A DNA stretch of 64,000 nucleotides from Chloroflexota bacterium (GTDB taxonomy: Bacteria; Chloroflexota; Limnocylindria; Limnocylindrales; CSP1-4). Every line of letters begins with the position of its first letter. Within the stretch, counting starts at the first letter, position 1. Below, piece by piece: positions 1-64,000 of this stretch. The stretch spans positions 45,032 through 109,031 of the forward strand of contig VBEC01000019.1 in the NCBI GenBank assembly GCA_005883615.1, given 5' to 3'. The notes beneath the pieces were generated by a model. That model was not told where the DNA came from, did not search any database, and was given only the letters and a program-made list of their open reading frames with translations. Position numbers and translations under genes: made by a program.

Positions 1-125
1 GGGTTCTGGCGGTCGAACAGAGTCGAAAATGCGGTCACCATCACTCGCCTGCCCGCGCCTGATACGGAGTAAGACGAGCCTCCGGCGTCGGCCGCCGTCG
101 GGCCTCCGGGTCTAAGCCATCCCCG

Positions 126-731
126 CTAATGCACGTACTCCGGGCGCCCAAGAGGCCGATACGTCTGGATGGTTAAGCCCCCGGAAGTGGTCCGCGAGCT
201 GACCAGATCGAGCGCGGTGTCCGGACCGGTATCGGGGAACAGCCGTGTGCCTTGGCCGAGGATGACGGGATAGATGAGCAGGTCGAACTGGTCGACCAGG
301 CCATTGGCGAGGAGCCATCGGACGAGGACACCGCTGCCGGGCACCAGCAAATCGCCGTCTTGCTGCGCCTTCAGATCACGGACGGCCGCGGCGACGTCGC
401 CGGTCAAGACACTCGTGCCCGCCCACTCCGGGTCGGTGAGGCTGGTCGATGCCACGTACTTGGGCCGGCTGTTCAGGGCGACGCCGATCGGCATCTTGGC
501 CATGTCGATCATCGCTCCCCAGGAGCGCGCGAAGATCTCGTACGTCCGCCGGCCGAAGAGGAACGCGGCCGCACCACCGTAGACCTGGTCGAGATAGTCT
601 CCGGTTTCCGTATCGACAAGTGGTGGCGCCCATCCGCCGCGGTCGAAACCGCCGCGGCGATCTTCGTCAGGTCCGCCCAACCCCTGCATCACGCCGTCCA
701 CCGAGACATTGGTCGTAATTGTCAACCTCAT
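126..731 (-). CDS. dihydrofolate reductase family protein (RibD C-terminal domain)
   Basis: 201-aa ORF starting MRLTITTNVSVDGVMQG with GRRTYE and PGSGVL motifs typical of RibD_C/DHFR-like proteins. It is a paralog of the genes at 1720 and 2574. Confidence 0.85.
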   Translation of the reverse strand: MRLTITTNVSVDGVMQGLGGPDEDRRGGFDRGGWAPPLVDTETGDYLDQVYGGAAAFLFGRRTYEIFARSWGAMIDMAKMPIGVALNSRPKYVASTSLTDPEWAGTSVLTGDVAAAVRDLKAQQDGDLLVPGSGVLVRWLLANGLVDQFDLLIYPVILGQGTRLFPDTGPDTALDLVSSRTTSGGLTIQTYRPLGRPEYVH

Positions 732-800
732 GGTTGTTCCTCTCCACTTCGTTGAGCCGGCCCGGTGGCCGAGACGATCGTTGCCTTTAGCTGTTAATCT

Positions 801-818
801 TACAACCATATGGTTGTA
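801..818. promoter_or_regulatory. perfect 18-bp palindrome TACAACCATATGGTTGTA overlapping the ArsR start codon; candidate ArsR/SmtB operator in the divergent promoter
   Basis: Exact inverted repeat read directly in the sequence. It sits between the divergent starts at 731 and 810 and includes the ATG at 810. Confidence 0.5.
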
Positions 819-1166
819 GCTCGCATCGCCGGACCGGAGGACCATGCCGATCGCGTCTTTCGGGCGTTGGGGCACCCCACCCGTCGAGACATCGTCCGCC
901 GGGCGATGAACGGGACGCTGTCGGTCTCCGGGTTGGCCCGCCTGTATCCGATGAGCACGACTGCCGTGCAGAAGCACGTGGCGGTCCTCGAGGAGGCCGG
1001 ACTCGTTCACCTGACGCGGCGCGGCCGTCAACAGCTCGTCCAGACCGAGATCGACACCATCGCCGAGGCGCACGCAATGCTCGCGGAGTTCGAGCGGCTG
1101 TGGCGCGGTCGACTCGACCGCATCGGCGACGTGCTCGCCGAACCAGCAGGAGGAGACCGGCCATGA
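810..1166 (+). CDS. ArsR/SmtB family transcriptional regulator
   Basis: 118 aa with the LGHPTRRDIV motif and a winged-HTH segment typical of ArsR-family metalloregulators. Confidence 0.9.
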   Translation: MVVARIAGPEDHADRVFRALGHPTRRDIVRRAMNGTLSVSGLARLYPMSTTAVQKHVAVLEEAGLVHLTRRGRQQLVQTEIDTIAEAHAMLAEFERLWRGRLDRIGDVLAEPAGGDRP

Positions 1167-1648
1167 CGGTGATCGCTGTGGACCGCGATCCGGTCGCGTT
1201 GACGCTCACGATCGTGGCTGAGTTCGATGCACGGGCGGAGCGGGTCTGGCAGGTGTGGGCCGACCCCCGCCAGCTGGAACGATGGTGGGGACCGCCGACC
1301 TATCCCGCCACCGTGGTCGACCACGATCTGACCGCCGGCGGCCGGGTCACCTACTACATGACCGGGCCGGACGGCGAAAAGCTCCACGGGTGGTGGCAGA
1401 TCATCTCGGTCGACCCACCCCGCTCGCTCGAGTTCGAGGACGGGTGCGGCCCGCCGAACGAGGAGCTACCGACCTATTCCGTCGGGGTTCGGCTCATCGA
1501 GACGCCCGAGAAGACCACGATGACGCTCACCTGCCGGTTCGCGTCCATCGCGGATATGGAGCAGCTGCTCGCCACGGGCAAGGAAGAGGGGATGAGGCTG
1601 GCCGTCGGACAGATCGACGGCATCCTTGCCACCGCTATCGGGTCCTGA
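1163..1648 (+). CDS. SRPBCC/AHSA1 (activator of Hsp90 ATPase homolog) domain protein
   Basis: Start MTVIAVD overlaps the ArsR stop by 4 nt. The RVWQVWADPRQLERWWGP signature of AHSA1-like proteins is present. ArsR-AHSA1 is a common gene pair. Confidence 0.8.
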   Translation: MTVIAVDRDPVALTLTIVAEFDARAERVWQVWADPRQLERWWGPPTYPATVVDHDLTAGGRVTYYMTGPDGEKLHGWWQIISVDPPRSLEFEDGCGPPNEELPTYSVGVRLIETPEKTTMTLTCRFASIADMEQLLATGKEEGMRLAVGQIDGILATAIGS

Positions 1649-1719
1649 TAGCGAGCCGGTCGCGCGACGTTCGGGACCGCCAGCTCAGGGCGCAGTGCAG
1701 CGAGAAGGGAACATCGACC

Positions 1720-2325
1720 ATGAAACTGACGACCACCACGCAGGTCTCGGTTGACGGAGTGATGCAGGGGCCCGGCGCACCAGTGGCCGGGGTAGCCGAG
1801 CGCGGCGCATTCGAGCGCGACGGCTGGGCCCACTTCGACACCGAAGCCGGGACGGTCATGGACGAGATCTACCAGCGCGCCGACGCGTTCCTGTTCGGGC
1901 GGCGGACCTACGAGATGTTCGCCGCCTCGTGGGGAGCGTGGCCAGATCCGGGCGACAGCCCGATCTGGACGGCGTTGCATACGAAGCCCAAGTATGTAGC
2001 GTCGACAACCCTCACCGAACCGCGCTGGGCGAACACGACCGTTCTCTCCGGTGACGTTGCTGCGGCCGTCGCCGAGCTGAAAGCCAGGCCGGGAGGCGAG
2101 CTGCAGGTGCACGGCAGCGGCGCCCTGTTCCCGTGGCTGCTCGACAACGAGCTCGCCGATGAGATGACCCTGTTCACCTTCCCCGTGGTCGTCGGCCAGG
2201 GCACGCGGCTATTCCCTGACACCGGCCGGGACAGGGCGCTCGAACTGGTCGACTCGCGGGCCACCCCGAGCGGTGTGACGATCCAGGTCTACCGGCCCGC
2301 CGGCCGCCCGCAGTATGCGACCTGA
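1720..2325 (+). CDS. dihydrofolate reductase family protein (RibD C-terminal domain)
   Basis: 201 aa starting MKLTTTTQVSVDGVMQG, colinear with the gene at 126-731. The longer ORF upstream is out-of-frame overlap with the AHSA1 gene. Confidence 0.85.
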   Translation: MKLTTTTQVSVDGVMQGPGAPVAGVAERGAFERDGWAHFDTEAGTVMDEIYQRADAFLFGRRTYEMFAASWGAWPDPGDSPIWTALHTKPKYVASTTLTEPRWANTTVLSGDVAAAVAELKARPGGELQVHGSGALFPWLLDNELADEMTLFTFPVVVGQGTRLFPDTGRDRALELVDSRATPSGVTIQVYRPAGRPQYAT

Positions 2326-2573
2326 CGTATGTGCCGGAGTTACTGAGAGTTGGCGATGGATGGGGAGGAATCAAGACCTGCGTATCGGCGTGCCACGCGC
2401 TTCTTTCCCCGCCGTGTCGCTGACCACGCTGATCTTCGCCAGCGTCTTGGCGTGATCAAGCCCTGGGCCGCATCCGAGGGCGGCCGGGCTCCACACGTTG
2501 AATGGCGATTAGCTTCGTCGTCGTTCCCAGTCTGTCTCTTCAAATCCGATCAACAGCACTAGAGGAGAACGTC

Positions 2574-3152
2574 ATGACCGCTACCTACACCTTCGACGTC
2601 TTCACCAGCCTCGACGGCTTCGGCGCCGCCGGCGGCAACTGGACCGGATACTGGGGCAAGCAAGGCCCCGAACTCCTCGACCACCGCCTCGCCTTGTACG
2701 GCGAAGAGCAGCGGATGGTCTTCGGGGCCAACACGTATCGGCTATTCGCGCAAATGATCGCCTCGAGCACCGAGGCGTCCGATGTGCGCGACCCATGGGT
2801 CACCCGGATGAGGAGCCTGCCGGCAACGGTGGTGTCGACCACGCTGCAAGGACCGCTCGACTGGCCGGACGCGACCATCGTGAGCGGTGACGCCGTCGAC
2901 GTCGTCGCCCGGCTCAAGGAGGAGTCCGTCGTGCCGTTGCGCTCGCACGGCAGCCTGTCGATGAACCGGGCGCTGATGGCCGCCGGTTTGGTCGACCGCG
3001 TCCAGGTAACGCTCTTCCCGGTGATCACCGGCCAGACCGGAGCGGACCCGATCTTCCAGGGTGCGGCCGACTTCGACCTCGAGCTGATCGAGACCCGGAC
3101 GCTCGACGGCCACACCCAAGAGCTCATCTATCGGCCCACCCTGCATGTCTGA
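2574..3152 (+). CDS. dihydrofolate reductase family protein (RibD C-terminal domain), third paralog
   Basis: Starts MTATYTFDVFTSLDGFGA and carries GANTYRLF and LRSHGSLSMNRAL motifs. It is the same fold family as the two upstream paralogs. Confidence 0.8.
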   Translation: MTATYTFDVFTSLDGFGAAGGNWTGYWGKQGPELLDHRLALYGEEQRMVFGANTYRLFAQMIASSTEASDVRDPWVTRMRSLPATVVSTTLQGPLDWPDATIVSGDAVDVVARLKEESVVPLRSHGSLSMNRALMAAGLVDRVQVTLFPVITGQTGADPIFQGAADFDLELIETRTLDGHTQELIYRPTLHV

Positions 3153-3320
3153 GCCCATACGTGCGCCCACACCCTCAAGCCGCGGTACCTGACCCGGAAG
3201 TTGCCTCTGACCGACATGCCGACCGGTCTCATGACAGCGCTGCAACGCGACTTGCTGATCGCCTCCTCGGTCGCCTCGGCGGTCGATGTAGACAACCCTC
3301 GCAATCCGCCCTTCATATCG

Positions 3321-4265
3321 TCACGATCGCTCGACCTGCACGACGACTTTGCCGCGGCGGCGTGCTGTCCGCCCGAATTCGTAGGCAGCCGCGGCGTCTT
3401 CAAGGGGGAACACTTCCGCCACCTCGACGCGTAGCCTGCCGTCATCCACGAGCCGGGCGAGCTCGATGAGCTGCGAGCGCTCGGGCTCGACGATGAAGAA
3501 TTCAGCGCTCAGGTCGCGCCCTTCCGGCAGCGTCACCGCAGGCGGGCCAGCGAGGCTGATCAAGCTGCCACCATCGTTCAGCACGCCAAGCGATGCCTCG
3601 GCGGTCCTCCCTCCGATGGGGTCGAGCACCACGTCGACGTCGCTGACGACCTCCTCGAACGGAGTGGCCTTGTAGTCGATCACCACATCAGCACCGAGGG
3701 AGCGCACGTACTCGATGTCCCCGGCGGAGGCAGTCGCCGTTACGCGAGCGCCGAGCGCCTTCGCGATCTGGACGGCGAAGGCGCCGACCCCGCCGGCTCC
3801 TCCATGCACGAGCACGTGGTTCCCGGGATGGACGTGCGCCTGCTCGGTGAACGCCTGCCAGGCCGTCAACGCCGACAATGGCAACGCCGCCGTCCGACTG
3901 TGATCGAGTGTGACGGGCTTCGGCGCCAGATCACGAGCCCGCACCGCTACGTAGTCCGCCGCCGCCCCGTCGTGATCGAACGGGACCAGTCCATAGACCT
4001 CCTCGCCGGCGACGACGTGGGTGACGCCGGGTCCCAGCTCTTCGACGACGCCCGAGACCTCGTGGGATGGGATCGTCGGGGTACGGTCGTGACCCTGGCG
4101 GTCGACCCATGTCTCGCTCCACTCCAGCTCCGTAGGTGTGATTCCTGCCGCGTGGACCCGGATCAACGCCTCGCCGGCTTGCGGCTCCGGCTTCGGGACA
4201 TCCTCGAGCTGCAGCTGTTCGGCTCCGCCGCGAGCATGCGCCCGCACGGCACGCATGGTTGTCAT
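3321..4265 (-). CDS. NADPH:quinone reductase / zinc-binding alcohol dehydrogenase (MDR) family oxidoreductase
   Basis: Starts MTTMRAVRAHARGGAEQLQLEDVP and has a GGAGGVG Rossmann motif, as in the Qor/MDR family. Confidence 0.85.
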   Translation of the reverse strand: MTTMRAVRAHARGGAEQLQLEDVPKPEPQAGEALIRVHAAGITPTELEWSETWVDRQGHDRTPTIPSHEVSGVVEELGPGVTHVVAGEEVYGLVPFDHDGAAADYVAVRARDLAPKPVTLDHSRTAALPLSALTAWQAFTEQAHVHPGNHVLVHGGAGGVGAFAVQIAKALGARVTATASAGDIEYVRSLGADVVIDYKATPFEEVVSDVDVVLDPIGGRTAEASLGVLNDGGSLISLAGPPAVTLPEGRDLSAEFFIVEPERSQLIELARLVDDGRLRVEVAEVFPLEDAAAAYEFGRTARRRGKVVVQVERS

Positions 4266-4507
4266 CGACACACCCCTTCCCATCCGAGTCGATCATGCGG
4301 CTCGCGCCTTGACGCCGTCCACCGGCCTCACCAATGGACGCGTCCGCTTCGTCAGGCGATTGCGATTGGTCGACACGTCACTTGGAAGTCGGCGAGCGTG
4401 AGTCGGCAGTCGCTGCCAGCCGTGGTCAAGTCGTCTGGCAGCGCCATGTACCGTGATCTCCACGGGAGCGGGTCCACCCCGGTTGTCGGCTCCAAGATCG
4501 GCCGCAG

Positions 4508-5488
4508 GTGACAGCCATGCTACGGATGAAGGCCGCCGGCATCGACGCATTCGGCGGCGAGGTGCAGCTGCTCGAACTCGCCGCACCACCACCGCCCGCC
4601 CCGGACGAGGTCGTGATCTCGGTACGCGCAGCCGGGGTCGGGAACTGGGACGAGATCGTCCGGGTCGGCGGCTGGGACGTCGGACGTCGGCCGCCGCTGG
4701 CCCTTGGGGTTGAAGCAGCTGGGGTCGTTGCCGCGGTCGGCGAGGACGTGACGAGCTTCGCACCGGGCGACGAGGTGCTCACCCATCCACTGCCGCTGCG
4801 ACACCAGGGCGCGTGGGCGGAGCGGCTCGTCGCTCCGGCCGCGCTCGTCGCGCGGAAGCCGGCCCCCGTCCCTTGGGCGGCGGCGGCCGCCTTCGCGGTG
4901 CCGGCACTCACCGCCGACCAGGCGCTTACCGAGGCCGCCCCTGTCCGGCCAGGGGAATGGCTTCTCGTCCACGGCGCCGGCGGCGTCACCGGAGAGCTCG
5001 CCGTCCAGCTCGCGGTCGCGCGGGGCGCGACTGTCGTCGCGACGGCGGGCCCCTCGAGCGCGGCGCGCATTCGCGGCGACGGGGCACATGCCGTATTCGA
5101 CTATCACGATCCCGAGTGGCCGACCCTCGTGCGAAATGCAACTCCAGGTGGACGTGGAGTTGACGCCGTAGTGAATGCGGCCCGCGGCGGGGCGGTGACC
5201 GCGCTGCAGACTGTCGCCGACGGCGGCCATCTGGCGACGATCACTGGCGATCCGCCGTCACCCGAACGAGGAGTCACGGTCGCGAACATCTACGTCCGCG
5301 CCGACGGTGCTCGGCTCGCCGCCCTGGTGGCGGCACTCGCGGATGGGCTGTTGTCGCTCCACGTGGGAGCGACATTCGCGCTCGCAGACGCGGCCACGGC
5401 GCTCCAGGCCGCCGTCACCGGCCGCGCCGCCGGCGCGACCGTCCTTACGCTCGAAGGGATCTCAAGCGACGCGGCGGACCACAAGTAA
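4508..5488 (+). CDS. quinone oxidoreductase-like MDR family protein
   Basis: AGIDAFGGEVQLLE N-terminus and HGAGGVTGELAVQLA nucleotide-binding motif. An alternative start lies at MKAAG (4526). Confidence 0.8.
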   Translation: MTAMLRMKAAGIDAFGGEVQLLELAAPPPPAPDEVVISVRAAGVGNWDEIVRVGGWDVGRRPPLALGVEAAGVVAAVGEDVTSFAPGDEVLTHPLPLRHQGAWAERLVAPAALVARKPAPVPWAAAAAFAVPALTADQALTEAAPVRPGEWLLVHGAGGVTGELAVQLAVARGATVVATAGPSSAARIRGDGAHAVFDYHDPEWPTLVRNATPGGRGVDAVVNAARGGAVTALQTVADGGHLATITGDPPSPERGVTVANIYVRADGARLAALVAALADGLLSLHVGATFALADAATALQAAVTGRAAGATVLTLEGISSDAADHK

Positions 5489-5922
5489 GGCGAATGCGCC
5501 GCGAGACACACTCGCTCCGCGAGGCGGCTGCTTCGGCGTACAGCGGGAGGCGACAGGCGTCGATGTACGACGCGCTCGCTGGCCCGAGATTCTCCATCTG
5601 ATTGCAATCAGCGCCCGATACGGAATCTGGCGCACCAAGCTCGGCGGGGGAGTATGCGCCCGACAGGATCCGAGCGCGCCATACCAATCGATCCGCGCGG
5701 GTCGACTCGTCGAGAGTCCCCGCGTATGACGGCTCGTCGGTGGCCCGGAGGTTTGACCGACGAAATCCGCCTCGGCTCTCGGAGGTGTTCCCTGCTTGTT
5801 ATCGCGCCGACGATAAGGCTGATAGTTACGTCCGACGACGCACCGGCGCAGGACTCGTCCGAGCCCCTCCTGGAGACCGGGACTGGACCCTTATCCGGAC
5901 CACTATGGATCCTGTTTCTTGT

Positions 5923-5975
5923 GTCTCATGCGTCTCTTGGATGTACCCGGTGAACGTGGCTGAGACGCATGAGAC
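5923..5975. promoter_or_regulatory. stem-loop: perfect 14-bp inverted repeat GTCTCATGCGTCTC / GAGACGCATGAGAC with a 25-nt loop, in the lower-GC leader upstream of the Rph-like gene
   Basis: Read directly in the sequence. It lies in a 690-bp noncoding region whose GC is visibly below the window average. Confidence 0.4.
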
Positions 5976-5988
5976 GGTTTACCCGGAG

Positions 5989-6006
5989 TCCGGTATGCGG
6001 TACCAA
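5989..6006. repeat. 18-bp direct repeat TCCGGTATGCGGTACCAA (copy 1)
   Basis: An exact second copy is at 9584-9601. The two copies bracket the Rph-like gene and the ABM-like gene. Confidence 0.6.
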
Positions 6007-6178
6007 ATTCCTTCGTTTACGTTCCGCCGGGTCGAGATGCGATCCGCCTGAACCCTTATCGTCGACCATCGCGTCGATGCCGGTGGGTCCATATCTCATG
6101 GACCATCACATCGATGGGATCGGATGTGCAAGGCACTTCGCCAGTCGTCGCTGAGTCCGGTTGACCTAGGCTTCACGG

Positions 6179-8713
6179 ATGGCCGACCAGCTGGTGCTCT
6201 CGCTCGAGGAGATCCGAGCAGCCGACGCGGCGATCGCGGGCGGTAAGGGCGCCAACCTCGGGGAGCTCATCGCAGCGGGATTCTCCGTGCCGCTCGGCTT
6301 CATCCTGACCACGGCCGCGTACGGAGTCGCCGCGAGGTCGGCGAGGGTCGATCCATCCGATCCGACGTCCGCCGCGGACCGACTCCGCGCCGGAGACGTG
6401 CCACGGGCGGTGGCGACCGCAGCCCTCGATGCCTACCGATCGATGGGCGGTGGGAAGGTCGCGGTGAGGTCGTCCGCGACGGCCGAGGATCTGCCGGGGG
6501 CGAGCTTCGCCGGACAGCAGGACACGTTCCTGAACGTGGAGGGCGACCAGTCGCTCATCGATGCCATCCGCCGGTGCTGGGCGTCACTCTGGAACGAACG
6601 GGCAGTCGCTTACCGTCGCGAACGCGGGCTCGACGATCAAAGCGTGGCGCTCGCGGTCGTCGTTCAGCGGATGGTTGACGCCGCCGCGGCGGGCGTCATG
6701 TTCACTGCCCACCCGATCAACGGCAGGCGGGGGACGGCCGTCATCGATGCCGCGCCCGGCCTGGGCGACGCCGTCGTCTCCGGTGCGGTCGATCCCGACC
6801 ACAACGTCGTCGACGTGTCAGCTGGCCAGATCACGGAGCGTGTGGTCAGACATGAGCGACCCGTGATGAGCGATGCACTTATCGTGGAGCTCGCCGAAAT
6901 CGGACGCCGCATCGAGCGCCGACTCGGTGGTCCGCAGGACGTCGAGTTCGCGGTGGATGGCGACGAGCGACTGTGGATCGTCCAGGCGCGCCCGATCACA
7001 AACTTGTATCCGCTGCCTGACGAGGTCCCGTCGGACACGCGGGTGTACTTCTCGATCAGCGTCGCGCAGGGGTATTTCGCGCCGATCACCCCGATGGGGA
7101 TGGAGGCGTTCCTCGCGATCGGCCGGCGCGTAGGCGCGACGTTCGCAGACGATCGGACCGGTTCCACGATCGCACGGTCACCAGTGGTGGTCGCGGGCGA
7201 GCGTCCCTTCGTCGACGTCACGGCCGTGCTGCGGGACCCGGTCGGACGCGACTTCCTCGAGCGGCTGAGCGCCATCGGCGAGGCGCGGAGCTCGGTCGTG
7301 TTCCGGAAGCTCAGCACCGACCCTCGTTTTGCAGCTCGTCGTGGCCGACGGGCCGGCTCGGTGCGGCGCATCCTGCCTGTCATCCTGCGATCGCGCATTC
7401 CCGTCCGTGCGCTGCGGTTATGGGTGTCGCCCGATCGATCGCGTGCGCGGCTGATCCGCGATATCGAGCAGGGGACACGCATCGACATCCCTGCCGGCGC
7501 GACCGCCTCCGAGCGCCTCGATGCGGTCGAGGAGTTCATGCGGGTCACGCTGCCGTTCGTCTTTCCGCGCTTGCTCCCCGTCGTCGTTGCCGGCATGGTG
7601 TCGCACGTGGCGGTTGGCCGGTTGCTCGGTCGTCGAGCCGGTCCCGAGGAGCTCATGGCCCTCAGTCGTGGGCTGCCGCACAACCCCACCACCAAGATGG
7701 ACCTGGCGCTCTGGGAACTGACGAGACACATTCGCTCGGACGCCGGGTCCCGCGAAGTCCTCGCGAGCCGGACGGCCGCGGAGCTCGCCGAGGCCTATCA
7801 GGCGGGGCAGCTCCCGCCGGTCGTGCAGACCAGCCTATCCGCGTTCCTCGACCGCTACGGCTTCCGATCCGTGGGCGAGATCGACTTGGGGGTGGCCCGC
7901 TGGTCTGAGGACCCCACGCATCTCCTGGGTGTGATCTCGAATTATCTCCTGCTTGCCGACGATGCCCTCGCACCGGACGCGCACTTCCGGCGCGGTGCGC
8001 GCGAAGCCGAGGCGACCGCCACGGCGTTGCTTAGTCGGGTCCGTGGACCGCGGCGCCTGCTTCTGAGATTTCTGTTAAGCCGGGCGCGTGCTCTGATGGG
8101 ATCGCGCGAGCTGCCGAAGTACATGTTGATCCGGAACGTGTTCACGCCCATCCGGGCGATGCTGCGACCGGTGGGTGCCGAGCTCGCCGCGACCGGGCGC
8201 GTGACCGTACCCGAGGACATCTACTTCCTCACCCTCGCGGAGGCCCGCGGGGCGATCGCCGGCGCTGACATGCGCGAGACCGTCGCGGCACATCGCGCGG
8301 AGTACGGCCGCGAGATCGCGCGTCGTCACGTCCCACGTGTGCTCCTGTCCGACGGCACCGACGCGGAGGTCGCGCTTGTCGAGCCGGTGGAGGGGGGCTT
8401 GCGCGGATCTCCGGCTTCACCGGGGTTGGTGACGGGCAAGGCCAGGGTCATCCGCTCGCCGCAGGGCGCTCACCTCGAGCCCGGGGAGATCCTCGTCGCC
8501 TCATCGACCGATCCCGGCTGGATGCCGCTCTTCCTCACCGCTGGCGGGCTAGTGATGGAGATGGGCGGCATGATGTCCCATGGCGCCGTGGTCGCCCGGG
8601 AGTACGGGATCCCCGCAGTCGTGGGTGTCGCCGGCGCGACCGAGCGGATCATGACCGGCGACTCGCTCACGGTCGACGGCACCGCCGGCGTCGTGTCGAT
8701 GGCCGCGACCTGA
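6179..8713 (+). CDS. PEP-utilizing enzyme with rifampicin phosphotransferase (Rph)-like architecture; often annotated phosphoenolpyruvate synthase
   Basis: 844 aa. The N-terminus (VGGKGANLGEL, VPLGFILTTAAY) is an ATP-grasp/PPDK_N domain. The mobile phospho-His domain (GGMMSHGAVVAREYGIPAVVGV) sits at the extreme C-terminus, and there is no C-terminal PEP-binding TIM barrel. This domain order is that of Rph rather than of true PEP synthase. Confidence 0.85.
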   Translation: MADQLVLSLEEIRAADAAIAGGKGANLGELIAAGFSVPLGFILTTAAYGVAARSARVDPSDPTSAADRLRAGDVPRAVATAALDAYRSMGGGKVAVRSSATAEDLPGASFAGQQDTFLNVEGDQSLIDAIRRCWASLWNERAVAYRRERGLDDQSVALAVVVQRMVDAAAAGVMFTAHPINGRRGTAVIDAAPGLGDAVVSGAVDPDHNVVDVSAGQITERVVRHERPVMSDALIVELAEIGRRIERRLGGPQDVEFAVDGDERLWIVQARPITNLYPLPDEVPSDTRVYFSISVAQGYFAPITPMGMEAFLAIGRRVGATFADDRTGSTIARSPVVVAGERPFVDVTAVLRDPVGRDFLERLSAIGEARSSVVFRKLSTDPRFAARRGRRAGSVRRILPVILRSRIPVRALRLWVSPDRSRARLIRDIEQGTRIDIPAGATASERLDAVEEFMRVTLPFVFPRLLPVVVAGMVSHVAVGRLLGRRAGPEELMALSRGLPHNPTTKMDLALWELTRHIRSDAGSREVLASRTAAELAEAYQAGQLPPVVQTSLSAFLDRYGFRSVGEIDLGVARWSEDPTHLLGVISNYLLLADDALAPDAHFRRGAREAEATATALLSRVRGPRRLLLRFLLSRARALMGSRELPKYMLIRNVFTPIRAMLRPVGAELAATGRVTVPEDIYFLTLAEARGAIAGADMRETVAAHRAEYGREIARRHVPRVLLSDGTDAEVALVEPVEGGLRGSPASPGLVTGKARVIRSPQGAHLEPGEILVASSTDPGWMPLFLTAGGLVMEMGGMMSHGAVVAREYGIPAVVGVAGATERIMTGDSLTVDGTAGVVSMAAT

Positions 8714-8989
8714 CCGATTGGACCATCGACAGAGCGATGGGCATGCGCTCCACCTCACTGTGGCCGGAGTGTCCATCGCCTCGCGCCCCTCCGAGCATCC
8801 CCGCGCCGTTCATGAACTCACGTTCCAGACGGCAACTGCCTCTCGGCTGTCGCGGAGACTCAACGGGACTGCACCGTGGATGGCGACACTACCACTTGGT
8901 TCCGCGTTGATTGGCTCAGCGAGCTCCGGCCATTGTCCTCGCTCGTGGGTCCGATCAATTTCCCGATCTTCGGGGAAGGAGGCAGAGCG

Positions 8990-9397
8990 ATGACCGAGCC
9001 GGTGGTCTACATCAGCACGTGGAAGATCAAGGAGGGCAAGTTTGACGCCTACGCGCGCTTCCACGAGCGCCTCGCGAATACCGTCTGGGACCTCGAGCCG
9101 CGGGTCGCGGCATTTCTGGCGTTCGCCAACGACGACGGCACCGAGGTGACTGGCATCCATGTCTTTTCGGACGCCGATGCGCTCGATCGGCACGTGGGCG
9201 TCCTCGCCGAACGGATGGGTGTCCTGGCTGAAGACATGGGCGTTGTTACGGACCTGCTCGGACCCGGCCACATCGACGTCTATGGCACGCGACCCGAACA
9301 GGCGCTGGCGATGGACCGGCCACTTGAAGACTCCGGGCTGCCGTTCACGGTCAAGACGCGGTTCGTCGGTGGCTTCACACGCGGACGAGACGAGTGA
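8990..9397 (+). CDS. hypothetical protein, possibly a dimeric alpha/beta-barrel (ABM-like) protein
   Basis: A strong SD (GGAAGGAGG) lies 7 nt upstream of the ATG. The YISTWKIKEGKFDAY pattern resembles the ABM/Dabb fold. Function is unknown. Confidence 0.55.
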   Translation: MTEPVVYISTWKIKEGKFDAYARFHERLANTVWDLEPRVAAFLAFANDDGTEVTGIHVFSDADALDRHVGVLAERMGVLAEDMGVVTDLLGPGHIDVYGTRPEQALAMDRPLEDSGLPFTVKTRFVGGFTRGRDE

Positions 9398-9583
9398 CGG
9401 CGATGTTCGCCTCCGAGTCCGGTGATGGCTACGAGGCGCTGACGAGGTTCACCGACGGCAACCCCGGAGTGCCATTTCGCGGACGCCGATGCTATCGGAG
9501 CCTCCGAACCGAAGGCGCTGAGATTGGGATCAGGCCCGTCCCAGAATGAACGCGGTGGGCAGCAAGACCCGATTGGATGAGCA

Positions 9584-9601
9584 TCCGGTATGCGGTACCA
9601 A
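9584..9601. repeat. 18-bp direct repeat TCCGGTATGCGGTACCAA (copy 2)
   Basis: Exact match to 5989-6006. It lies in the 475-bp intergenic region before the amidohydrolase gene. Confidence 0.6.
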
Positions 9602-9873
9602 CCTCGCGCCTCCGAGGACCGCGTCGAGATGGGCCATCGCCTGGGTCTGGAGGGTGGGCAGGGCGTGGCTGTAGCGATCGCTGTGCGCCCGTGAAGCGAC
9701 GCCTCGGACTCCGAGTGTGGCGGTCCGATGGACCGATTTCGGGGCAGCCGATCGTTCCCGAAACGTTGCCACGTCAACCTACCCGCTAGCATGGGCTCGG
9801 CCATGCGGAGGAGCATTTCGATCCGGCGCGAAACGTCCATGAGCGCCCGCTGCCGACTTTTTCCGGGCGACCG

Positions 9874-11097
9874 ATGATGCCGCTGATCCTCGCCAACGCT
9901 CAGGTCGTTCACGGTGACCCGACCGTGGCACCCCGCCTCACCGACATCCTCTTGAGAGATGGACGCATTGCCGCGGTCGGCGAACGGCGCACGTTCGATG
10001 CCACCGATGCGGAGGTGCTGGACTTGACTGGGCGGGCTCTCCTGCCCGGTCTTATCGATCTGCACGTTCACCTGTGCCTGACAGGGGCGCCGCGCTCGGA
10101 TGAGCTGTACCGGACCGAGGCGCCTGAGCGGCTCATCGCACGGATGGTGGGCCTGGCCCAACGCCACCTTCATGCCGGCGTGACCACGATCAGGGATTTG
10201 GGGGGCCCCGAGCCCGGCATCTTCGTCGTCCGCGACGCCATCGCCGACGGGCTCGTCGAAGGTCCGCGCGTTCTCGCGGCCGGGCTGGTTGTGACGACAA
10301 CGGACGGTCACGGAAGCTGGATCGGCGCCATCGCCGACGACCTGGCGGGTATCCAGGTCGCGGTGAACGGTCGGATCGACTCGGGCGCCGACGCGATCAA
10401 GATCATTTCGACAGGCGGCGTCCACACTCGGACCTCAGACCTCATGACCGTTCAGTACTCGGAGGAAGAACTGCGCGCAGGCGTCCACGCGGCCCACGCT
10501 CGCGGGCGAACGGTGGCCACGCATGCATCGAATCCGCGGGGGATGCAGAACGCCATCCGTGCCGGCGTGGACACCATCGAGCATGGCGTTTTCCTCGACG
10601 ACGAGACGGCTGATCTCATGGCCCGTCGCGGCACGACGTTCGTCCCGACTCTCGTCGCGACCCAGCTCTTCGAACCGCGGGCCGATCATCCCGAGATCCC
10701 GGACTACGTTCGGGAGAAGGCGGCCGTCACGGTCCCGGCGCACCGCGACAATTTCCCCCGCGCAGTGCACGCGGGCGTCACCATCGCGGCCGGAACTGAC
10801 GCGGGCAGCACCTTCGTGGATCACGGGCTGGTCGCGCTGGAACTCGAAGCGCTGACTCGCTTCGGTCTCAGTCCGCTGGAAGCGATTGCGGCGGGCACAC
10901 GCAACGCGGCTCGCGTGATCGGCCTCGACGACGAGATCGGCACGGTCGACGTCGGCAAGGCGGCGGACCTCCTGGTCGTCGACGGAGATCCCACCGAGAG
11001 AATTGCGAATCTGCGCAACGTCGGTCTGGTGGTGCGATCGGGTCGAGTCGTGCATTCGCGCTGGTCGGACGTGGCCGTCGGCGCTAGGTCGACTTGA
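9874..11097 (+). CDS. amidohydrolase family metal-dependent hydrolase (imidazolonepropionase/prolidase-like)
   Basis: LPGLIDLHVHL metal-binding motif, DLGGP and GTDAG motifs, and a C-terminal LLVVDGDP. A paralog is at 59678. Confidence 0.85.
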   Translation: MMPLILANAQVVHGDPTVAPRLTDILLRDGRIAAVGERRTFDATDAEVLDLTGRALLPGLIDLHVHLCLTGAPRSDELYRTEAPERLIARMVGLAQRHLHAGVTTIRDLGGPEPGIFVVRDAIADGLVEGPRVLAAGLVVTTTDGHGSWIGAIADDLAGIQVAVNGRIDSGADAIKIISTGGVHTRTSDLMTVQYSEEELRAGVHAAHARGRTVATHASNPRGMQNAIRAGVDTIEHGVFLDDETADLMARRGTTFVPTLVATQLFEPRADHPEIPDYVREKAAVTVPAHRDNFPRAVHAGVTIAAGTDAGSTFVDHGLVALELEALTRFGLSPLEAIAAGTRNAARVIGLDDEIGTVDVGKAADLLVVDGDPTERIANLRNVGLVVRSGRVVHSRWSDVAVGARST

Positions 11098-11115
11098 TCA
11101 GCGATTGCCGCCTGG

Positions 11116-11859
11116 CTACGACTCGATGCCCTCGGACAGGTAGTCGAGTTCGATTCGCGCGAAGCCCTCGGTGAAGCTCTCCTCCAGGACAAAGGCATCA
11201 CCCACGCCTCTCGGCTCGAGGGCAGTGAGATCCGATAGGGGCGACGGCTCGAAATGCACCGCGCCGCGCCCGCGATACGCCCAGTGAACGATCAGGTCGG
11301 AGGTTGCGGGCCCGGCGTCGATCAACTGCTTGATCGCGGGACCGGGCCGATCGGCACGCGGGATGATCTTCAGCCGCCAGGAGGGGCTCAGGTCTGGCAC
11401 CTCATCGGCTGCGACGGGCTGCTCGGCGGTGGCGCTGATGCTCAACACGGGGATACCGGCCATGGTGGCACGGGTGAGCATCGTCCCCTCGCCATATCGA
11501 ACGTCGAGAGTGCTGAAGATTTTCGGAGTGCCATAGATCTCGCGCCCGGCGGCGATGCCTCGCGGGCCATCATGCCAAACGTGCGAGCAGTACCAGCCGG
11601 GCCGTCCGTCGAGCATGCAGTGCACCTCGACGACCGCCTCGTTGAACGCGCCATAGGCCGTGCTGAATGGAACCGTCAGTCCGATCGCGACGCAACGTCC
11701 TCCCGGACCCGGCTGGAGCGGGTCCGGGAGGAGGCTGGCTACAGCGGCGGGGTCGGCCTCGAAGAAGACGTACTGCGACCGGACCTGGCGGTAATACGCC
11801 GGGAGCGGCGGGTAAAACGGGCTGCCGAAGGGGATCGTCCATCCCTCGTCGGAAGGCAA
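11116..11859 (-). CDS. acetoacetate decarboxylase (ADC) family protein
   Basis: FGSPFYPPLPAYYRQ ... LPDPLQP motifs place it in the ADC-like fold family. The 529-aa ORF is too long for this family. A start at ATG 11988 would overlap the divergent gene at 11974, so I prefer the TTG at 11859. The start remains uncertain. Confidence 0.7.
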   Translation of the reverse strand: MPSDEGWTIPFGSPFYPPLPAYYRQVRSQYVFFEADPAAVASLLPDPLQPGPGGRCVAIGLTVPFSTAYGAFNEAVVEVHCMLDGRPGWYCSHVWHDGPRGIAAGREIYGTPKIFSTLDVRYGEGTMLTRATMAGIPVLSISATAEQPVAADEVPDLSPSWRLKIIPRADRPGPAIKQLIDAGPATSDLIVHWAYRGRGAVHFEPSPLSDLTALEPRGVGDAFVLEESFTEGFARIELDYLSEGIES

Positions 11860-11973
11860 ACCCAGGCGCTGTTCCTCCTCGGCAGGTGGGCGAGCCGGAA
11901 CCGGCTCTGCAGTGCTCAATTGTATGAGGCCCAGAAATGAACTTGACCCAGGCCAGCGAAAAGTGAGGAGCAA

Positions 11974-12879
11974 ATGACGGGATGGCATTGCGCGCTCGAG
12001 CTCGGGAGCGATCGGGCCGTCGCCGGAGGCAGTCGCGACGCCCTGGTTTCTGCGATCGAGCATGCCTCGGATCTGCGCGTCTACACCGAGTTCTTCTTCG
12101 AGGAGCACATCGCTCCTGGCGGCGACGGAATCCCGGAACATGATGGCCTGATTCGCGAGGTCATCGACTTTCGCGAGACGATGGTCGTCAACGGCACGCT
12201 TGCGGCTGGGATCACGACGCTCCGCCAACCGCTCGAGCCGCCGTTCGGGTTCAACGGAACGCAGCCCAAGATGTCGTATTTCCTCTACCAGTCCGACGGG
12301 CGGCAGGCCTGCGCGAACCTCCTCCTCGACCAGCGTGGAGCGAGCGGGCGGCCGGGAAAGCGATCCAGCATCCCGACGCCGCCCGACATGCCGAAGATGA
12401 GCCGCGAGGTCGTGTTCGACCAGGGCACCAACGGCCCTTCGAGAAATTTCGTCTATGACATGGAGGTCTACCGATTCTTCGTCCGTGACGACTGGGAGGA
12501 GGTATTCGCAGCCGACGTCGACGGTCGCCCGACGCTCGGCTCGATCGACGCGATCGAGGACGCCCAACTTGCCGGCCGCGAGATCAAGATCGCTATTCGC
12601 GACCTGTGCTCGGACCTCGGTCGCGGACCGTCGCACGAGGTCTTCTCGTCGCTCGGATCCGGATTTTTCCACGCTGGAATGCGGCTCTACGACGCCCTGA
12701 CTCACCCCATCCTCAGGGTCGCCCCGGCAGCTCCACTCGAATACCGGTCATTCGGCTGGGACGTCGCGTGGGTTCACGTCAGGACCGATGGCGCAGCGGT
12801 CATGCGAATTCTCGATCCCTACACCAGGCGGTTCAGCGATCGTCCGGCTCGCTTCGCGTTCCGCTGGTTCGCGCGTTGA
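11974..12879 (+). CDS. hypothetical protein
   Basis: 301 aa. An SD (GTGAGGAG) lies 5 nt before the ATG. The amino-acid composition is balanced, unlike the antisense ORF. I recognise no family. Confidence 0.6.
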   Translation: MTGWHCALELGSDRAVAGGSRDALVSAIEHASDLRVYTEFFFEEHIAPGGDGIPEHDGLIREVIDFRETMVVNGTLAAGITTLRQPLEPPFGFNGTQPKMSYFLYQSDGRQACANLLLDQRGASGRPGKRSSIPTPPDMPKMSREVVFDQGTNGPSRNFVYDMEVYRFFVRDDWEEVFAADVDGRPTLGSIDAIEDAQLAGREIKIAIRDLCSDLGRGPSHEVFSSLGSGFFHAGMRLYDALTHPILRVAPAAPLEYRSFGWDVAWVHVRTDGAAVMRILDPYTRRFSDRPARFAFRWFAR

Positions 12880-12967
12880 CCTGGCTCGACGATCGCCGTT
12901 TGGCCGGGGGTTCGTAACATCCGCCGTGGCTACGCCTCCGCCGACACGACGGCTGGCCTTTCGCGAG

Positions 12968-13429
12968 ATGACGCTCGCCGACATCGACGACCTCGCCCTG
13001 CTTCTTGGTGATCCCGACGTACTCTGGGTCTATCCGCACCCCTACACCCGCGACGAGGCGCGCGGCTGGATCGAGTGGAACGTTGGGCTATACCGCGAGC
13101 TGGGCTTCGGTCTCTGGTACCTCACCCTGCGGGACACGGGAGAGTTCGTCGGCGAATGCGGACTAACCCCACAGCAGGTCGAGGGGGCGACCGAGATCGA
13201 GGTCGGCTATCACGTCCGCCCGAAGTTCTGGGGCCTGGGCTTCGCCACGGAGGCCGCGCGCGCCTGTCGTTCGTTCGCGCGGGAGGTCGCCGGGCTCCAT
13301 CGCCTCGTGGCGCTCATCGATCCGCGGAACGTCGCCTCGCAACGCGTCGCCGCAAAGATCGGGCTCGCGTTCGAGCGCGAGGCCTCCGTGCCCGGCAAGG
13401 TGCTGCGTGTCTACTCCTCGGATCTCTGA
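12968..13429 (+). CDS. GNAT family N-acetyltransferase (RimJ/RimL-like)
   Basis: Starts MTLADIDDLALL and has the GNAT motif A core (RPKFWGLGFATEAARA). Confidence 0.8.
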   Translation: MTLADIDDLALLLGDPDVLWVYPHPYTRDEARGWIEWNVGLYRELGFGLWYLTLRDTGEFVGECGLTPQQVEGATEIEVGYHVRPKFWGLGFATEAARACRSFAREVAGLHRLVALIDPRNVASQRVAAKIGLAFEREASVPGKVLRVYSSDL

Positions 13430-13459
13430 GGCCGACCGGAGGGACGCTGCCGCGCTGGA

Positions 13460-13933
13460 TCAGCCGTGCCGTGGCGCCTGCCGGTTCCCGGACGGGAAGA
13501 CAGCGACGTCCGCATCAGGCGTCGGCTCGTCGACGAAATCCCATGCCCGCGTCGTGCCGGGCTCGAGGCGGACGACGAGTCCGGGTCCGACCCGGTCTGC
13601 GTAGGCGTTTCCGTTCTTTGAACCCAGGTAGCGGATGGACAATCGCCGGCTGACTCCGGTGCGATCGAACTCGCTGATGCGGGCAATGCCGCGCACTTCG
13701 AACCCGCGCCCGGGCCAGCTGTGATCGAAGACCACGATCGTCGCTCGCGGATCGCGGGCAAGATGCCTGGCCTTGACGTCGCCGGAGGGCACGCCGACGT
13801 TGAAACCGCCGTCGCGCCACTCGTGCCAGACGGGGGAGAGGAGCACGCTGCCGTCCGGCCAGTGCGTGGCAAGCACGGCGCAATATGGTCGCTCCAGCAG
13901 ATCACCGAGCTCGTCGATGGTTCGGCGTGTCAC
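13460..13933 (-). CDS. PPOX-class (pyridoxamine 5'-phosphate oxidase-like) probable F420-dependent enzyme
   Basis: 157 aa with AVLATHWPDGSVLLSPVWHEW, the typical PPOX/TIGR03618 N-terminal pattern. Confidence 0.85.
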   Translation of the reverse strand: MTRRTIDELGDLLERPYCAVLATHWPDGSVLLSPVWHEWRDGGFNVGVPSGDVKARHLARDPRATIVVFDHSWPGRGFEVRGIARISEFDRTGVSRRLSIRYLGSKNGNAYADRVGPGLVVRLEPGTTRAWDFVDEPTPDADVAVFPSGNRQAPRHG

Positions 13934-13988
13934 GTGTGGATCGTGGCCCCGGCCGGCCGCCTGACGTCCTGGCCCGGGTCAGGGCCCG

Positions 13989-14873
13989 TCACGCCTCGCC
14001 AACGGCCGGGTTGCGCAGCACTCCCAGGCGCTCGATCTCGCCCTCCACCACGTCGCCGGGCTTGAGCATGATCTCGTCGCCCACGCCATGCGGCATGCCC
14101 GTCGTGATGATGTCGCCTGCCCGCAACGTCATCAGCCGCGAGGCGAATGAAATCAGCTCGTCCCAGGCGATGTTGACGTTCCTGGTCGACCCATCCACGC
14201 GAACCTCGCCTGAGACTCGGCTGACGATGCGAACGTCCGAGAGGTCGCCCGCCTCGTCCTTGGTCACGATCGCCGGCCCAAGGATCGCGAAGCCGTCCAG
14301 CCACTTGCCGTTGAGCCAGTCGATGAACCCGTCCATTTCCTTGTCGCGCCGACCGGGGGGCGGCACTGCGAGCTCGCGGCCCGAGACGTCGTTGCAAATA
14401 GTGAAGCCAATCACGTGGTCCATCGCCTGATCGCGCGGGATGTCCTTGCCGTCCTCTCCGATGACGATCGCGACCTCAATCTCGTCGACCACACCGGGCG
14501 AGATTCGCCAGATCGTGATCGGATCGCCCGGTCCCTTGATGTCGTCCGTCCTCTTGGCGAAGAGGAGAGGGAGCGCGTCTCGCCCGAGTCGTTCAGCGCC
14601 CTCGCTCGCGTAGTAGCCACCGGCAACCGCGATCAGCTTGCCGGGGTTGGCGATGGGGGAGAGAAGCCGCACGGTAGTCTCCGGCAGTGCGGGTCCCTTG
14701 CGACCCGCAGCGGCCACCTCGTCGACGACCTGCCGTCCTTGCGCCAGGAACGCCCGCATGTCGCCGCCGGCCGCCCGGCCTCCCGATGTCGCCTCGAGGT
14801 CGTAGACCTGGCCGTTCTCGAGCAGCCCCAGGCGGGGGCTATCCTGGGGCGTCTGATATCGAACGAGCTGCAT
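13989..14873 (-). CDS. fumarylacetoacetate hydrolase (FAH) family protein
   Basis: Contains the HVIGFTICNDVSGRE and ITTGMPHGVG signature blocks of FAH/2-keto-4-pentenoate hydratase-like enzymes. Confidence 0.9.
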   Translation of the reverse strand: MQLVRYQTPQDSPRLGLLENGQVYDLEATSGGRAAGGDMRAFLAQGRQVVDEVAAAGRKGPALPETTVRLLSPIANPGKLIAVAGGYYASEGAERLGRDALPLLFAKRTDDIKGPGDPITIWRISPGVVDEIEVAIVIGEDGKDIPRDQAMDHVIGFTICNDVSGRELAVPPPGRRDKEMDGFIDWLNGKWLDGFAILGPAIVTKDEAGDLSDVRIVSRVSGEVRVDGSTRNVNIAWDELISFASRLMTLRAGDIITTGMPHGVGDEIMLKPGDVVEGEIERLGVLRNPAVGEA

Positions 14874-14942
14874 TGCCGTCTTCTCCTGATTCTTCCCCTG
14901 ATCGTAGACGATCAGCGAGGCGCCGAACGAACGGTATGACGT

Positions 14943-16058
14943 TCAGGAACCGGGCAGGTCCAGCAGCCGTGCCGCCGTCCCGCCCATGATCGCGCCGAGC
15001 TGCTCCGTCGAGAGGAACCCGGTGTAGCGCTCGATGTACTGGCGCGACTGGCGATAGGTGCAAAACCGGTTCTGGAAGGGCATATCGGTACCCCACATCA
15101 GCCGGTCGGCACCGATGTGCTCGACCATCGCGTCGAGGACGGGCAGGCACTGGCGATATGGGTAATCGAAGATGTCACCCACCCGCACCGGGAAGCTCAC
15201 CTCCATGTGGATTCCGCAGTCCTTGAACGGGTCCCACATCTCGTCGGTCAGCTCGAACCGGCGACGGCCCCCGTCGAGGAACGCTCGCCACGGAAACCCG
15301 TGGGTGACGCTGACGCGGGTTTCGGGGTAGCGCTGCGACCACGCCTGCAACGTTCGCAGCTCATTGACGAATCCCGCGCGTTCGTCGGCCCAGCCGGGCG
15401 TCGCTCCCAGCGTGAAGAATATCGGGACCTTCAGTTGCACAACCGCGTCCCAGAAGGGTCGCCACGTCGGTTCGTCGAAGCTGGAGCAGCGGGCCAGCCG
15501 GTAGGCGTACTCGGGAATGATCTTGATGGCATGAAGGCCCTTCACCAGGATTGCATCGGTCACCTCGGCGATAACCGCGTCGGGTTCCGTCGGGATGCGC
15601 CACTCGTCGACCTCGGCCATCGACCGGAGCCGATCGGGAAAAGCCCGCACGCATGCCGCGAAGAAGTCGTTGTCCTTGTCGAGCGCCTGGTCGACGTGCA
15701 TCAGTGCCCAGTCGACGCCTGCGTAGTCCATCTCGGCGATGCAAGCACCCGGGCCGAACTCGAGCGTGTTGGGCGGAAGGTAGACCTTGGTGTGCTCCTC
15801 GCCGTCGACCGTCCAGACCAGTCGATTGGTGATCCGGTCCACCCGAAAATCCCGGTCCCGGGCGGGTCGAAATGGATCTTCGGGCGTCGGGTCGAGAAGC
15901 AGGCGGGAGTCCGCGGGCGCCCGATCGCGCGTCCGAAATGCCGGTTGGTGATGGAGTGCGTAGGCCCATTGCCAGTACCCCAGGTGCTCTGCGGCCGAAG
16001 CGTGCCCGGCCACCGCATCAGGTGCCCGGAAGCAGTACACGTGGGAGTCGATGATCAT
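14943..16058 (-). CDS. amidohydrolase-2 (PF04909) family TIM-barrel hydrolase (sugar lactonase/ACMSD-like)
   Basis: Starts MIIDSHVY and ends with MWGTDMPF, both typical of amidohydrolase_2. The upstream 29 codons of the ORF look like an overextension. Confidence 0.85.
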   Translation of the reverse strand: MIIDSHVYCFRAPDAVAGHASAAEHLGYWQWAYALHHQPAFRTRDRAPADSRLLLDPTPEDPFRPARDRDFRVDRITNRLVWTVDGEEHTKVYLPPNTLEFGPGACIAEMDYAGVDWALMHVDQALDKDNDFFAACVRAFPDRLRSMAEVDEWRIPTEPDAVIAEVTDAILVKGLHAIKIIPEYAYRLARCSSFDEPTWRPFWDAVVQLKVPIFFTLGATPGWADERAGFVNELRTLQAWSQRYPETRVSVTHGFPWRAFLDGGRRRFELTDEMWDPFKDCGIHMEVSFPVRVGDIFDYPYRQCLPVLDAMVEHIGADRLMWGTDMPFQNRFCTYRQSRQYIERYTGFLSTEQLGAIMGGTAARLLDLPGS

Positions 16059-16077
16059 TCCTGCCTCAGTCGGCCTT

Positions 16078-17106
16078 TCACCCGCCGCCCAATTCCATGC
16101 GCAAGATGCGAAGACCTTGTCGCGTGCCGCCGAACGAAAGGGCATCCGCGAGACGGACCACCTCGCGGAAGCCGGTTGCTTCGAGCAGCTCGCGCTTCTG
16201 AGTATCGTCGTCGCCGAGCTGGGCGATCAACCAGCGCCAGCCGCGCTCGCTGCCCTCCTGGACCATCCTCGCCAGCAGGAGTCCAGCGTGATCGACGAAC
16301 GCCGGGTGCACGAAGATGTCGATCTCGGCGCCCAGCGGCTCCCGTTCATTGCCGCGCGGCTCCATCGGACCCGATCCGACGAGCGCACCTTCGGCGTTGG
16401 CCATCGCGAACCACGCGCCAGCGCGCGTCGCCACCCAGGTGTGTTTCACAAGCGAGTTGCAGCGATCGTGGGTGACACGGCCGGCCGAGTACAGGCCCTG
16501 GGGCGAGGCGACCGACAACCACTGACTCGGGGCAGAGTAGAGCGCGACAAGCCGGGGCGTGTCGCCGGGATGGACCAACCTGATCGAAAGCTGGCCGGGT
16601 CGAAACCACTGTTCGTCGAACATTTCGTCGGGCGGGCGCTCCCTCCGCATCAGGCCCCGCGGAAAGGATAGAAACCCCAGGCGCTCGTAGATGCGGCGTG
16701 CGACCGGGTTTTCGCTGGCCAGGAAGATGACCCGCCCGCCCGCGTCGTCGAAACGGTCGAGCAGCGCCTGGCACACACGACCGGCCATGCCGCGACCGCG
16801 CCAGGCCGGGTCCGTGTAGACCTCGCCCAGGGTACCGATCCGCGGATCGTCATGCGGTGTCATCGTCCAGGCCGCGCTGACGATCGCGCCGTCCCGCTCG
16901 GCCCAGCCGAACGCGTGCCGGGCCACCTCCTCGTACATGCCCTTTGCGGCTGCGGTCACGAAAAGGTCGGGTTTCTCTTCGGCGCCGAACACGCCCTCGA
17001 GAAACCAGGTGAGTCGCGGCCCGACATCGGGCGGTAGGGGACACCCCGAGCGGTAGATCGTCGCCCGCTCCCCGGATTCCATCTGGGCCACTCCGACATA
17101 CTCCAT
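16078..17106 (-). CDS. GNAT family N-acetyltransferase with tandem GNAT domains
   Basis: Two acetyltransferase-like halves, each with a motif like RGRGMAGRVCQALLD. Confidence 0.75.
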   Translation of the reverse strand: MEYVGVAQMESGERATIYRSGCPLPPDVGPRLTWFLEGVFGAEEKPDLFVTAAAKGMYEEVARHAFGWAERDGAIVSAAWTMTPHDDPRIGTLGEVYTDPAWRGRGMAGRVCQALLDRFDDAGGRVIFLASENPVARRIYERLGFLSFPRGLMRRERPPDEMFDEQWFRPGQLSIRLVHPGDTPRLVALYSAPSQWLSVASPQGLYSAGRVTHDRCNSLVKHTWVATRAGAWFAMANAEGALVGSGPMEPRGNEREPLGAEIDIFVHPAFVDHAGLLLARMVQEGSERGWRWLIAQLGDDDTQKRELLEATGFREVVRLADALSFGGTRQGLRILRMELGGG

Positions 17107-17151
17107 CAGCTCTCCAGGGCCACGTTCCTGTGGGGCATGTGGGCCTCCTGA

Positions 17152-18042
17152 TCAGGCGCAATCGGGGTGGCGTTCCTGCAAGGTGCGTTTCGTTCGTGCG
17201 TACTCTGCGTCGCTGACGGTTCGATATGGCGACAACATCCTGAGGGGAAAGTCGTCCAACCCGCCGAGCTTCGCGATGACCTTGTCGTAGGCGCCGTCAA
17301 CCCGGCGATCGACGAACAGCGGGTCGAACAGGTCACGGTTGAGGTCGGCGAACCAGGCGCCAATGCTGGCGGCCTCCGCGTAGCGACCCGCGCTTGCGGC
17401 TTGCAACAGCGCCCAGGACCGTTTCGGGGCGAGGAGGCCATAGGTTCCGAGCAATGCGCACGCACCGTACAAGGAGCCGTGCGCGATGGTCTGTTCCGTC
17501 AGGAAGTGCATCAGCTCAGGGGCCTCACGAACGACGCCGGAAACCAGGAGGAGGTCACTCGTCATCGTCTTGGCCGCCACGAGGTTGGGCACGGCCTCGA
17601 TGATGGGCCGGTACTCGGTTCCGGTCAGCACTCTGCCCGACCGAGCCGTGTTGTAGTGCATGAAACGAGCATCGGGAAACGCGCCGCAGACCTCCCCGAA
17701 AAAGCGCAATGCCTCGGCGTCGGTCACCGGCGACCAGGCAGGAAGGGAGATCTGGAACTCCCGGAAGCCAAGGTCGTATGCGACTCGTAATCGCTCCAGG
17801 ACGTTGGCAGTCGACAGCCCGATAACCCCGACCATCGGCGTAGCCGCCGAACCCACCGTCTCGTCCCGGAAGACCTCGATCACACTGCGGAACCGCGCCC
17901 CGTCGACGGCGTAGCCCTCGCCGGCCGTCCCAAAGACGTAGAGGTGGTCGAAACCCATGCCCGCTGCGTGACGAATCGCTCGTCGGAAGATCTGCTCCGC
18001 CAACCGCTCCCGGCGGTCCCACGGGCAGACAATGCTGACCAT
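17152..18042 (-). CDS. dihydrodipicolinate synthase (DHDPS/DapA/NanA) family lyase or dehydratase
   Basis: GTAGEGYAV and VIGLS motifs. I infer a start at MVSIVCPWD. It is a paralog of the gene at 51126-52076. Confidence 0.8.
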   Translation of the reverse strand: MVSIVCPWDRRERLAEQIFRRAIRHAAGMGFDHLYVFGTAGEGYAVDGARFRSVIEVFRDETVGSAATPMVGVIGLSTANVLERLRVAYDLGFREFQISLPAWSPVTDAEALRFFGEVCGAFPDARFMHYNTARSGRVLTGTEYRPIIEAVPNLVAAKTMTSDLLLVSGVVREAPELMHFLTEQTIAHGSLYGACALLGTYGLLAPKRSWALLQAASAGRYAEAASIGAWFADLNRDLFDPLFVDRRVDGAYDKVIAKLGGLDDFPLRMLSPYRTVSDAEYARTKRTLQERHPDCA

Positions 18043-18092
18043 GACCGTGCTCGGGTAGCGGGCCACCGATGCTCCTGGCTGGGGGTTCTGGC

Positions 18093-19040
18093 TCAGACGG
18101 ACGCCGTCGCCTGATCGACGAGGGGGGCGACGTCGCCGATCAGGCGGTCGATCGTCTCCTGATCGAAGGGCCAGGCGAGCTGGGGCAGAAAGGATTGCAC
18201 GCCGAGTGCGCGGAAGCCGATCAGCGCCTCGGCGACCTGCTCCGGTGAAGCGGCCCACGTGACGTCCCAGACCGATTCATTCCATTTGTGCACGGCCCGC
18301 AGGTGCTCGAATGCCTTCCGCGCCTCACCCGGATTCGAGCGGATGATGAGCTTGCAGCCGACCATCCGCTCCACCTCGGAAGGGTCCCGATCCAACGCCG
18401 CGCAGTGGACTCTGAAGACCTCGTCCTTTCGCCGCCAGAAGTCGAGTCCGTCGACCGGGACGAAGATCTGCCAGATGTCGGCGAACCGAGCCGCCACTCG
18501 GAGTCCCTTCTGCTCGCCCTGCGCCCCGATCAGGATCGGCAGTGGCCGGCGCTGTGGCAGCGGGGCGTGATGAACGCCTTGGAACCGGTACGTCGGGCCG
18601 TCTTGCGAGACGGTTTCGCCGGCAAGGATTCCCCGAATGATGGTGAGTGCTTCCTCGAGCCAGTCGAGGCGCACGCCCGTCGGCGCCCAGGGCAGGCCGT
18701 GAGCCACTGCCTCCAACTCGACGTTGCCGGCTCCCAGGCCGAAGATTGATCGCCCATTGCTGATGTGGTCGACCGTCGTCGCCATCTTCGCCACGACGCC
18801 GGGGTTCCGGAACGTATTGTTGCCGACCGTAAGACCTAGCGAGATGCGGGTGGTCGCCTGGGCCCACGCGGCAAGGGTGGTCCAGCCCTCGAAGAAGCCC
18901 TGGTAGGGGTCGCCACCTGTCGAATACAGGTGATCGTGTCCGAAGAGGTAGTCGTAGCCCAGTACCTCCAGGCGTCGCGCTGTGGCGAGGACCTCCACCC
19001 ACGGCGAGCCATACGTGAGGACCTGGAAGCCGTACTTCAT
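18093..19040 (-). CDS. LLM-class (luciferase-like) flavin/F420-dependent oxidoreductase
   Basis: Starts MKYGFQV; the LGYDYLFGHDHL and LGLGAGN motifs are present. Confidence 0.8.
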   Translation of the reverse strand: MKYGFQVLTYGSPWVEVLATARRLEVLGYDYLFGHDHLYSTGGDPYQGFFEGWTTLAAWAQATTRISLGLTVGNNTFRNPGVVAKMATTVDHISNGRSIFGLGAGNVELEAVAHGLPWAPTGVRLDWLEEALTIIRGILAGETVSQDGPTYRFQGVHHAPLPQRRPLPILIGAQGEQKGLRVAARFADIWQIFVPVDGLDFWRRKDEVFRVHCAALDRDPSEVERMVGCKLIIRSNPGEARKAFEHLRAVHKWNESVWDVTWAASPEQVAEALIGFRALGVQSFLPQLAWPFDQETIDRLIGDVAPLVDQATASV

Positions 19041-19180
19041 CGGTGGCGCAATCGTCCCTCCCGCGAGGTACTCAGGCCCGGCATGACGGGACGCGCGCGC
19101 GGGCGTCATGATCGCAGGGTACCCGCCCGGCGTTGCAGGGCCCCGCGTTTCCATGCATCGAGCGCCCCGGCTCGACCTCG

Positions 19181-20491
19181 ATGCGGCTGGCGGGGGTGGC
19201 CGGGTACGATGGGAGCCCACCGGTCGCCCGTCAACGTGGCCCGGGAGGGACTTCCGTGCGTCTCCGGTTCTCGATCTCCCGGCCCCCGGGGTTGCACTCG
19301 ACCCTCGCCTCGTTTCGAGTCCCGGGATATCCGGCATTCTGGGCCAGCAGCGCTGCAAGCGCGGTGGGCTGGTCGGCCAGCCTCGTGGCGATTGGCTGGA
19401 TCGCCCTGCAGGTGTCGAACTCGCCGTTCGCCGTCGGTGCCACGTTCGCCGCTCGCCTCGCGCCGGCGCTCCTGTTCGGCATCCCGTTTGGCGCATTGGG
19501 CGACCGTTTCAACCGGCGGGCGATGCTCGTGGCGGTCAACGTCCTTGGGACCGCATGCCTGCTGGGACTTGCTGCGGTTGCTCTGGCCGGGCGCCTCGGT
19601 CTCACGGAGATCATCGTCGCCAGCCTGCTGCTCGGGATGGTCGACACGCTTCGTGGAACAACAGCCCAATCGTATGCCTACGATCTGGCGGGCAACGAAG
19701 GCGCAACCAACGCGATCGCCCTCTCGAACCTCGGTGCCCAGCTCGTCGGAGCCGCCGGCGGCGCGATCGGCGGCCTCGTTCTGGACCGCCTCGGCTCGCC
19801 TGCCGCCTTTTCGGTGGCGGCTGCCGGATCTGCCATGGCGGCTTCGGTGCTGGCTGGTGCGGGTCGCGATCGGCTGGAGAGGGGCGGAGGCACTCGACTT
19901 GTGCCTGGAGGGCAAAGGTCGATGACCCTTATCCTTCGGAACCGCCCGGTGGCTTTGATCGCCCTCGCGGTCATCTTCGGAGAAGTCCTTGGCTTCTCGA
20001 GTCTGACTCTCTACCCGACCTTCGCGCGTGACATTCTGCGGGTGGACGCTACAGGCCTTGGGACGATGTCAGCCGCGCGAGCGCTTGGGGGAGTCTGCGG
20101 CGGCCTGCTCCTGGCCGCGAGCGGATTGCGCGATCGAGGCGGTGTGCTCCTGCTCGGGGCGACCGGTGTGTTCGGTCTCGGCATCCTCGGGTTCGCTCTC
20201 AGCGACATCTTCCTGGTGTCGCTTGGATTCCTCCTGATTATCGGTGCCGCAGGCTCCGCCCTCGACACACTCGGCCAGTCACTCATCCAACGCAACGTAG
20301 AGGACCGGGAGCGAGGCGCTGCGATGGGCGTCTGGTTCTTCGCCATCGGATTCGGGCCATTTGGCCACCTCGGGATGGGCGCTGCCGGCGCTGCCATCGG
20401 CGGGCCGGCAGCGCTGGCCGCCAGCGGCAGCCTGCTTCTCGCGGCGTGTCTCGGATTGGCGCGGATCACTGACCTCCGCCGTATTCGGTAG
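19181..20491 (+). CDS. MFS transporter
   Basis: About 12 predicted TM segments and an FGALGDRFNRR-type loop-2/3 motif. The start is uncertain; candidates are ATG 19181 or GTG 19257. Confidence 0.8.
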   Translation: MRLAGVAGYDGSPPVARQRGPGGTSVRLRFSISRPPGLHSTLASFRVPGYPAFWASSAASAVGWSASLVAIGWIALQVSNSPFAVGATFAARLAPALLFGIPFGALGDRFNRRAMLVAVNVLGTACLLGLAAVALAGRLGLTEIIVASLLLGMVDTLRGTTAQSYAYDLAGNEGATNAIALSNLGAQLVGAAGGAIGGLVLDRLGSPAAFSVAAAGSAMAASVLAGAGRDRLERGGGTRLVPGGQRSMTLILRNRPVALIALAVIFGEVLGFSSLTLYPTFARDILRVDATGLGTMSAARALGGVCGGLLLAASGLRDRGGVLLLGATGVFGLGILGFALSDIFLVSLGFLLIIGAAGSALDTLGQSLIQRNVEDRERGAAMGVWFFAIGFGPFGHLGMGAAGAAIGGPAALAASGSLLLAACLGLARITDLRRIR

Positions 20492-20592
20492 CGCTACCGT
20501 TGAGGTCATGCGGCCTCAGATCTCGGAGGCGAACTGCACGGGTCGCGAGATCGTGCTCCGTCGTCACGTTGACCCGCCCAAGTGGCGCTTGT

Positions 20593-20608
20593 ACATTGTC
20601 GACAATGT
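20593..20608. promoter_or_regulatory. 16-bp perfect palindrome ACATTGTCGACAATGT (operator-like; member of a recurring ATTGTCGACAAT motif family)
   Basis: Read directly in the sequence. It lies in the intergenic region between the MFS gene and the PPOX gene. Confidence 0.55.
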
Positions 20609-20689
20609 CGGCTGGCAAGGAGCGGCCATGGTTCGAGGGTGCCCTCGCCAATGGCAGCCTGCGGCGCCACCCGGACTGGCGGTCGCCCG

Positions 20690-21652
20690 ATGAACGCTGA
20701 TGGTCCGCCGCTCGTGCCCCGGAATGGCGACGACGGTGCAACGGTGGCTGATCCGTCGCCCGCCAAGGACATCGCCAGCCCCAGGCGAATGTTCCTGCGC
20801 AAGATGACAGCGGATGCGGTCCGCGCTGGTGGGCGCCTGGCCGGCTCAGCACGAATCATTCGACAGTCCGCAGCAGCCGCCGGCGAAACCTTGCTCCGCG
20901 AGCTCGAGCAGGTGCCGACGACGCCCCAGGAGCCCATCACCACCACCGGCGGGCCGGCCCTGCTCGAGTCCAGCGCCCCGGTCGGGGCGGATGCCCTGGA
21001 CGGGTTTGGTGCCTCGGTCGGGTTGGGTGCCCCGGTCGACCGTGCTCCGGGCATTAGTGCTCCGCGCGAGCCCATCAGTCCGACCGAGCCCATCAGTCCG
21101 ACCGAGCCCATCAGTCCGGCCGAGCCCGCCGACGACCCATCGCCACAGGACCTCCATGCAACTCGATCGCCGCAGTCAACGTTTCCGCCTCTCACACCAG
21201 CCCAGGTGGCCCTGCTCGAGAGCCGCAATCCGGTGGTTCTCGCGACGATCCAATCCGGCCGCGCCCCGCAACTGACCGCGAGCCCATTCCACTGGGATGG
21301 CCGAGTCTTCCGCATCAGTGCCCTGGACTGGACGGCGCGAACCCAGAACATCCAGATCGATCCGCGCGTGAGCCTGCTGATCGCCGATCCCTTCGGCGGA
21401 CTGTCGCTGTCGGTGACTGGTAGTGCGGCCGTCGCTGCCGGCCCATCGGCAAGGGACGACACGCTGCCGATCCTCCGGAAATACGCCGCCGATGAGTCCG
21501 AGGTCGCGTCCAGATGGGCGGAATTGAACGCCGACGAGGACCGGCTGGTCATCGTTGTGGTGCCCGAACGCATGCTCTGGCGGTTCGACGAACCGGCCTG
21601 GCGTTCGAGGGACACATCCGAGCCGCAAGGAGTTGATGGTGCCCAAGCCTAG
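20690..21652 (+). CDS. PPOX-class F420-dependent-like protein with a long Pro-rich N-terminal extension
   Basis: The C-terminal ~140 aa (NPVVLATIQSGRAPQLTASPFHWDGRVF ...) form a PPOX fold. The N-terminal ~170 aa are low-complexity and include (EPISPT)x3. The start is uncertain; a short form could start near 21200. Confidence 0.6.
   Translation: MNADGPPLVPRNGDDGATVADPSPAKDIASPRRMFLRKMTADAVRAGGRLAGSARIIRQSAAAAGETLLRELEQVPTTPQEPITTTGGPALLESSAPVGADALDGFGASVGLGAPVDRAPGISAPREPISPTEPISPTEPISPAEPADDPSPQDLHATRSPQSTFPPLTPAQVALLESRNPVVLATIQSGRAPQLTASPFHWDGRVFRISALDWTARTQNIQIDPRVSLLIADPFGGLSLSVTGSAAVAAGPSARDDTLPILRKYAADESEVASRWAELNADEDRLVIVVVPERMLWRFDEPAWRSRDTSEPQGVDGAQA
21068..21121. repeat. perfect 18-bp x3 tandem repeat GAGCCCATCAGTCCG(A/G)CC, encoding (EPISPT)2-EPISPA
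   Basis: Read directly in the sequence; it lies within coding sequence. Confidence 0.8.
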
Positions 21653-22049
21653 CCCGGAGCGGCAGGCCGAATTCCTGAAGACCATGCCCAACGCGGTTCT
21701 GGCAACGAACCGCTTGCGAGGCGGGCCGCAAGTCACTCCGAACTGGTACCTCTGGACCGGCGAGTCATTCCTTATCAGTACCGCGGCGTGGACGGCGAAA
21801 GTCAGGAACGTCTTGCGCGACCCCAACGTGAGCCTGTGCATTGACGATCCGGTGAGCGGCGACTACGTCGCGATCTACGGTCACGCCTCCGTGATCGACG
21901 GCGCGGCGGCTCAAGGTCCGACCCTGGAGCTCATTCGCAAATATCGCGCCGAGCCCGACGTCATCCCGCATTGGGACCGGATCAACGCCGATAATGACCG
22001 AGTCATCATCGCGGTCGATCCAGAACGGGTCCTCTGGCGGGACCACTGA
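21636..22049 (+). CDS. PPOX-class F420-dependent enzyme (TIGR03618-like)
   Basis: Starts MVPKPSPERQAEFLKTMPNAVLATNRLRGGPQVTPNWY. An SD (AAGGAG) is present, and the gene overlaps the upstream PPOX gene by 17 nt. Confidence 0.8.
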   Translation: MVPKPSPERQAEFLKTMPNAVLATNRLRGGPQVTPNWYLWTGESFLISTAAWTAKVRNVLRDPNVSLCIDDPVSGDYVAIYGHASVIDGAAAQGPTLELIRKYRAEPDVIPHWDRINADNDRVIIAVDPERVLWRDH

Positions 22050-22094
22050 TCAGGCCGTGGGCCGCGGTGCCACGGCGAGTTGGAGACAGGGCGG

Positions 22095-22718
22095 CTACTC
22101 CTCCGCCGCCCCGTCTCCGCTCTCTCCGGAGACCGGCCTGACACGGACCTCCGACAGGGCGACGTGGGCCGAACTCAGTGGCCGACCGAGCTTGGATACC
22201 CAGACGTCGTCAGGAAACGGTTCCCCGACCACGGGCCGGCCGTCAACGGTCATCGACGCCCGATGGGCTTCCACGAAGAGCGCCCAGATGTCTTCATCGG
22301 CCCGGAGGTCCGGCGCCGGGGCCATCATCCAGAACGGCGCGCTGGGCTCGATCCATCGAGCTTCCACCGTGTGCGCCTGCCAGCTGATCGCAAATCCAAA
22401 CCCGCTTGGACCGACATGGTGGCGCGTGAAGAGCGCCTCCACGGACGGCCCTCGGAGGTCGACCTCCGTGTGGCCCATGCGCGCCAGGCGCTCCTTCATC
22501 CGCGCGGCGACCTCGGGGGCGTCGGTCACGACCACGTTCAGGGAGGCCGCCGGATCATCGACCCGCAGGAATGCCACTTGGCCGGCACCCAGCGTCGCGC
22601 TGTAGGTGATGGCGTACAGGGACAGGAACGCTGACCGGCGGCCCGTGTCGTCTCGAAGCGTGATGACGAAGTGATCCCAGCCGTGAAGGACGGCTCCTGG
22701 ATGGATCGCCGCCGGCAT
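22095..22718 (-). CDS. hypothetical protein (possibly a VOC/glyoxalase-like fold)
   Basis: Its ATG at 22716-22718 is separated from the aminotransferase stop by one nucleotide, so the two are coupled. I could not assign a family confidently. Confidence 0.55.
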   Translation of the reverse strand: MPAAIHPGAVLHGWDHFVITLRDDTGRRSAFLSLYAITYSATLGAGQVAFLRVDDPAASLNVVVTDAPEVAARMKERLARMGHTEVDLRGPSVEALFTRHHVGPSGFGFAISWQAHTVEARWIEPSAPFWMMAPAPDLRADEDIWALFVEAHRASMTVDGRPVVGEPFPDDVWVSKLGRPLSSAHVALSEVRVRPVSGESGDGAAEE

Positions 22719-22719
22719 C

Positions 22720-24087
22720 TTAGAGGTCGAGCTCGCGGTCCAGCCGCGCGAAGGCGTCCGCGAGCCGTGCGCCCATCTCCACAATATGGGACGGCTGGAA
22801 CGTCAGGGGCGGATAGAGGCTGATGATGTCCCCGGCCGGGCGCCCACCGGGACCCTCGGCCATTCCCGTCCCGGGATAGGTCACGATGCCGGCCTGCAGC
22901 CCTGCCTCGCGGGCCTTTGCTGCGACCCGGGCCTCAGGTGGGAAGGGCCGGCGAGTCTCTCGATCCTCGACGAATTCGATCCCCGCCATGAAGCCGAGTG
23001 TCCGGACGTCGCCGACGAAGGGGAATCTCCTCAAAGGTTCGAGCGCGGCCGCGAAGCCCGGGCCGAGCTCGGCCACATGCTCGGTCAGTCGCTCGCGTTC
23101 CCACACGTCAACGACGGCGAGACCGGCGGCGGCAGACACTGGGTTGCCGCCGAAGGTGAAGATGTGCTCGAACGCGGCGCCCTGCTCCTCGAACGCGGCC
23201 CGGATTGGCGCCCGGATCGCGACGGCGCCGAGCGGCGCGTAGCCCCCGCTCATTCCCTTGCCCATGACCAGAAGGTCGGGGACCACCCCCCAGTGGTCGA
23301 CGGCGAAGTCCCGGCCGGTACGACCGAAGCCGGTGACGACCTCGTCGGCAATAAGCAAAACGCCGTGACGGTCGCAGATCTCGCGGATCATCGGCCAGTA
23401 CTCATCCACCGGCCAAATGGCGCCACCAACCGAGGCCACGACGGGCTCGGCGATGAACGCCGCGACCCGCTCCGGGCCGGCGGCACGGATGGCGGCGTCG
23501 AGCTCGGTCGCGCACGTGATGCCGCAGCTCGGATAGGTCAGTCCCCACGGACATCGGTAGCAGTAGCTCGGCGGGATGTGGGGCGTGTCCAGCAACAGGG
23601 GCTCGTAAACGCGCCGCCTGAGCTTGCTTCCGCCCACGGACAGCGTTCCCAGGGTGGCTCCGTGGTAGCTGGTCCAACGAGAGATGATGACCTGCCGCTC
23701 CGGAGCGCCCCTGATCACGTGATATTGGCGGGCGAGCTTGAGGGCCACCTCCACCGCTTCGGATCCACCCGACGTGAAATGCACCCAATCGAGGTCGCCC
23801 GGGGTCAGGGTGCCAATTCGCTCGGCAAGCCGGATGGCCGGCGCGTTCGAGAAGATGTTGCCGACCGCGTAGGGAAGTCGTGCCGCTTGTTCGGCCATTG
23901 CGTCGACGACCTCGCGTCGTCCGTAGCCGATCGTGGCAACCCCGATCCCGGCGATTGCATCGAGGTAGCGACGGCCCTCGGCATCCCAGACGTAAACGCC
24001 TTCGGCCCGGTCCAGCACTGGGTATTCCCGCGAAGGGTCGAGTGTGAAGAGGTGGCCTCGGGCTGCCCGTCTATTCGGCCCGGTCAT
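22720..24087 (-). CDS. class III (omega) aminotransferase
   Basis: LIADEVVTGFGRTG and the PLP-lysine region MGKGMSGGYAPLGA are present. I take the start at MTGPNRR. Confidence 0.9.
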   Translation of the reverse strand: MTGPNRRAARGHLFTLDPSREYPVLDRAEGVYVWDAEGRRYLDAIAGIGVATIGYGRREVVDAMAEQAARLPYAVGNIFSNAPAIRLAERIGTLTPGDLDWVHFTSGGSEAVEVALKLARQYHVIRGAPERQVIISRWTSYHGATLGTLSVGGSKLRRRVYEPLLLDTPHIPPSYCYRCPWGLTYPSCGITCATELDAAIRAAGPERVAAFIAEPVVASVGGAIWPVDEYWPMIREICDRHGVLLIADEVVTGFGRTGRDFAVDHWGVVPDLLVMGKGMSGGYAPLGAVAIRAPIRAAFEEQGAAFEHIFTFGGNPVSAAAGLAVVDVWERERLTEHVAELGPGFAAALEPLRRFPFVGDVRTLGFMAGIEFVEDRETRRPFPPEARVAAKAREAGLQAGIVTYPGTGMAEGPGGRPAGDIISLYPPLTFQPSHIVEMGARLADAFARLDRELDL

Positions 24088-24156
24088 CGATCGATCATTC
24101 CATCTCGATTGTCGAGAGTGCGGCAAGCGGGTGTCAACGCACCGCCAGGCTGCACG

Positions 24157-25218
24157 CTACTGGAATGGCAGAGGTACGGCCTGGCCGGTGGCCGCCGATC
24201 GGTCCGCAGCCATGACCATCTCGACCGCTGCGCGACCGTCGGCGCCTGTAACTGCGGGCGCTCGACCCGTTTCGATCGCCTGTGCGAAATCCTGGACCTG
24301 GGCCGAGAAGGCCTCCAACCGGTTCGGATCGAGATAGTCGCGCAGGAAGTCGAAGGGCGGCTGTTTCGCCACGACCTCCCAACCGCCCGCGCGTGCGAGC
24401 CTGACCTCGCCGTAGAGGTCGCAATCGATCATTCCGCGCGAACCCACCACCATTACTCCGTCGGCGGGCTCGAGCCCTGGTTCCGGTAGCTCGTACGTCA
24501 TCAGCACTTGTGCGAGCGCGCCGCTGGCGAACTCGTACGACACCACTGCCGTAAGGTCGGCCGGGGGCGCCTCACCGAACGTGTGATAACGGGCAAACGC
24601 AAGGACCGCCTCGCTCCCCGTGAACCAGCGCAGGATGTCGCTGGCATGGACCCCCCAGTCGAGGAACTGGGAGCCCTCCGCCGGGTCGAGCGCCCAGGGC
24701 TTGGCCGGGACGATAACCCGGCCCGCCTCGTCGAGGACGTCGTGCAGCAGGAACGACGTCCATGAACCACGAGATTGGATCAACCGGACGTCTCCGATCG
24801 CCCCATCGTCGATCAGGCGCTTGGCGGCACGGGGCGCGATGCGGAACCGCAGCACCTTGTTGACCGCGAGTTGGACGCCCGCGGATCGACATGCATCGAT
24901 CATGGCGTCGCAGCCCGAGATCGAGACCGACATTGGTTTCTCGGTATAGACGTGTTTGCCGGCTGCCGCGGCCGCCAGGGCCTGGGCCAGGTGCGCAGCG
25001 TGGGGCGAGGTCAGGATTACGGCATCGATATCGGGGCGGCCGAGGAGCCTCTCGACCGACGACTCGGCGTCCATCGCGAATTCGGCGGCGACCGAAGGTG
25101 CTCGGCGACCTCCGGCGATGGCGACCAATCGGCCATCGGCCACCTGGCCGATCGAAAGTCCGGCCGCATAGGTGCGTCCCATGTAGCCCGATCCGATGAT
25201 CCCAAATCCGACCGTCAC
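24157..25218 (-). CDS. Gfo/Idh/MocA family oxidoreductase
   Basis: GFGIIGSGYMG Rossmann motif and EKPMSVS motif. A GTG start is inferred at 25218 because there is no in-frame ATG. Confidence 0.85.
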   Translation of the reverse strand: MTVGFGIIGSGYMGRTYAAGLSIGQVADGRLVAIAGGRRAPSVAAEFAMDAESSVERLLGRPDIDAVILTSPHAAHLAQALAAAAAGKHVYTEKPMSVSISGCDAMIDACRSAGVQLAVNKVLRFRIAPRAAKRLIDDGAIGDVRLIQSRGSWTSFLLHDVLDEAGRVIVPAKPWALDPAEGSQFLDWGVHASDILRWFTGSEAVLAFARYHTFGEAPPADLTAVVSYEFASGALAQVLMTYELPEPGLEPADGVMVVGSRGMIDCDLYGEVRLARAGGWEVVAKQPPFDFLRDYLDPNRLEAFSAQVQDFAQAIETGRAPAVTGADGRAAVEMVMAADRSAATGQAVPLPFQ

Positions 25219-25328
25219 GGCATGACCTCGAGCGATGCGACATGTAGCGCTGACTCGCGCCAATGAGGCGAGCCATCTCGTTTCGTCGACAATAGGATGG
25301 CGACTGGACTCTTGTAGGGCGTGGTGAG

Positions 25329-26342
25329 ATGAGCGAAGGGCTCCGGATCGGGATCGTGGGGGCTGGCGGAATCGCCCGGGCCCGCCACGTCCCCGGCTTT
25401 CGGGCAATTCAGGACGTTGAGCTGGCCGGCGTCGTCAATCGGAGCGCGGAGTCCACCGCGGCCGCCGCGCGGGAGCTCAGCATCGCGCAGGCCTATCCCG
25501 ACTGGCGGGCCCTGGTCGCCGATCCGGCGATCGATGCAGTCCTGGTGGCCACCTGGCCGTACCTCCACGCACCGATCACTCTCGCGGCACTCGCTGCCGG
25601 CAAGCATGTCCTGACCCAGGCGCGTATGGCGATGAACGCCGACGAGGCGCGGTCGATGCTGCGCGCCAGCCTCGAACGGCCAGACCTGACTGCGATGGTC
25701 GTGCCCTCGCCGCTGAGCTTCTGGTGCGATGCGACCGTCGCGCGCCTGCTGGCGGACGGCGCCCTTGGCGAGCTCCGCCGAGTCGCGGTCGCCTGGGACA
25801 CGAGCGGCGAAGCGGAATCCTGGCGGCTGCAGCGGCGCTGGAGCGGCAACAATGTCATGGCCCTCGGGATCGTGTACGAATCGGTCGCCCGCTGGCTTGG
25901 TCACGCGGTCGCGGTGGCCGCGGTCGGTCGAATTCGCGATCCCGTTCGCCGGGTACCGGAGGGACACGTCGCTGCCGACGTGCCGGACAGCCTGGCCCTC
26001 CTCGTGGAATTTCCCGGTGGAGTCGACGCGACGTGGACGATGACCACCAACCTTGCTATGCCAGACGGCAATACCGTGCGCTTGATCGGCACGGCAGGCA
26101 GCCTGCTCGTCGACCTCGTCGGTCAAAGGCTGGAGCTCGTGCCCGCAGGCAGGACACCCGAGCCGATTTCCATCCCGGCTCACGAAGCTGCCGACTGGCG
26201 GGTGGAGGCGGAGTTCGTCGGGGCGATCCGCGGCGAAGAACAGGTCCGCTTCACCGACTTCGAAACCGGCTTTCGGTACATGGCATTCACGGACGCCGTG
26301 CACGCGTCCATCGCCGCGGGGTGCCGCGTGACCATTTCCTGA
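25329..26342 (+). CDS. Gfo/Idh/MocA family oxidoreductase
   Basis: Starts MSEGLRIGIVGAGGIA. It is divergent from the MocA gene at 24157. Confidence 0.9.
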   Translation: MSEGLRIGIVGAGGIARARHVPGFRAIQDVELAGVVNRSAESTAAAARELSIAQAYPDWRALVADPAIDAVLVATWPYLHAPITLAALAAGKHVLTQARMAMNADEARSMLRASLERPDLTAMVVPSPLSFWCDATVARLLADGALGELRRVAVAWDTSGEAESWRLQRRWSGNNVMALGIVYESVARWLGHAVAVAAVGRIRDPVRRVPEGHVAADVPDSLALLVEFPGGVDATWTMTTNLAMPDGNTVRLIGTAGSLLVDLVGQRLELVPAGRTPEPISIPAHEAADWRVEAEFVGAIRGEEQVRFTDFETGFRYMAFTDAVHASIAAGCRVTIS

Positions 26343-26449
26343 TCTCGCTTGCAACCGCCAAGGTCGTCACGGATGCGAGGACATCGAGCGCTCGAACGAG
26401 CAGACTTCCTGGAAACCAAGACGGTCATACATCTCGCGGCCCATCGTGG

Positions 26450-27625
26450 TCACTCGCCGGCTTCGCGCCTGGACATCGAGTCCGCGTGGGCACGGACGAA
26501 GGCCTCGTCGACATCCACGCCAAGACCAGGACCGCTCGGAATCGTCAGCCAGCCGTCCGCGGGAGCGAACGCATCCACGAGCAGCCGCTCGCGCCACGGG
26601 TTCTCGTCGACGCCAAACTCGAGCAGCGGGACCAGGCTGGCCGGCGAGGCCGTGGGATCGGGCGTGACGGCCAGGACCTGGAGGGCGGCGGCGATGCCGA
26701 TCGCCGAATTCGAGGTGTGCGGCATGCTGGCAATGCCGTAGATCCGCGCCAGGGCACCGACGAACACAGCCTCCCCGACACCACCGACGATCACCGGCTC
26801 GGGCTGGACCAGGTCGACCGCCCTGCGTGCCAGGAACTCGGCGGCTGCCGGCCGACTCATGAGCACCTCGCCACCCGAGAGCGTGATCTCGAGGGCTTCG
26901 GCAAGACGCTCGTACGCGGCGTAGCCACCCCATTGATTCAAGGGCTCCTCGAACCACAGGAACCCGAGATCTCCCAGGATCTTGCCCATCCGCACAGCCC
27001 CACCGAAGGTGTAGCCGGCGTTTCCGTCCGCCGCCAGATCCAGGCTCGACGAAAGGTCCCGGCGCAACCTCTCGAGGAGCGCCTTCTCCCTGGCGATCGG
27101 ATACCGCCCGATCCGCAGCTTCATGACGCCGAAGCCCGCCTCGACCACGGCGTTGGCCTCACGCGGCCAGGTCAGCTCCGGATCCTCTCCCTCCACATAC
27201 CCGCCTGACGCGGCATAAAGCTTCACGCGGTCGCGGACCGACCCGCCGTACAGGGTGGCGACCGAAACTCCCAGCTGACGGGCACGGAGGTCGTCCAGCG
27301 CGATGGCCAGCGCGGATCGCGCGTATGGGCCACCCCCAGCCCAGCGGACCTCCGCCTGGGTTCGCAGTATGTCGCCGGCTGGCCTGCCGAGCACGATGGG
27401 CGCAAGGTCTCGCAGGGTCTCGACAATGCCGGGTACGAGGTAACTCTCCCCCCATCCAACGACGCCGTCTCGGTCGGTCAGTTTGACCAGCACGTATTCG
27501 TGGCCGGAGGCCCACGCAATCGACGGTCCGCGACGCGGGCGGATGGGATGGCGAAGCGTAAACGTCTCGAGCCTGACCACAGATCGAGCGCTCGTGGGCG
27601 CCCGCAGCCGAACGTCAGTAGCCAC
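26450..27625 (-). CDS. mandelate racemase/muconate lactonizing enzyme (enolase superfamily) family dehydratase
   Basis: LVKLTDRDGVVGWGES capping-domain motif and a barrel carrying KLRIG, LAADGNAGYT and FEEP metal ligands. Confidence 0.9.
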   Translation of the reverse strand: MATDVRLRAPTSARSVVRLETFTLRHPIRPRRGPSIAWASGHEYVLVKLTDRDGVVGWGESYLVPGIVETLRDLAPIVLGRPAGDILRTQAEVRWAGGGPYARSALAIALDDLRARQLGVSVATLYGGSVRDRVKLYAASGGYVEGEDPELTWPREANAVVEAGFGVMKLRIGRYPIAREKALLERLRRDLSSSLDLAADGNAGYTFGGAVRMGKILGDLGFLWFEEPLNQWGGYAAYERLAEALEITLSGGEVLMSRPAAAEFLARRAVDLVQPEPVIVGGVGEAVFVGALARIYGIASMPHTSNSAIGIAAALQVLAVTPDPTASPASLVPLLEFGVDENPWRERLLVDAFAPADGWLTIPSGPGLGVDVDEAFVRAHADSMSRREAGE

Positions 27626-28652
27626 GCACGGGATCGACGACGTTGATCAATGGCCGGCCGTTCGTGAACCGTCGCAGATTCTCCGCAACGAGGTCGCGCA
27701 GGGCAGTCCCCGCCTCGGAGCCCGACACGTGGGGTGTGAGGATCGCGCCGGGCGCGTTCCAGAGAGGGCTGTCCGGGGGAAGGGGCTCCTCGTCGAATAC
27801 GTCCAGCACCGCCCCCCCCAGGCGATGTTGGGTGAGCGCCTCGAGCAGCGCGGTCTGCTCGATCACCGGTCCGCGACCGGTATTGATGATCCACGCGTCC
27901 GCCCGGAGAGCGGCGAGCACTTGCCGGTCGACCAACCCGCGTGATTCGGGCGTAAGGGGAACGGTCACGGCCACGAAGTCGGCCTCGGCCGCGGTCTCAT
28001 GCAGGCGGTCCAGGCCCACGATCTTCTCGGGAATGGAACCATCGGGGTCGCCCGTCCCGGGCGCGCGGAATGAATCGTCGACCCGCTTCTCGGGGCGGGC
28101 CGTCACCGCAAGGACCCGCATCCCGAAAGCCGCGGCAAGGCGTGCAATTTCCCGCCCTATGCCGCCATACCCGAGAATGACCAGCGTGGTCCCCCGGACG
28201 GGCCGGCCGGTGAACCGGTTCTCATCCTCGGGCCAACGGCGGTCTCGCTGCAATTCACGCCGGGCGTCTACCTGCTCGGTAACGCGCAGGATCGCGCCCA
28301 TGACGTACTGCCCGATGGCGGGCGCATAGACCCCCCGCGCGTTCGTCAAGGTCACTGCCCGCGGCCACTGTCCTGAACCGAGCAGGTGTTCAACGCCTGC
28401 GGACAGGACCTGCTGCCAGCGCAGGTCAGGCGCCTTTCGCGGGTCGCTCGGGCGGTGCTGCGCGATCAGCCCGACCACCCCCGGCCCGACAGCGTCGTCG
28501 ACCGCTTGCTGGTCCATGCCGGGGGCGAGCCAGAGCTCAAAGCCGGCATCGACGGTGTCCCGAAGCACGTCGATGTCGTGCCGGTCGAAGCGGAAGGCGA
28601 GGGCGATCTGCCCACCGCGGGTCGCCGGCTCAGACTGGGCTCGCGCGGTCAC
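27615..28652 (-). CDS. D-isomer-specific 2-hydroxyacid dehydrogenase family protein
   Basis: GYGGIGREIARLAAAFGM NAD-binding motif and catalytic-region residues R, E and H. The GTG start overlaps the MocA stop in the pattern GTGA. Confidence 0.8.
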   Translation of the reverse strand: MTARAQSEPATRGGQIALAFRFDRHDIDVLRDTVDAGFELWLAPGMDQQAVDDAVGPGVVGLIAQHRPSDPRKAPDLRWQQVLSAGVEHLLGSGQWPRAVTLTNARGVYAPAIGQYVMGAILRVTEQVDARRELQRDRRWPEDENRFTGRPVRGTTLVILGYGGIGREIARLAAAFGMRVLAVTARPEKRVDDSFRAPGTGDPDGSIPEKIVGLDRLHETAAEADFVAVTVPLTPESRGLVDRQVLAALRADAWIINTGRGPVIEQTALLEALTQHRLGGAVLDVFDEEPLPPDSPLWNAPGAILTPHVSGSEAGTALRDLVAENLRRFTNGRPLINVVDPVRGY

Positions 28653-29701
28653 GCCGGGCCGGGCGAGAGCGGGAAGGTCACGACTCGATGCTCCGCGGCC
28701 GATGTCGACGCGGCCTGGGCCATCTCGATGGCTGCCCTGCCGTCGACCCCGGTGATGCGCGGCGGACGGCCGCCGCGAAGGTCGTCGACGAAGCCCTGGA
28801 CTTGCCGGGCAGTGTTCGCAACTCGACGGGGATCGCGAGGCTTGAACTCCGGAATTGTCCAACTTGGGAGCTCCCAGACCCGCACGTCGCGCTTGCCCGT
28901 CACCAGCTCCACGCGGTCGAGGTCCCAGAAGATCGAGCCCTCGGAGCCGACGACCAGGTACTGGTTGTTCCGCCCGGTCCCAAGGCCGGACGGGGGGACC
29001 TCGTAGCACAGCAGGATCTGGGCGACGACGCCATTGGAGAGGCGGAACTGCACGCAGGCGGTCGGCCCCTCGAGCGGCAGGCCCGTGAAGTTCTCGTAGT
29101 CGGAGTAGACCCTCACCGCCTCAGCGCCCGTGAACCAGCGAATGGCATCGCAGCAGTGAGAGCCCCAGTCCAGAAAGGCGTCGCCCTCGCCCGGGAGGTA
29201 TGACCAGTGGTTGCCGGGATCGATACCCAGGCCCGGGATGACGCTCATCGGCCGCAGGTAGCGGATCTCGCCGATGAGGCCCTGGTCGACGTACTCCTTC
29301 GCCCGCATCGACATCTCCATGTGGCGGGTCTGCTTGGCGATGGTGAGCTGGACGCCAGCAGCCCGGCTGGCGTCGATGATCAGGTCGCACTCGGCGACAT
29401 TGAGCGCCATCGGCTTTTCCAGATAGACGTGCTTGCCAGCCGTGGCTGCCGCGAGTGCCAAGGGCAGATGCGTCGAGTGCGGCGTGGCAATGATCGCGAC
29501 GTCGACGTCGGGTCGATCGAGCAGGGCTCCGACCGAGGGCGCCGCAGGCACTCCGAACTCGCCGGCCAGCGCGTCGGCTCGTGACCCGAGTGCGATCGCG
29601 ACAAGCCGCCCGCCAGTCACCTGGGTCGTCAGCGCATCGCCGTAGACCCTGGCCATGTTGCCGGACCCAAGGATCCCAAATCCGACGTCGTCGCCAGTCA
29701 T
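28649..29701 (-). CDS. Gfo/Idh/MocA family oxidoreductase
   Basis: Starts MTGDDVGFGILGSGNMA and has an EKPMALN motif. Confidence 0.9.
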   Translation of the reverse strand: MTGDDVGFGILGSGNMARVYGDALTTQVTGGRLVAIALGSRADALAGEFGVPAAPSVGALLDRPDVDVAIIATPHSTHLPLALAAATAGKHVYLEKPMALNVAECDLIIDASRAAGVQLTIAKQTRHMEMSMRAKEYVDQGLIGEIRYLRPMSVIPGLGIDPGNHWSYLPGEGDAFLDWGSHCCDAIRWFTGAEAVRVYSDYENFTGLPLEGPTACVQFRLSNGVVAQILLCYEVPPSGLGTGRNNQYLVVGSEGSIFWDLDRVELVTGKRDVRVWELPSWTIPEFKPRDPRRVANTARQVQGFVDDLRGGRPPRITGVDGRAAIEMAQAASTSAAEHRVVTFPLSPGPA

Positions 29702-29711
29702 CGCGTCCTCG

Positions 29712-30941
29712 TCATGCGTACTCGATGTTCCCGGGTCGGAAGGGATATGCGGCGATGGTCTCGGGCAGGAGTGTCACACCGAGGCCCGGTGCGGTTGGCG
29801 CCTCGAGCATCCCGTCGACGAGCCGGGGCGGGTCGATGAGCAGCTCCTCGCGGATGTTGTTGGGTGCCAGAGCGTACTCGACGTACCTGGCATTTGGGCT
29901 GGCGAATGCGACGTGGAGGTTGGCCATGAACCCGGGCCCGACTGCCCCCCCGGTGTGCACGATCAGGCCTGCATGGTGCTCCTCGGCCATCGCGGCCACA
30001 CGACGGCAGGGTCCCACCCCGCCGACATGGGTGGCATCAGGCTGCACATAGTCGAGGGCGCCCATCTGCAACCACTGGGCGAACTCCGCCTCACCTGTGA
30101 GGCACTCTCCGCCGGCGATCGGGACACGAGTCAGCCTCCGAAGCTCGGCGTATCCAGCCGGGTCGTCATAGCGCAGCGGCTCCTCGTAGAAGAGGAGATC
30201 GAATTCCTCGATCGCGCGCGCCAGGTCGAGGGCCGTGCGGCGAGACCATGGCTCGCGCACCTGCACCGCGTGGCCGTCGATCGCCAACTCGACTCCTTGC
30301 CCGAGGGTCGCGCGCAGCCCCGCGAACTTGGCTCGTTCGTCCTCTATTCGGTCACCCGTCGTGCCGGCATGCCACGTGCCATACGGCGGCGGGACGTTCC
30401 CGGTCCACAGCCCTCCCGGCCGATCGGTGAAACCGGTACCGAGCTTGAGAGCTCGAAAGCCCAAGCCGATGTAGAGCTGCGCCTGCTCCACGGTTTTTTC
30501 GACTGGCCAGGTTCCGGTACCACCCGACGCGTACAGGGGGAGCCGGGCGTGGGCCGCTCCGCCCAGCAGCGCATGGACCGGTTTACTGGCCGCCTTGCCG
30601 GCGAGGTCCCAGAGTGCCATCTCGACTCCCGACAGCACCGAGACCGCCAGCCCGACGCGGCCCCACCATAGCGAGCGCTGGTACAGCTCATCGTAGACTC
30701 GTTCGGGCTGGAGGGGGTCCAGCCGCAGGTCCACCAGCAAGCTGCGGTAGTAGTCGACCAGGGGCGGCACGACCTCCGGGCAGAAGTAGCCCATCACCGT
30801 CTCGCCGAGTCCGTCGAGCCCTTCATCCGTCTCGACCCGGATCAGGGCTGCGGTGCGCACGAACTCGGTTCCCTGCACCCAGAACGGATCGCCGGTCCAG
30901 GGCGCGGTGATCAGGATGGTCTTGAGGTCAGTGACCTTCAT
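29712..30941 (-). CDS. enolase superfamily (MR/MLE, D-galactonate/rhamnonate dehydratase-like) enzyme
   Basis: Starts MKVTDLKTILITAP and has ALWDLAGKA, AIDGH and FYEEP motifs. Confidence 0.9.
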   Translation of the reverse strand: MKVTDLKTILITAPWTGDPFWVQGTEFVRTAALIRVETDEGLDGLGETVMGYFCPEVVPPLVDYYRSLLVDLRLDPLQPERVYDELYQRSLWWGRVGLAVSVLSGVEMALWDLAGKAASKPVHALLGGAAHARLPLYASGGTGTWPVEKTVEQAQLYIGLGFRALKLGTGFTDRPGGLWTGNVPPPYGTWHAGTTGDRIEDERAKFAGLRATLGQGVELAIDGHAVQVREPWSRRTALDLARAIEEFDLLFYEEPLRYDDPAGYAELRRLTRVPIAGGECLTGEAEFAQWLQMGALDYVQPDATHVGGVGPCRRVAAMAEEHHAGLIVHTGGAVGPGFMANLHVAFASPNARYVEYALAPNNIREELLIDPPRLVDGMLEAPTAPGLGVTLLPETIAAYPFRPGNIEYA

Positions 30942-30975
30942 ATCGTCAAGCGGACAGCGAGTCCGGCCGCTCGTG

Positions 30976-32016
30976 TCATGCGGGCGGGCGGATCACGATA
31001 TCGCGTGGTGTCGCGCTGGTGGCCGCCACCCCACAGAGTGCCGCATCCTCGGCCAGCTCTGCGGCGATCGAGCGGAGGACCCGCCGGACGCCTGCCGTCC
31101 CGCCGAGCGCCAGGCCCCACATCACCGGGCGACCCACCGTGACCGCGCGTGCCCCCAGTGCAAGCGCGGTCAGGGCGTCCGAGCCGCTTCGGATCCCGCC
31201 ATCGAGATAGATCTCAGCCGACTCACCGACCGCGGCCACGATCTCCGGCAGGGCATCGATCGTCGCGACCGCCCGGTGGAGCTGACGGCCGCCATGGTTT
31301 GAAACGATGATGCCGCGCGCCCCACTGTTGACCGCTCTTCTGGCATCGTCGGGGTGGAGGATGCCCTTTGGAACGATCGGTAGCGTGGTCCTGGCCGCCA
31401 GCCACTCGAGATAGGACCATGTGTTGCCCGCATCGAGGCCTGGCGACTCCTCGAAGTGGCCGAAGCTGAGGCCCGCAGGAAGCCGGAAACCCGCCCGAGG
31501 CGGCGTGTGAGCGACCCCGATCGGCGTGTTCACGAGGGGCACGATCGCGCGGCATCCTGCCGCTTCCGCCCGCTCCACGACCCGGGCCAGGGCGTCGCGA
31601 TTATCCCAGTTGTAGAGCTGGAACCACAGTGTCGCGTCCGGCGCGGCGCTGCGAATCTCCTCGACCGAGGTCGTCGCATTCACGGCGACGATCAAGGCCG
31701 CTCCCACTTCGGCGACCGCACGCGCCGTTGCAATCTCACCTTCTTCGTCCACCACCCGCTGGAGGGCCAACGGAGCAACCAGCAGCGGGACCTCGAGCGG
31801 AGTACCGAGCAGGGTGACCGCAGTGGATACAGTAGAAACGTCTTCCAGCACGTGCGGCCTCATGCGCCACCGGCGGAAGGCAGCAACGTTGTCAATCGCC
31901 GATTGTTCGTCTCCGGCTCCCGATCGGATCCATTCGTAGACCGGGGTTTCGAGGACGAGCCGGGCGACGTCGCCGAAGCTGTCGAGCGGGATCCTATCCA
32001 GCAGCCGGTCGCTCAC
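30976..32016 (-). CDS. FMN-dependent alpha-hydroxy acid oxidase/dehydrogenase (glycolate oxidase / L-lactate oxidase family)
   Basis: WFQLY, VSNHGGRQL and DGGIRSGSD motifs are present. Confidence 0.9.
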   Translation of the reverse strand: MSDRLLDRIPLDSFGDVARLVLETPVYEWIRSGAGDEQSAIDNVAAFRRWRMRPHVLEDVSTVSTAVTLLGTPLEVPLLVAPLALQRVVDEEGEIATARAVAEVGAALIVAVNATTSVEEIRSAAPDATLWFQLYNWDNRDALARVVERAEAAGCRAIVPLVNTPIGVAHTPPRAGFRLPAGLSFGHFEESPGLDAGNTWSYLEWLAARTTLPIVPKGILHPDDARRAVNSGARGIIVSNHGGRQLHRAVATIDALPEIVAAVGESAEIYLDGGIRSGSDALTALALGARAVTVGRPVMWGLALGGTAGVRRVLRSIAAELAEDAALCGVAATSATPRDIVIRPPA

Positions 32017-32141
32017 GACGACATGACCCGAGCGGTCACAATTTCCTCCCCAGAACGCTCAACTGCGAGCGCGACTGGATACTCCTGGCACCCTTCAGCG
32101 GAGTGTAGACAATCCTTTGCTGGCCACACCCCCATGGCTGG

Positions 32142-34148
32142 CTAGCCAAAGCCGGAAGCCTGGTCGCTCCGGTCGGCGGCCAGGTGGCGATCCAGCCACG
32201 TGTCGATGATCGACCTGCGGGCGGCGCGCCGGCTGGGGCGGCCGAAGAGATTCACCAGGTGGCCTTCGCCCGGGATACGCACTTGGCGAACGTCCCGACC
32301 AAGGCTTCGAAGGGCGCCGAACAGTTCATCGCTCTGGCTGGTTGGGCAGTTCTGATCAAGCTCGGCGTGCAGGATGAGGAGAGGCGTTCGGATGCGATCG
32401 ACATACCGGATGGGTGACCGCGTGAGGTAGGCCTGCGGACGGTTCCAGGGCGTCCCGCCGAGCTCCGAGCGCCAGAAGGCCGGCCCGCTCGGGCCAGCGT
32501 ACGCGGCTACGAGGTCGCTGAGGCTGTTCTCGGTCACGGCGACCCGAAAGCGGTTCGTGTGGGCAACGGCCCAGTTCGTCATGTAGCCGCCGTAGCTCTC
32601 GCCCATGATCGCCAGTCGGCTCGGATCGACGCTGGCGGTGGCGATTGCCGACTCGACGAGGCCCATGAGGTCACGGTAGTCGCCGCCGCCCCAGTCGCCG
32701 CGAATGGAGGTCGCGAATGCGGCGCCGTAGCCCTGGCTGCCGCGGGGATTGCCGGTCAACACCGCGTAGCCCCGGGCCGCGACGCGCTGCACCTCCAAGG
32801 CGAAGCGTTCTCCAACCGGGTAGTGAGGCCCGCCATGCACCTCCACGATGAGGGGCACGGGCCCATCGGCCCCGGGGGGCCCGGGTGGCAGCGTGAGCCA
32901 GCCCGACACTTCAAATCCGTCGGGGGACTGGTGCCGGATCGATCGTGGGAGGCTGAGGTCCAAGTCACGCATCCAGCTCTGGTTGACGCGGCTCAGCGCG
33001 CGTTCGTCCATCCCGTCGCCGCGAACGACCGCCACCTCGCCGGGATCGAGCGGCGTGGAGGCGACGAATGCAACGACGTCGGCGGCTCGGGCGACGGCGA
33101 ATGCGAGGCATGCCCGTTGCCCGTCAACTACGCGTCGCCGGCCACCATCGCGCCCGAATGCGTCCACGCCGCTGACGCCTCCGTCGGCGTAGGCGACAAG
33201 GATGGAGCGCCCATCGGCCGACCAGGCGAGATCGGGCGTGCCGAAACCGCGCTCGTCCTCGCCACGAACAACCAGCCCCAGGCTTCTGTCGATGTCGCTG
33301 ATGCGTTCGGCAGGGCCACCGCGAGCATTCACCACCCAAAGCTCGACGTTCTCGCCCTGCGCGTCGGCATGGCGATGGCCAAGGAAGGCGATCTCGGAGC
33401 CGTCCGGCGACCACGCGAGTGCTCGGATCGGTCCGGCCTCCGTAACGAGTCGCCGCCGGCCCGAGCCATCGGGGCGAACGATCCACAGGCCAGTTCGAGT
33501 GCTCCATTCCCGGTCCTGGCGGTGGCTCGACAGGAAGGCGATGAAGTCGCCGCGCGGCGACCACGTGGCGGCCCACTCCTCCCAGGGCTCCTGCGTCAGG
33601 CACGTCGCGGGCCCGCCTCGCAACGGCTGAACCCAGACGCGCGTCCCGGCGGGTCTTGGCCGAACTCCGACAGCGTCGACGCGGTAGCCCATCGATTGAA
33701 TCTCGTACGGTCGATCGTTGCCGGGTGGCGAATCGGGCTGCAGGACGACGGCAACCAGGCGCTCTCCGTCGGGCGCCCACTCGACAGAGCGAACGACGCC
33801 CGTAACCCTCGCGGGAGCGCGAGCAGCGCCAGCATCCACATCGAGGACTCTGCTCGTCGTCTGATCGCCACGGGTCGAGACGACAGCGAGCCGCCGTCCG
33901 TCAGGCGCCCATCGAGGTGCTCGATCGGCGACGCCCATCGAGGTAAGACAGCCCCCCCGGCTTCCGTCGATCTCCCGCCAGTGGACCTCGTAGGCCATTC
34001 GATCGGCCTCAGGGTCGAGGTACGAGACCTCGAAGGCTATACGTCGTCCATCGGGCGACAGGTCGGGGTCTCCGACCCAACGAATCCGGTACCAGTCGTC
34101 GGCTCCGACGACCCGACCTCGCTCCTGCATCGATCGCGTTCCAGTCAA
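32142..34148 (-). CDS. S9 family peptidase (prolyl oligopeptidase / acylaminoacyl-peptidase-like) with an N-terminal beta-propeller
   Basis: Catalytic GESYGGYMT, a Ser-Asp-His triad segment, and no signal peptide. The start overlaps the ADH stop in an ATGA pattern. Confidence 0.9.
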   Translation of the reverse strand: MTGTRSMQERGRVVGADDWYRIRWVGDPDLSPDGRRIAFEVSYLDPEADRMAYEVHWREIDGSRGGCLTSMGVADRAPRWAPDGRRLAVVSTRGDQTTSRVLDVDAGAARAPARVTGVVRSVEWAPDGERLVAVVLQPDSPPGNDRPYEIQSMGYRVDAVGVRPRPAGTRVWVQPLRGGPATCLTQEPWEEWAATWSPRGDFIAFLSSHRQDREWSTRTGLWIVRPDGSGRRRLVTEAGPIRALAWSPDGSEIAFLGHRHADAQGENVELWVVNARGGPAERISDIDRSLGLVVRGEDERGFGTPDLAWSADGRSILVAYADGGVSGVDAFGRDGGRRRVVDGQRACLAFAVARAADVVAFVASTPLDPGEVAVVRGDGMDERALSRVNQSWMRDLDLSLPRSIRHQSPDGFEVSGWLTLPPGPPGADGPVPLIVEVHGGPHYPVGERFALEVQRVAARGYAVLTGNPRGSQGYGAAFATSIRGDWGGGDYRDLMGLVESAIATASVDPSRLAIMGESYGGYMTNWAVAHTNRFRVAVTENSLSDLVAAYAGPSGPAFWRSELGGTPWNRPQAYLTRSPIRYVDRIRTPLLILHAELDQNCPTSQSDELFGALRSLGRDVRQVRIPGEGHLVNLFGRPSRRAARRSIIDTWLDRHLAADRSDQASGFG

Positions 34149-35254
34149 GAGGCGTCGTACGCCAGAACGACGGTCGGTGGTCGATCCTCTGCCTGCAGCA
34201 GGTCGTAGGCCTCGGGGGCCCGATCGAACGGGACCGTCACCGGCGAAAGTGGCGCCACCTTCACCTTGCCTTCATCGAGCAAGCGCAGGAACGCGGCCTG
34301 GTTGCGGTTCTCGGTCCAGCGCACCCAGCCGATGGGGTAGTCACTGTTGCCTTCCTCGTACACCGGGTCATAGCGGCCCGGCCCGTAGGCACGGACCGGC
34401 CGGATAGTCACCTCGTTCTCGAACATGCGCTGGCGGTCGATCTGCCAGCCGAACTGACCCAGTGCGACGACATTTCCCCTCTGCCGGCAGAGATCGAACG
34501 AAAGGTTGAGGGGTTCTTCCGATTCAGTCTGGACCGCGAGGATCACCGAATCGGCTCCGAACCCGTCGGTGGCCCCCCGGACGATTTCCAGCGGGTTATT
34601 GCGGCGAGGATCGTGGACATCAGGGATTCCGAGCTCCCGCGCAAGTTGCAACCGTCGCCCATCGAGATCGAAGCCAATGACCCGGAGGCCCGCGGCCCCT
34701 GCGATCTGCCCGGCAAGCAGCCCGAGGAGGCCAAGGCCATAGATCACGACGGTCTCGCCGAACTGGCAGCGGGTCTCGCGCACGGAGGCCATTCCGATCG
34801 CCCCAAGCGTCACGAAGGCGGCGTCCCGCAGGGGGACCTGATCTGGAACCCGGACTGTCAGGTTGCGCGGGACCGCGACTCGCTCGGCGTGATGAGCACA
34901 CTGACTGCCGGAGCACGCCACGGCGTCGCCCGGCGACAGGTCGAGCACGTCGGCGCCTACTGCCAGCACGCGCCCGGCGAGACTGTAGCCAATCGAGAAG
35001 TGACCCGGCAGGACAGGCCGCGGCAGGGGTCCCCGTCGAACGCCAGCGTTTCGGATCTTGGGCCAGTGCGGAGGGTCGCCCGGATACTCGCTCGCGGTGA
35101 ATGTGGGGTCGCCGGAGCCTTCGATGAAGTACCGTTCCGTTCCGGCGCTGATGGCCGAGAAATGGGTCTGGACGAGGACGTCACCGGCGCGCAGCTCGGG
35201 CTCCGGCACGTCGCGTACCACCGCCCGCCCGCCCGCCGCGAGGACGCGCTTCAT
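34145..35254 (-). CDS. zinc-binding alcohol dehydrogenase (MDR) family protein
   Basis: An N-terminal GroES-like domain with the Cys/His zinc ligands, and a GLGLLGLLAGQ Rossmann motif. Confidence 0.85.
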   Translation of the reverse strand: MKRVLAAGGRAVVRDVPEPELRAGDVLVQTHFSAISAGTERYFIEGSGDPTFTASEYPGDPPHWPKIRNAGVRRGPLPRPVLPGHFSIGYSLAGRVLAVGADVLDLSPGDAVACSGSQCAHHAERVAVPRNLTVRVPDQVPLRDAAFVTLGAIGMASVRETRCQFGETVVIYGLGLLGLLAGQIAGAAGLRVIGFDLDGRRLQLARELGIPDVHDPRRNNPLEIVRGATDGFGADSVILAVQTESEEPLNLSFDLCRQRGNVVALGQFGWQIDRQRMFENEVTIRPVRAYGPGRYDPVYEEGNSDYPIGWVRWTENRNQAAFLRLLDEGKVKVAPLSPVTVPFDRAPEAYDLLQAEDRPPTVVLAYDAS

Positions 35255-35375
35255 GACCGCCGAGCTCGATTCCGGAGGATGCCGGCCAGGCCCGCCGAGG
35301 CGATCCCGACTTGCGGGTGGCCGCGTGCGCCGGACGCCGCTCGGGCAGCCGCCAGAGGCATCACCTCGACCCGTA

Positions 35376-36566
35376 TCAGGCCGTGACCGCGACGGGGTGT
35401 GCCGAGCTCGAAACCAACCCGCTATCTACCGCCCGCTGACGGATCTGCTGTTCGTCCGGCTCCACACCCAATCCTGGCCCGCTCGGGATCTCGAACCAGC
35501 CTTCGACCATCGATAGCGGCCGGGTCAACAGGTCGGTCCTGAACGGGTTCTCGGTGGTGTCGTATTCGAGCAGCGGGGCGAACGTCGAGAGGGACCTCGT
35601 CGGGTCGGGCAGCAGCGCAAGCACCTGGAGGGTCGCTGCGAGCATGATCGCACCGCCCCACATGTGGGGGACGCACCCGACACCGCGGAGCTGAGCGAGA
35701 TCGGCGATGAGCTGGGCCTCTCCAACGCCGCCGCAGATCGACACGTCCGGCTGGACGATGTCGAAGATCCCACGTTCGAAACAGGCCTGGGCTTCCCTCC
35801 GATCGGCGATGCCCTCCCCGCCGGCCAGGGCAATGTCGAGCGCATCGTGGATGCGCTCGTAGCCCGCGTAGCCGTCTTGAGGCGCTGGCTCCTCGAACCA
35901 GACGAAGCCGAGGCGTTCCAGCCCATGACCCATTTCTATTGCCTGCGGGAGCGTGTAGGCAGCGTTCCCGTCGGCCATCAGCTCGATGCCGGGCGGTAGC
36001 CGCGACATGGCTGTCTCGATGGCGGCAAGCTCGTGTCTGATCGGGTGGCGACCGACGCGCAGCTTGATGGCCCTAAAGCCCTCGGCGGCCAGCGATGGCA
36101 GGTCGCGCTGCCAGGTCAGCGTCGGGTCGACCTCGCGCTCGCCGGCGCCCTCGCCCTCGACCTCGTATCCGGCACTCGAGGCGTAAGCTCGAACCCGATT
36201 GCGGACCGGCCCGCCGTACAGCCCCGCCAGCGGCATCCCGAGCTGCCGCGCCCGCAGATCATCCAGCGCGATCGACATCGCGCTCGTCGCGAGATTGCTG
36301 CCCGAAGCCGCGGCCACGTCACGCCAGATCGAATTGGCCGCGAGTGGGTCTCGAGCGACCACCGTTTTCGCCGCACCTGCAATCGCGGCAGTAACGCCCG
36401 GTTCGAGGTAGGTCTCACCCCAGCCTGTGATTCCATCCGAGTCGGTGAGCTTGACGAGGACGCACTCCCGCCTTCGGTAGGTCCAGATCGACGGGCCGCG
36501 CGGCGCCGACATGGAATGGGTCAGGACGAACCACTCCGCCCGTTCGATGCGAGAGCCCCGGCTCAC
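35376..36566 (-). CDS. enolase superfamily (MR/MLE) family dehydratase
   Basis: LVKLTDSDGITGWGETY, KLRVG, LMADGNAAYT and FEEP motifs. The GTG start overlaps the ABC ATPase stop in the pattern GTGA. Confidence 0.85.
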   Translation of the reverse strand: MSRGSRIERAEWFVLTHSMSAPRGPSIWTYRRRECVLVKLTDSDGITGWGETYLEPGVTAAIAGAAKTVVARDPLAANSIWRDVAAASGSNLATSAMSIALDDLRARQLGMPLAGLYGGPVRNRVRAYASSAGYEVEGEGAGEREVDPTLTWQRDLPSLAAEGFRAIKLRVGRHPIRHELAAIETAMSRLPPGIELMADGNAAYTLPQAIEMGHGLERLGFVWFEEPAPQDGYAGYERIHDALDIALAGGEGIADRREAQACFERGIFDIVQPDVSICGGVGEAQLIADLAQLRGVGCVPHMWGGAIMLAATLQVLALLPDPTRSLSTFAPLLEYDTTENPFRTDLLTRPLSMVEGWFEIPSGPGLGVEPDEQQIRQRAVDSGLVSSSAHPVAVTA

Positions 36567-37741
36567 GCGTTGATCCGCTCGCCGGTCTCGAGTGCGAAGA
36601 GATGTGTCCGCCCGGCAACGATCTCGCCGGTGACCGGCTGGCCGATCTCGACCCCGAAGTCGGGGGCGGCCCGCGCGACGATGGTCGCCTCGCCGGCGAC
36701 CAGTTCGACGAACGTGTCGGAGCCGATCGGTTCCTTGAGCCCGACAGTCGCCGTGAAGCTGCGGCCCGAGCCGGTCCCGCCGTTCGGCGAGATGCGGACG
36801 TCCTCAGCACGGACGCCGAGGGCGACCTGCGTGCGATCGGTCTCGGCCAAGCGGAGCTCACCAGGCCGTCCGACCCGGACACGGATCGTGCCGTCGTCCG
36901 AGACGAACTGGACGGCGTCGGCGTCGGCCTCGAGTCGGCCGCGCACCAGGCTCATTTTCGGCTTGCCAACGAAGGTGGCGACGTACATGTTGCGTGGCCG
37001 GCCGTAGACCTCGGCCTGGCTCCCGTACTGGACGAGCTTGCCCTCGCTCATGACGGCGATGGCGTCGGACAGCGTCATCGCCTCCTCCTGGTCGTGGGTG
37101 ACGAACACGCTGGTCGTTCCGAGTTGCAGGTGGAGGTGCTTCACCTCCGTCCGCATCCGGCTGCGCAGCGCGGCGTCGAGGTTGCTGAACGGCTCGTCGA
37201 GCAGGAACACCAACGGCTGCTTTACGAGGGCTCGACCGAGCGCCACCCTCTGCTGCTGGCCGCCCGAGAGCTGACTCGGCTTCCGGCGGAGCAGGTGCGC
37301 GATGTCGAGCATCTCGGCGACGACTTTGACGCGCTGCTCGATCTCCTGCCTGGAGCGGCGCTGGAGCTTGAGGCTGAAGGCGATGTTGTCGAACGCCGTC
37401 ATGTGCGGGTAGAGGGCGTAATTCTGGAAGACCATCGCCATCCGTCGCTCGTTTGGCGGGACGCCGGTGATGTCCTGCTCCCCGAGATGCACGCTGCCCG
37501 TATCCGGCTGATCCAGACCGGCGATCAGGTTGAGCGTCGTGCTCTTGCCGCACCCGGAGGGCCCGAGCAGGGTCACGAACGAGCCAGCCGGGATCTCCAG
37601 GGTAAGCTCGTCGACGGCGCGGACCTTCCCGAAGTGGCGCCCAAGACGGTCGAGGCGGAGCGAGGCGCTGCTGATTATCGTCGCTCTCTCCAACGACGGG
37701 CTGGCGCACATGGCGAACGGCGGCGCCGGCAGCGTCGCCAC
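36563..37741 (-). CDS. ABC transporter ATP-binding protein (carbohydrate importer, MalK/UgpC-like)
   Basis: Walker A (GPSGCGKST), LSGGQQQRVALGRAL, Walker B (LLDEP), and a C-terminal TOBE-like domain. The start is either GTG 37741 or ATG 37711. Confidence 0.9.
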   Translation of the reverse strand: MATLPAPPFAMCASPSLERATIISSASLRLDRLGRHFGKVRAVDELTLEIPAGSFVTLLGPSGCGKSTTLNLIAGLDQPDTGSVHLGEQDITGVPPNERRMAMVFQNYALYPHMTAFDNIAFSLKLQRRSRQEIEQRVKVVAEMLDIAHLLRRKPSQLSGGQQQRVALGRALVKQPLVFLLDEPFSNLDAALRSRMRTEVKHLHLQLGTTSVFVTHDQEEAMTLSDAIAVMSEGKLVQYGSQAEVYGRPRNMYVATFVGKPKMSLVRGRLEADADAVQFVSDDGTIRVRVGRPGELRLAETDRTQVALGVRAEDVRISPNGGTGSGRSFTATVGLKEPIGSDTFVELVAGEATIVARAAPDFGVEIGQPVTGEIVAGRTHLFALETGERINA

Positions 37742-37755
37742 CCACCCCGGGTGGG

Positions 37756-37775
37756 GTAGATTGTCGACAATCTAC
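37756..37775. promoter_or_regulatory. 20-bp perfect palindrome GTAGATTGTCGACAATCTAC immediately upstream of the ABC ATPase gene; operator-like
   Basis: Read directly in the sequence. It is the best copy of the recurring ATTGTCGACAAT motif. Confidence 0.6.
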
Positions 37776-37940
37776 GACCGGCCCGATGCCGCGTCAAGGT
37801 TATGCCAGGCGACCGTCCAGTGGCAGTGCTCAGGGCTCCAGCTGTGGGACACCCTGCTGACCCACTGACCGGCACACCCGGGCATAGAAGACGGCGCCCA
37901 CGTCGCCGTGAGCGCCGTCCAATGCGCGAGGAACGGAGCG

Positions 37941-39386
37941 CTACGAGCTCAGGTACTTGATGATGATGTCCTGGCAGCCCTTGACCGCAGCGGCGTGGGC
38001 CTTGTCCGCCGCATACGTCCCGTCGATCATCTTGGCGATGACCTCGTTGAACACCGGGGTGGTGTCGTACGGGGTCGACCATGGGTTGGTCTGGCCCTTG
38101 TTCTGCAGCGTATAGACCGGCTGCAGCGGCTGCGCCTTGATGACGTCGGGGTCAGTCGAGAGGGACGTGCGCGCGACCGGATAGAGCACCAGCGCGCCCG
38201 TGCTGTCCTTCACCGTAGTCGCTGCCGCCTTGCCGATCTCCTTGCTGAACGTGGCCTTCGCCCAACTCCAGCAGGCGTTGGCATTCTTGGAGAACTTGCT
38301 GACGCCGAGGCCGTCGGGACCGCCCGTGGAGCCGGTGCTGCCTGAAGCGTAACCCGGCATCTGGCGGACGCCGTGCTTCGCCGAGAATTGGGCCATGTCG
38401 CCTGTCAGCACCGGGCTCTCGCTCTCCCGGATCGTCGCGACGTTGCCTTGACCGAAAAGCTTGTACGCGTCGTGCTCGTTCGTGATGTTCATGTACTTGG
38501 GATCCCAGAACCCGCTCTTGAATCCCTCTTCGATCAAAGAGAAGACCTGCTTGCCCATGTCGTTGTCGAACCCGACCTGGGTGAAGTCGGGGTTGAACAT
38601 CGGCTGGCCCGTGGAATTCCAGATGTACGTGAAGTAGAGCTGCGCGAACAGGATCGCCTGGGTCGCCAGCCACGGCTGGACGCACGGGATGATGCCCGCG
38701 GCCTTGAACTTCGGAGCGAGCTTGAAGAGCGCCGGATAGTTGTCCGGTGGATTCTCCGGATCCTCGCCTATCTTCTGGAACAGGCTCTTGTTCCAGCCCC
38801 ACACTGCCGGGCTGTCGTACAGGGGCAACGCGCGCAGCATGCCGTCGGGGGTGGTGAGATCCTTCTTGGAGTTGTCGAAGAAGTCGCTGAGATCGCCGAA
38901 CACGTCCTCCGTCACCGGCAGCAGGAGGCGCGCGCCGAACTTCGGGATGTAGCCGTAAGCAGCGGTTGTGTACATCATGTCCCAGGAGGAATCCTGGGTC
39001 GCGATGATGCCGGCCTGCTTGATCTGTTTCTGGGCGAAGTCGACGTTGTTCTCCTTCGCGTCGCCACCGGTCGCCGTCTTCCACGCGGCCGTCCCTGCGT
39101 CGAGCCACGGGATCATGTAGCCGCCGGTGAAGTTCTGGAGGGTGACGCCGGCCCAGCTCTCGGATGGGACGGGCGAGGGGCTTGCGGGCGCTGCGGACGC
39201 CGACGCGGCGGCCGAAGCGGCCGACGATGGCGACGAACTCGGCGACGCTGTCGAGGTCCCACAGGCCGCGAGGAACGCGGCGCCGCCCGCGAGCAAGGTT
39301 CCCCGAAGGACCTCACGCCGGGTCAGCGTGCGCTCGAGCAGCGACTGGCCCAAGTCGGCCTCAGACGAACGAATTACATCCGCCAT
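37941..39386 (-). CDS. ABC transporter substrate-binding protein (family 1 solute-binding lipoprotein with a Tat-like signal)
   Basis: TRREVLRGTLLAGGAAFLAAC twin-arginine/lipobox leader, followed by an S/A-rich linker and an SBP fold. Confidence 0.85.
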   Translation of the reverse strand: MADVIRSSEADLGQSLLERTLTRREVLRGTLLAGGAAFLAACGTSTASPSSSPSSAASAAASASAAPASPSPVPSESWAGVTLQNFTGGYMIPWLDAGTAAWKTATGGDAKENNVDFAQKQIKQAGIIATQDSSWDMMYTTAAYGYIPKFGARLLLPVTEDVFGDLSDFFDNSKKDLTTPDGMLRALPLYDSPAVWGWNKSLFQKIGEDPENPPDNYPALFKLAPKFKAAGIIPCVQPWLATQAILFAQLYFTYIWNSTGQPMFNPDFTQVGFDNDMGKQVFSLIEEGFKSGFWDPKYMNITNEHDAYKLFGQGNVATIRESESPVLTGDMAQFSAKHGVRQMPGYASGSTGSTGGPDGLGVSKFSKNANACWSWAKATFSKEIGKAAATTVKDSTGALVLYPVARTSLSTDPDVIKAQPLQPVYTLQNKGQTNPWSTPYDTTPVFNEVIAKMIDGTYAADKAHAAAVKGCQDIIIKYLSS

Positions 39387-39480
39387 GGCACCCCACTCCT
39401 CGAGCGTCGGGCCGGTCCAAGCCGCCCCGAGCGGCCCGTAGTATGACACGGCTCGAGAGAGGTGTTTCGCGTGTCACGGC

Positions 39481-40629
39481 TCATGATCCGCGTGCCGATT
39501 CGACGGCCCTGGCCATCGCCCGTAGCTCCGGCAACTTGCTCTCGGCCGGATTCTCGTCGAGGGCTTCGGCCACCTCCTGCAGGGGCCCCATCGACCCGAT
39601 CCTGACGGCTTCTCCCAGCCGCAGGCACTTGCGATGCGCGAAGTGCCGGCCGATCAGGCCCAGGCTGCCGTTCGGGGAGCAGCCGACACGGTCGGAACCG
39701 CGCCCTTCCTGGGCCGCCCAGGCCATTGCCCAGACGTGGACCTCCGTTTCATCCAACCTTTCGGTCCTGGCGTCTGCGCTCCCGACGATGATTCCGCGGG
39801 CGGGTGGAACCGCGTCCAGGAACCGCCAGGCGGACGGCCCTGCGAGCACATCCACCAGGTAGCTCCGGTAGGGCAGCGCGATCAAGTCTTCGTAACCGGC
39901 CGGATCGATCTGGCCCCCCCACAGGCCGAGCGAAAGATGCGGCCCATCGTCGCTTTCGAGTCCCGCGAACAGCCGTTCATTCGCGGCGCGGAACGCCCGG
40001 AACTCGGCGATGTCCTCGCCGATTTGCAGGGTGATCGGTTCGTCGATTTCGACCATTGGGCACCCGGCCGCCGCCAGGGCCAGGATCTCCAGGTTGAGCG
40101 CTTCGCCCAGCTGCACGGCGAGGTCGGCACGACCTTTCGGGTCGGTTTCGGCGAGTGCCGCAAGGCTGTACGGGCCGACCATGGTCTGCTTGACGGGGAG
40201 ATCTGTCTGGCCGGCGGCGAATTGCCAGTCGCGGACTGTGACGGGACGCGTCCACAGGACCGTATCCTGGGCGATGGGACGGGTAGCAGGCTCCCCGTCG
40301 GGCAAGGTCGTGTGGTCGCCCGCCGCGAGACCCTCGAGGCCGCGGATCCAGGGAATGATTCGATCGTGCGCTCGCACGCCACCTTCACCCACGATCCCCA
40401 ACTCCACGACGGCCATCTCGCCCAGGATCTCGCGAACGAACTCGTCCGCGACGGCGCGAAATCCGTCCGCGTCGAGGTCGCCTTCGAGGAGTCTCCGTTC
40501 GGCGTCGCCCAGGAGATCGGGCTGGGCGGGGAGGGGTTTTCGTGAGTAACCGCCGGCAAACGTGGCAAACAAGCGAACCTCCCGGGCGCGACGTGCGGTT
40601 CGATCTCGATCAACCTCGATCGCGGTCAC
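39481..40629 (-). CDS. cobalamin-independent methionine synthase (MetE C-terminal domain / UroD-like) family protein
   Basis: MVEIDEPITLQ and a C-terminal CSPNGSLGL region align with the MetE catalytic-domain pattern (IQIDEPA ... DCGLKTR). The gene is embedded between transporter genes, and its start is uncertain. Confidence 0.7.
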   Translation of the reverse strand: MTAIEVDRDRTARRAREVRLFATFAGGYSRKPLPAQPDLLGDAERRLLEGDLDADGFRAVADEFVREILGEMAVVELGIVGEGGVRAHDRIIPWIRGLEGLAAGDHTTLPDGEPATRPIAQDTVLWTRPVTVRDWQFAAGQTDLPVKQTMVGPYSLAALAETDPKGRADLAVQLGEALNLEILALAAAGCPMVEIDEPITLQIGEDIAEFRAFRAANERLFAGLESDDGPHLSLGLWGGQIDPAGYEDLIALPYRSYLVDVLAGPSAWRFLDAVPPARGIIVGSADARTERLDETEVHVWAMAWAAQEGRGSDRVGCSPNGSLGLIGRHFAHRKCLRLGEAVRIGSMGPLQEVAEALDENPAESKLPELRAMARAVESARGS

Positions 40630-40714
40630 GCGCCAATCTCGTCCACCGGACGCCAGGTCGTGGGCCTTGGGGCCCGCGCGATGACGGCCACCGCGCGACG
40701 CCCGCGGCTCGTGT

Positions 40715-42634
40715 CTACCCCTTGACCAGCCCCTCGGTGAGGCCGGTGATGATGCGGCGATGGAACAGCAAGACGAGGACCAGGCACGGAATAACCGCAA
40801 CGATCCCCCCGGCGGCCAGGAGGTCCGGCGGCGGTGATTCGTTGAGCCGGAACGGGAAGCTCGTGATGACCGTGACCAGTCGCGTGATCGTGACGGCATT
40901 GCGGTTGCCGAGGATCACCGCGAACAGGAACTCGTTCCACGTGCCGATGAGGATCAGGATGGCTGCGGCGGCGATGCCCGGCCGGGCCGCAGGAACGGTG
41001 ACCCGGAATAACGTCCCCAGCCGCGAGCACCCATCGATCCGGGCCGCCCGCTCGAGGGCGATCGGCACCTCCGAGAAGAAATTGCGGAGCAGCCACGTGA
41101 CCAGGGGCAGCCAGAACGCGACGTTAACGATGACGAGCGCGGCGACCGTGTCCGTAAGGCCGAGGATCTGGAAGATCTTCAACACCGGGATCGCCATGAC
41201 GATCGCCGGGACCATCTGCATGAAGATGAGGATCGACAGGACGATGCGCTTGCCTGGCAGCTGGAACCGCGCCAGCGCGTACGCAGCTGGAGACGCCAGC
41301 ACGATGACGAACAGGGTTGTCAGTACGGCGTTCAGAAGGCTTACCACGAGGGAGCCTTGCCAGTGAACGTCCTGAATGATGCGGGTGTAACCGTCCAGCC
41401 ACAGGCTGGTGACCGACAGGTGCGGCGGCATATGCGACAGGGCCTCGTCGGTCTGCAGGCTCGTCACGATGATCCAGATGATCGGCGCGACAAAATAGAA
41501 CAGCAGCAGTCCGGCGCCGACCCCGAACAACACCCGACCCGCGCGCGGTGAAACCCTGATGAGCGACCGTCGCGGCCGCTCATCAGCCTCTGAGCGCGAT
41601 CGCGGCTCGGCGAGTGCCCTCGGGACGCCGGTCAGCCGCAGGGAGGTTTGCATGGCTGACGCCGCCAACTCGGAGTCCTCATCGATTGCCGGAGCGCGGT
41701 CGCGGCGCCGCCGGACCTGGACCAGCAGGAAGAGGAGGCTGAACAGCACGATGAGGCCAAACAGGACCACTGTCACCGTGGAGGCGTAGCCGAAGCTCAA
41801 GTTCTGGAACGCAAGCTCGAAGATCGCGTAAATCAGGACGTAGGTCGACCGTCCCGGCCCGCCGTTGGTGAGCGTGTACAACAGGTCGAAGACCTGCAGG
41901 CCAATGATCACTTGGAGAATGCCGACGATGATCAGGGTGGGCCGGATCGCGGGCAGCGTGATGAACCGGAACGATTCCCAGGACGTCGCGCCGTCCATCT
42001 TTGCCGCCCGATACAAGGTGCCCGGGATGGTCTTCAGCGCCGCCAGTAGCAGCACCGCCAGGAGCGGGACGCCCCGCCATGCCTGAGCGATGATCGCGAT
42101 CGTCACGGCCTGGCCCGTGTTCTGGAGCCAGTTGACAGGGTCCTGGATCAGGCCGAAGCCGATCAGGATCCCGTTCGCGATCCCGAAATGCGTATCGAAA
42201 ATGATGCGCCAGAAGATGCCGGCCACGACCGAGGCGATGGCCCACGGGAGGAGTACCGCCATGAAGAAGATGCTCGATCCGCGGAACCCGCGATTGAGGA
42301 CCAGGGCGGTGACCAAGGCCAGGGGCAGGGTGACGGCCGTGGTCAGTGCGGCAAGGACCACCGTCCGGGGGATGGCGTCGAGGATCTCCTGGTCGTGGGG
42401 CAGCCTCGTCAGGTAGTTGTTCAGGCCGACGAAGCGCACGAACTCGTCCTTGGCGAGCTCGATCCGGAACAGGCTGAGGCCGAAGACGCTCAGGATCGGC
42501 GGCGCGACGATGGCCGCCAGGAGGAGCAGGCCGGGGATCGAAACGAGCAGCGCGAACTTGCGTTCGCTGAGCCGGTCAAGTCGCCGGGAGATTCGGCCCG
42601 CACCTCGACCGATCGTCGCGGCCCCTGCGGCCAT
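40715..42634 (-). CDS. fused ABC transporter permease (MalF/UgpA-like TMD followed by MalG/UgpE-like TMD in one ORF)
   Basis: Two EAA-loop motifs (AAKMDGATSWESFRFITLP and ERAARIDGCSRLGTLFRVTVP) are separated by a charged linker, with no stop codon between them. An alternative TTG start is at 42673. Confidence 0.8.
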   Translation of the reverse strand: MAAGAATIGRGAGRISRRLDRLSERKFALLVSIPGLLLLAAIVAPPILSVFGLSLFRIELAKDEFVRFVGLNNYLTRLPHDQEILDAIPRTVVLAALTTAVTLPLALVTALVLNRGFRGSSIFFMAVLLPWAIASVVAGIFWRIIFDTHFGIANGILIGFGLIQDPVNWLQNTGQAVTIAIIAQAWRGVPLLAVLLLAALKTIPGTLYRAAKMDGATSWESFRFITLPAIRPTLIIVGILQVIIGLQVFDLLYTLTNGGPGRSTYVLIYAIFELAFQNLSFGYASTVTVVLFGLIVLFSLLFLLVQVRRRRDRAPAIDEDSELAASAMQTSLRLTGVPRALAEPRSRSEADERPRRSLIRVSPRAGRVLFGVGAGLLLFYFVAPIIWIIVTSLQTDEALSHMPPHLSVTSLWLDGYTRIIQDVHWQGSLVVSLLNAVLTTLFVIVLASPAAYALARFQLPGKRIVLSILIFMQMVPAIVMAIPVLKIFQILGLTDTVAALVIVNVAFWLPLVTWLLRNFFSEVPIALERAARIDGCSRLGTLFRVTVPAARPGIAAAAILILIGTWNEFLFAVILGNRNAVTITRLVTVITSFPFRLNESPPPDLLAAGGIVAVIPCLVLVLLFHRRIITGLTEGLVKG

Positions 42635-42901
42635 GAAGGATCCGCTGCCTCCTCCGAATGGGGTCGTCGGCAATCATCATCGGGCCGGTAGGACGTGTCA
42701 AACCGATCACGCGCAGTCCAGAGGCATGCCTCTCGCTGCAAGGCCTCCTGTGCCCTGTCTCGTGGCGTTCGGCCAGACGGGCACGGCCGCTCGCCAGATG
42801 GGGTAGTGGGCTCATGGGGCACCCGCGAGGCGATTTGACCGCGGGGTATCCTGACGCGGCGGTCTGGCTCCATGAGAGCCTGCGGCGGAGGGCGATGCTC
42901 C

Positions 42902-45112
42902 ATGGTGGCAAGGGTCGGGGACCCGACGCAGGGTCGCTCGGTCACGGTCCGCGTCGATACGTTCGGTGTCGGACCCGCGGCGTACGTTTTCGCTGTCACT
43001 CTCGCCGTACAGTCGTTCCACATGCTGGAGCATGTGGTTCAGGTGCTCCAGGCATTCGTCTTCCATATCCTGCCGGCCCACGGCATCCTGGGCTCGATCT
43101 TTGACCTGGAATGGGTGCATTTCTTCTACAACACGGACCTGTACCTGTTCCTCATCCTGGGCGCCGTGGTGCTCGTCCTGGAGCGACGCCCACGACCGCG
43201 GGCAGGCTGGCGTTGGCTCGGCGCGAGCCTGGCATTCCAGACCTACCACGAGATCGAGCACATCGTGAAGATCGCCCAGCACATCTCCACCGGGATCGAC
43301 CCTGCGCCGGGCATCCTGGGCCACTTCATAAACCTCATCTGGCTCCACTTCACGTTCAACCTGATCATCACGTCACTCGTGGCGATCGCCTTCGTCAAGC
43401 TCGGCCTCCACCACGAGATCGCGCCCGTCGCCCGGCTCGCCGCGCGACGAGTCCTGAGGCCACGCGTGCTGCTGCCGACGTCGGCCGTCCTGGCGGCGGG
43501 CCTCGTCGCTGCCGTCGCCGTCACCGCGAAGCCGCCCCCGACACGAGGCCCCAACCTTGGCTGCGCAGATGTCGCCGCGACGTCCGGTCTCAATTTCTCG
43601 GGCGAGTACGGACCTGTCTTCCCGGCCCTCGACGCGATGGGCGCGATGATGCAGCGCGACATGGGCAATGGTGCCGCAGTCGGCGACTACAACGGCGACG
43701 GCTACCTCGATGTCGTGCTGCTCGGCCAGGCCGGACGGCACACCAAGCTGTACCGGAACGATCCGGGCGTGGGCAACGGCCGGCATTTCAGCGACGTCAC
43801 GAATGCGGCCGGCTTGGGTGCGGTGACCTCCAACGCCCGGGTCGCCCAGTTCCTCGACCTTACCGGCTCGGGCCGGCCCGATCTCGTTATCGCCGCGGAC
43901 TACATGCCCGGCGGTCCGGCCGGCCCTTCCCAGATCTTTCGCAACAACGGCGACGGCACCTTCACCGACGTCACCGCCGGTTCAGGCTTCGATCCGACCG
44001 GCTACATCGTGGGCGGCATGACGTTCGCCGATTACGACGGCAGTGGCCGAGCCAGCATCTGGCTGAGCTATTGGACCCAGGAGCTGGCCGGAGATCCAGG
44101 CCTCATGAGGATCCAAGGGGCGTTTCCCGGCCACAACCGCCTGTACGAAAACCTCGGCGACTATCACTTCAAGGACGTCACCGAGTCCCTCGGCATCAGC
44201 GAGTACCACGCCGACAGCTTTACGGCGGTGTTTGCCGACTTCACGGGCGACGGGTTGCCGGACATCTACCAGGCGAACGATCACCGCACCGACCGGTTCT
44301 ATCGAAACATGGGTGGCGGTCAGTTCCGCGACGACACCACGGCCGTCGGCCTGACCCGCGCGGGCAACAGCATGGGCGTGGCCACGACCGTAGGCTCCGG
44401 TGGTCGCCTCGACTTGTATGTGACGAACATCACGGATCCGGGCGGCACGTTCGGGACCAACCAGGGAAACACGTTCATGATGAGCAGCCAGGACGCCGGC
44501 GGAACCCTTCACTTCACGGACGAAGCCGCGTCACACGGCATCGTCGACACGGCGTGGGGCTGGGGCACGCAGTTTGTCGACATGAACGGCGACGGCGCGC
44601 CAGACATCTACGCCGTCCAGGGCATGCGCGAATTCGTGGGCAACGGAAGCGTCCACCTTGAGAACGCGACGTCCAGCCTCTTTCTCAACGATGGTTCCGG
44701 CCTGACATTCAAGCGATCCGATGCGCCGGGGTGCCAGGTTCCGGGCGACCAGCGCGCACTCGTCGTTTTCGACTTCAATCGGGACGGGTCGCCCGACCTG
44801 CTGATCAGCCAGGTAGCCGGCCCGCCGATTCTCCTCGAGAATCTCATCAGCGGCCGGAACTGGCTGACGGTCGCTGCGACCGGCCCGGCAGATGCCGGTA
44901 TCAACGCGCGCATCACCGTGACCGCGGGTGGTCGAAGCCAGACCCAGATCATCCTGGCGGGGGGCAGTTACCTCGCGGGCCCGCCGAGGGAGGCCTACTT
45001 CGGTCTGGGTGGGGCAAGCGCGGCCACTGTCAAGGTCGCCTGGGCGAATGGCGAGACGTCGGAGTACGTAAACGTCCCGGCGGGCCAGGTCCTGCAGGCG
45101 AAGCGACCTTGA
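42902..45112 (+). CDS. CRTAC1-family protein: an FG-GAP/VCBS repeats + ASPIC/UnbV domain fused to an N-terminal duplicated membrane domain
   Basis: Repeated D-x-[DN]-G-[DS]-G-x-x-D motifs and a C-terminal UnbV-like segment. The N-terminal ~200 aa contain two homologous TM hairpins with HMLEH/HEIEH and PAxGILG motifs. An SD lies before ATG 42902. Confidence 0.8.
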   Translation: MVARVGDPTQGRSVTVRVDTFGVGPAAYVFAVTLAVQSFHMLEHVVQVLQAFVFHILPAHGILGSIFDLEWVHFFYNTDLYLFLILGAVVLVLERRPRPRAGWRWLGASLAFQTYHEIEHIVKIAQHISTGIDPAPGILGHFINLIWLHFTFNLIITSLVAIAFVKLGLHHEIAPVARLAARRVLRPRVLLPTSAVLAAGLVAAVAVTAKPPPTRGPNLGCADVAATSGLNFSGEYGPVFPALDAMGAMMQRDMGNGAAVGDYNGDGYLDVVLLGQAGRHTKLYRNDPGVGNGRHFSDVTNAAGLGAVTSNARVAQFLDLTGSGRPDLVIAADYMPGGPAGPSQIFRNNGDGTFTDVTAGSGFDPTGYIVGGMTFADYDGSGRASIWLSYWTQELAGDPGLMRIQGAFPGHNRLYENLGDYHFKDVTESLGISEYHADSFTAVFADFTGDGLPDIYQANDHRTDRFYRNMGGGQFRDDTTAVGLTRAGNSMGVATTVGSGGRLDLYVTNITDPGGTFGTNQGNTFMMSSQDAGGTLHFTDEAASHGIVDTAWGWGTQFVDMNGDGAPDIYAVQGMREFVGNGSVHLENATSSLFLNDGSGLTFKRSDAPGCQVPGDQRALVVFDFNRDGSPDLLISQVAGPPILLENLISGRNWLTVAATGPADAGINARITVTAGGRSQTQIILAGGSYLAGPPREAYFGLGGASAATVKVAWANGETSEYVNVPAGQVLQAKRP

Positions 45113-45178
45113 TGCGGAGGTCTAGCGGCGCGCTGACCGGATCGTCCACGAGGGTGGGGTGACCACGGACCTCGGCGG

Positions 45179-46099
45179 GTGAGCCGCTCCTCATCTGTGA
45201 TCGTCGTCCACGGCGGGGCATTCGACATTCCGCGGGAGGAACGGGACGCCCATCGCGACGGCTGCCACGAAGCGATGGAAGCGGGCTGGACCGTGCTCGC
45301 GGCGGGCGGGAGCGCGCTCGACGCCGTGGAAGGGGCCCTCCGGCTAATGGAGGATTCCGGGATCTTTGGCGCAGGCCGCGGATCGAGCCTGAACGAGGAT
45401 GGAACGGTTGAACTTGATGCCGGCATCATGGACGGCACCGACCTGGCAGTCGGATCCGTGGCAGCGGTCCAGGGCGTCCCCCACCCCGTGACGCTCGCAC
45501 GGCGCGTGCTCGAGAGCGAGTTCGCGGTTGTCGTCGGTCACGGCGCCGCCCGGTTCGCCGAGCGTACGGGCGTCGAGCGCTGCGATTCGGCCGAGCTCAT
45601 CTCCGATCGCGAGCGCCGCCGCTGGGAGGAGCGCCGCAGCCAACCGGACCCGGACTGGGCGGTGACGATGTTCGGTGCGCGAGGTGGAGGTGACACCGTG
45701 GGAGCAGTCGCGCTCGACTTCCGGGGCAACGTCGCTGCCGCGACGTCCACCGGCGGCGCGCCCTTCAAGCCGAGCGGTCGAGTCGGCGACTCGCCGCTCA
45801 TCGGCGCCGGCCTCTACGCCGACAACGCAACGGGCGCCGTGTCGACAACCGGCCATGGCGAACGCATCATCCCCGTCGTGCTCGCGAAGACGGCGGCCGA
45901 CATGATGTCCGCGCTCCATCCGCAGGCCGCCGTCGAACGGGCGCTTGCGACACTGGGGCGGGTGGATGGGCTGGGTGGGCTGATAGCGGTCGACCGGCAT
46001 GGGCGTGTCGGCGTTGCGTGGAACACGCCAACGATGGCCTTCGCCCTCCGCTCGAGCGACGAGGCAAGCGGGCGCGTCGAGCGTTCCGGGCCTGCGTGA
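45179..46099 (+). CDS. isoaspartyl peptidase / L-asparaginase (Ntn-hydrolase)
   Basis: GDTVGAVALD nucleophile-Thr motif and a TTGHGE motif. Confidence 0.9.
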   Translation: MSRSSSVIVVHGGAFDIPREERDAHRDGCHEAMEAGWTVLAAGGSALDAVEGALRLMEDSGIFGAGRGSSLNEDGTVELDAGIMDGTDLAVGSVAAVQGVPHPVTLARRVLESEFAVVVGHGAARFAERTGVERCDSAELISDRERRRWEERRSQPDPDWAVTMFGARGGGDTVGAVALDFRGNVAAATSTGGAPFKPSGRVGDSPLIGAGLYADNATGAVSTTGHGERIIPVVLAKTAADMMSALHPQAAVERALATLGRVDGLGGLIAVDRHGRVGVAWNTPTMAFALRSSDEASGRVERSGPA

Positions 46100-47178
46100 C
46101 AAGCTCGGGACTTCACGGGACAGAGGTGCTGGGCGCCGGCATCGCTGGGAGTTCCGGGGACGAGATCCGTGCCGCTGCGACGCGATTGGCCGGCCGGATC
46201 CACCGGACGCCGGTCGTGCGCTCCCGGCTCCTGGACCAACGGGCCGGTCGGGAGGTCTTCGTCAAAGCCGAGGCGCTCCAGCGCGGAGGCTCGCACAAGG
46301 CTCGCGGCGCGTTGAACTGGTTCGCCGCAGCGGTCGAGCGCGGCGTACCTCGGGATCGTGAAGTTGTGACGGCGAGCTCCGGCAACCATGCCCAGGCGGT
46401 GGCCCTGGCCGGACGCGAGCACGGCGTTCCAGTGACCGTCGTGATGCCCGAGACGACCAATCCCCTCAAGGTCGAGGCCACCCGCGCCTATGGAGCGACA
46501 ATCGTCCAATCGGGAGTCGACTGGTCGAACCGCGACGAAGTCGCGGACCGCCTGGTCGCCGAGACCGGTGGCCTGCGGAACCACCCCGACGACAGCGACG
46601 AGCTCGCCGGCTTCGGGACGATCGCGCTCGAGATCTCGCAGCAGGTCGACGAGATCGACGCGATCGTCGTCCCGGTCAGCAGTGGGGCCGTCATCAGCGG
46701 CGTCGCCATCGGCATGCGCGCCTTCGCGCCAGGAGTGCGGGTGGTGGGGGTCGAGCCGGCACTCGCTGCCGACGCCCAGGCATCGCTCGCGTCCGGCCGC
46801 CTGGAACGGCTGTCGGCTCCCCCAGACACGATCGCCGACGGGGCCCGGGCGCTCTCGCTGACCGTCCGGACCTTTCCACTCGTGACACGCCTGGTCGACG
46901 AGATCGTCACGGTCTCGGAGGACGAGATCCTGGCCGCGACCTGGTGGTTGTGGACCCGCGCCAAATTGCTGGTCGAGCCGACCGGCGCCCTCGCGTTCGC
47001 TGCGGCGTGCTCGGCGATGCCGTGGGCCCGGCGGGTCGTCTGCGTTGCGACCGGGGGCAACGCCGACGTGGTCGATCTGGGCCGGCGCTTTGCTGAGGCC
47101 GGCCTCGAAGCCCGCCTGGCGACCGCTGCGTCAGCCGGTCCGCCTACTCGTTCGAAGGCCGCGTGGGAGGGCGCCTGA
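46096..47178 (+). CDS. PLP-dependent threonine/serine dehydratase (fold type II)
   Basis: GGSHKARGA PLP-lysine motif. The GTG start overlaps the asparaginase stop in the pattern GTGA. Confidence 0.8.
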   Translation: MTSSGLHGTEVLGAGIAGSSGDEIRAAATRLAGRIHRTPVVRSRLLDQRAGREVFVKAEALQRGGSHKARGALNWFAAAVERGVPRDREVVTASSGNHAQAVALAGREHGVPVTVVMPETTNPLKVEATRAYGATIVQSGVDWSNRDEVADRLVAETGGLRNHPDDSDELAGFGTIALEISQQVDEIDAIVVPVSSGAVISGVAIGMRAFAPGVRVVGVEPALAADAQASLASGRLERLSAPPDTIADGARALSLTVRTFPLVTRLVDEIVTVSEDEILAATWWLWTRAKLLVEPTGALAFAAACSAMPWARRVVCVATGGNADVVDLGRRFAEAGLEARLATAASAGPPTRSKAAWEGA

Positions 47179-48248
47179 TGGTCGCCCCTGCGCCTGCCCT
47201 GCTCCCTGACGCGCCGCTGGAAGTGCTCGACGCGCAGATGCTGTTCGCTGGACCGCCCGTCCGTCGTCGCTCGGCGCCTTCGGTGGCTCGTCTCGAATCG
47301 AGCGGCAGGCTGCTCCTCGTGTTCACGCAGGTCGCCGGGCCGCGCCGCGCGAGCGAGGGCGCGCTGATGCTGACGACCTCCGACGACGGCGGCGGCACCT
47401 GGGCCGAGGCGGCTCCGCTGTATGCCTACCCGGGCTGGTTCTGCATGTCGATCGGCGGCTTGGCCCGGATCGCCGACGACCTCGTGCGGCTCTTCCTGGG
47501 CCGAATCCAGTTCGACTTCTCGCTCGCCGGGACCGAGCCGATGACCGGCTGGCACGTTTCGTCGACGTTCACCACCGATGGCGGCTCGAGCTGGGCCTCG
47601 CCCGGCCCGGAGATTCGCCTGTTCCCCACGTGGACCGAGCTCTACGGAGCCAGCAATCCCCATCGCCTTTCCGATGGCAGCCTCCTGTGGGCCGTCTCGG
47701 GCACGCTCGACCGGGACGTGCGGTGGCAATCCGGGGTCTGCTGGAGCGACCCGCGCGGCGAGCATATCGGCGAGCCCACGCTCATCGCGGCGGCTTCCGA
47801 CCGCGATTACAGCGACACCGACCTCGTGCGCCTGGACGACGGCCGGTTCCTCGCGGTCGTACGCGAACACAAGACGCTCCAGAGCGTCCAGGCGTGGTCG
47901 GCCGACGAGGGTCGAACCTGGAGCAGGCTCGAGCCGACCCCCTTCATGGCCTCGAATCCAAAGCTGTTCCGGGTGCGCTCGGGCGCGGTGGTATGCGCGT
48001 ATCGCGACGAGGATCTCGACCGCCGCGGAGTCAGCTGCAGCATCACGGAGGACGGCGGCCGGAGCTGGCGGTTCATCGGCCAGCTCTACGCTGCGCCCCA
48101 GGAGAGCGAACACCGACCCGGCGACGTGTGCGGGTACCCAGATCTGATCGGCCTCGGCGGCGACCTGGTCGGAGCGGTCCTGCACACCTATCCTTCGGTC
48201 GACGGCGTCGAACTGCAATGGCTGCGGCTCCGCGATCGGAGCGCGTAG
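47178..48248 (+). CDS. BNR/Asp-box repeat beta-propeller protein (sialidase-like, intracellular)
   Basis: Four Asp-boxes (TTSDDGGGTW, TTDGGSSW, SADEGRTW, TEDGGRSW). There is no signal peptide, and the ATG overlaps the upstream stop (TGATG). Confidence 0.8.
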   Translation: MVAPAPALLPDAPLEVLDAQMLFAGPPVRRRSAPSVARLESSGRLLLVFTQVAGPRRASEGALMLTTSDDGGGTWAEAAPLYAYPGWFCMSIGGLARIADDLVRLFLGRIQFDFSLAGTEPMTGWHVSSTFTTDGGSSWASPGPEIRLFPTWTELYGASNPHRLSDGSLLWAVSGTLDRDVRWQSGVCWSDPRGEHIGEPTLIAAASDRDYSDTDLVRLDDGRFLAVVREHKTLQSVQAWSADEGRTWSRLEPTPFMASNPKLFRVRSGAVVCAYRDEDLDRRGVSCSITEDGGRSWRFIGQLYAAPQESEHRPGDVCGYPDLIGLGGDLVGAVLHTYPSVDGVELQWLRLRDRSA

Positions 48249-48317
48249 CTCGCCGTAAGCGGGCGTGCTCGCACTTGTCGTGAGAGCGATCAGCGCCGCG
48301 GTTCCGCCGTCGATTGA

Positions 48318-49178
48318 TTGCGCGGGCTCGGCCATGGTCGTAGCTGCATGAGCGCGGACCTGCCCGCCGGGATGGCCGACCCGTTCGAGGCGAACATCGC
48401 CTCGTTACTCGCCCACTACGGGGGAATCCCCGGCGGCGAGATCGCCGACACGCCCGCGGTTCGGGTCTCGACGACGAACCAGGCCTCTCGCACCCTCAAC
48501 GCGGCGTCGGTCGCGATCCTGCCGGCGGACAAGCAGTTCCTCATCCGGACGACGATCGCGGCCACGCTCGACTTCTTCGCGCGACGCGGGCAACCATGGC
48601 GCTGGATCGTCGGATCGACGAGTCAACCGGATGGGCTGGGCGACGAGCTCGTGGCGGCCGGGCTGGTCCTCGGGGCAGAGGTGCCCACGATGAGCCTGAG
48701 CCTCGATGGACGGCTGCCGGACCCGGATGGGCCGGCTGGTCTGGACGTTCGGGAGGTAGAGGAGGCGGCGTCGTTCGAAGCCTGGATCGAAGTGCAGCGA
48801 TCGGGCCTCGAATTTCCGCCTCGCGCGGCCGAGGCCTGGGAGGCCGTCCATCGCGCGCTGGGATGGAGCCGCGGGCTGCCGCTGCGGAACTACGTCGGTC
48901 TCATCGGCGACCGGCCCGTAGGAGCCGCTGCGCTGTACCTGGGTGGCGTGGCCGGAGGCGAGGACGTCGCCGGGATCTACAACGTGGCCACGATCCCGGA
49001 GGCTCGCGGCATGGGCATCGCCCGGGCGCTCACGCTGGCGGCGCTACGCGATGGTCAGGCAGCCGGCCGCCACGTCGCCTCGCTGGGTTCCTCGCCGATG
49101 GGACTGTCGGTCTACCATCGGCTTGGCTTCGTGGAAGTCGGCCGGTTGCGCTGGTACACCACCCCCGAATGGCGCTGA
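48318..49178 (+). CDS. GNAT family N-acetyltransferase
   Basis: The C-terminal half carries the acetyl-CoA binding motif (ARGMGIARALTLAAL). An alternative start is at 48348. Confidence 0.7.
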   Translation: MRGLGHGRSCMSADLPAGMADPFEANIASLLAHYGGIPGGEIADTPAVRVSTTNQASRTLNAASVAILPADKQFLIRTTIAATLDFFARRGQPWRWIVGSTSQPDGLGDELVAAGLVLGAEVPTMSLSLDGRLPDPDGPAGLDVREVEEAASFEAWIEVQRSGLEFPPRAAEAWEAVHRALGWSRGLPLRNYVGLIGDRPVGAAALYLGGVAGGEDVAGIYNVATIPEARGMGIARALTLAALRDGQAAGRHVASLGSSPMGLSVYHRLGFVEVGRLRWYTTPEWR

Positions 49179-49253
49179 GAGCGGCGACGACCCTGCTTTC
49201 ACAACAAAAGCCGGTGCGATAATCGCGGGGCAACGGTCGCCCAGGAGGTGCAG

Positions 49254-49982
49254 GTGGCGTCAGCCCGTCCGGCTTTCTCGCCTGCTCCCCGGCGGGTGCT
49301 TCGCCACGACGTTCTCGACAGCCTTCACGCTCGCATCCTGAACGGACAGTTGCCGCCGGGTACCAGGCTCCTCGAGGTGGGGCTCTCCCAACGACTGGGT
49401 GTGAGCCGCGGCCCCGTTCGAGAAGCGATCCGTCAGCTGGAGCAGCAGGGGCTGGTCGAGTTTTTCCCCCACCGTGGGGCAATCGTCGTCGGGGTAGCCG
49501 ACGACGAGGTCGGCCCGATCTACGACGTCCGAGCCGTGCTGGAAGCGAGAGCCTTCGCTCGAGCCGCGAGATCGGTGACGCCCGCCGACATCGCCGAGCT
49601 CAACGCCTTGATCGACGCGATGGTCCGGGCCCTCGACCGGCGCGACTACGGTTCGATCGTGGACCTCGATCTCGCATTCCACGGCCGAGTCGTCGCGCTG
49701 TCCGGCTTCCGGCTCCTCCGGCAGGTTTGGGCCAGCATCGACAGCCTCGTTCGGGGCCAGACCCGGCTCGACCTCGACAGCAGCACGACCCCGGACGAAC
49801 GCGATGCTCGTTTCCGGAAGCCCGCGCTTTCTCATCGGGAGCTGGTGGACGGGCTGAGCTCGGGGCGGCCTTCGCTCGCCGCGAATGCCGCCCGCCGGCA
49901 CATCCAGGACGCAAGCGGCCGCCTGCGCCGTGCCGGTCGCCAGGCGCCCCAACGCAGTGATAGGTCGCGGGTCAGCCGCTGA
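49254..49982 (+). CDS. GntR family transcriptional regulator (FadR/FCD subfamily)
   Basis: An N-terminal wHTH (LPPGTRLLEVGLSQRLGVSRGPVREAIRQLEQQGLV) with a C-terminal all-helical FCD-like domain. AGGAGG lies 5 nt before a GTG start. Confidence 0.85.
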   Translation: MASARPAFSPAPRRVLRHDVLDSLHARILNGQLPPGTRLLEVGLSQRLGVSRGPVREAIRQLEQQGLVEFFPHRGAIVVGVADDEVGPIYDVRAVLEARAFARAARSVTPADIAELNALIDAMVRALDRRDYGSIVDLDLAFHGRVVALSGFRLLRQVWASIDSLVRGQTRLDLDSSTTPDERDARFRKPALSHRELVDGLSSGRPSLAANAARRHIQDASGRLRRAGRQAPQRSDRSRVSR

Positions 49983-51078
49983 GGCGAAGTCGCGCGAAGC
50001 GAATGCCCTGACCGGATGGTTGGACGCACCAGAACGTCAGCAAGAGGTCTCCGTTCCGCAGCACGGCAAGCGCCGGTTCGCCGAATGCGAAGTCGCGCCA
50101 GGCGTCGTGATCGGCTGAATCGCCCGTCTGGAGCGGCGTATCGGCCCGCCAGGCCATCTCGTCTGCCAGCACGTTGAACGCTTCGTCGTCCGGCCGCGCC
50201 AGTGCAACGCGGACGCCGGCCGGCGACCGGACGCGCTGGTTATACGCGAAGGCCACGCGGCCGTCAGTTATAACGGCGAGGCTGCCCGCCTGGCCGCCGA
50301 TCCCGGTGGATCGGGTCGGCGTCCAGGTCCTGCCGCCATCGTGCGAGATCGCGTAGGCGTCTGGATAATCGCGCCCGGACCGCAGGTCCATATGCCACGC
50401 CTCGCCAAGCAACCTGCCGTCCAGGAGCTCGACAAGCCAGGATTCTGCTGCGCCGCTTTCGGGCTCATCGAAGTGCAACATCGTGCCGCTGCGCCACCTT
50501 CCGCCGCGGTCGTCGCTGGCCACCACCACGACGCGGTCGCGAGCGACGATCTGACCTCGCTCGAAGGTCGGATACGGGCAGTAGCAGGCCAGCCACCGGC
50601 CTGCGCGGGTCACGCACATGGGCCCGGCGGCCTCGGCGGCTTCGCGGCCGGCCATCGGAATGGGTGTTGGCTCCGACCAGGTCGTGCCACCGTCGATCGA
50701 CTCGGCCCACACAAGGCGGTTCGCCTTGAGGCCTTGGGTTTCCTCCGACCAGAACGACTCGCCCGGGTCGTCGATCGGAGTGGCCGTTCCGAACAGGAAC
50801 AGCGTGCCATCGGGCCCTCGGCTCAAGGAACAGAAGATCGATTCGCGACTGACCCGGTCAGGCCACACCACTCGCGGCTGCGTCCAGTTCCGGCCGCCGT
50901 CGTCTGATCCGGCCAGCACCGTGGTGAAGGCATTCACGCCCAGAGCAGGCTGGACCATGAAGCTGCACAGGAGGCGACCATCGGCTGTCACGACAGGGCG
51001 GGGTCCCGCAGCAACCGCCGTGGCGGTGCCCTGCTCACGGCGGGAGACGAACCCCTCGTCGACGACCTCGAGTCGCAC
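49972..51078 (-). CDS. BNR/Asp-box repeat beta-propeller protein (sialidase-like, intracellular)
   Basis: Asp-boxes SDDGGRNW, SIDGGTTW, SDDRGGRW and SHDGGRTW. It is a paralog of 47178 and 58529. Confidence 0.8.
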   Translation of the reverse strand: MRLEVVDEGFVSRREQGTATAVAAGPRPVVTADGRLLCSFMVQPALGVNAFTTVLAGSDDGGRNWTQPRVVWPDRVSRESIFCSLSRGPDGTLFLFGTATPIDDPGESFWSEETQGLKANRLVWAESIDGGTTWSEPTPIPMAGREAAEAAGPMCVTRAGRWLACYCPYPTFERGQIVARDRVVVVASDDRGGRWRSGTMLHFDEPESGAAESWLVELLDGRLLGEAWHMDLRSGRDYPDAYAISHDGGRTWTPTRSTGIGGQAGSLAVITDGRVAFAYNQRVRSPAGVRVALARPDDEAFNVLADEMAWRADTPLQTGDSADHDAWRDFAFGEPALAVLRNGDLLLTFWCVQPSGQGIRFARLRLSG

Positions 51079-51125
51079 GGCTCAGGACGATGCCCAGCGG
51101 GCTGCCTGAGCTCCCGCCGTGCTCG

Positions 51126-52076
51126 TCAACTGACCGGTGGCGTCCGGCCATCAAGCGCCGGCTGCGCGAGCCACTCCGCGTAGGACTCGAGCGCCTGGCG
51201 GCACGCTCGGTAATCGGCGTCGTCGAAACTCTGGTACGGCGGCAGGAGCCTGAGCGGGAAATCCTCGAGCATGCCCAGCTTGACGAGCATCTTGTCGAAC
51301 GCGCCGTCCATGTGCGGGCCTGGCCGCACGGGCTTCCACAGGTCTGTATTCAGACGTTGGAACTCAGTCTGGAGCTGGAACAGCCGCCCCACGTCTCGGC
51401 GTCGGCCAGCCCCGAAATACTCCCATGTCCGTTCCGGAGTCAGCTCGCCATACGACGATAGCAGCGAACACTCGCCGAACATCGAGCCATGAGCGAAATT
51501 CCCCTCGCCCATGAAGTGCTGCAATTCACCCGCTGTTCGAACCAGGTCTTCACCCGAATCAAGGCCGCCGCCCGTCGTCTTCGTCGCGACCAGGTTTGGG
51601 ACGACTTGGATGATGCGCGCGTAGTCCGCACCACGAAGCACGCGCTTGGTGCGCGGCAGGTTGTAATTGAGGAAGGCCGAGTCGGGGAAGGCGCCGCAGA
51701 CGTCGCCGAAGAAGCGCAGCAGCTCGTCGTCGTTCAGCGGGCCCCAGGACGGCAGGGAGATCTGGAAAGCGCGAAACCCCGCATCGTGGGCGATTCGCAG
51801 ACGCTCGACGATCGCCGGCGTCGAGAGTCCAATCACGCCGACCATGGCGCTGACGCCGGGCTGGGCGGTCGCCTCCCGGAAGACGCCTACGACACGCTCG
51901 AAGCGCGCGGTGTCGACGGCATATCCTTCGCCACCTGTCCCGAAGACGTAGACGTGGCGGAAGCCCGCGGCGAGGACGAGCCGAACTTCCTCTCGGAATA
52001 GCTCCTCGTTCATCGCGTACGATTCGTCCCACGGCACGGGGCAGGAGACGAGAACTGCCTGCGGATAGCGCGGCAT
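51126..52076 (-). CDS. DHDPS/DapA/NanA family lyase or dehydratase (paralog of 17152-18042)
   Basis: GTGGEGYAV and VIGLS motifs. I infer a start at MPRYPQAVLVSCPVPWD. Confidence 0.8.
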   Translation of the reverse strand: MPRYPQAVLVSCPVPWDESYAMNEELFREEVRLVLAAGFRHVYVFGTGGEGYAVDTARFERVVGVFREATAQPGVSAMVGVIGLSTPAIVERLRIAHDAGFRAFQISLPSWGPLNDDELLRFFGDVCGAFPDSAFLNYNLPRTKRVLRGADYARIIQVVPNLVATKTTGGGLDSGEDLVRTAGELQHFMGEGNFAHGSMFGECSLLSSYGELTPERTWEYFGAGRRRDVGRLFQLQTEFQRLNTDLWKPVRPGPHMDGAFDKMLVKLGMLEDFPLRLLPPYQSFDDADYRACRQALESYAEWLAQPALDGRTPPVS

Positions 52077-52180
52077 CAGCCGGAGGACATGGTCTGGGCG
52101 GGCATGATCACCTCGATCTGAAGCGGATTGCGCGACCGGTCGAGGTGCTGTCAGGCGCGCAGCCCGCACCGCTGCGCCGT

Positions 52181-52194
52181 GGATTGTAGACAAT
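52181..52194. promoter_or_regulatory. near-palindrome GATTGTAGACAATC (one central mismatch versus GATTGTCGACAATC) in the DapA-like/enolase divergent promoter
   Basis: Read directly in the sequence, 5 nt upstream of the enolase ATG. Confidence 0.45.
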
Positions 52195-52198
52195 CGAC

Positions 52199-53431
52199 AT
52201 GGCGCCGGACAAGGCCGAACTGGTCGCCCGCATCGCTCAGACGAGAAGGCGCCCGGTAGTGGCGACGAAGTCGCAGGGCTCCGCTGGCGCCAGCGTCACC
52301 GGCCCGGAGGCTTCCGCGAATGGCGCCGGCGACGAGATCGCCGCGATTGACGTCTTCGTGCTTCGCCATCGGCTGGCGCGGATTCGGATCTATGCCGTCG
52401 CGGCCCACTGGGATCGCGCGTCCGTCCTCGTCCGAGCGACCGATCGTGACGGTCGCGCCGGCTGGGGCGAGACGTATCTCGCGCCCGGAGTGGTCGCAAC
52501 CGTCCGGGACGTCGCGGCAGCCCTCATCGGGCGCCGACCGGTCGCCCGCGCGTTGTGGGCTGAGATGCGATGGGCGTCGTCCAATTCGTGGGCCATATCG
52601 GCGTTGTCCCTCGCGATCGACGACCTGCATGCCCGTCAGCGCGGCATCCCGTTGAGCGGTCTATACGGCGGTCCAGTGCGGGAGTCGGTGCCCGCGTACG
52701 CGTCGAGCACTGGCTACGTGGAAGACCGGCCCCTCGTTGACGCGTGGCTGGACGAGGCCGACGCGCTCTGGGCTGAAGGTTTCCGCGCGTTCAAGCTTCG
52801 GATCGGGCGCTGCCCGCCATCGGACGAGCTAGCGGCCATCGCCCGCCTGCGCTCCGAAAGGCCCGACCTCGAGGTGATGGCAGACGCCAACGCCGCCTAC
52901 ACGTTTTCGCAGGCGCTCGAGGTCGGCCGAGAGCTCGGCGGCCTGGGTCTTGGCTGGTTCGAGGAGCCCCTGCCCCAGACGGGCTATGCCGAGTACCCGC
53001 GGCTCGCCGCTGCCCTGGAGATCGACCTCGCGGGTGGCGAGCTGATCGAGACGCGGCGTCAGGCGGGCGAGTTGCTTGCGCTGCGCGCTTTCGACATCGT
53101 CCAGCCCGACGTCTCGATCTGCGGCGGCCTGGCTGAGGCGAGGTTCATCGCCGAGCTGGCGGCCATCGAGGGTATTCGCTGCGTACCCCATACATGCAAC
53201 GGGGCAATTGCCCTTGCTGCCACCCTGCAGCTGCTGTCTGTCCTGCCGCCCGACACACGGTCGCCGGCGTCGACCGAACCAGCCCTCGAATACGATGCCG
53301 GGGAGAACCCGCTGCGCACCGACCTGCTGACCACGCGGTTCGTCGTCCAGGACGGCCGAGTGGCGATCCCGGACGGGCCGGGTCTTGGCGTCGATGTCGA
53401 CCCCGCGGCCCTGGACCGCTATGCGGTCTGA
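52199..53431 (+). CDS. enolase superfamily (MR/MLE; glucarate/galactarate-type acid-sugar dehydratase-like) enzyme
   Basis: AIDVFVL, KLRIG, MADANAAYT, FEEP and DIVQPD motifs. Confidence 0.85.
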   Translation: MAPDKAELVARIAQTRRRPVVATKSQGSAGASVTGPEASANGAGDEIAAIDVFVLRHRLARIRIYAVAAHWDRASVLVRATDRDGRAGWGETYLAPGVVATVRDVAAALIGRRPVARALWAEMRWASSNSWAISALSLAIDDLHARQRGIPLSGLYGGPVRESVPAYASSTGYVEDRPLVDAWLDEADALWAEGFRAFKLRIGRCPPSDELAAIARLRSERPDLEVMADANAAYTFSQALEVGRELGGLGLGWFEEPLPQTGYAEYPRLAAALEIDLAGGELIETRRQAGELLALRAFDIVQPDVSICGGLAEARFIAELAAIEGIRCVPHTCNGAIALAATLQLLSVLPPDTRSPASTEPALEYDAGENPLRTDLLTTRFVVQDGRVAIPDGPGLGVDVDPAALDRYAV

Positions 53432-54408
53432 TCGACCGCCGTCGAGGGAATCCGACCCGAAGATTCGAGCATCTGGAGCACGATCTCCCCGGCCATTCTC
53501 CTGAGGTCCTCGCGCGCCTCCCGCGAGAGAGCCGCGATGTGCGGCGTCTGGATAACGTTGGGCAGTCCCGCGAGCGGGTCGGCGCCTTTGGCCGGCGGTT
53601 CTGGCGATCGGACGTCGAGCGCGGCCAATCCGACCCGACCCGAACCAAGCGCCTCGGCGAGGGCGGCCTCGTCGATGAGAGCGCCGCGCGCGACGTTGAC
53701 CAGGATCACTCCGGGCCGCAACTGCGCAAACTCATTCCAGCCCAGCAGCCCGCGTGATCCGTCATTCAGGGAGGCACACAGCACGAGCGCGTCGGCCTGA
53801 CCGAGGAGATCGGGCAACGGCACGAGCTCGATCTCAGGGTCCTCGGTCGAGCTGATGTACGGGTCGAATGCGATCGTCCGAAATCCGAACGCGCGAGCCT
53901 TGCGAGCGACCTTGCTACCGATCCGGCCAGCGCCGAGGATGCCGAGGGTCTGTCCACGCAATCGGCGGATGGATTCGTTCTCCGGCCTGCCAACGACGTC
54001 CCACTGACCAGAGGCGGCCAGCTCGGCGAAGGCTGTGAGTCGGCGCTCCGCGGCCAGCAGCAGCGCGAGCGCATGGTCGGAGACCTCCTCCGTGCAGTAG
54101 TCGGGCACGTTTCGAACCGGGATGCCGGCCACTGCCGCGGCCGCCCCATCGACCTTGTCCATGCCGATGCTGTAGCACAGAATTCCGATGCAGCGGCGAA
54201 GCGTCCGGATCGTGGGACCATCAAGAGGCCGGATGCCGGTTACGATGACGACATCCGCGTCGCGGATCTCCTGGCGCGTGGCCACGGGCCCCGACGGGAG
54301 CACCAATTCGACGCGCCGCGCCGCGAGGATGCCGGCCTCGACGTCGTATGACCATTCCTCAGGCGGGATCGGATCGAACACGACCACACGAACCGGTTCG
54401 CCCGGCAT
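53419..54408 (-). CDS. D-isomer-specific 2-hydroxyacid dehydrogenase family protein
   Basis: GILGAGRIGSKVARKA NAD motif. I take the start at MPGEPVRVVVF. Confidence 0.8.
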   Translation of the reverse strand: MPGEPVRVVVFDPIPPEEWSYDVEAGILAARRVELVLPSGPVATRQEIRDADVVIVTGIRPLDGPTIRTLRRCIGILCYSIGMDKVDGAAAAVAGIPVRNVPDYCTEEVSDHALALLLAAERRLTAFAELAASGQWDVVGRPENESIRRLRGQTLGILGAGRIGSKVARKARAFGFRTIAFDPYISSTEDPEIELVPLPDLLGQADALVLCASLNDGSRGLLGWNEFAQLRPGVILVNVARGALIDEAALAEALGSGRVGLAALDVRSPEPPAKGADPLAGLPNVIQTPHIAALSREAREDLRRMAGEIVLQMLESSGRIPSTAVDQTA

Positions 54409-54670
54409 GCCCGGGTGCCCCTGACTTCGAACCGCCGAGGTCACTCGCCCGCTGACCGGCTGCCGGCGGCCAACCCGTCGACCGAGTGAGTCGCGGTGGG
54501 CTCGGGTACGCCTGGGCGGCGCCGTTGGGCAGTCCGCCTGAAGCTCTTCGCCGGACTTAACGAAACTCCGCCCGGCATCACGGCCTTGGCGTGCGCGGCC
54601 GGATCGGTCGATCGTCGCAAAGTCCGCCTGACACGGTTGACGCACATGGCGCGCTGGGCCGGGCCACCGT

Positions 54671-54690
54671 GTACATTGTCGACAATCTAC
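54671..54690. promoter_or_regulatory. operator-like site GTACATTGTCGACAATCTAC (12-bp perfect palindromic core) upstream of the aldehyde dehydrogenase gene
   Basis: Read directly in the sequence. A half-site CTACATTGTCGAG follows at about 54793-54805. Confidence 0.55.
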
Positions 54691-54829
54691 GTTGCCCCCC
54701 ATCGAGCGTCAAGGCGCGTACTGACCACGAAACGTCCCCCGTGCCGTAACGCCACCAGGGGGCCGTACCCCGGCTCGGGAACTCGCGGGCTTCTACATTG
54801 TCGAGACGTTGTGCATGCGGAGGTGTCGA

Positions 54830-56301
<1,472 letters not shown>

Positions 56302-56311
<10 letters not shown>

Positions 56312-57441
56312 CGCCGGCGTCCGGCAATCCCGCCTTGAAGGGCGCCCCCCCAGACCCTCTGGCCGACATCCGCTCCTTGTTTTCGCCGGCTCCCGGATTG
56401 GTCTACCTCGATACGGCCACGTACGGTCTGCCACCCCGGCCCACGGTCGAGGCACTGCGGCGGTTCATTGCTGCCTGGTCCGACGGCACGGGCGACTGGA
56501 TCGCCGACTGGGACCAGCCGTCCGATCGCTGCCGCACGGACTTCGCAGACCTGATCGGAGCTCGCCCGGCCGACATCGCCGGGATCCCGGCTGCCTCCGT
56601 CGGCGTCGGCGTCGTCACGTCCGCCCTCCAGCCGGGCGACGAGATCGTGGTCCCCGAGGATGAGTTCACGTCAACGCTCTTTCCCCTGCTCGTCGCAAGC
56701 CGCCGGGGCTGCCGAATCCACGAAGTACCGTTCGAACGACTGGCAGATGAGGTGTCGCCCCACACCCGCCTGGTTGCAACCAGCCTCGTTCAGATGCAGA
56801 CCGGTCGGACCGCCGACCTGCGGGCCATCTGCGACGCCGCCGAACGGGTCGGTGCCAGCGTCCTGATCGACGCCACGCAGGGCATCCCATTCGTCGATGT
56901 CTCGAGCCTGATCGGCCGGATCGATTACATGGTCTGCGCTGCGTACAAGCATCTCCTGTGCCCGCGGGGCGTCGCCTTTCTCTACGTGCGTGAGGATCAT
57001 TGGGAGGAACTGGCGCCGCACAACGCGAACTGGCGATCGGCTGACTCGCCGTACGCGCGCTACTTCGGCGGTCCGCTCACGCTGGCAGCCGACGCGGCAC
57101 GGTTCGACGTGTCACGTGGCTGGATGGCCTGGGTCGGGGCGATCGAGTCGCTCCGCCTGCTGCTCGAGTGGCGATCCGAAGGGGCATTCGACGAGGTTCG
57201 CGCGCTGGCGCGGGCGCTCGGCGAGGGGCTCGGCGTCGATCCCCCCAATGCCTCGTTGGTCTGCGTCCCGATCGACGACGCCGAGGGTGTCCGCCAGGAA
57301 CTGGGCAGAGCCGGCGTAAAGGCTGCGGTACGCGGAACCGGAATTCGCTTCGCCGTCCACGTGTACAACTCCCCGGCGGACGTCGAGGCCGCCATCCGAG
57401 CGGTCGAGCCGTTCGTCCGACAGGGCGCCGCGCGCGCGTGA
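56302..57441 (+). CDS. class V aminotransferase-fold PLP-dependent enzyme
   Basis: The AAYKHLLCPRG PLP-lysine region is present, and the gene overlaps the ALDH gene by 10 nt. Confidence 0.85.
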
Positions 57442-58529
57442 CGACCGGGGCCCGCCCCGAGCGACCGGTAGCGAACGGCGGTCGCGTGCCCGTCCGTTTC
57501 GGCATCGTCGGATCCGGCTTCATGGCCCACACCTATGCCCAGTGCCTGGACCGCCACACCAGCAGCACGGACCTGGTCGCGATCGGCGGCGGGCGCCGCG
57601 CGCCGGGTCTGGCGGCCGAATACGGCGTCGACGCCGAGCCCAGCGTCGAAGGCCTCGTGTCGCGTCCGGACGTCGATGCCGTGATCATCGCCACGCCGCA
57701 CTCGCTCCACCTTCCGCACACGGTGGTGGCGGCGGCGGCAGGCAAGCATGTCTACGTCGAGAAGCCGATGGCACGCGACATCGACGAATGCGACCGGATG
57801 ATCGAGGCCTGCAGCAGGGCCGGCGTCCTGCTCACGGTCAACAAGGTCACCCGCTTCCGGGAGTCGCCGCGGACCGCGAAGCGACTCCTCGACGGCGGCG
57901 CCATCGGCCGCCTGCGAATGATCCGCGTCACCAGCTCCGTGACCGCCTACCTGCCCGACGAGCATGGCTGGGTGCACGATCCAGCCGAGGGCGGAGCCTG
58001 GCTCGACATGGGCGCGCACCTATGCGACGCCCTTCGTTGGTTCTCGGGCTCCGACGCGATGACGGTGTTCGGGCGGATCCGCGATTTCTCGGCGCCGCCG
58101 GATCTCGCCCGGAGCGCGATGGTTCAGGTCGAGATGGCGAATGGAGTGCTCGCCCAGCTGTGGGTCAGCTTCGAGGTGCCGCCGCCCGGCCTCGGATCGC
58201 AGAGCCAGTGGATCCTTGTGGGCTCGGACGGGATCATCGAGGCGGACGCCTATGGCCAGGTGCGCCTCGGTCGCGGCACGACATGGGAACCCGTCTACGA
58301 GATGCCCGCATTCGACCTCAACGCCGACGTGTACAGCCCTGTCCGGCTGGCGGCCTTCGCCGAGCAGGTCCAGGACTTCGCTGATGCGATTCGGGATCAC
58401 CGGTCGCCGGCGGTCGCCCCGGCCGACGCGCGCGCGGCGATCGAACTGGTCGCAGCCGCCCGCCTCTCGGACCAGACAGGTGCGGCAGTAAGGCTGCCCC
58501 TCGACACGACCCTGCACCGGAGCGCCTGA
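57438..58529 (+). CDS. Gfo/Idh/MocA family oxidoreductase
   Basis: FGIVGSGFMA and EKPMARD motifs. The GTG start overlaps the aminotransferase stop in the pattern GTGA. Confidence 0.85.
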   Translation: MTTGARPERPVANGGRVPVRFGIVGSGFMAHTYAQCLDRHTSSTDLVAIGGGRRAPGLAAEYGVDAEPSVEGLVSRPDVDAVIIATPHSLHLPHTVVAAAAGKHVYVEKPMARDIDECDRMIEACSRAGVLLTVNKVTRFRESPRTAKRLLDGGAIGRLRMIRVTSSVTAYLPDEHGWVHDPAEGGAWLDMGAHLCDALRWFSGSDAMTVFGRIRDFSAPPDLARSAMVQVEMANGVLAQLWVSFEVPPPGLGSQSQWILVGSDGIIEADAYGQVRLGRGTTWEPVYEMPAFDLNADVYSPVRLAAFAEQVQDFADAIRDHRSPAVAPADARAAIELVAAARLSDQTGAAVRLPLDTTLHRSA

Positions 58530-59656
58530 TGCGCATCGTCGGGCAGGGCATCCTGTCGGCCCCCGAAGCCGGAGGGCCGCGCGCCGTTGCAACCTTCCCG
58601 ACGATCACCCCGCTTGCGGACGGCTCGCTGCTCGCGTCGTATAGCATCGGATCGGGCAAGGACACAGCCGATCTCGATCTCGAGCTGCGACGATCGAGCG
58701 ACGGGGGATGGAGCTGGGGCGACCCGGTGCGCCCGTTCGAAACCTCGTTCGGGGGTCGGCGCGGGTCGCTCAAGGCGGGGCCGATCACCGCGCTGGGTGG
58801 CGAGCGCCTGATCGTCGCCGCCCTGTGGATCGACCGGGAAGCCTTCCCGGGCGCGCCCCTGTTCAACCCCGACACCGAAGGCTGCCTGCCGATGGCGATC
58901 CTGGTTGCGGACTCGGCCGATTCGGGGGCCAGCTGGTCGCCCTGGCGCGAGGTTCCGATGCCGGACGACGTAGGACCGCCGAGCCTGACGACCGCGCTGC
59001 TGCGGCTGCCAAGCGGCCGTCTTGCCCTGAGCGTTGAGTCGAACAAGCCCTACCTTGATCGCTCGAAGTGGTTCCAGCGCGTCGTCTACGCGTGGTCGAA
59101 CGACGACGGCCTCACCTGGACCGAACCCCGGACCGTGTGCGCCGACCCCACCGGGCGGATCGCCAACTGGGATCAGCGGACCGGAGTGACCAGGGAGGGT
59201 GATCTCGTTGCGTTTACGTGGACGTACGACTTCGAAGCGGTGGCCTACCGCAACATCACTCGCCGGATCTCGAGGGACGAAGGCGCGACGTGGTCCGACG
59301 CGGAAGATCTCGGCTTCGCCGACCAGGCATCACACCCCGCGATCCTGCCCGACGGACGCGTGGTCCTGGCGTGGGTCGACCGCTTCGCCAGCCGGTCAAT
59401 CCGGGCGCGTCTTTCCAAGCGTCCCGACGCCGCGTTCCAGCCGGAGACCGAGGTAACCATCTACCAGCATCCGGGCATTGGCGGGACCAGTCGGCAGACG
59501 ACCGGCGACATGCTCGCCGACATGGGCCTCTGGACGTTCGGCCTGCCCTACGCGGAGGCGCTCCCGGACGGCGGCGTCCTGGTCGTCTATTACGCGGGAC
59601 GGGAGGGATCGATGGGCATCCACTGGGCGAGGCTTGCGCTCGATAGCTCCGCCTGA
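58529..59656 (+). CDS. BNR/Asp-box repeat beta-propeller protein (sialidase-like, intracellular)
   Basis: Asp-boxes SSDGGWSW, SADSGASW, SNDDGLTW and SRDEGATW. The ATG overlaps the MocA stop (TGATG). Confidence 0.8.
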   Translation: MRIVGQGILSAPEAGGPRAVATFPTITPLADGSLLASYSIGSGKDTADLDLELRRSSDGGWSWGDPVRPFETSFGGRRGSLKAGPITALGGERLIVAALWIDREAFPGAPLFNPDTEGCLPMAILVADSADSGASWSPWREVPMPDDVGPPSLTTALLRLPSGRLALSVESNKPYLDRSKWFQRVVYAWSNDDGLTWTEPRTVCADPTGRIANWDQRTGVTREGDLVAFTWTYDFEAVAYRNITRRISRDEGATWSDAEDLGFADQASHPAILPDGRVVLAWVDRFASRSIRARLSKRPDAAFQPETEVTIYQHPGIGGTSRQTTGDMLADMGLWTFGLPYAEALPDGGVLVVYYAGREGSMGIHWARLALDSSA

Positions 59657-59677
59657 CACGTCCGGCCACGCACCAGC

Positions 59678-60907
59678 GTGAACGATCTCGAGCTCCGCGA
59701 CGTCCGCGTCATCGATGTCGCAGCCGGCCTGAGCGGAGATCCGGTGACCCTGCGTCTGGTCGACGGCCGGATCGGCAGAATCGATCCGTCGCCAGGCGCG
59801 CGCGCACGCGGCTTCGTGATGCCCGGCCTGATCGACACGCACGTCCACCTGTTCTTCGACGGAGGGCCCGACCCGGCTGGTAGCTATCTCCAGGCATCGG
59901 ATTCTGATCGCCTTGATGTTGCCCGGCGCGGCGCGGAGCGGGCCCTGGCCGCGGGGATCACCACTGCTCGCGACCTGGGCGGGCCGACGGCACCGGCGAT
60001 CGCCTTGGCGCGGCGGATCGATCTGGGCCAGCTTGCGGGCCCGCGACTTGTCGCGGCCGGATCACCAATCACGCGCCCGGGCGGGCACTGCCATTTCTTC
60101 GGAGGAGAGGTGGCAAATCCCGCCGAAGCGCGCCGGCTCGTCGATGCCCAGGCGGCGGCCGGCGCCGGGGTCGTCAAGGTGATGGTCTCAGGGGGTGGAC
60201 TCACGCCCGGAACGCGGCCGGACACCGTCGAGCTCCCGTCCGACGTGCTCGCCGCGGCGGTACAGGCAGGGCACGCCAATGGCCTGCCCGTCACGGCGCA
60301 TTGTCATGCCCGGGCGGCGATCGAAGCCGCACTCGAGGCGCGCGTCGACATGATCGAGCACGCGAGTTTCGTGGAGCCCGACGGTACAGTGTCGATTTCT
60401 AGCGAGCTGCTGGCCCGAATACGTGCCGACGGGGTCGTTGTCGGACCCACCGTCGCGGGCGCCCTCCGAACCGCCGCGCGTTATCGAGCTGCCGGTCGGC
60501 AGGCAGATCCGGACGGCAGGGCGACGATCGAACGGTTGGAGGCGCGAGCGCGCATCGCCCGCGCGCTCGGCGAGGCTGGCGTGACCGTCCTGGCCGGCAC
60601 CGACGCCGGGGTGACGAATACGCCGAGCGACGTGCTCGTCGAGGAGCTCGAGGCGTACCGCGCGGTCGGGTTCTCGACGGCCGAGGCGCTGCGCTCGGCG
60701 ACGCTGCATGCTGCGCGGGGGTTGCGCCTCGCGAATACCGGCGAGGTGCGTGCGGGCTGGGCCGCCGACCTTCTCCTGCTAGCCGCGGACCCGTTGCAGG
60801 ACGTCGCGGCCCTGCGCAAGCCGCTCGCCGTCATTCGCGCCGGCCGCGTCATGGCGGGTAGCGTCGGGCCGACGGACCCACACTCGGCCGGTTCGGCGAG
60901 CGCGTGA
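59678..60907 (+). CDS. amidohydrolase family metal-dependent hydrolase (paralog of 9874-11097)
   Basis: MPGLIDTHVHLF, DLGGP and GTDAG motifs, and ADLLLLAADP near the C-terminus. Confidence 0.85.
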   Translation: MNDLELRDVRVIDVAAGLSGDPVTLRLVDGRIGRIDPSPGARARGFVMPGLIDTHVHLFFDGGPDPAGSYLQASDSDRLDVARRGAERALAAGITTARDLGGPTAPAIALARRIDLGQLAGPRLVAAGSPITRPGGHCHFFGGEVANPAEARRLVDAQAAAGAGVVKVMVSGGGLTPGTRPDTVELPSDVLAAAVQAGHANGLPVTAHCHARAAIEAALEARVDMIEHASFVEPDGTVSISSELLARIRADGVVVGPTVAGALRTAARYRAAGRQADPDGRATIERLEARARIARALGEAGVTVLAGTDAGVTNTPSDVLVEELEAYRAVGFSTAEALRSATLHAARGLRLANTGEVRAGWAADLLLLAADPLQDVAALRKPLAVIRAGRVMAGSVGPTDPHSAGSASA

Positions 60908-60925
60908 TGCCCGACCGGCGCCGCT

Positions 60926-62125
60926 TCATGGGCCCGACGCAGGGGCAAGTGGAGTCTTCAGCCCCGACCCGGTGAGGGCGGCGAGCACTACATCGCTCGG
61001 CCGGATCAGCCCGTCCGCGACAAGCTGCTCGAGGCCCGCGGGAACCAGCGCAGAGGTCGGCTCGACGTATAGCCCCGAGCGAGCCAGGGCGTCCCGGGCG
61101 GCCACGAGAGTCGCGTCATCGACGCTGGTTATCGCGCCGCCGCTCTCGCGCACGGCGGTCAGGACTGCCGCACCGCGCGGCGGGTGGGCCACCAACGCCC
61201 CCTCCGCAAGACCGCCGAGCAACGTGACCCGGGCGGGCTCGCGCCCACCGGAGCGAAATGCGGTCGCCAGCGGTTCGCAGGCCGTGCTCTGCACGCCGTA
61301 AAGCCGCGGTGCCCGCGACGCCAGGCCCGCATCCCGGAGGGCCGCAAACCCTCGCCACGCCCCGAGCAGCAGCGTTCCTCCGCCAAGTGGCACGACCACG
61401 GCGTCAGGCACGGTTCGACCCAGCTGCTCCCAGGCCTCCCAGGCGAATGTCGCCGTCCCGGCGAGGAAGAGCGGGCTCCACAGATGACTGGCGTAGATGC
61501 CTCGACCGCCGGACGCGGCCTCCTGGGCGGAATCGGTGGCCGCCGAACGCGGCCCGGGAACCAGCACGACGTCGGCGCCGTAGGCGTGGAGCTGGCGCAC
61601 CTTTGCCGGTGAGGCCGACGATGGCACATGGACCTCGCAGGCAATCCCGGCCCGAGCGCAGTACGCCGCCAGCGAGGCACCCGCGTTGCCGGAGGAGTCG
61701 TCCACGACGCGATCGACACCTTGCTCCACCAGCCAGCCGACCAGCACCGCCGTGCCGCGATCCTTGAACGATCCGCTCGGGAGACCGCCCTCGACCTTCC
61801 AGACAACATCGACACCTGCCCACTGGCCGTGCGCAATCGGGGTCATCGCCTCGCCCAGTGAGACGGGCTTGGGCACCGGCAGCCAGCGCTCGTAGCGCCG
61901 GACGCCGGCCACAGCCAGGGGCGCCATCAACGGCCAGGCTACGGGCCCGATCGTGCCGGCCGGAAGCTCGAGCGGGCCGCCGCATTCCGGGCAGCGCCAT
62001 GTCGCCGGCTCGGCCCTCGGCGTGGCACCACAGGCCGGGCAATGGAAGCGATCGATCACCCGCGGCTCGACATTCGGTCGCCCGGTCAGAAGATCGATTC
62101 GCCGGGCGCCAGGTACTGGCGACAC
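60926..62125 (-). CDS. threonine synthase-like PLP enzyme with an N-terminal zinc-ribbon
   Basis: CPACG...CPECG zinc-ribbon and SGSFKDRG PLP-lysine motif. The start may be the GTG at about 62059 instead. Confidence 0.85.
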   Translation of the reverse strand: MSPVPGARRIDLLTGRPNVEPRVIDRFHCPACGATPRAEPATWRCPECGGPLELPAGTIGPVAWPLMAPLAVAGVRRYERWLPVPKPVSLGEAMTPIAHGQWAGVDVVWKVEGGLPSGSFKDRGTAVLVGWLVEQGVDRVVDDSSGNAGASLAAYCARAGIACEVHVPSSASPAKVRQLHAYGADVVLVPGPRSAATDSAQEAASGGRGIYASHLWSPLFLAGTATFAWEAWEQLGRTVPDAVVVPLGGGTLLLGAWRGFAALRDAGLASRAPRLYGVQSTACEPLATAFRSGGREPARVTLLGGLAEGALVAHPPRGAAVLTAVRESGGAITSVDDATLVAARDALARSGLYVEPTSALVPAGLEQLVADGLIRPSDVVLAALTGSGLKTPLAPASGP

Positions 62126-63270
62126 ACGGCTTCATCGAGCTCGATGCCCAGGCCCGGGGCGTCGGTCAGGGGAACGTGGCCGTCGCGGAACAGCGGGACG
62201 TCGCGGCGCACGACCCGGCCGATCCATTCAGCGTCGTAGAAGTGGTATTCAAGGCCACGGAAGTTCGGGCTGGCCGCAGCGACGTGGGCCGACGCGATGG
62301 TATTGAGCGCCGAACCGTTGTTATGAAGCGCGAGCGGTATCTGGTGGAGGTCGGCGTAGTCGGCAACCTTCCGGAGCTCGTGCAGTCCGCCGACCATCAG
62401 CGCATCAGGGTGCACGATGTCGACCGCCCCGCGATCGATGAACAGTCGGAACTGGTCGGCCACGAACTCTTCACCGGCGCAGATCGGGATCGGGCTGCGT
62501 TCCCGGACGCGGGCGAGGGCATCGGGATCGAGCATCGGGATGGGATCCTCGAACCAGGTCAGCGCCAGCGGCGCCAGGGCCTCGGCGAGGCGGATCGCGC
62601 TGTCGACATCGTAGCTCCAGTGGCCGTCGAGCGTGATCTCGACGTCCGGCCCGACCGTTTCGCGGATGATCGAAAGGCGTTCAAACGTCGTGCGGATCTG
62701 ATCATTACGGGCGGTCCGATTCCACGGATCGCGACTCAGTTCGGGAGCGATCCATTCCGCGTCGAACTTGAGGTCGCTGAAGCCTTCGGCCAGCACCCTT
62801 TCGGCGAGCGCCCGCCAGGCCGAGTCGTCCGCCGGGTCGGCCACTCCGCTGCGGTCGAGGTAGATCCGGATGTCCTCGCGAAAGGCACCCCCGAACAGGG
62901 TGTGGACCGGCACGCCGAGCGCCTTGCCGGCGAGATCGCAGAGCGCCATCTCGACCCCGCTGACGGCCCAAGCGATCGGTCCCGTCTGGGTCGCGGTCGG
63001 GCTCATCTGCGGGTCGAAGGGCGGCAGGCCGCCGTACAGCATGGCCCGAACGAATGGACGGATCGAGAGTGGGTCCCGACCGAGCAGCCACTCTCGACAG
63101 TAGGCGATGGCCTCCCGGTCGCCCATCATCCCAGGCGCCTCACCCAGTCCGTACACGCCCGCGTCGGTATCGACCCGGACGAACAGCAGCGCCCAGGTGC
63201 GCGCCGTACCACCCACGCCGTGTGGATCCGGTCCGGCAAGCCGCATCGTGCGGACGTCGGTCACCTTCAT
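62086..63270 (-). CDS. enolase superfamily (MR/MLE; D-mannonate/galactonate dehydratase-like) enzyme
   Basis: Starts MKVTDVRTMRL and has ALCDLAGKALG, TLDGH and FEDP motifs. A GGGGAGG SD lies before the ATG. Confidence 0.85.
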   Translation of the reverse strand: MKVTDVRTMRLAGPDPHGVGGTARTWALLFVRVDTDAGVYGLGEAPGMMGDREAIAYCREWLLGRDPLSIRPFVRAMLYGGLPPFDPQMSPTATQTGPIAWAVSGVEMALCDLAGKALGVPVHTLFGGAFREDIRIYLDRSGVADPADDSAWRALAERVLAEGFSDLKFDAEWIAPELSRDPWNRTARNDQIRTTFERLSIIRETVGPDVEITLDGHWSYDVDSAIRLAEALAPLALTWFEDPIPMLDPDALARVRERSPIPICAGEEFVADQFRLFIDRGAVDIVHPDALMVGGLHELRKVADYADLHQIPLALHNNGSALNTIASAHVAAASPNFRGLEYHFYDAEWIGRVVRRDVPLFRDGHVPLTDAPGLGIELDEAVCRQYLAPGESIF

Positions 63271-64000
63271 CCTGGCCTCCCCTCTGGCGCACGACGACCG
63301 GCCCCATGCGTCGTTTCTGCCTGACCTTCGAACAGTACGGCGGCGTTGGTCCAGAAGATTCGGTCGAGCTCCTCCGGTGGCAACTCCGCGTCCTGGTAGG
63401 TCCCTAGCACGAATGCTGGCTCGATCAGCGGAACATCGGTCCCGTAGAGGAGCCGCTCCGGTCCTGCAACGCGTGCAGCCGCTCGGACAGCGGGAAGGTC
63501 GGCAAAGCTGCTCGACATTTCCACGAAGACGCGCTCGCAGTCCGCAGCCACCTGGGCTCCGGCGGCTGTCGGCGTCCCGGGTCCGCCATGGGCGATGATG
63601 ATCGGGAGCATCGGGTGCGACCTGGCGATATCGCGCAGGGCAGCCTCCCAGTCCGGCCCGGCATTGTGGATCTTGACCGGTCGACCGAAGTCGCTGAGCA
63701 GCGTAAAGAGATCTCGCATCGCACGCGACGCCGTCGGGACGCCCGACCACTCGCTGTGAATCTTGACTCCGACGACCCCAGGGCGCTCGCCGAAGCGCCG
63801 GATCTGGTCGGCCGTCAGGTCGAGGTCGTTGGGGTCGGCGACGAGGTAACCCCGCTGGCCGCCGTCCAGACCGACCGCCTCGACCATGGCCGCGTTGCCC
63901 GCGGCCGGGTCGGCGAAGATGCCGATCGTCGATGACCCTGTCAAGGCGAGCGTTCCAACCTCGGTCAGCTCGGCGAGCAACCGCTCCGCGGCGACCGCCG
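63267..64000 (-). CDS. amidohydrolase-2 (PF04909) family hydrolase; the 5' end lies beyond the window edge
   Basis: IIAHGG and YGTDVPL motifs. The stop overlaps the enolase start (ATGA). The ORF runs off the window. Confidence 0.7.
   Translation of the reverse strand, partial: AVAAERLLAELTEVGTLALTGSSTIGIFADPAAGNAAMVEAVGLDGGQRGYLVADPNDLDLTADQIRRFGERPGVVGVKIHSEWSGVPTASRAMRDLFTLLSDFGRPVKIHNAGPDWEAALRDIARSHPMLPIIIAHGGPGTPTAAGAQVAADCERVFVEMSSSFADLPAVRAAARVAGPERLLYGTDVPLIEPAFVLGTYQDAELPPEELDRIFWTNAAVLFEGQAETTHGAGRRAPEGRPG

Follow-up and report, generated by a model that had tools for sequence, protein, structure and literature searches.

A predicted RPH-superfamily dikinase in a probable decayed integration island at tRNA-Glu(CUC) of Ca. 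Limnocylindria

The closest described relative of the dikinase reported here is RPH-Lm of Listeria monocytogenes (PDB 5FBS/5FBT/5FBU, 5HV1). Stogios et al. (2016) place RPH-Lm in a validated clade A, whose members share more than 42% identity with it, and the same catalytic and phosphate-binding residues are retained in non-Rph clades (PMC4844700). Our dikinase resembles RPH-Lm in its three-domain order, its full-length fold (TM 0.74), and its ATP-site residues, phosphate-transfer residues and catalytic His, all of which are kept; it differs at 10 of 11 rifampin contacts, in 17 residues inserted in the binding loop, in failing the NCBIfam equivalog cutoffs, and in its host, a member of the Chloroflexota where the Rph hosts compared are a Firmicute or an Actinobacterium. 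The phenol kinases HpeHI, CreHI and PpsAB and the prodiginine ligases PigC, RedH and HapC are also alike in using ATP-grasp and swivel-His transfer to a small-molecule hydroxyl or carbonyl (PMC12167813). The phenol kinases, however, are two-component, with a substrate-binding HpeH ~20% identical to RPH, whereas our dikinase is single-chain and clearly nearer RPH-Lm.

The DNA around the gene is reminiscent of islands described elsewhere. The ssrA islands of Dehalococcoides, in the same phylum, lie in tandem downstream of one small-RNA gene, are bounded by a ~20-bp repeat of its 3' end with a short conserved motif just upstream of each repeat, and in about half of cases are without an integration module and proposed to be cis-mobilizable or fixed (McMurdie et al., 2011, PMC3146451). 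Our locus shares the tandem array, the 3'-end repeats and the motif upstream of the repeat, but the target is tRNA-Glu(CUC) instead of ssrA, the recombinase a tyrosine integrase (PF00589) instead of a CcrB-like serine recombinase, and the cargo detoxification or resistance-like genes instead of reductive dehalogenases. In the tycheposon islands of Prochlorococcus, serial tRNA integration pushes older elements outward, and, as here, incomplete tRNAs, broken integrases and cargo modules are left dispersed along the island (Hackl et al., bioRxiv 10.1101/2020.12.28.424599); unlike in tycheposons, a replication module and tycheposon hallmark genes were not seen here, and soil Limnocylindria represent another lineage and habitat. 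CIMEs and att-site accretion in Streptococcus ICE/IME systems are similar in that attL/attR-type sites flank a segment without its own integrase, in contrast to which the arms here are eroded, excision products were not found in contigs or metagenome records, and trans mobilisation is hypothetical. Likeness to integron cassette arrays is limited to the small single-gene segments in arrays; the repeated element, which carries arm-type repeats, terminates in the 3' end of a tRNA, and the recombinases are ordinary PF00589 integrases beside the core.

We analysed the gene within a 64-kb window, the whole stretch of DNA under study. The coding features and the conserved regions that border the dikinase gene are as follows.

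6095-6178, + strand: 5' leader or promoter region, conserved and moving with the dikinase gene; the copies in L001, L133 and L135 are homologous to it at the nucleotide level from 6095-6116 onwards.
6179-8713, + strand: RPH-superfamily dikinase, 844 aa, with ATP-grasp, Rph-type substrate-binding and C-terminal phospho-His swivel (His801) domains.
8714-8790, + strand: conserved 3' region that contains small hairpins and moves with the dikinase gene; L001 and L135 cease to be homologous at 8779-8790.
8990-9397, + strand: ABM or dimeric alpha-beta-barrel fold protein, 135 aa (orf135), of a small family without a Pfam model.

The preliminary description had assigned the dikinase an Rph domain order as opposed to that of PEP synthase (PpsA), and Pfam, profile scores, the PDB match and fold all bear this out. 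Pfam places PPDK_N at residues 19-275 and the PEP-utilizers swivel domain at 767-837, the precomputed record for the exact protein lists an Rph_4th domain, and the motif GGMMSHGAVVAREYGIPAVVG is present, its His being residue 801. Comparison with characterised Rph and PpsA enzymes, which had been proposed as a check, returned RPH-Lm as the sole full-length PDB sequence match (E 4e-108; 36.5% identity over 794 aligned columns, 27.1% in the RIF-binding domain). The AF2 model (pLDDT 81.8) aligns with RPH-Lm structures over ~880-900 columns at E 1e-44, whereas PEP synthase and PPDK align with it only via the ATP-grasp and swivel domains (TMq 0.24-0.28). The protein scores below the NCBIfam Rph equivalog NF041857 (511.4 bits against a cutoff of 999) and the AMR model NF000283 (360.5 against 1700), and matches the PigC/RedH NCBIfam models in fragments only (362-372 bits, far under cutoff); the highest-scoring model is the non-Rph PRK06241 subfamily (PRK06241.1-3), at 581 against 945. 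It is best called a putative single-chain RPH-superfamily small-molecule dikinase, a name that carries no substrate assignment. The protein stands for a large clade of such dikinases in soil Chloroflexota, with homologues in the thousands. To judge from nucleotide homology, the gene with ~80 nt on either side is an accessory gene that is often relocated.

From the conserved residues and the precedent of RPH-Lm, the ATP-grasp domain would pass the β-phosphate of ATP to His801 of the C-terminal swivel domain; the swivel domain would then turn to the central domain, which binds the substrate, and there Arg643, Glu644, Lys647, Gln297 and Thr504 would place the phosphate for transfer to a small-molecule hydroxyl. 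The pocket departs from the one seen in validated Rph enzymes. The substrate may be a rifamycin or other ansamycin, but the likelihood is no lower for a phenolic compound or a different secondary metabolite.

Genes of this kind had been said to be capable of conferring rifamycin inactivation, which here is only a possibility. We consider it doubtful that the protein is a true rifamycin-inactivating phosphotransferase, one that phosphorylates the rifamycin C21-OH and is carried as a resistance gene on a mobile island. RPH-Lm is its only full-length match in homology and fold, and all the phosphate-handling residues are kept: K22, R117, T136, Q337, T523, R666, E667, K670 and H825 of RPH-Lm correspond to K23, R97, T116, Q297, T504, R643, E644, K647 and H801, and the equivalent of E297 is likewise conserved. 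Because the phosphotransfer residues are also kept in non-Rph clades, however, their conservation has no discriminating power for Rph. Stogios et al. expect that action on rifamycins is possible in clades beyond A where these residues persist, but a clade-N homologue gave no resistance in their assays (PMC4844700), and the identity of our protein to RPH-Lm lies under the 42% of clade A. Many homologues are auto-annotated as “rifampicin phosphotransferase” by JGI pipelines, and the island context includes RibD_C genes, an APH(6) cassette and further genes of detoxification type; against this, the protein falls under every curated Rph threshold and scores higher with PRK06241, and its rifampin contacts are mostly replaced. 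Among the eleven contacts of RPH-Lm that we compared by pairwise HMMER alignment (Q336, Y351, T354, P356, A357, M359, V368, L387, L478, F479 and M673), V368 alone is identical. The changes are Q336A, Y351F, T354I, P356G, A357S, M359V, L387I, L478F, F479V and M673L, several of them conservative, but both hydrogen-bonding contacts (Q336 and Y351) are substituted, and in the same alignment 12 + 5 residues are inserted between T354 and M359, in the loop that cradles the naphthoquinone.

The neighbouring orf135 had been described as ABM-like, which holds at the level of fold. Pfam gives no match above threshold (ABM E=0.12), the family profile matches the putative ABM structure 3kkf (E=2.8e-4), and the AlphaFold model (pLDDT 88) superposes on ABM-fold MupZ, SnoaB and 3kkf with TM 0.6-0.75. 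The idea that the two genes form one conserved unit did not survive comparison: in the contexts examined, close copies of the dikinase and of orf135 each occur alone in unrelated surroundings.

The two genes lie between the copies of an 18-mer, TCCGGTATGCGGTACCAA, which with their surroundings make up the following features.

1-5488, no strand assigned: segment A of the island, which starts at a tRNA-Glu ~640 nt left of the window according to gene calls on identical contigs.
5845-5988, + strand: attP-type P arm, “class 1”, with CCCTTATC-type repeats, three direct GTCTC(A)TG repeats and inverted GAGACGCATGAGAC.
5989-6006, + strand: direct repeat 1, predicted att core, equal to the last 17 nt of tRNA-Glu(CUC).
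6007-6060, + strand: P'-arm-like remnant, the leftmost part of the Rph segment, in which a hairpin-like stretch precedes AACCCTTATC.
9547-9583, + strand: weak, diverged P-arm remnant beginning TGAACGCGG, ~78% identical over ~55 nt, including the core, to P arms in five loci (L102, L043, L086, L089 and L027).
9584-9601, + strand: direct repeat 2, predicted second att core copy, the same 18-mer.
9611-9679, − strand: tyrosine integrase remnant, its last 23 codons, whose translation DRYSHALPTLQTQAMAHLDAVLG contains the catalytic-Tyr motif.

The 18-mer occurs exactly twice in the window, once in each flank and in direct orientation as first reported, and no third copy is found there even when 3 mismatches are allowed; 0.01 copies are expected by chance, and none of 100 shuffles gave two or more. 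Of its 18 nt, 17 are the 3' end of tRNA-Glu(CUC), a stretch that covers the T-stem's 3' half, the acceptor stem's 3' strand, the discriminator A and the CCA encoded in the gene. The tRNA gene itself lies at window positions -714 to -638, on contigs that match the window's left end at 99-100% identity, in the same orientation as the repeats and 6.6 kb upstream of copy 1. The preliminary description had treated the 18-mer as private to the module; it is instead a tRNA end found at more than 120 places in many Limnocylindria genomes (at least 120 stretches with the exact 18-mer, in which 83 copies end an intact tRNA-Glu(CUC) and 55 are tRNA-less). A search for further copies, suggested at the outset, thus shows a sequence common across the Limnocylindria and yet tied to the module boundaries, where it is the predicted core attachment site of a lambda-type tyrosine-integrase element family. 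The two 18-mers are recombination junctions, and so the DNA between them arrived by insertion, as had been proposed.

Arms and an integrase remnant adjoin these cores. In 21 copies from other genomes a conserved arm of ~130-160 nt precedes the core at the same position, and a profile of these copies matches the window at 5845-6006 only (E 2.4e-43), recovering at copy 2 the core alone; by blastn the P arm is 76-85% identical to copies in ~25 loci. Within it, GAGACGCATGAGAC forms a 14-nt perfect inverted repeat (5923-5936 and 5962-5975), and the CCCTTATC and GTCTC repeats are putative protein-binding sites. The P'-arm-like remnant is 85% identical over 75 nt to DNA directly after an intact tRNA-Glu in L025, with similar DNA in L105 and L121. 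The integrase remnant is 83% identical to integrase C-termini that adjoin tRNA-Glu or direct-repeat cores in three loci (L086, L108 and L019); its full-length relative in L076 matches PF00589 (E 1.6e-23), and full or partial homologues adjoin the same core in seven loci (L076, L019, L012, L040, L108, L027 and L086). The window holds no intact integrase of this family, so we infer the responsible recombinase from these relatives. The flanks had been described as long, noncoding and of lower GC. Neither the left (690 nt, 5489-6178) nor the right (476 nt, 9398-9873) contains a convincing gene, although the right one holds the minus-strand integrase remnant; the lower GC is confined to the left flank, which has 62.0% and drops to 58-59% near the repeat, where the window as a whole averages 67.7% (sd 2.5); at 65.8%, the right flank is in the normal range.

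Comparison across genomes identifies tRNA-Glu(CUC) as an apparent class-wide integration hotspot in Ca. Limnocylindria. In ~21 species the site is empty, an alpha/beta-hydrolase gene, the tRNA-Glu and a DUF1611-like gene directly adjoining one another with the last 51-170 nt after the tRNA; other species carry insertions of 0.6-4.9 kb or more at this site, and up to 5 copies of arm plus core are arrayed on one contig. The Rph module belongs to a composite island of at least 3-4 tandem segments, which has its start at the tRNA just outside the window. Two loci, L128 (collinear with window 1-7410) and L129 (collinear with 1-1518), both extend to the tRNA gene. Segment A lacks an integrase; its genes are those for a Big_5 protein, an SRPBCC protein, three RibD_C paralogues and two ADH/quinone reductases.

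We consider it probable that an RPH-superfamily dikinase has here become part of a decayed tRNA-Glu(CUC) integration island. Tyrosine-integrase elements would have integrated repeatedly at tRNA-Glu(CUC) across the class, and serial integrations followed by decay, with loss of the integrases, would have left the present layout: tRNA-Glu, segment A (6.6 kb), P arm and core (5845-6006), Rph/ABM segment (3.6 kb), core (9584-9601) and integrase 3' remnant. The Rph segment would then be an integrase-less, apparently fixed remnant module of the composite island. At copy 2 the P arm is nearly gone and at copy 1 the P' arm measures only ~55 nt; because the arms are eroded at both copies, the limits of the Rph segment may owe partly to deletions and not to a single integration. 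The DUF1611-like gene, which is the ancestral flank on the right, was not found in the window, and this leaves the island's outer end undefined. Synteny in relatives had been proposed as a check, but the quinone-reductase and amidohydrolase genes that flank the module were never found adjacent elsewhere, including in 10 same-species contigs. This is a tRNA-linked genomic island of the ordinary kind, and mechanistically unsurprising. The hotspot is conserved across an abundant, uncultured soil class, with its att core, arm and integrase family now defined; it helps delimit flexible regions in Limnocylindria MAGs and accounts for assembly breaks at that site.

The small segments without an integrase (1.5-4 kb) each terminate in the conserved ~130-160 nt arm and the 17-nt tRNA core, and their cargo is often just one accessory gene, such as APH(6), an Rph-like dikinase, a PIN or Fic toxin, a hydrolase or a cupin protein. 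An integron-like platform, in which a shared tyrosine integrase would capture, stack and exchange small segments in trans between the hydrolase gene, tRNA-Glu(CUC) and the DUF1611-like gene, is a speculative reading that we think improbable. If true, the locus would be a reservoir, extending across the lineage, of antibiotic-modifying kinases in soil.

Also improbable is that the Rph/ABM segment remains mobile, as a cis-mobilizable element whose cores are recombined in trans by an integrase encoded elsewhere or incoming. The module had been thought inserted or excisable as a unit; insertion is upheld, but for excision we found no sign. The dikinase gene and orf135 are the only genes between the cores at 5989 and 9584, and no integrase lies there. 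Intact 17/18-nt cores in direct orientation on both sides, arm remnants on their inner sides, the many small integrase-less segments of related genomes and the precedent of the CIME-like ssrA islands of Dehalococcoides (PMC3146451) are what mobility would lead one to expect. However, presence/absence polymorphism was not seen, the module being present in 10 of 10 same-species contigs that carry the downstream gene; the predicted empty junction and circle junction were not found in 241 M metagenome records, which, being assemblies, make absence weak evidence; the arms around the module are badly eroded; and neither the dikinase nor orf135 accompanies the other, or att cores, in the other contexts examined. 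A nearby 2.06-kb APH(6) segment, next to the tRNA and ending in the same arm and core, is present or absent among near-identical strains, but its indel junctions point to homologous recombination in the repeated ~260-nt arm, not to core-to-core site-specific exchange.

It is very improbable that the 18-mer has nothing to do with recombination and is either a regulatory or operator sequence shared by the two genes that follow it or a repeat that arose there by chance. Both copies are intergenic and upstream of + strand genes (173 nt to the dikinase, 273 nt to the amidohydrolase), but the identity to the 3' end of the tRNA-Glu whose gene lies 6.6 kb upstream, the att arms and integrase remnant that flank the 18-mer, and the low chance expectation all speak for an attachment core; in addition, neither an Rfam family nor a promoter consensus matches at the 18-mer, and the upstream region that travels with the dikinase begins at 6095, well past the repeat.

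In PpsA the His domain is central and is followed by a C-terminal PEP/pyruvate-binding TIM barrel. A genuine PEP synthase is ruled out by domain content: sources name close homologues “phosphoenolpyruvate synthase” or “pyruvate, water dikinase”, and the ATP-grasp and swivel domains are common to both, but the His domain is C-terminal here, a Pfam search of the 844 aa found no PEP-utilizers_C TIM-barrel domain, TIGR01418 (PpsA) scores 330.8 against 739.75 in 3 fragments, and the fold match to PEP synthase 2OLS is partial (~425 columns, TMq 0.28). The label “phosphoenolpyruvate synthase” is wrong for the gene at 6179-8713, “rifampicin phosphotransferase” is unproven, and counting such dikinase genes as rifamycin resistance in resistome surveys is premature.

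The JGI “rifampicin phosphotransferase” labels and the resistance-like gene neighbourhood fit a true Rph equally well. An upstream 19-bp palindrome, the rifamycin-associated element (RAE), is an actinobacterial hallmark. A 19-bp palindrome, GGTCCATATCTCATGGACC, which is missing from L001, lies at 6086-6104 and spans the edge of the region conserved among copies of the dikinase gene.

Exact copies of the 18-mer TCCGGTATGCGGTACCAA lie on the + strand at 5989-6006 (copy 1) and 9584-9601 (copy 2), confirming the preliminary description of one per flank of the Rph-like gene in direct orientation. No third copy occurs in the 64-kb window with three mismatches allowed; by chance, 0.01 copies would be expected. 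When one genome per species was scanned, exact matches came up in at least 120 stretches, nearly all in Limnocylindria or Chloroflexota metagenome-assembled genomes (MAGs). Among the matches listed, flank alignments place 83 copies at the 3' terminus of an intact tRNA-Glu(CUC) gene (...CACCGGTTCGAA joined to TCCGGTATGCGGTACCA), where they take in the T-stem's 3' half, the acceptor stem's 3' strand, the discriminator and the CCA, which is encoded; the remaining 55 are tRNA-less. A few matches are unrelated, falling where a CPVCGTK zinc-ribbon motif is encoded (L029, L100) or in other coding DNA (L016, L112). The repeat is not private to the module, and its link to the module boundaries stands in another form: tRNA-Glu is the source of both "direct repeats", which are att cores.

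The window contains no tRNA by ARAGORN. On two contigs of the same population, L128 and L129, a + oriented tRNA-Glu(CUC) lies at window about -714 to -638, which places it 6.6 kb ahead of copy 1; L129 matches window 1-1518 at 100% identity, and L128 is collinear with window 1-7410 at 99.2-99.8% identity. From left to right, the island then comprises:

Left of the window: hydrolase gene, then tRNA-Glu
After tRNA-Glu, left of the window, in some strains only: APH(6) segment, 2.06 kb, ending in arm and core
Next after tRNA-Glu or the APH(6) segment: segment A, 6.6 kb, with a Big_5 protein, three RibD_C paralogues, an SRPBCC protein and two ADH/quinone reductases
After segment A: arm (the conserved element before copy 1, or P arm) and core 1
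After core 1: remnant resembling the other-side arm (P'), ~55 nt
After the P'-like remnant: dikinase gene (6179-8713, +), then orf135 (8990-9397, +)
After orf135: weak arm remnant, then core 2
After core 2: integrase remnant
After the integrase remnant: amidohydrolase gene and genes beyond

Within segment A, the three RibD_C (dihydrofolate-reductase-like) paralogues fall within 3 kb (126-3152), with two ADH/quinone-reductase genes in divergent orientation after them, an unusual case of small reductase genes amplified locally.

An arm profile made from 21 copies of other genomes matches window 5845-6006 (E 2.4e-43); elsewhere in the window it recovered the second core alone and no further arm copies. 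The arm consensus runs through two CCCTTATC-type repeats, three direct GTCTCATG, an inverted GAGACGCATGAGAC, ...TTCACCGGGAA and the core, and the CCCTTATC motif is also found across the core, between it and the integrase genes. Putative arm-type sites on either side of a core are the layout of a lambda-type attP. At 5900-5975 and in 21 related copies (e.g., L109, L082, L078), the three direct GTCTCATG and the inverted pair GAGACGCATGAGAC give a 14-nt perfect inverted repeat. A structured RNA or DNA hairpin was hinted at by an apparent compensatory change (TGCGTCTC/GAGACGCA versus TGTGTCTC/GAGACACA); the two sides (C/T, G/A variants) agree in ~12 of the 22 copies and disagree in ~9. Because agreement is limited to about 12 of 22, the inverted pairs are more likely to be repeated protein-binding sites than a conserved stem.

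On the minus strand, ten bases beyond the right end of copy 2, DRYSHALPTLQTQAMAHLDAVLG is encoded; it shares 83% identity with the C-terminal ends of tyrosine integrases at three loci of other genomes (L086, L108, L019), which adjoin a tRNA-Glu or a tRNA-less core and are placed and oriented as in the window. More distant relatives occur at L012, L040, L076 and L027, of which the full-length L076 integrase carries Phage_integrase (PF00589, E 1.6e-23) and a SAM-like N-terminal domain. The window has no intact integrase of this family. Most of the relatives are also truncated, so islands of this tRNA-Glu kind are largely decayed.

Of the two flanks described as lower in GC, only the left proved so: where the window averages 67.7% GC (sd 2.5), the gap at 5489-6178 has 62.0%, dips to 58-59% around the repeat and includes one of the window's two lowest 500-nt GC stretches, while the right gap is unremarkable at 65.8%. 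The second-lowest stretch is at 38401-39000 (59.8% over 500 nt). Rfam returned no family in the whole window at gathering thresholds, nor in 5400-9900 at E<=5, and scanning the flanks for promoter and terminator consensus matches gave none above shuffled expectation.

Most species of the class keep the alpha/beta-hydrolase gene that precedes tRNA-Glu. The site is empty in ~21 species, with a DUF1611-like gene 51-170 nt after the tRNA; in 11 species insertions of 0.6-4.9 kb separate the two; in others the DUF1611-like gene lies beyond the 8-kb block compared, and it is not in the window. Arm and core copies form same-orientation arrays with 1.5-3.5 kb spacing, three copies at L109 and five downstream of the tRNA on contig CAWFBQ010000002.1, and the cargo between them includes cupin, alpha/beta and epoxide hydrolases, LuxR and TetR regulators, an ABC ATPase, and PIN and Fic toxins. 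In other species' arrays, PIN_3 and Fic/DOC toxin genes stop 5-45 nt ahead of an arm and core (L082:2409-2819, L078:6995-7411, L082:4481-4873), which suggests that addiction modules are placed at the arm end of these elements; no PIN or Fic remnant was found in 5489-5880. The sole Rph match by tRNA-Glu in other species is fragmentary, a two-piece Rph-family gene in another MAG (L033:3595-5784; ~39-41% identity to the dikinase) a few kb from a tRNA-less core, and may be a second Rph-like gene within a tRNA-Glu island. Limnocylindria-type tRNA-Glu or arm and core also occur on contigs binned as Solirubrobacterales, Allosphingosinicella, Steroidobacteraceae and Nocardioidaceae MAGs (L091, L096, L103, L123, L065, L076), probably through bin contamination rather than inter-phylum transfer.

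The proposal that the module is excisable as a unit found no support. An identical amidohydrolase gene occurs on ten contigs, all ten with the Rph segment upstream, and the predicted excised-site and circle junctions have no exact match in 241 M metagenome records. Nor did the flanking quinone-reductase and amidohydrolase genes, whose adjacency in relatives had been proposed as a check, stand side by side in any genome or contig examined. The dikinase gene has near relatives (89-92% protein and 90-94% nucleotide identity) in three contexts, unrelated to that of the window and to one another:

L001:1963-4643: dikinase copy between BTAD and PDZ genes and, at its other end, LGT and DsbD genes
L133:9917-12540: dikinase copy adjoining a PIN/MazE pair
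L135:2430-5091: dikinase copy adjoining an IS110 transposase and facing the 3' end of tRNA-Arg(CCG)

Their nucleotide homology is limited to window 6095/6116 through 8718/8790, indicating that the dikinase gene moves with ~80 nt per side, without orf135 and the cores. The 135-aa product of orf135 has the ABM-type fold expected of it and belongs to a small family (32 relatives) without a Pfam model; its homologs sharing 88% and 69% identity have other surroundings, in which the dikinase is missing. Since each gene is found alone elsewhere, the two are not one unit, and the inter-core segment is a mosaic of two unrelated accessory genes. It is att-core-bounded and without an integrase, and appears to be fixed in this species. 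The preliminary interpretation is partly supported: the repeats are tRNA-Glu-derived att cores, in line with arrival of the module by insertion; its present-day mobility is not supported.

The APH(6) segment (L127:4729-6790, L131:5097-7158), equivalent to just left of window position 1, carries a gene of the APH(6)/hydroxyurea-kinase family (PF04655, E 8e-15). It is present in L127 and L131 and missing from L128 and L129, in strains otherwise 99-100% identical. At its junctions the P' region is duplicated over about 260-290 nt, and the tRNA-proximal P' copy of the deleted form is the proximal copy of the full form. This identity fits loss by homologous recombination in the repeat better than core-to-core excision, and suggests that the indel would have arisen by homologous recombination in the repeated ~260-nt arm.

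The ORF at 6179-8713 (+) was confirmed, and its 844-aa product has the Rph-type domain order, unlike PEP synthase, as the preliminary description held: Pfam places a PPDK_N ATP-grasp domain first and a PEP-utilizers swivel domain at the C-terminus, and finds no C-terminal TIM barrel in the protein.

Residues 19-275: PPDK_N ATP-grasp domain (Pfam)
Residues 767-837: PEP-utilizers swivel domain (Pfam)

Homologs number in the thousands and are named by different sources phosphoenolpyruvate synthase, pyruvate, water dikinase or rifampicin phosphotransferase; soil metagenomes, together with MAGs named Chloroflexi, Candidatus Limnocylindria or Limnocylindrales, supply the closest of them, at identities of up to 92%. 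In a PDB sequence search the only full-length match was the Listeria monocytogenes rifampin phosphotransferase RPH-Lm (5FBS, 5HV1; E 4e-108), PEP synthases and PPDK matching piecewise. An AlphaFold2 model from 27 homologs (pLDDT 81.8, pTM 0.79) aligned with the RPH-Lm structures over ~880-900 columns (TM 0.74, E 1e-44), whereas with PEP synthase 2OLS and PPDK only the ATP-grasp and swivel domains aligned (TMq 0.24-0.28). With full-length sequence and fold matches limited to RPH-Lm, the dikinase is not a PEP synthase, and that identity was ruled out.

Whether it inactivates rifamycins, as had been proposed, is another matter: architecture and fold agree, but the dikinase fails every curated Rph criterion that could be tested. 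It scored 511 bits against NCBIfam equivalog NF041857 (cutoff 999) and 360 bits against AMR model NF000283 (cutoff 1700); its score against the model of a different PRK06241 subfamily was higher (581, still under that model's cutoff). HMMER alignment gave 36.5% identity to RPH-Lm overall (ATP-grasp 45.7%, RIF-binding 27.1%, swivel 53.1%). The validated clade A was set at >42% identity to RPH-Lm, and a distant homolog gave no resistance (Stogios et al., PMC4844700). Both phosphotransfer sites are fully kept (K23, R97, T116, E256, Q297, T504, R643, E644, K647, H801), and the dikinase is predicted to work as RPH-Lm does; it differs from validated Rph in lying outside their membership criteria. 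Only 1 of the 11 rifampin-contact residues of RPH-Lm is identical (V368), both hydrogen-bonding contacts are changed (Q336A, Y351F), and the loop with P356, A357 and M359 has insertions of 12 and 5 residues. The superfamily also takes in phenol kinases and hydroxyphenylethanone kinases (PMC12167813), and prodiginine ligases likewise belong to it (PMC12167813 and NCBIfam profile results). Because of the failed criteria, the changed contacts and the other substrates of the superfamily, sequence and model support the predicted label of RPH-superfamily small-molecule dikinase; that it would act on rifamycins seems rather doubtful. A perfect 19-bp palindrome, GGTCCATATCTCATGGACC, lies at 6086-6104, where the conserved leader begins, with 75 nt between it and the start codon of the dikinase; the L001 copy is without it. 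In length it equals the actinobacterial rifamycin-associated element.

Enzyme and island each belong to known kinds. The island matches a well-described pattern, in which integrative elements stack at the 3' end of a small-RNA gene and then decay. Its closest precedent, the Dehalococcoides ssrA islands, shares the host phylum; about half of those are without an integration module, and cis-mobilization or fixation has been proposed for them (PMC3146451). Tycheposon-built tRNA islands likewise hold scattered partial tRNAs and integrase fragments (bioRxiv 10.1101/2020.12.28.424599). Our literature search found no paper tying Limnocylindria to tRNA- or small-RNA-gene islands of this type, and the window island differs from these precedents in its tRNA-Glu-CUC target, its tyrosine integrase and its host class.

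Follow-up and report, generated by a model that had tools for sequence, protein, structure and literature searches.

A 64,000-nucleotide stretch from the genome of an uncultured soil bacterium of the Limnocylindria (Chloroflexota) (hereafter the window) contains a gene resembling the methionine synthase MetE and a gene encoding a serine peptidase, both embedded in a run of ABC transporter and sugar-acid enzyme genes. An earlier note on this DNA had read the entire run as a single 16-kb operon, which raises the question of whether these genes truly form one transcription unit and what a MetE-like protein might contribute to it. The MetE-like gene is the one unusual feature of an otherwise ordinary-looking cluster for the uptake and breakdown of a sugar or sugar acid.

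Gene chain and transporter

An unbroken minus-strand run of 12 genes extends from 42634 to 26450 (Table 1). The earlier note had counted 13 co-directional genes; the chain itself and the gene families named in it are correct, but its own list names only 12. The 5' limit is the ATG at 42634, a permease start identical to the gene call in the related locus L005, while the previously given 42673 is an upstream TTG. At the other end, the gene following Eno3 is convergent, leaving Eno3 as the last of the chain. In transcription order, the junctions measure +142, +94, +199, +50, +121, -4, +125, +34, +10, -4, and -11 nt. The many overlapping starts and stops described previously were therefore overstated, as overlaps occur at three junctions (among them a 4-nt overlap of the S9 peptidase gene with the ZnADH stop and one between the 2-hydroxyacid dehydrogenase GTG start and the MocA stop, GTGA), whereas six junctions are gaps of 50-199 nt. 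All of the flanking families that had been named are present (Amidohydro_2, FAH, DHDPS, ALDH, Asparaginase_2, two PALP, and two aminotransferases). In the NCBIfam profile search, none of the proteins reached an equivalog cut-off, and thus all enzyme names are valid at the family level only.

Three genes make up the transporter core; they encode a fused MalFG-like permease, a substrate-binding protein (SBP) that is a divergent family-1 lipoprotein, and a zinc-less MetE-fold protein. The N-terminal half of the permease is MalF/UgpA-like and the C-terminal half is MalG/UgpE-like (NCBIfam: UgpA/MalF; MalG/GlcU), and permease orthologs of 61-84% identity adjoin the MetE-like gene in related loci. 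The SBP contains an RR motif, an LAAC lipobox, and a Ser/Ala/Pro linker. Pfam and NCBIfam searches both returned no match for it, and it is recognisable as a divergent family-1 (CUT1-type) sugar SBP from weak PDB sequence matches only, the best being the beta-arabinobiose-binding protein 6lce (3e-9), followed by raffinose, trehalose/maltose, and UgpB SBPs. The ATPase scored 372 bits against NCBIfam UgpC, which is below the cut-off of 432. The divergently transcribed FG-GAP/UnbV_ASPIC protein, which has a His-rich multi-TM domain at its N-terminus and CRTAC1 (9etn) as its sole PDB match, recurs next to the transporter, adjoining it in 13 genome loci. Mannose-family PTS genes also adjoin close relatives of the transporter; this PTS family includes fructoselysine/glucoselysine and glucosaminate systems.

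Table 1. Features of the chain and related sites in the window.
Feature	Position	Strand	Basis
Operator copy between MFS transporter gene and tandem PNPOx-family genes	20591..20610		score 29.1
Eno3, enolase superfamily	26450..27625	-	Pfam
D-isomer-specific 2-hydroxyacid dehydrogenase (2Hacid)	27615..28652	-	Pfam 2-Hacid_dh_C
GFO/IDH/MocA oxidoreductase	28649..29701	-	Pfam
Eno2, enolase-superfamily acid-sugar dehydratase-like	29712..30941	-	Pfam
FMN-dependent alpha-hydroxy-acid oxidase/dehydrogenase (FMNdh)	30976..32016	-	Pfam FMN_dh 2.8e-100
Degenerate operator-like site GCGGAGTGTAGACAATCCTT (uncertain)	32098..32117		PWM 12.6, within shuffle range
Cytoplasmic S9 (prolyl-oligopeptidase family) serine peptidase with beta-propeller	32142..34148	-	Pfam Peptidase_S9 + PD40
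Zn-ADH/MDR-family dehydrogenase (ZnADH)	34145..35254	-	Pfam ADH_zinc_N
Eno1, enolase superfamily	35376..36512	-	Pfam MR_MLE_N + MR_MLE_C
ABC ATPase, MalK/UgpC-like, OB/TOBE C-terminal domain	36563..37741	-	Pfam ABC_tran, OB_MalK, TOBE_2
Perfect 20-bp palindromic operator GTAGATTGTCGACAATCTAC	37756..37775		PWM score 38.5
Substrate-binding lipoprotein (SBP), 481 aa	37941..39386	-	sequence reading; weak PDB matches
Zinc-less MetE-fold protein, 363 aa	39481..40572	-	Pfam Meth_synt_2, AF2, Foldseek
Fused ABC permease, 639 aa	40715..42634	-	Pfam BPD_transp_1 in 2 stretches
Sigma-70-like promoter match TTGACA-17-GATGAT	42673..42701	-	consensus match only
Membrane-anchored FG-GAP/UnbV_ASPIC (CRTAC1-like) beta-propeller protein	43022..45112	+	Pfam
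GntR/FCD (FadR-subfamily) regulator	49179..49982	+	Pfam GntR + FCD
Operator copy between divergent DHDPS-family and MR_MLE genes	52179..52198		score 29.2
Operator copy between divergent 2-Hacid_dh and ALDH genes	54671..54690		score 36.6

As had been proposed, the MetE-like gene belongs with the ABC transporter, since SBP and permease genes co-occur with it in every informative related locus; a lack of co-occurrence elsewhere, which the note had named as refuting its reading, is not what we found for this gene. The gene adjoins that of the SBP in all 40 loci that were informative, nearly every one of them from a Limnocylindria MAG, with each pair adjacent on the same strand at a median gap of ~98 nt, and the identities of the two proteins co-vary (Spearman rho 0.69, 40 pairs). 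The linkage is supported by about 25 MetE-anchored ortholog loci as well as by all 17 informative SBP-anchored metagenome loci. The MetE-like protein is an obligatory partner of the permease and SBP.

The chain as a whole is a mosaic of modules (permease/MetE-like/SBP; ATPase-Eno1; ZnADH-S9 peptidase; FMNdh-Eno2-MocA-2Hacid-Eno3) that are rearranged in relatives. Loci L010 and L022 have the arrangement operator-ATPase-permease-(MetE-like/SBP), with the ATPase gene first in the transporter operon and directly behind the operator, and in both FMNdh-Eno2-MocA-2Hacid(-Eno3) is conserved as a separate, operator-preceded block opened by the FMN_dh gene and lacking ZnADH/S9. In L004-type loci, the ATPase gene lies on the other strand. 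The Eno2 orthologs in L010 and L022 are 68-71% identical and the Eno3 ortholog in L022 is 59% identical, while MocA homologs of 60-74% identity occur in most related loci. Both Eno1 and Eno3 have 4ggb/4hpn (D-galactaro-1,4-lactone cycloisomerase; 6e-56 for Eno1) and 5olc (3,6-anhydro-D-galactonate cycloisomerase) as best PDB matches, and Eno1 is closest to acid-sugar cycloisomerases. NCBIfam matches were below cut-off for Eno2 (GalD, AraD, and ManD), the IolG-like MocA oxidoreductase (133 bits against 355), and the 2-hydroxyacid dehydrogenase.

The MetE-fold protein

The MetE-like gene begins with a TTG codon preceded by a GGGAGG ribosome-binding site, and its product matches Pfam Meth_synt_2 in the N-terminal half only (34 bits). 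The MetE barrel fold was confirmed in its predicted structure, as the AF2 model (pLDDT 96.2) aligned with MetE in Foldseek at a TM-score of 0.74 and ~16% identity. Where E. coli MetE has H641-x-C643, E665, and P-D-C726-G, this protein has H212-x-S214, D241, and P-N301-G302-S, and these residues (with L213 completing H212-L-S214) are invariant in its family. Of the T. maritima MetE residues described in PMC539065, E462 corresponds to G64, M468 to R71, and W539 to L140; accordingly, the second amino-group ligand (Glu462) is a Gly and the folate-stacking Trp539 is replaced, while D177, the Asp that binds the homocysteine alpha-amino group in MetE, is retained. Both zinc cysteines as well as the homocysteine and folate contacts are gone family-wide, and a search of 1.84 billion proteins found the same active-site loss in all top clusters. 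Because of these losses, the protein, judged by its residues, is not a methionine synthase. Nor should "MetE-like" be taken to imply methionine/methyl metabolism, as the zinc site is gone.

The family has 49 invariant columns, and conserved polar residues (K128, D177/E178, H212/S214, D241, D267, and N301) cluster at the C-terminal ends of the barrel strands. From this conservation and the placement of the polar residues, we infer that the protein is catalytic. It is unlikely, but deserves to be weighed, that it is instead a non-catalytic cytoplasmic binding or accessory subunit, such as a sink, chaperone, or regulator of the importer. Its gene strictly adjoins those of the permease and SBP rather than the enzymes in two different gene orders, every canonical catalytic feature has been lost, and a precedent comes from long MetE, whose N-terminal barrel is a duplicate that lacks zinc, plays a supporting part, and has persisted after loss of its metal site (PMC539065). 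However, the C-terminal strand ends are the active-site position of a TIM barrel, and both R71 and N301 are found specifically in the transporter-linked clade, suggesting that its ligand site has been tuned. Furthermore, we know of no cytoplasmic non-ATPase accessory subunit in CUT1 importers.

A shared operator and the peptidase

The 199-nt gap before the ATPase gene contains the perfect palindrome GTAGATTGTCGACAATCTAC, which overlaps the -10 of a promoter-like site (37769-37797). Four strong sites were observed in the window versus 0 expected, and shuffled sequences scored at most 15.7. A degenerate site, GCGGAGTGTAGACAATCCTT, sits in the 125-nt gap before FMN_dh, and strong sites occupy the equivalent position before the FMNdh genes of L010 and L022. 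Among 87 genome loci scanned, the core motif was found in 23, all of which are transporter-type, and in none of the distant-paralog loci; it was also present in 5 SBP-anchored metagenome loci. In these 23 genome and 5 metagenome loci the motif lies at equivalent promoters, and every related locus of the main types has the palindrome. A GntR/FCD protein, the sole transcription factor detected in the window, is the candidate binder of this palindrome. A homolog of 52% identity is divergent from the ATPase-permease-MetE-like-SBP operon of L010 with the operator in between, and in L117 a homolog of 61% identity is transcribed divergently from the permease. The shared palindrome points to a putative GntR/FadR-type sugar-acid regulon. 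A promoter match lies ~40 nt upstream of the permease ATG, although such matches are statistically weak (2 found versus 1.2 expected). No operator copy was found in the intergenic region upstream of the permease in this window, and for this reason control of the transporter core may differ from that of the other genes.

With gaps of up to 199 nt, an internal promoter-like site and conserved operator at 37756-37797, and modules that are reordered or on other strands in relatives, a single 16-kb operon is not supported, and the 12-gene chain is probably not one dedicated polycistron. We give only slightly less credence than to a non-catalytic barrel, which is to say little, to the idea that all 12 genes form one transcript for a glyco-amino-acid, Amadori, opine, or N-acyl amino-sugar-acid substrate, with the S9 and MetE-like proteins handling its amino-acid part. 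The peptidase has an intact GESYGG serine motif, is translationally coupled to ZnADH, and has the operator-controlled ATPase promoter upstream of it; nearby genes include beta-aspartyl-peptidase-like, hydroxyaspartate/threonine dehydratase-like PALP, aminotransferase, and amidohydrolase genes. The retained D177, the return of the ZnADH-S9 pair in L030, and the PTS genes beside close transporter relatives would likewise suit such a substrate. Nevertheless, S9 is missing from about 90% of orthologous loci, including the chain-keeping L010 and L022, and the SBP is of the carbohydrate type (family 1) rather than the family 3/5 type of opines and peptides. The Glu462 replacement and the large gaps with an internal promoter/operator also argue against it, and Pfam detected no Amadori/opine hallmark families (SIS/FrlB, PfkB/FrlD kinase, or FAD opine oxidase) in the window. 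Across ~20 distinct lineages, S9 was always paired with ZnADH and occurred only in this strain (L005 and L088, which are the same strain) and in the distant MAG L030. As it is present in only two lineages, the ZnADH-S9 pair is accessory, and the peptidase loses its value as a clue to an amino-acid conjugate. The peptidase itself scored 184 bits against NCBIfam Dpp5-like, below the cut-off of 900. The recurrence of the pair beside the system in L030, where the ZnADH ortholog has 71% identity, is a point against calling it unrelated to the system.

Proposed role and known counterparts

We consider it very improbable that the MetE-fold protein still serves methionine or methyl metabolism, whether as a split partner of a short "core" MetE or as a demethylase of imported O-methylated sugars. 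Some homologs have a weak Meth_synt_1 match, and L025 and L026 each have a canonical short MetE (HxC, Glu, and PDCGLK) with a zinc-less paralog immediately upstream. However, in the loci read, the transporter-linked clade was never found beside a canonical MetE, its neighbours are sugar-acid enzymes, both cysteines, Glu462, Met468, and Trp539 are all replaced, and no S-box, T-box, or other riboswitch reached the Rfam gathering threshold anywhere in the window. Least credible of all is a chance packing of co-directional genes without functional meaning, which could account for shuffled modules and several gaps >100 nt, but is disfavoured by the comparative data, namely the same families around the transporter in about 25 genomes, one operator common to these families and absent elsewhere, and the 40/40 MetE-like/SBP adjacency.

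Our preferred reading, in which we place moderate confidence, is that the region belongs to a regulon of several operons, probably under a GntR/FadR-type regulator, that likely serves the import and oxidative, non-phosphorylative breakdown of a sugar, sugar acid, or small glycoside. The importer would bring the substrate in, and the zinc-less MetE-fold barrel would act as a cytoplasmic enzyme for a substrate-specific first step, e.g., cleavage, ring opening, or isomerisation, using a remodelled His/Asp/Asn/Ser/Arg site instead of a Zn-thiolate. MocA dehydrogenases, Gci/DauB-like enolase-superfamily enzymes, 2-hydroxyacid dehydrogenases, and the FMN oxidase could then pass the product onward, with co-regulated DHDPS-family and ALDH enzymes helping to carry it to central metabolites. 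The ZnADH-S9 pair would be accessory, inserted in this lineage, and would not serve to identify the substrate. The non-phosphorylative route suggested in the earlier note is plausible at the family level, given the PDB matches of Eno1/Eno3 and the operator that the nearby DHDPS and ALDH genes share with the chain; the substrate and reaction order are guesses, since no enzyme reaches an equivalog cut-off. Among known systems, the SBP is nearest by PDB sequence matches to disaccharide-binding proteins, while the operator half-sites TTGT/ACAA are similar to IR1 of the GntR/FadR sugar-acid repressor DgoR (PMC11705089).

Organization of the gene chain

The minus-strand genes between 42.7 and 26.4 kb had been described in an earlier note as a single mega-operon of 13 genes, an observation that was partly confirmed: the gene families were correctly named, but the count is 12 (see table). 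Three of the junctions overlap (-4, -4, and -11 nt), and the rest are separated by +10, +34, +50, +94, +121, +125, +142, and +199 nt. A single operon is unsupported given the gaps of 199, 142, 125, and 121 nt together with an internal promoter-like site and perfect palindrome at 37756-37797. The conserved gene order expected of a single operon was likewise not found, as module order and strand both vary in the related loci L004, L010, L022, and L024. The 199-nt gap lies before the ATPase gene and contains a sigma-70-like match (TTGACG-17-TAGATT) whose -10 element overlaps the palindrome GTAGATTGTCGACAATCTAC. A terminator scan of the window (G+C ~67%) returned 3 matches versus 6.2 expected, every one of them intragenic. 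The ATPase gene leads in L010 and L022 (operator-ATPase-permease-...); there FMNdh-Eno2-MocA-2Hacid(-Eno3) stands apart as a block of its own, and ZnADH and S9 are both absent. The L004-type layout is ATPase(-) / FG-GAP-PAP2-permease-SBP-MetE-like / 2Hacid(-) / MocA-Eno-ATPase-SDR-PNPOx, and the transporter of L001/L003-type loci has DHDPS, an enolase, and a mannose-type PTS as flanking genes. Judged from these arrangements, the 12-gene chain is best read as modular, with a predicted internal regulatory site.

Coordinates of the chain genes, strong putative operator copies, and candidate regulator in the window
Feature	Coordinates	Strand	Remarks
Fused permease	40715-42634	(-)	two BPD_transp_1 halves, 639 aa
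Meth_synt_2-like (MetE-like) protein	39481-40572	(-)	TTG start behind GGGAGG; 363 aa, length equal to homologs
Lipoprotein (SBP)	37941-39386	(-)	RR motif and LAAC lipobox; no Pfam/NCBIfam match
ABC ATPase	36563-37741	(-)	MalK/UgpC-like
Eno1, MR_MLE enzyme	35376-36512	(-)	
Zn-ADH (ZnADH)	34145-35254	(-)	
S9 peptidase	32142-34148	(-)	
FMN_dh (FMNdh)	30976-32016	(-)	
Eno2, MR_MLE	29712-30941	(-)	
MocA	28649-29701	(-)	
2-Hacid_dh (2Hacid)	27615-28652	(-)	GTG start overlaps MocA stop
Eno3, MR_MLE	26450-27625	(-)	
Putative operator	37756-37775		before ATPase gene
Putative operator	52179-52198		between divergent DHDPS and MR_MLE genes
Putative operator	54671-54690		between divergent 2Hacid and ALDH genes
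Putative operator	20591-20610		MFS/PNPOx
GntR/FCD protein	49179-49982		sole transcription factor found in window (Pfam)

The S9 peptidase had been taken to hint at a glyco-amino-acid substrate. Its sequence retains a GESYGG motif, has no signal peptide, and looks functional, and its gene overlaps the ZnADH stop. The ZnADH-S9 pair has a narrow distribution: it was found in contigs L005 and L088, both of the window strain, and otherwise only in L030, where its placement is convergent. L030 is a long-read MAG with many frameshifts, and its MetE-like protein has ~44% identity. The pair is therefore an accessory module outside the conserved system, which leaves the glyco-amino-acid reading unsupported, while its recurrence in two lineages makes a loose functional link possible. 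Frames broken as in L030 (CAWFPC010000012.1), where the permease, SBP, MetE-like, ATPase, and S9 genes are each split over several frames, can allow loci to escape coverage filters; these breaks are probably long-read assembly errors rather than real pseudogenes. The suggestion of an Amadori or opine locus fared no better, since a Pfam scan of window ORFs of at least 170 aa revealed no PfkB/SIS fructosamine kinase or deglycase and no FAD opine oxidase or dehydrogenase, and the SBP appears to be of the sugar type rather than the family 3/5 type expected for such substrates.

Several other features of these loci were noted. In the closest clade outside the window species (L001, L003, and the P0014 contig), the transporter/MetE-like unit precedes genes for PTS enzyme I, HPr, a SorC regulator, and a full set of mannose-family PTS components (EIIA-D), and the palindrome is missing; L003 has two complete permease/SBP/MetE-like units in tandem with opposite internal orders. 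The ~64 kb are rich in paralogs: five enolase-superfamily genes (26450, 29712, 35376, 52190, and 62086), four MocA, three BNR_2 (47097, 49972, and 58385), four GNAT, four PNPOx, two PALP, two Amidohydro_1, and two aminotransferase genes. The window as a whole looks like a large catabolic island of several divergent units. At its start are three adjacent RibD_C-domain (dihydrofolate-reductase-like) genes (126-3152), followed by two Zn-ADH/MDR genes at 3321-4292 (-) and 4457-5488 (+) and by an apparently unrelated 847-aa protein with PPDK_N and PEP-utilizer mobile domains (6170-8713, +), an architecture like that of PEP synthase or rifampicin phosphotransferase.

The MetE-fold protein and its link to the transporter

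Homologs of the MetE-like gene are almost all metagenomic. A scan of one genome per species identified 79 loci, nearly all in Chloroflexota MAGs labelled Limnocylindrales or Limnocylindria, and the same-strain contigs L005 (JGI soil metagenome) and L088 (WNGD01015991.1) were 99-100% identical to the window over the region. Within these MetE-anchored loci, every ortholog of at least ~46% identity adjoins a homologous fused permease and a Pfam-less SBP; more distant zinc-less paralogs (≤45%) reside in an unrelated, conserved housekeeping context, and their neighbours (rhomboid, SRAP, a two-component system, a cyclase, and a Mo-hydroxylase) offered no functional clue. As a reverse test, an SBP alignment was searched against metagenome contigs, and among loci whose relevant flank spanned at least ~1.1 kb, the MetE-like gene adjoined the SBP gene in 17/17 without a counter-example. 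The two genes lie side by side on one strand in 40 cases, at a median distance of ~98 nt, the SBP gene preceding in 31 and the MetE-like gene in the other 9, which constitute the clade of the window, and the identities of the two proteins covary (Spearman rho 0.69). In a library of 1.84 billion representatives, the orthogroup comprised only three 50%-identity clusters, with 157 clusters scoring ≤1e-30. The MetE-like gene belongs to the transporter, and what is new here is the conserved unit of three genes, which encode the fused permease, the divergent SBP, and the zinc-less MetE-fold protein. A literature search combining Limnocylindria, ABC transporter, and methionine synthase returned nothing relevant.

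An AF2 model of the MetE-like protein (pLDDT 96.2) was compared by Foldseek, and the top 32 structures were all of the MetE family (TM 0.66-0.76), including T. maritima MetE at TM 0.74 and ~16% identity. Sequence similarity to MetE is limited to the N-terminal barrel half (family profile E 5e-23): Pfam Meth_synt_2 scores 34.1 bits (cut-off 21) over profile positions 35-178 of 324 only, and NCBIfam methionine synthase equivalogs reach no more than 61.5 bits against cut-offs of at least 392. Because the local HMM alignment ends before the zinc ligands, the comparison rests on MAFFT global alignments with E. coli MetE (L008; H641, C643, E665, and C726 verified) and with canonical short MetEs from some of the loci. 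The zinc ligands of T. maritima MetE are H618, C620, E642, and C704 (PMC539065). At the corresponding positions, E. coli H641-M-C643 aligns with H212-L-S214 (invariant in 34/34 family members), E665 with D241, and P-D-C726-G with the likewise invariant P-N301-G302-S303, such that all 34 members keep only H212 of the four ligands. Both cysteines are also missing from all full-length top clusters of the 1.84-billion-protein search. T. maritima MetE contacts homocysteine through Glu462, Asp577, and Met468, with Trp539 stacking on the folate (PMC539065); in the alignments, Asp577 is kept as D177, while Glu462, Met468, and Trp539 are replaced by G64, R71, and L140, respectively. Arg71 and Asn301 were specific to the transporter-linked clade in the representative search. 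An Rfam scan of the whole window detected no riboswitch or other RNA family. On the strength of its aligned residues, the MetE-like protein is predicted not to be a methionine synthase.

Two further observations on MetE-like sequences deserve mention. At L025:3667-6033 and L026:3386-5725, a canonical short MetE (HAITHICYG, DLEMT, and DPDCGLK) has immediately upstream of it a zinc-less MetE-fold paralog (HVSLAI ... SPSTSL). The arrangement resembles the two-barrel MetE architecture divided over two genes and may point to the origin of the zinc-less family; it was not seen in the transporter clade. Separately, the proteins P0046 and P0019 represent a 583-aa product that shares 100% identity with the MetE-like protein across 61% of the query and matches both BPD_transp_1 and Meth_synt_2. 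Rather than a real fusion, this is probably a gene call joining the permease C-terminus to the MetE-like ORF (compare the 472-aa ORF at 39481-40899).

Predicted substrates and a candidate regulon

The SBP has no Pfam or NCBIfam match, and its phmmer matches in the PDB were sugar SBPs only. Its nearest solved relatives bind disaccharides, the best being the beta-arabinobiose-binding protein 6lce (3e-9, residues 175-381). Often encoded beside the transporter is a membrane-anchored CRTAC1-like FG-GAP/ASPIC protein; human CRTAC1 was its sole match among PDB sequences, and a literature search on CRTAC1, ASPIC, and haloperoxidase yielded no bacterial function. In the window, a multi-span membrane domain with His-rich repeats (HMLEHVVQ, YHEIEHIVK, and HFINLIWLHF) is N-terminal to the propeller (43022-43700), and L004, L017, and L024 have a PAP2/vanadium-haloperoxidase-like gene between the FG-GAP/ASPIC gene and the permease gene. 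Eno1 and Eno3 have as nearest solved structures the A. tumefaciens D-galactaro-1,4-lactone cycloisomerase (4ggb/4hpn) and the Zobellia 3,6-anhydro-D-galactonate cycloisomerase (5olc), and Eno2 resembles GalD/AraD/ManD-type dehydratases. Apart from BNR_2 proteins in some loci, no recognised glycoside hydrolase was found in the window or in the Pfam-annotated relative loci that were read. Dehydrogenase, enolase-superfamily, DHDPS-family, and ALDH genes are all present and linked by the palindrome, and at this family level the sugar-acid reading proposed earlier finds support. None of these four families has an equivalog (the ALDH scores 376 against 770 for GucD, and the DHDPS has no NCBIfam match), and since no cluster protein reached an NCBIfam equivalog cut-off, the transfer of a specific substrate was given up. 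Taken together, the enolase likenesses, the SBP relatives, the missing glycoside hydrolase, and the FG-GAP neighbour support the probable import of a sugar, sugar acid, or small glycoside that is then broken down oxidatively by a non-phosphorylative route.

The window contains 4 strong palindrome sites versus 0 expected by chance. Its core motif ATTGTNNACAAT has 65 exact matches (61 in related loci and 4 in the window), which yield the extended consensus cGTAGATTGTCGACAATcTACc. The core occurs in 23/87 genome loci, all 23 of the transporter type and always at promoter-like positions, and also in five SBP-anchored metagenome loci; it is missing from L001/L003/L009/L011-type loci. A degenerate site at 32098-32117 before FMNdh scored within the shuffle range and was not counted, and L010 and L022 have strong copies at the equivalent position. 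The permease/FG-GAP intergenic region of the window has neither an operator copy nor a clear palindrome. A candidate binder is the GntR/FCD protein, which combines a GntR wHTH with an FCD domain; homologs are divergent from the transporter operon in L010, with the palindrome in between, and from the permease in L117. As far as sampled, the putative palindrome-marked regulon, within which the three-gene unit is placed, appears restricted to Limnocylindria. Downstream of one palindrome copy is a PNPOx-family ORF (20582-21652, +) of uncertain true start, with a tandem peptide repeat PISPTEPISPTEPISPAEP in its long low-complexity N-terminal region; a second PNPOx gene is next (21555-22049), and such genes recur in L004-type loci.

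Implications and relation to known systems

Little is known of the carbon sources used by Limnocylindria, uncultured Chloroflexota that are abundant in soil and freshwater. The locus offers three culture-free handles on them: an importer for a sugar or sugar acid that is specific to the lineage, a 20-bp putative operator defining a regulon across many MAGs, and a conserved MetE-fold protein. The main practical consequence is that the automatic annotation of this protein as a methionine synthase in these MAGs would be wrong, which matters for metabolic reconstructions such as a predicted methionine or B12 independence. One speculative and on balance doubtful proposal is that the protein is a new enzyme type derived from a repurposed methionine-synthase barrel, in which a His/Asp/Asn/Ser/Arg site would act on a carbohydrate/sugar-acid conjugate (e.g. 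by cleaving, ring-opening, or isomerising it) and stand in for the glycoside hydrolase missing from the loci. Genetically locked to its dedicated ABC importer, it would complete a three-part import-and-process module specific to Limnocylindria. Were the barrel to act catalytically on a carbohydrate, it would show instructively how an active site can be repurposed within the MetE/UROD fold.

Like the Udh-Gci-KdgD-KGSADH pathway of Agrobacterium, Weimberg/Dahms-type routes, and DauB of Zobellia, the window combines dehydrogenases, Gci/DauB-like enolases, DHDPS, and ALDH, here linked by one putative operator. Unlike these oxidative uronate/aldonate pathways, it has no enzyme at an equivalog score, its lactonase candidates (Amidohydro_2) are ~10 kb away without an operator copy, and it contains three to five enolase paralogs, an FMN oxidase, and two 2-hydroxyacid dehydrogenases, which suggest a different or broader substrate set. 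E. coli DgoR is a GntR/FadR repressor of D-galactonate catabolism with the operator IR1 (PMC11705089), and a GntR plus FCD gene is similarly present here. The TTGT/ACAA half-sites of the palindrome resemble those of IR1 (PMC11705089) and the palindrome overlaps a promoter-like site, except that its spacer is 2 nt (TTGT-CG-ACAA) rather than 3 nt and it extends to 20 bp. The transporter shares with CUT1 importers (MalEFGK2 and UgpBAEC) two membrane domains of the MalF/UgpA and MalG/UgpE types, a MalK/UgpC-like ATPase with a C-terminal regulatory OB/TOBE domain, and a lipoprotein SBP that appears related to disaccharide binders of family 1. It differs in that one 639-aa protein carries both membrane domains as a fusion, its SBP is too divergent for Pfam or NCBIfam, its ATPase gene varies in position across related loci, and a MetE-fold gene is the invariable third member of the permease/SBP unit. 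That gene, in contrast to those of MetE and the short core MetE/Mes proteins (Pfam Meth_synt_2), is located in a sugar-transporter operon without methionine-type regulation. Its product shares the (beta-alpha)8 barrel of those proteins, extensions included, and retains the IDEP motif and the zinc-site His, whereas the zinc cysteines are replaced by Ser and Gly, the zinc-ligand Glu by Asp, and a conserved C-terminal helical extension of ~40 residues has been added.

Follow-up and report, generated by a model that had tools for sequence, protein, structure and literature searches.

Recurrent palindromes in a catabolic island of soil Chloroflexota as predicted operators of a FadR-type GntR repressor

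The window, i.e., the whole 64-kb stretch of DNA that was analysed (67.7% G+C), carries a catabolic-looking island, which according to Pfam searches reaches from about 20 kb to its right end. The island contains 5 (5–6) enolase-superfamily paralogues, 4 MocA-type dehydrogenases, 3 BNR_2 proteins, 2 D-2-hydroxyacid dehydrogenases, and 2 DHDPS-like genes (a third lies at 17152-18258), as well as an FMN-dependent hydroxyacid oxidase, ALDH, aminotransferases, PLP-dependent dehydratases, beta-aspartyl-peptidase-like, FG-GAP/ASPIC, and MetE-like proteins, and a sugar-type (CUT1-type) ABC transporter. Window proteins are 50–86% identical to proteins on Chloroflexota MAGs, and in NCBIfam searches none of 20 island proteins scores above any curated equivalog cut-off. 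Rfam and tRNA scans of the window report no RNA genes. The gene groups referred to below are:

26450-37741, minus strand: gene string 3' of operator 1, presumably co-transcribed; MalK-like ATPase, enolase-superfamily gene, Zn-ADH, S9 peptidase, FMN_dh, enolase-superfamily gene, MocA, 2-hydroxyacid dehydrogenase, and enolase-superfamily gene
49254-49982, plus strand: FadR-subfamily GntR regulator (wHTH + FCD), 242 aa, start GTG 49254 after RBS AGGAGG
49972-53431: divergon around operator 4, with BNR_2 and DHDPS-like genes on the minus strand (49972-52076) and an enolase-superfamily gene on the plus strand (52199-53431)
54830-60907, plus strand: operon of ALDH, class-V aminotransferase, MocA, BNR_2, and amidohydrolase genes, adjoining operator 2 and half-site 54797 on the ALDH side

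According to the first-pass annotation of this DNA, three perfect or near-perfect copies of a GTCGAC-centred palindrome lie in promoter-proximal positions, and all three are found where it had placed them, at 37756-37775 (GTAGATTGTCGACAATCTAC, a perfect 20-bp palindrome), 20593-20608 (ACATTGTCGACAATGT), and 54671-54690 (GTACATTGTCGACAATCTAC). The distance of 15 nt between the first copy and the ABC-ATPase operon is also correct, measured to the called GTG at 37741. Variants GATTGTAGACAATC and TGTAGACAATCC are present as well, but each is shifted by one base from the reported place (to 52182-52195 and 32104-32115, respectively). In the whole 64-kb window, the 12-mer core ATTGTCGACAAT has 3 exact copies (20595, 37760, and 54675) and a single further copy with one mismatch (52183). 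The palindrome is clearly enriched: 3 exact cores are observed versus 0.00 expected from 100 dinucleotide-preserving shuffles of the window, and 8 copies with at most 2 mismatches versus 1.04 expected, a number reached in 0 of 100 shuffles. Half-site ATTGTCGA occurs 10 times in the window, with 1.45 expected. According to the gene map, which was built from Pfam matches with starts corrected by independent gene calls on near-identical metagenome contigs, the non-coding share of the window with these refined start codons is 9.0%. All 8 unbiased matches with at most 2 mismatches are nevertheless intergenic, as are all 8 sites named in the annotation, which bears out the promoter-proximal placement. 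The recurrent palindrome is confirmed to be genuine and not a product of chance.

With a weight matrix trained on sites from related genomes, 4 sites form a strong group, namely 54675 and 37760 (39 bits each), 20595 (31), and 52183 (29):

37756-37775: predicted operator 1, GTAGATTGTCGACAATCTAC, 39 bits, between the stop of a binding-protein gene (37941) and the ABC ATPase start (37741)
54671-54690: predicted operator 2, GTACATTGTCGACAATCTAC, 39 bits, in the 421-bp divergent region between the starts of 2-hydroxyacid dehydrogenase (54408, minus strand) and ALDH (54830, plus strand)
20591-20610: predicted operator 3, GTACATTGTCGACAATGTCG, 31 bits, with the core 20593-20608 as a 16-bp perfect palindrome, 63 bp 5' of the PNPOx-like gene pair (20669-22049, plus strand)
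52179-52198: predicted operator 4, GTGGATTGTAGACAATCGAC, 29 bits, core with 1 mismatch, in the 122-bp divergent region between the DHDPS-like start (52076, minus strand) and the enolase-superfamily ATG (52199, plus strand)

Below a large gap follow 24108 (10 bits), 34982 (9, coding), and 32102 (4), and the lowest values among the named sites belong to 54797 (−1.7, about −2) and 25282 (−2.5). Thus, the half or variant sites 24108, 25282, 32102, and 54797 of the annotation are intergenic as claimed, but they score no better than noise: their values are similar to those of the within-gene matches 34982 and 27416, and by score alone they are inseparable from background. Rescoring with the matrix, tried as a rescue of these variants, failed, with scores at background; since the training sites were seeded with a near-exact core, the matrix under-rates degenerate sites. 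The weak sites are as follows:

24104-24123: weak or half-site CGATTGTCGAGAGT, 10 bits, 21 bp upstream of the class-III aminotransferase gene (start 24087, minus strand)
25278-25297: weak or half-site TTCGTCGACAATAG, −2.5 (noise level), between divergent MocA genes (25218, minus strand; 25329, plus strand)
32098-32117: candidate decayed ancestral operator GCGGAGTGTAGACAATCCTT, 4 bits, 85 bp upstream of FMN_dh (start 32016, minus strand)
54793-54812: putative half-site CTACATTGTCGAGACG, −1.7, 22 bp upstream of ALDH (54830)
42663-42674, minus strand: very weak candidate ATTGCCGACGAC, 3 mismatches, matrix score −5.6

Two of the half-sites coincide with −10-like hexamers, so the half-sites could be operators that are weak or have decayed, or no more than promoter boxes. 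At 24108 the left half-site supplies the −10 hexamer of a minus-strand promoter, TTGACA-18-GACAAT (24137-24108); relatives yielded no footprint for this site. As for 32098-32117, the equivalent place in relatives carries GGCTTGAC-N17-TAGATTGTCGACAATCTAC, a block that about 20 species retain 5' of FMN_dh amid variable sequence; in the window copy (ATTGTCTACACT) the −35 box is gone and 7 of 20 positions are changed, and this is probably a decayed ancestral FMN_dh promoter/operator. Upstream of ALDH, where 54793-54812 lies, a second promoter-proximal site is often present in relatives. Candidate 42663-42674 comes right after the −10 hexamer of TTGACA-17-GATGAT, the predicted promoter of the fused-permease operon, and genuine sites or operator variants occupy the equivalent place of the permease promoter in relatives; the window copy itself is probably not functional. 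One lone half-site, at 27420, falls within a gene.

Simple promoter scans (30 kb), in which promoters were called by consensus matches alone, report 7 promoter-like sites, and 5 of the 7 have an operator as their −10 box (sites 37760, 54675, 20595, 24108, and 52183). Of the 4 strong sites, 3 have a TA(G/C)ATT flank that doubles as the −10 hexamer in a promoter of the form TTGAC-N17:

37769-37797, minus strand: promoter of the ATPase-enolase-ADH-S9 peptidase operon, −35 TTGACG (37797-37792), 17-nt spacer, −10 TAGATT (37774-37769) formed by the flank of operator 1
54684-54712, minus strand: promoter towards 2-hydroxyacid dehydrogenase (53419-54408), overlapping operator 2, −35 TTGACG (54712-54707), 17 nt, −10 TAGATT (54689-54684)
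20569-20597, plus strand: promoter towards the PNPOx pair, overlapping operator 3, −35 TTGACC (20569-20574), 17 nt, −10 TACATT (20592-20597)

The first of these promoters probably also serves FMN_dh and the genes that follow it. Operator 4 shows a promoter-like TTGTCC-18-TACAAT on the minus strand towards the DHDPS-like gene, with the core as −10 box. This operator is identical in locus L007, which has a 94% identical GntR; since it abuts the called ATG, either the enolase gene start or the geometry is uncertain here. Relative to the transcription start, the operators span roughly −12 to +8. Because the flank TA(G/C)ATT serves as −10, the operator covers both the −10 box and the start, which is the classic geometry of a repressor. 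Inspection of the sequence around the sites gives no terminator-like hairpins.

The same overlap is seen in relatives, where a TTGACA box (at least 5 of 6 positions) stands 16–18 nt 5' of the TA(G/C)ATT flank in 68 of 106 site contexts, versus 0.5% of controls. Like the FMN_dh arrangement, TTGAC-N17-TAGATTGTCGACAATCTAC is kept at ATPase, 2-hydroxyacid dehydrogenase, and MocA promoters with varying surroundings. For operator 1, the position upstream of ATPase orthologues is kept in many Chloroflexota MAGs, together with CCTTGACG-N17-TAGATT at its promoter, and operator 2 has a counterpart in the 2-hydroxyacid dehydrogenase (2HADH)/ALDH divergons of about 20 MAG tiles among the matches listed. 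Loci L001-L006 are 99.0–100% identical to the window (at least 99.8% over nearly all of the aligned length), i.e., too alike for footprinting, and were used for gene calls alone. More distant loci L008 and L009, with GntR proteins 55% and 52% identical to that of the window, respectively, have the same gene families. In these loci, exact 12-mers lie in intergenic gaps 5' of the ATPase, FMN_dh, and MFS genes and beside the aminotransferase gene, and a one-mismatch copy lies upstream of ALDH; in L009 an exact 12-mer also lies 55 bp upstream of the GntR orthologue.

A scan for exact 18-mers TASATTGTCGACAATSTA in one genome per GTDB species (596 Gb, 8-kb tiles) gives at least 118 tiles versus approximately 35 expected by chance, according to a uniform-composition estimate for 596 Gb. 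Among the matches listed, at least 66 are high-GC (66–73% G+C) Chloroflexota-like tiles. The motif (consensus GTAGATTGTCGACAATCTAC) is found in at least 25 Chloroflexota MAG species, 5' of orthologues of window genes, as the comparative search suggested in the annotation was meant to reveal. Several matches per contig are typically clustered within 60–100 kb, for example four tiles at 944–1040 kb of one 2.14-Mb contig; both the regulon size and the restriction to an island are lower-bound impressions, because the scan took exact 18-mers among the matches listed. According to tblastn, none of 109 listed sites lies inside segments aligned to window proteins, though these segments cover 64% of bases. 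An orthologue starts at most 250 bp downstream of 84 of these 109 sites, and the downstream orthologues among listed sites are 2HADH (22), ALDH (21), FMN_dh (20), ATPase (16), GntR (15), MocA (12), and permease (5). A six-frame ORF/GC3 mask, which placed 47 of 113 sites "in coding", was replaced by protein alignment and independent gene calls, since at 70% GC long ORFs arise spuriously and hide intergenic gaps.

As for the candidate regulator, gene 49254-49982 is the last of an FG-GAP...GNAT gene string. Its product has an N-terminal GntR-type winged helix-turn-helix domain (PF00392, E 5e-15, at residues 21-80 when read from GTG 49248 as 244 aa) and a C-terminal, all-helical FCD effector/oligomerisation domain (PF07729, E 1.2e-22). 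The 244-aa start at GTG 49248 has no match on record and was dropped in favour of the 242-aa form from GTG 49254; the exact 242-aa protein is on record solely from soil-metagenome contigs. The best solved structural relatives are all GntR/FCD proteins, with 7XP0 the closest, and a literature search for that entry yielded nothing. In NCBIfam searches the protein reaches no equivalog, the best being phnR_burk (129 bits, with a cut-off of 271.5). The annotation had named this gene as the only plausible regulator, and indeed no other transcription factor was found among the window genes. Small ORFs in two large non-coding gaps, considered as other possible regulators, look like junk and not like HTH proteins. 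The recognition helix SRGPVREA is common to PrpR-type and other motif-associated regulators, and with Gly39/Pro40 it fits the TTGTC-GACAA code.

According to Suvorova et al. 2015, FadR-subfamily motifs are TKGT/ACMA palindromes with a spacing of usually 3 nt, and of 2 nt in the GntR, HpxS, HypR, MdcY, PrpR, and UxuR groups; their supplement has 85 entries of TTGTCGACAA among FadR-type sites (PMC4494728). At HTH position 39, Asn/Thr is correlated with A/T as central bases of the motif, and Pro40 avoids G/C at K of TKGT (PMC4494728). The GntR-family operator shape proposed in the annotation agrees with this subfamily rule, since ATTGT-CG-ACAAT consists of TTGT/ACAA boxes at 2-nt spacing (PMC4494728). 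In addition to these boxes, the sites share with the 2-nt groups the placement in divergent regions and the frequent accompanying half-sites; none of those groups, however, is described from the present Chloroflexota lineage or gene content (PMC4494728). The sole Chloroflexi FadR-type regulator treated there is HyuR of Chloroflexus, Roseiflexus, and Sphaerobacter, with motif ATATTGTATACAATCT (PMC4494728). HyuR belongs to the same phylum and subfamily and has a very similar motif including flanks (ATATTGTATACAATCT), but the motif centre is TA-TA versus C-G in the window, HTH position 39 is Thr (SRTPVRQA) versus Gly in the window GntR (SRGPVREA), and the target genes differ.

The identical core ATTGTCGACAAT is found for PrpR (PA0797) of P. 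aeruginosa, which represses the 2-methylcitrate (prp) operon and occurs in other Gammaproteobacteria too (PMC9765439). Its predicted operator is the 12-nt palindrome ATTGTCGACAAT, 84 bp upstream of prpR, and PrpR bound the motif-containing upstream region of prpR in EMSA (PMC9765439). In a Pseudomonas MAG (L034), the order is site, GntR, prpB, prpC, with prpB and prpC above curated cut-offs. In addition to the core, the PrpR and window GntR systems have in common an operator 5' of the regulator gene (here as seen in relatives), the wHTH + FCD architecture, and the recognition-helix motif SRGP. They differ in that the window GntR has about 30% identity with the L034, L123, and L067 proteins of PrpR type and does not qualify as their orthologue, and that many operators per island are seen here versus one or two there. 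The targets differ as well: those in the window are enolase-superfamily, MocA, DHDPS, ALDH, and ABC-transporter operons, and Pfam searches of the window (with L034 as positive control) find no prpB, prpC, or acnD (methylisocitrate lyase and methylcitrate synthase families).

By gene content, the window also resembles the systems of DgoR and other E. coli sugar-acid FadR-type repressors, which are substrate-induced and control operons with an enolase-superfamily acid-sugar dehydratase and an aldolase. The likeness is that of a FadR-type repressor and operons with an enolase-superfamily gene. DgoR, however, controls a single operon, its operator has 3-nt spacing (PMC4494728), and the window enzymes fall below every equivalog cut-off.

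Judging from these comparisons of sequence, the palindromes very probably serve as operators for a FadR-subfamily GntR repressor, the product of candidate gene 49254-49982. The predicted regulon very probably comprises the ATPase-enolase-...-FMN_dh string, the 2HADH/ALDH divergon, the DHDPS/enolase divergon, and the PNPOx-like pair. The proposal of a single GntR regulon is supported by the four strong sites and the orthologue placement, but no convincing site is seen for the permease/binding-protein operon of the window or in the promoter region (42635-42901) of the FG-GAP operon, whose last gene encodes the regulator. No additional site is present in the 7 kb past the right end of the window. 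Binding by the GntR protein, repression, and induction by an effector are what we infer. A GntR dimer would bind the inverted repeat TTGTC-GACAA with its flanks, and the bound repressor would cover the −10 box and transcription start of a sigma-70-type promoter and block RNA polymerase; a pathway metabolite binding the FCD domain would then release it.

Among the alternatives, the one that survives best is that the GntR protein activates transcription from some of the sites, or has a dual role there, rather than being a pure repressor. FadR itself is a dual regulator, site 54675 lacks a recognisable −35 box towards ALDH, half-site 54797 lies upstream of ALDH, and the geometry of operator 4 is atypical. 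Nevertheless, this is unlikely: where promoters are recognisable, the operator overlaps the −10 box and start point, a repressive position, and PrpR of P. aeruginosa, the closest characterised analogue, is a repressor.

The operator could also belong to another transcription factor encoded outside the window, with the local GntR unrelated to it. In agreement with that, the 75-bp gap directly upstream of the window GntR gene (49179-49253) has no operator, and the visible genome is limited to 64 kb plus 7 kb on the right. The co-localisation of the motif with regulator genes across species, however, makes this very unlikely. In at least 17 Chloroflexota loci a GntR orthologue (44–55% identical), divergent from the FMN_dh operon, adjoins the palindrome; since residue 15 lies 94–115 bp from the site, the site is some 50–70 bp upstream of the GntR start codon. 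In other phyla (Gamma-, Alpha-, and Deltaproteobacteria, Actinobacteria, and Firmicutes), about 30 more listed tiles have a GntR/FCD gene (27–35% identical) starting 60–130 bp from the same 18-mer, so that about 48 listed tiles overall, from several phyla, show such a neighbour. Moreover, in Pseudomonas it is a GntR/FCD protein that binds this core, motif shape and HTH residues obey the FadR-subfamily rules, and no other HTH protein was found in the window.

As for the possibility that the motif is a mere promoter element (a −10/discriminator for a housekeeping or alternative sigma factor) that looks palindromic owing to divergent promoters, at most sites the TA(G/C)ATT flank does serve as −10 to a TTGAC box placed 17 nt before it, and lone half-sites GACAAT/TACAAT could be plain −10 boxes. 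A −35 box on both sides, however, is present in just 1 of 106 site contexts, yet both motif halves are equally conserved. As the promoter is one-sided, this conservation points to a function of the symmetric core beyond that of a promoter. The invariant symmetric core TTGTCGACAA also falls on the downstream side of the −10, a stretch with no sequence requirement in promoters, at the permease promoters of relatives it is placed over the −35 box or spacer instead, and the motif tracks GntR genes into low-GC phyla. Overall, a pure promoter element is highly improbable. Finally, recurrent short perfect palindromes in intergenic DNA are typical of REP elements, but the chance that the copies are remnants of a dispersed REP- or MITE-like repeat with no regulatory role is close to nil, as they are single, not clustered, and all promoter-proximal, share nothing beyond about 20–24 bp and the −35 box between unrelated flanks, and recur at the equivalent promoters of at least 25 species with proteins just 50–85% identical.

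Returning to the GntR repressor, a broader reading, to which we give slightly less than an even chance, is that one FadR-type repressor of PrpR-like specificity governs a multi-operon island of about 35–95 kb that delimits an undescribed catabolic pathway in at least 25 soil Chloroflexota species; the pathway would be undescribed because no island protein matches a characterised equivalog. If true, the operator would be a handle that defines the gene set of this pathway and delimits functionally linked genes in a phylum with almost no experimental genetics. About 30 genes of unassigned specificity, including several enolase-superfamily paralogues, would be tied together; they are co-conserved in soil Chloroflexota and would make a tractable target for pathway and enzyme-function discovery. 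The ATTGTCGACAAT specificity has already been described, and the apparent novelty is its use over an uncharacterised island of uncultured soil Chloroflexota. The proteobacterial PrpR specificity ATTGTCGACAAT would be common to distant FadR-type regulators of Chloroflexota, Actinobacteria, and other phyla. In terms of regulatory biology the outcome would not surprise a specialist on FadR-type repressors, and the value lies in the handle on the island.

In comparison with its relatives, the window has a rearranged set of promoters. In relatives, the regulator gene and the FMN_dh operon are transcribed away from each other, with an operator common to both; in the window the regulator gene has moved to the end of the FG-GAP...GNAT string, and FMN_dh lies behind the ATPase-enolase-ADH-S9 peptidase genes and is oriented as they are. 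MocA_c is served by a separate operator in relatives; in the window it is an internal gene of the ATPase-led string. Four strong operators are left in the window, versus seven or more in relatives.

The window between 22000 and 64000 is a crowded island of paralogous catabolic genes, listed below.

Catabolic genes of the window, positions 22000-64000
enolase superfamily: five genes
MocA: four genes
DHDPS-like: two genes, with a third outside at 17152-18258
BNR_2: three genes
D-2-hydroxyacid dehydrogenase: two genes
FG-GAP/ASPIC, MetE-like protein and beta-aspartyl-peptidase-like protein: also present

This gene set is kept together in Chloroflexota MAGs, and none of the listed island genes meets an NCBIfam equivalog cut-off. 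At 126-3152, outside the motif-bearing region, are three neighbouring RibD_C-domain (dihydrofolate-reductase-like) paralogues and, after them, two Zn-ADH genes, none of which is related to the island.

In front of the fused-permease gene, the operator takes variant forms in relatives and is interlocked differently with the promoter. In ATTGTTGACAAT (loci L020 1636, L021 3856, and L127 2238) the -35 element TTGACA lies within the operator, while ATTGTAGACAAC of other relatives (L062 2034, L106 666, L118, and L126) is located directly 3' of TTGACA. For the ATPase, the alignment starts 2-6 bp past the operator core in several relatives (L021 641, L030 1972, and L073 703), so their mRNAs may carry no leader or a very short one; the window's called GTG comes 15 nt past the operator (37741-37775). 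As for the 2-hydroxyacid dehydrogenase with its called start at 54408, the promoter overlapping the operator is predicted to yield a leader of ~265 nt (54409-54674), compared with a corresponding distance of ~75 bp in relatives. The long leader represents either a leader insertion or a mis-called start, the longest ORF starting at 54702.

The 18-mer also occurs in Actinobacteria (Actinomadura, Williamsia, and Acidimicrobiia), where among the matches listed it adjoins a GntR/FCD gene, a class-III aminotransferase, or both. These aminotransferases are 35-37% identical to that of the window, and the gene neighbourhoods apparently represent a separate small regulon sharing the same operator. Among the gammaproteobacterial matches listed, a GntR/FCD gene is preceded by two copies of the central 12-mer core, separated by 52-64 bp. 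On the model of the Pseudomonas tile L034 (site, GntR, prpB, prpC), these pairs are presumed operators of the GntR-type regulator PrpR. In contrast to this double-site architecture, Chloroflexota have single sites.

Motif positions in other phyla
Actinobacteria, 18-mer: L121 4449, L060 2972, L058 1769, L128 4167, L045 1696, L112 3408
Gammaproteobacteria, paired cores: L043 1324/1376, L067 440/492, L105 5949/6001, L123 1769/1832

The gap preceding the window's GntR gene (49179-49253) has no operator. It contains a GATAAT hexamer with a weak TTTCAC upstream, which may form a weak independent promoter of the regulator gene. The 690-bp stretch 5489-6178, upstream of a PPDK_N/PEP-utiliser (rifampicin-phosphotransferase-like) gene, yielded neither a credible ORF nor an Rfam match, and ATCGTCGACCAT at 6058 within it, which weakly resembles the motif, is probably a chance occurrence.

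At locus L130, a gene call of 90 aa (15182-15454), ~0.9-1.1 kb past the right end of the window, adjoins a gamma-glutamyltranspeptidase gene. The predicted 90-aa product matches the FCD domain only weakly and lacks an HTH, and may be what is left of a second GntR-type regulator after truncation. In L008, whose GntR is 55% identical to the window's, short, fragmentary gene calls are plentiful between 12000 and 20000 (split aminotransferase, 2-hydroxyacid dehydrogenase, and luciferase-like genes), which suggests that this contig of a long-read MAG contains frameshift errors and not genuine pseudogenes.
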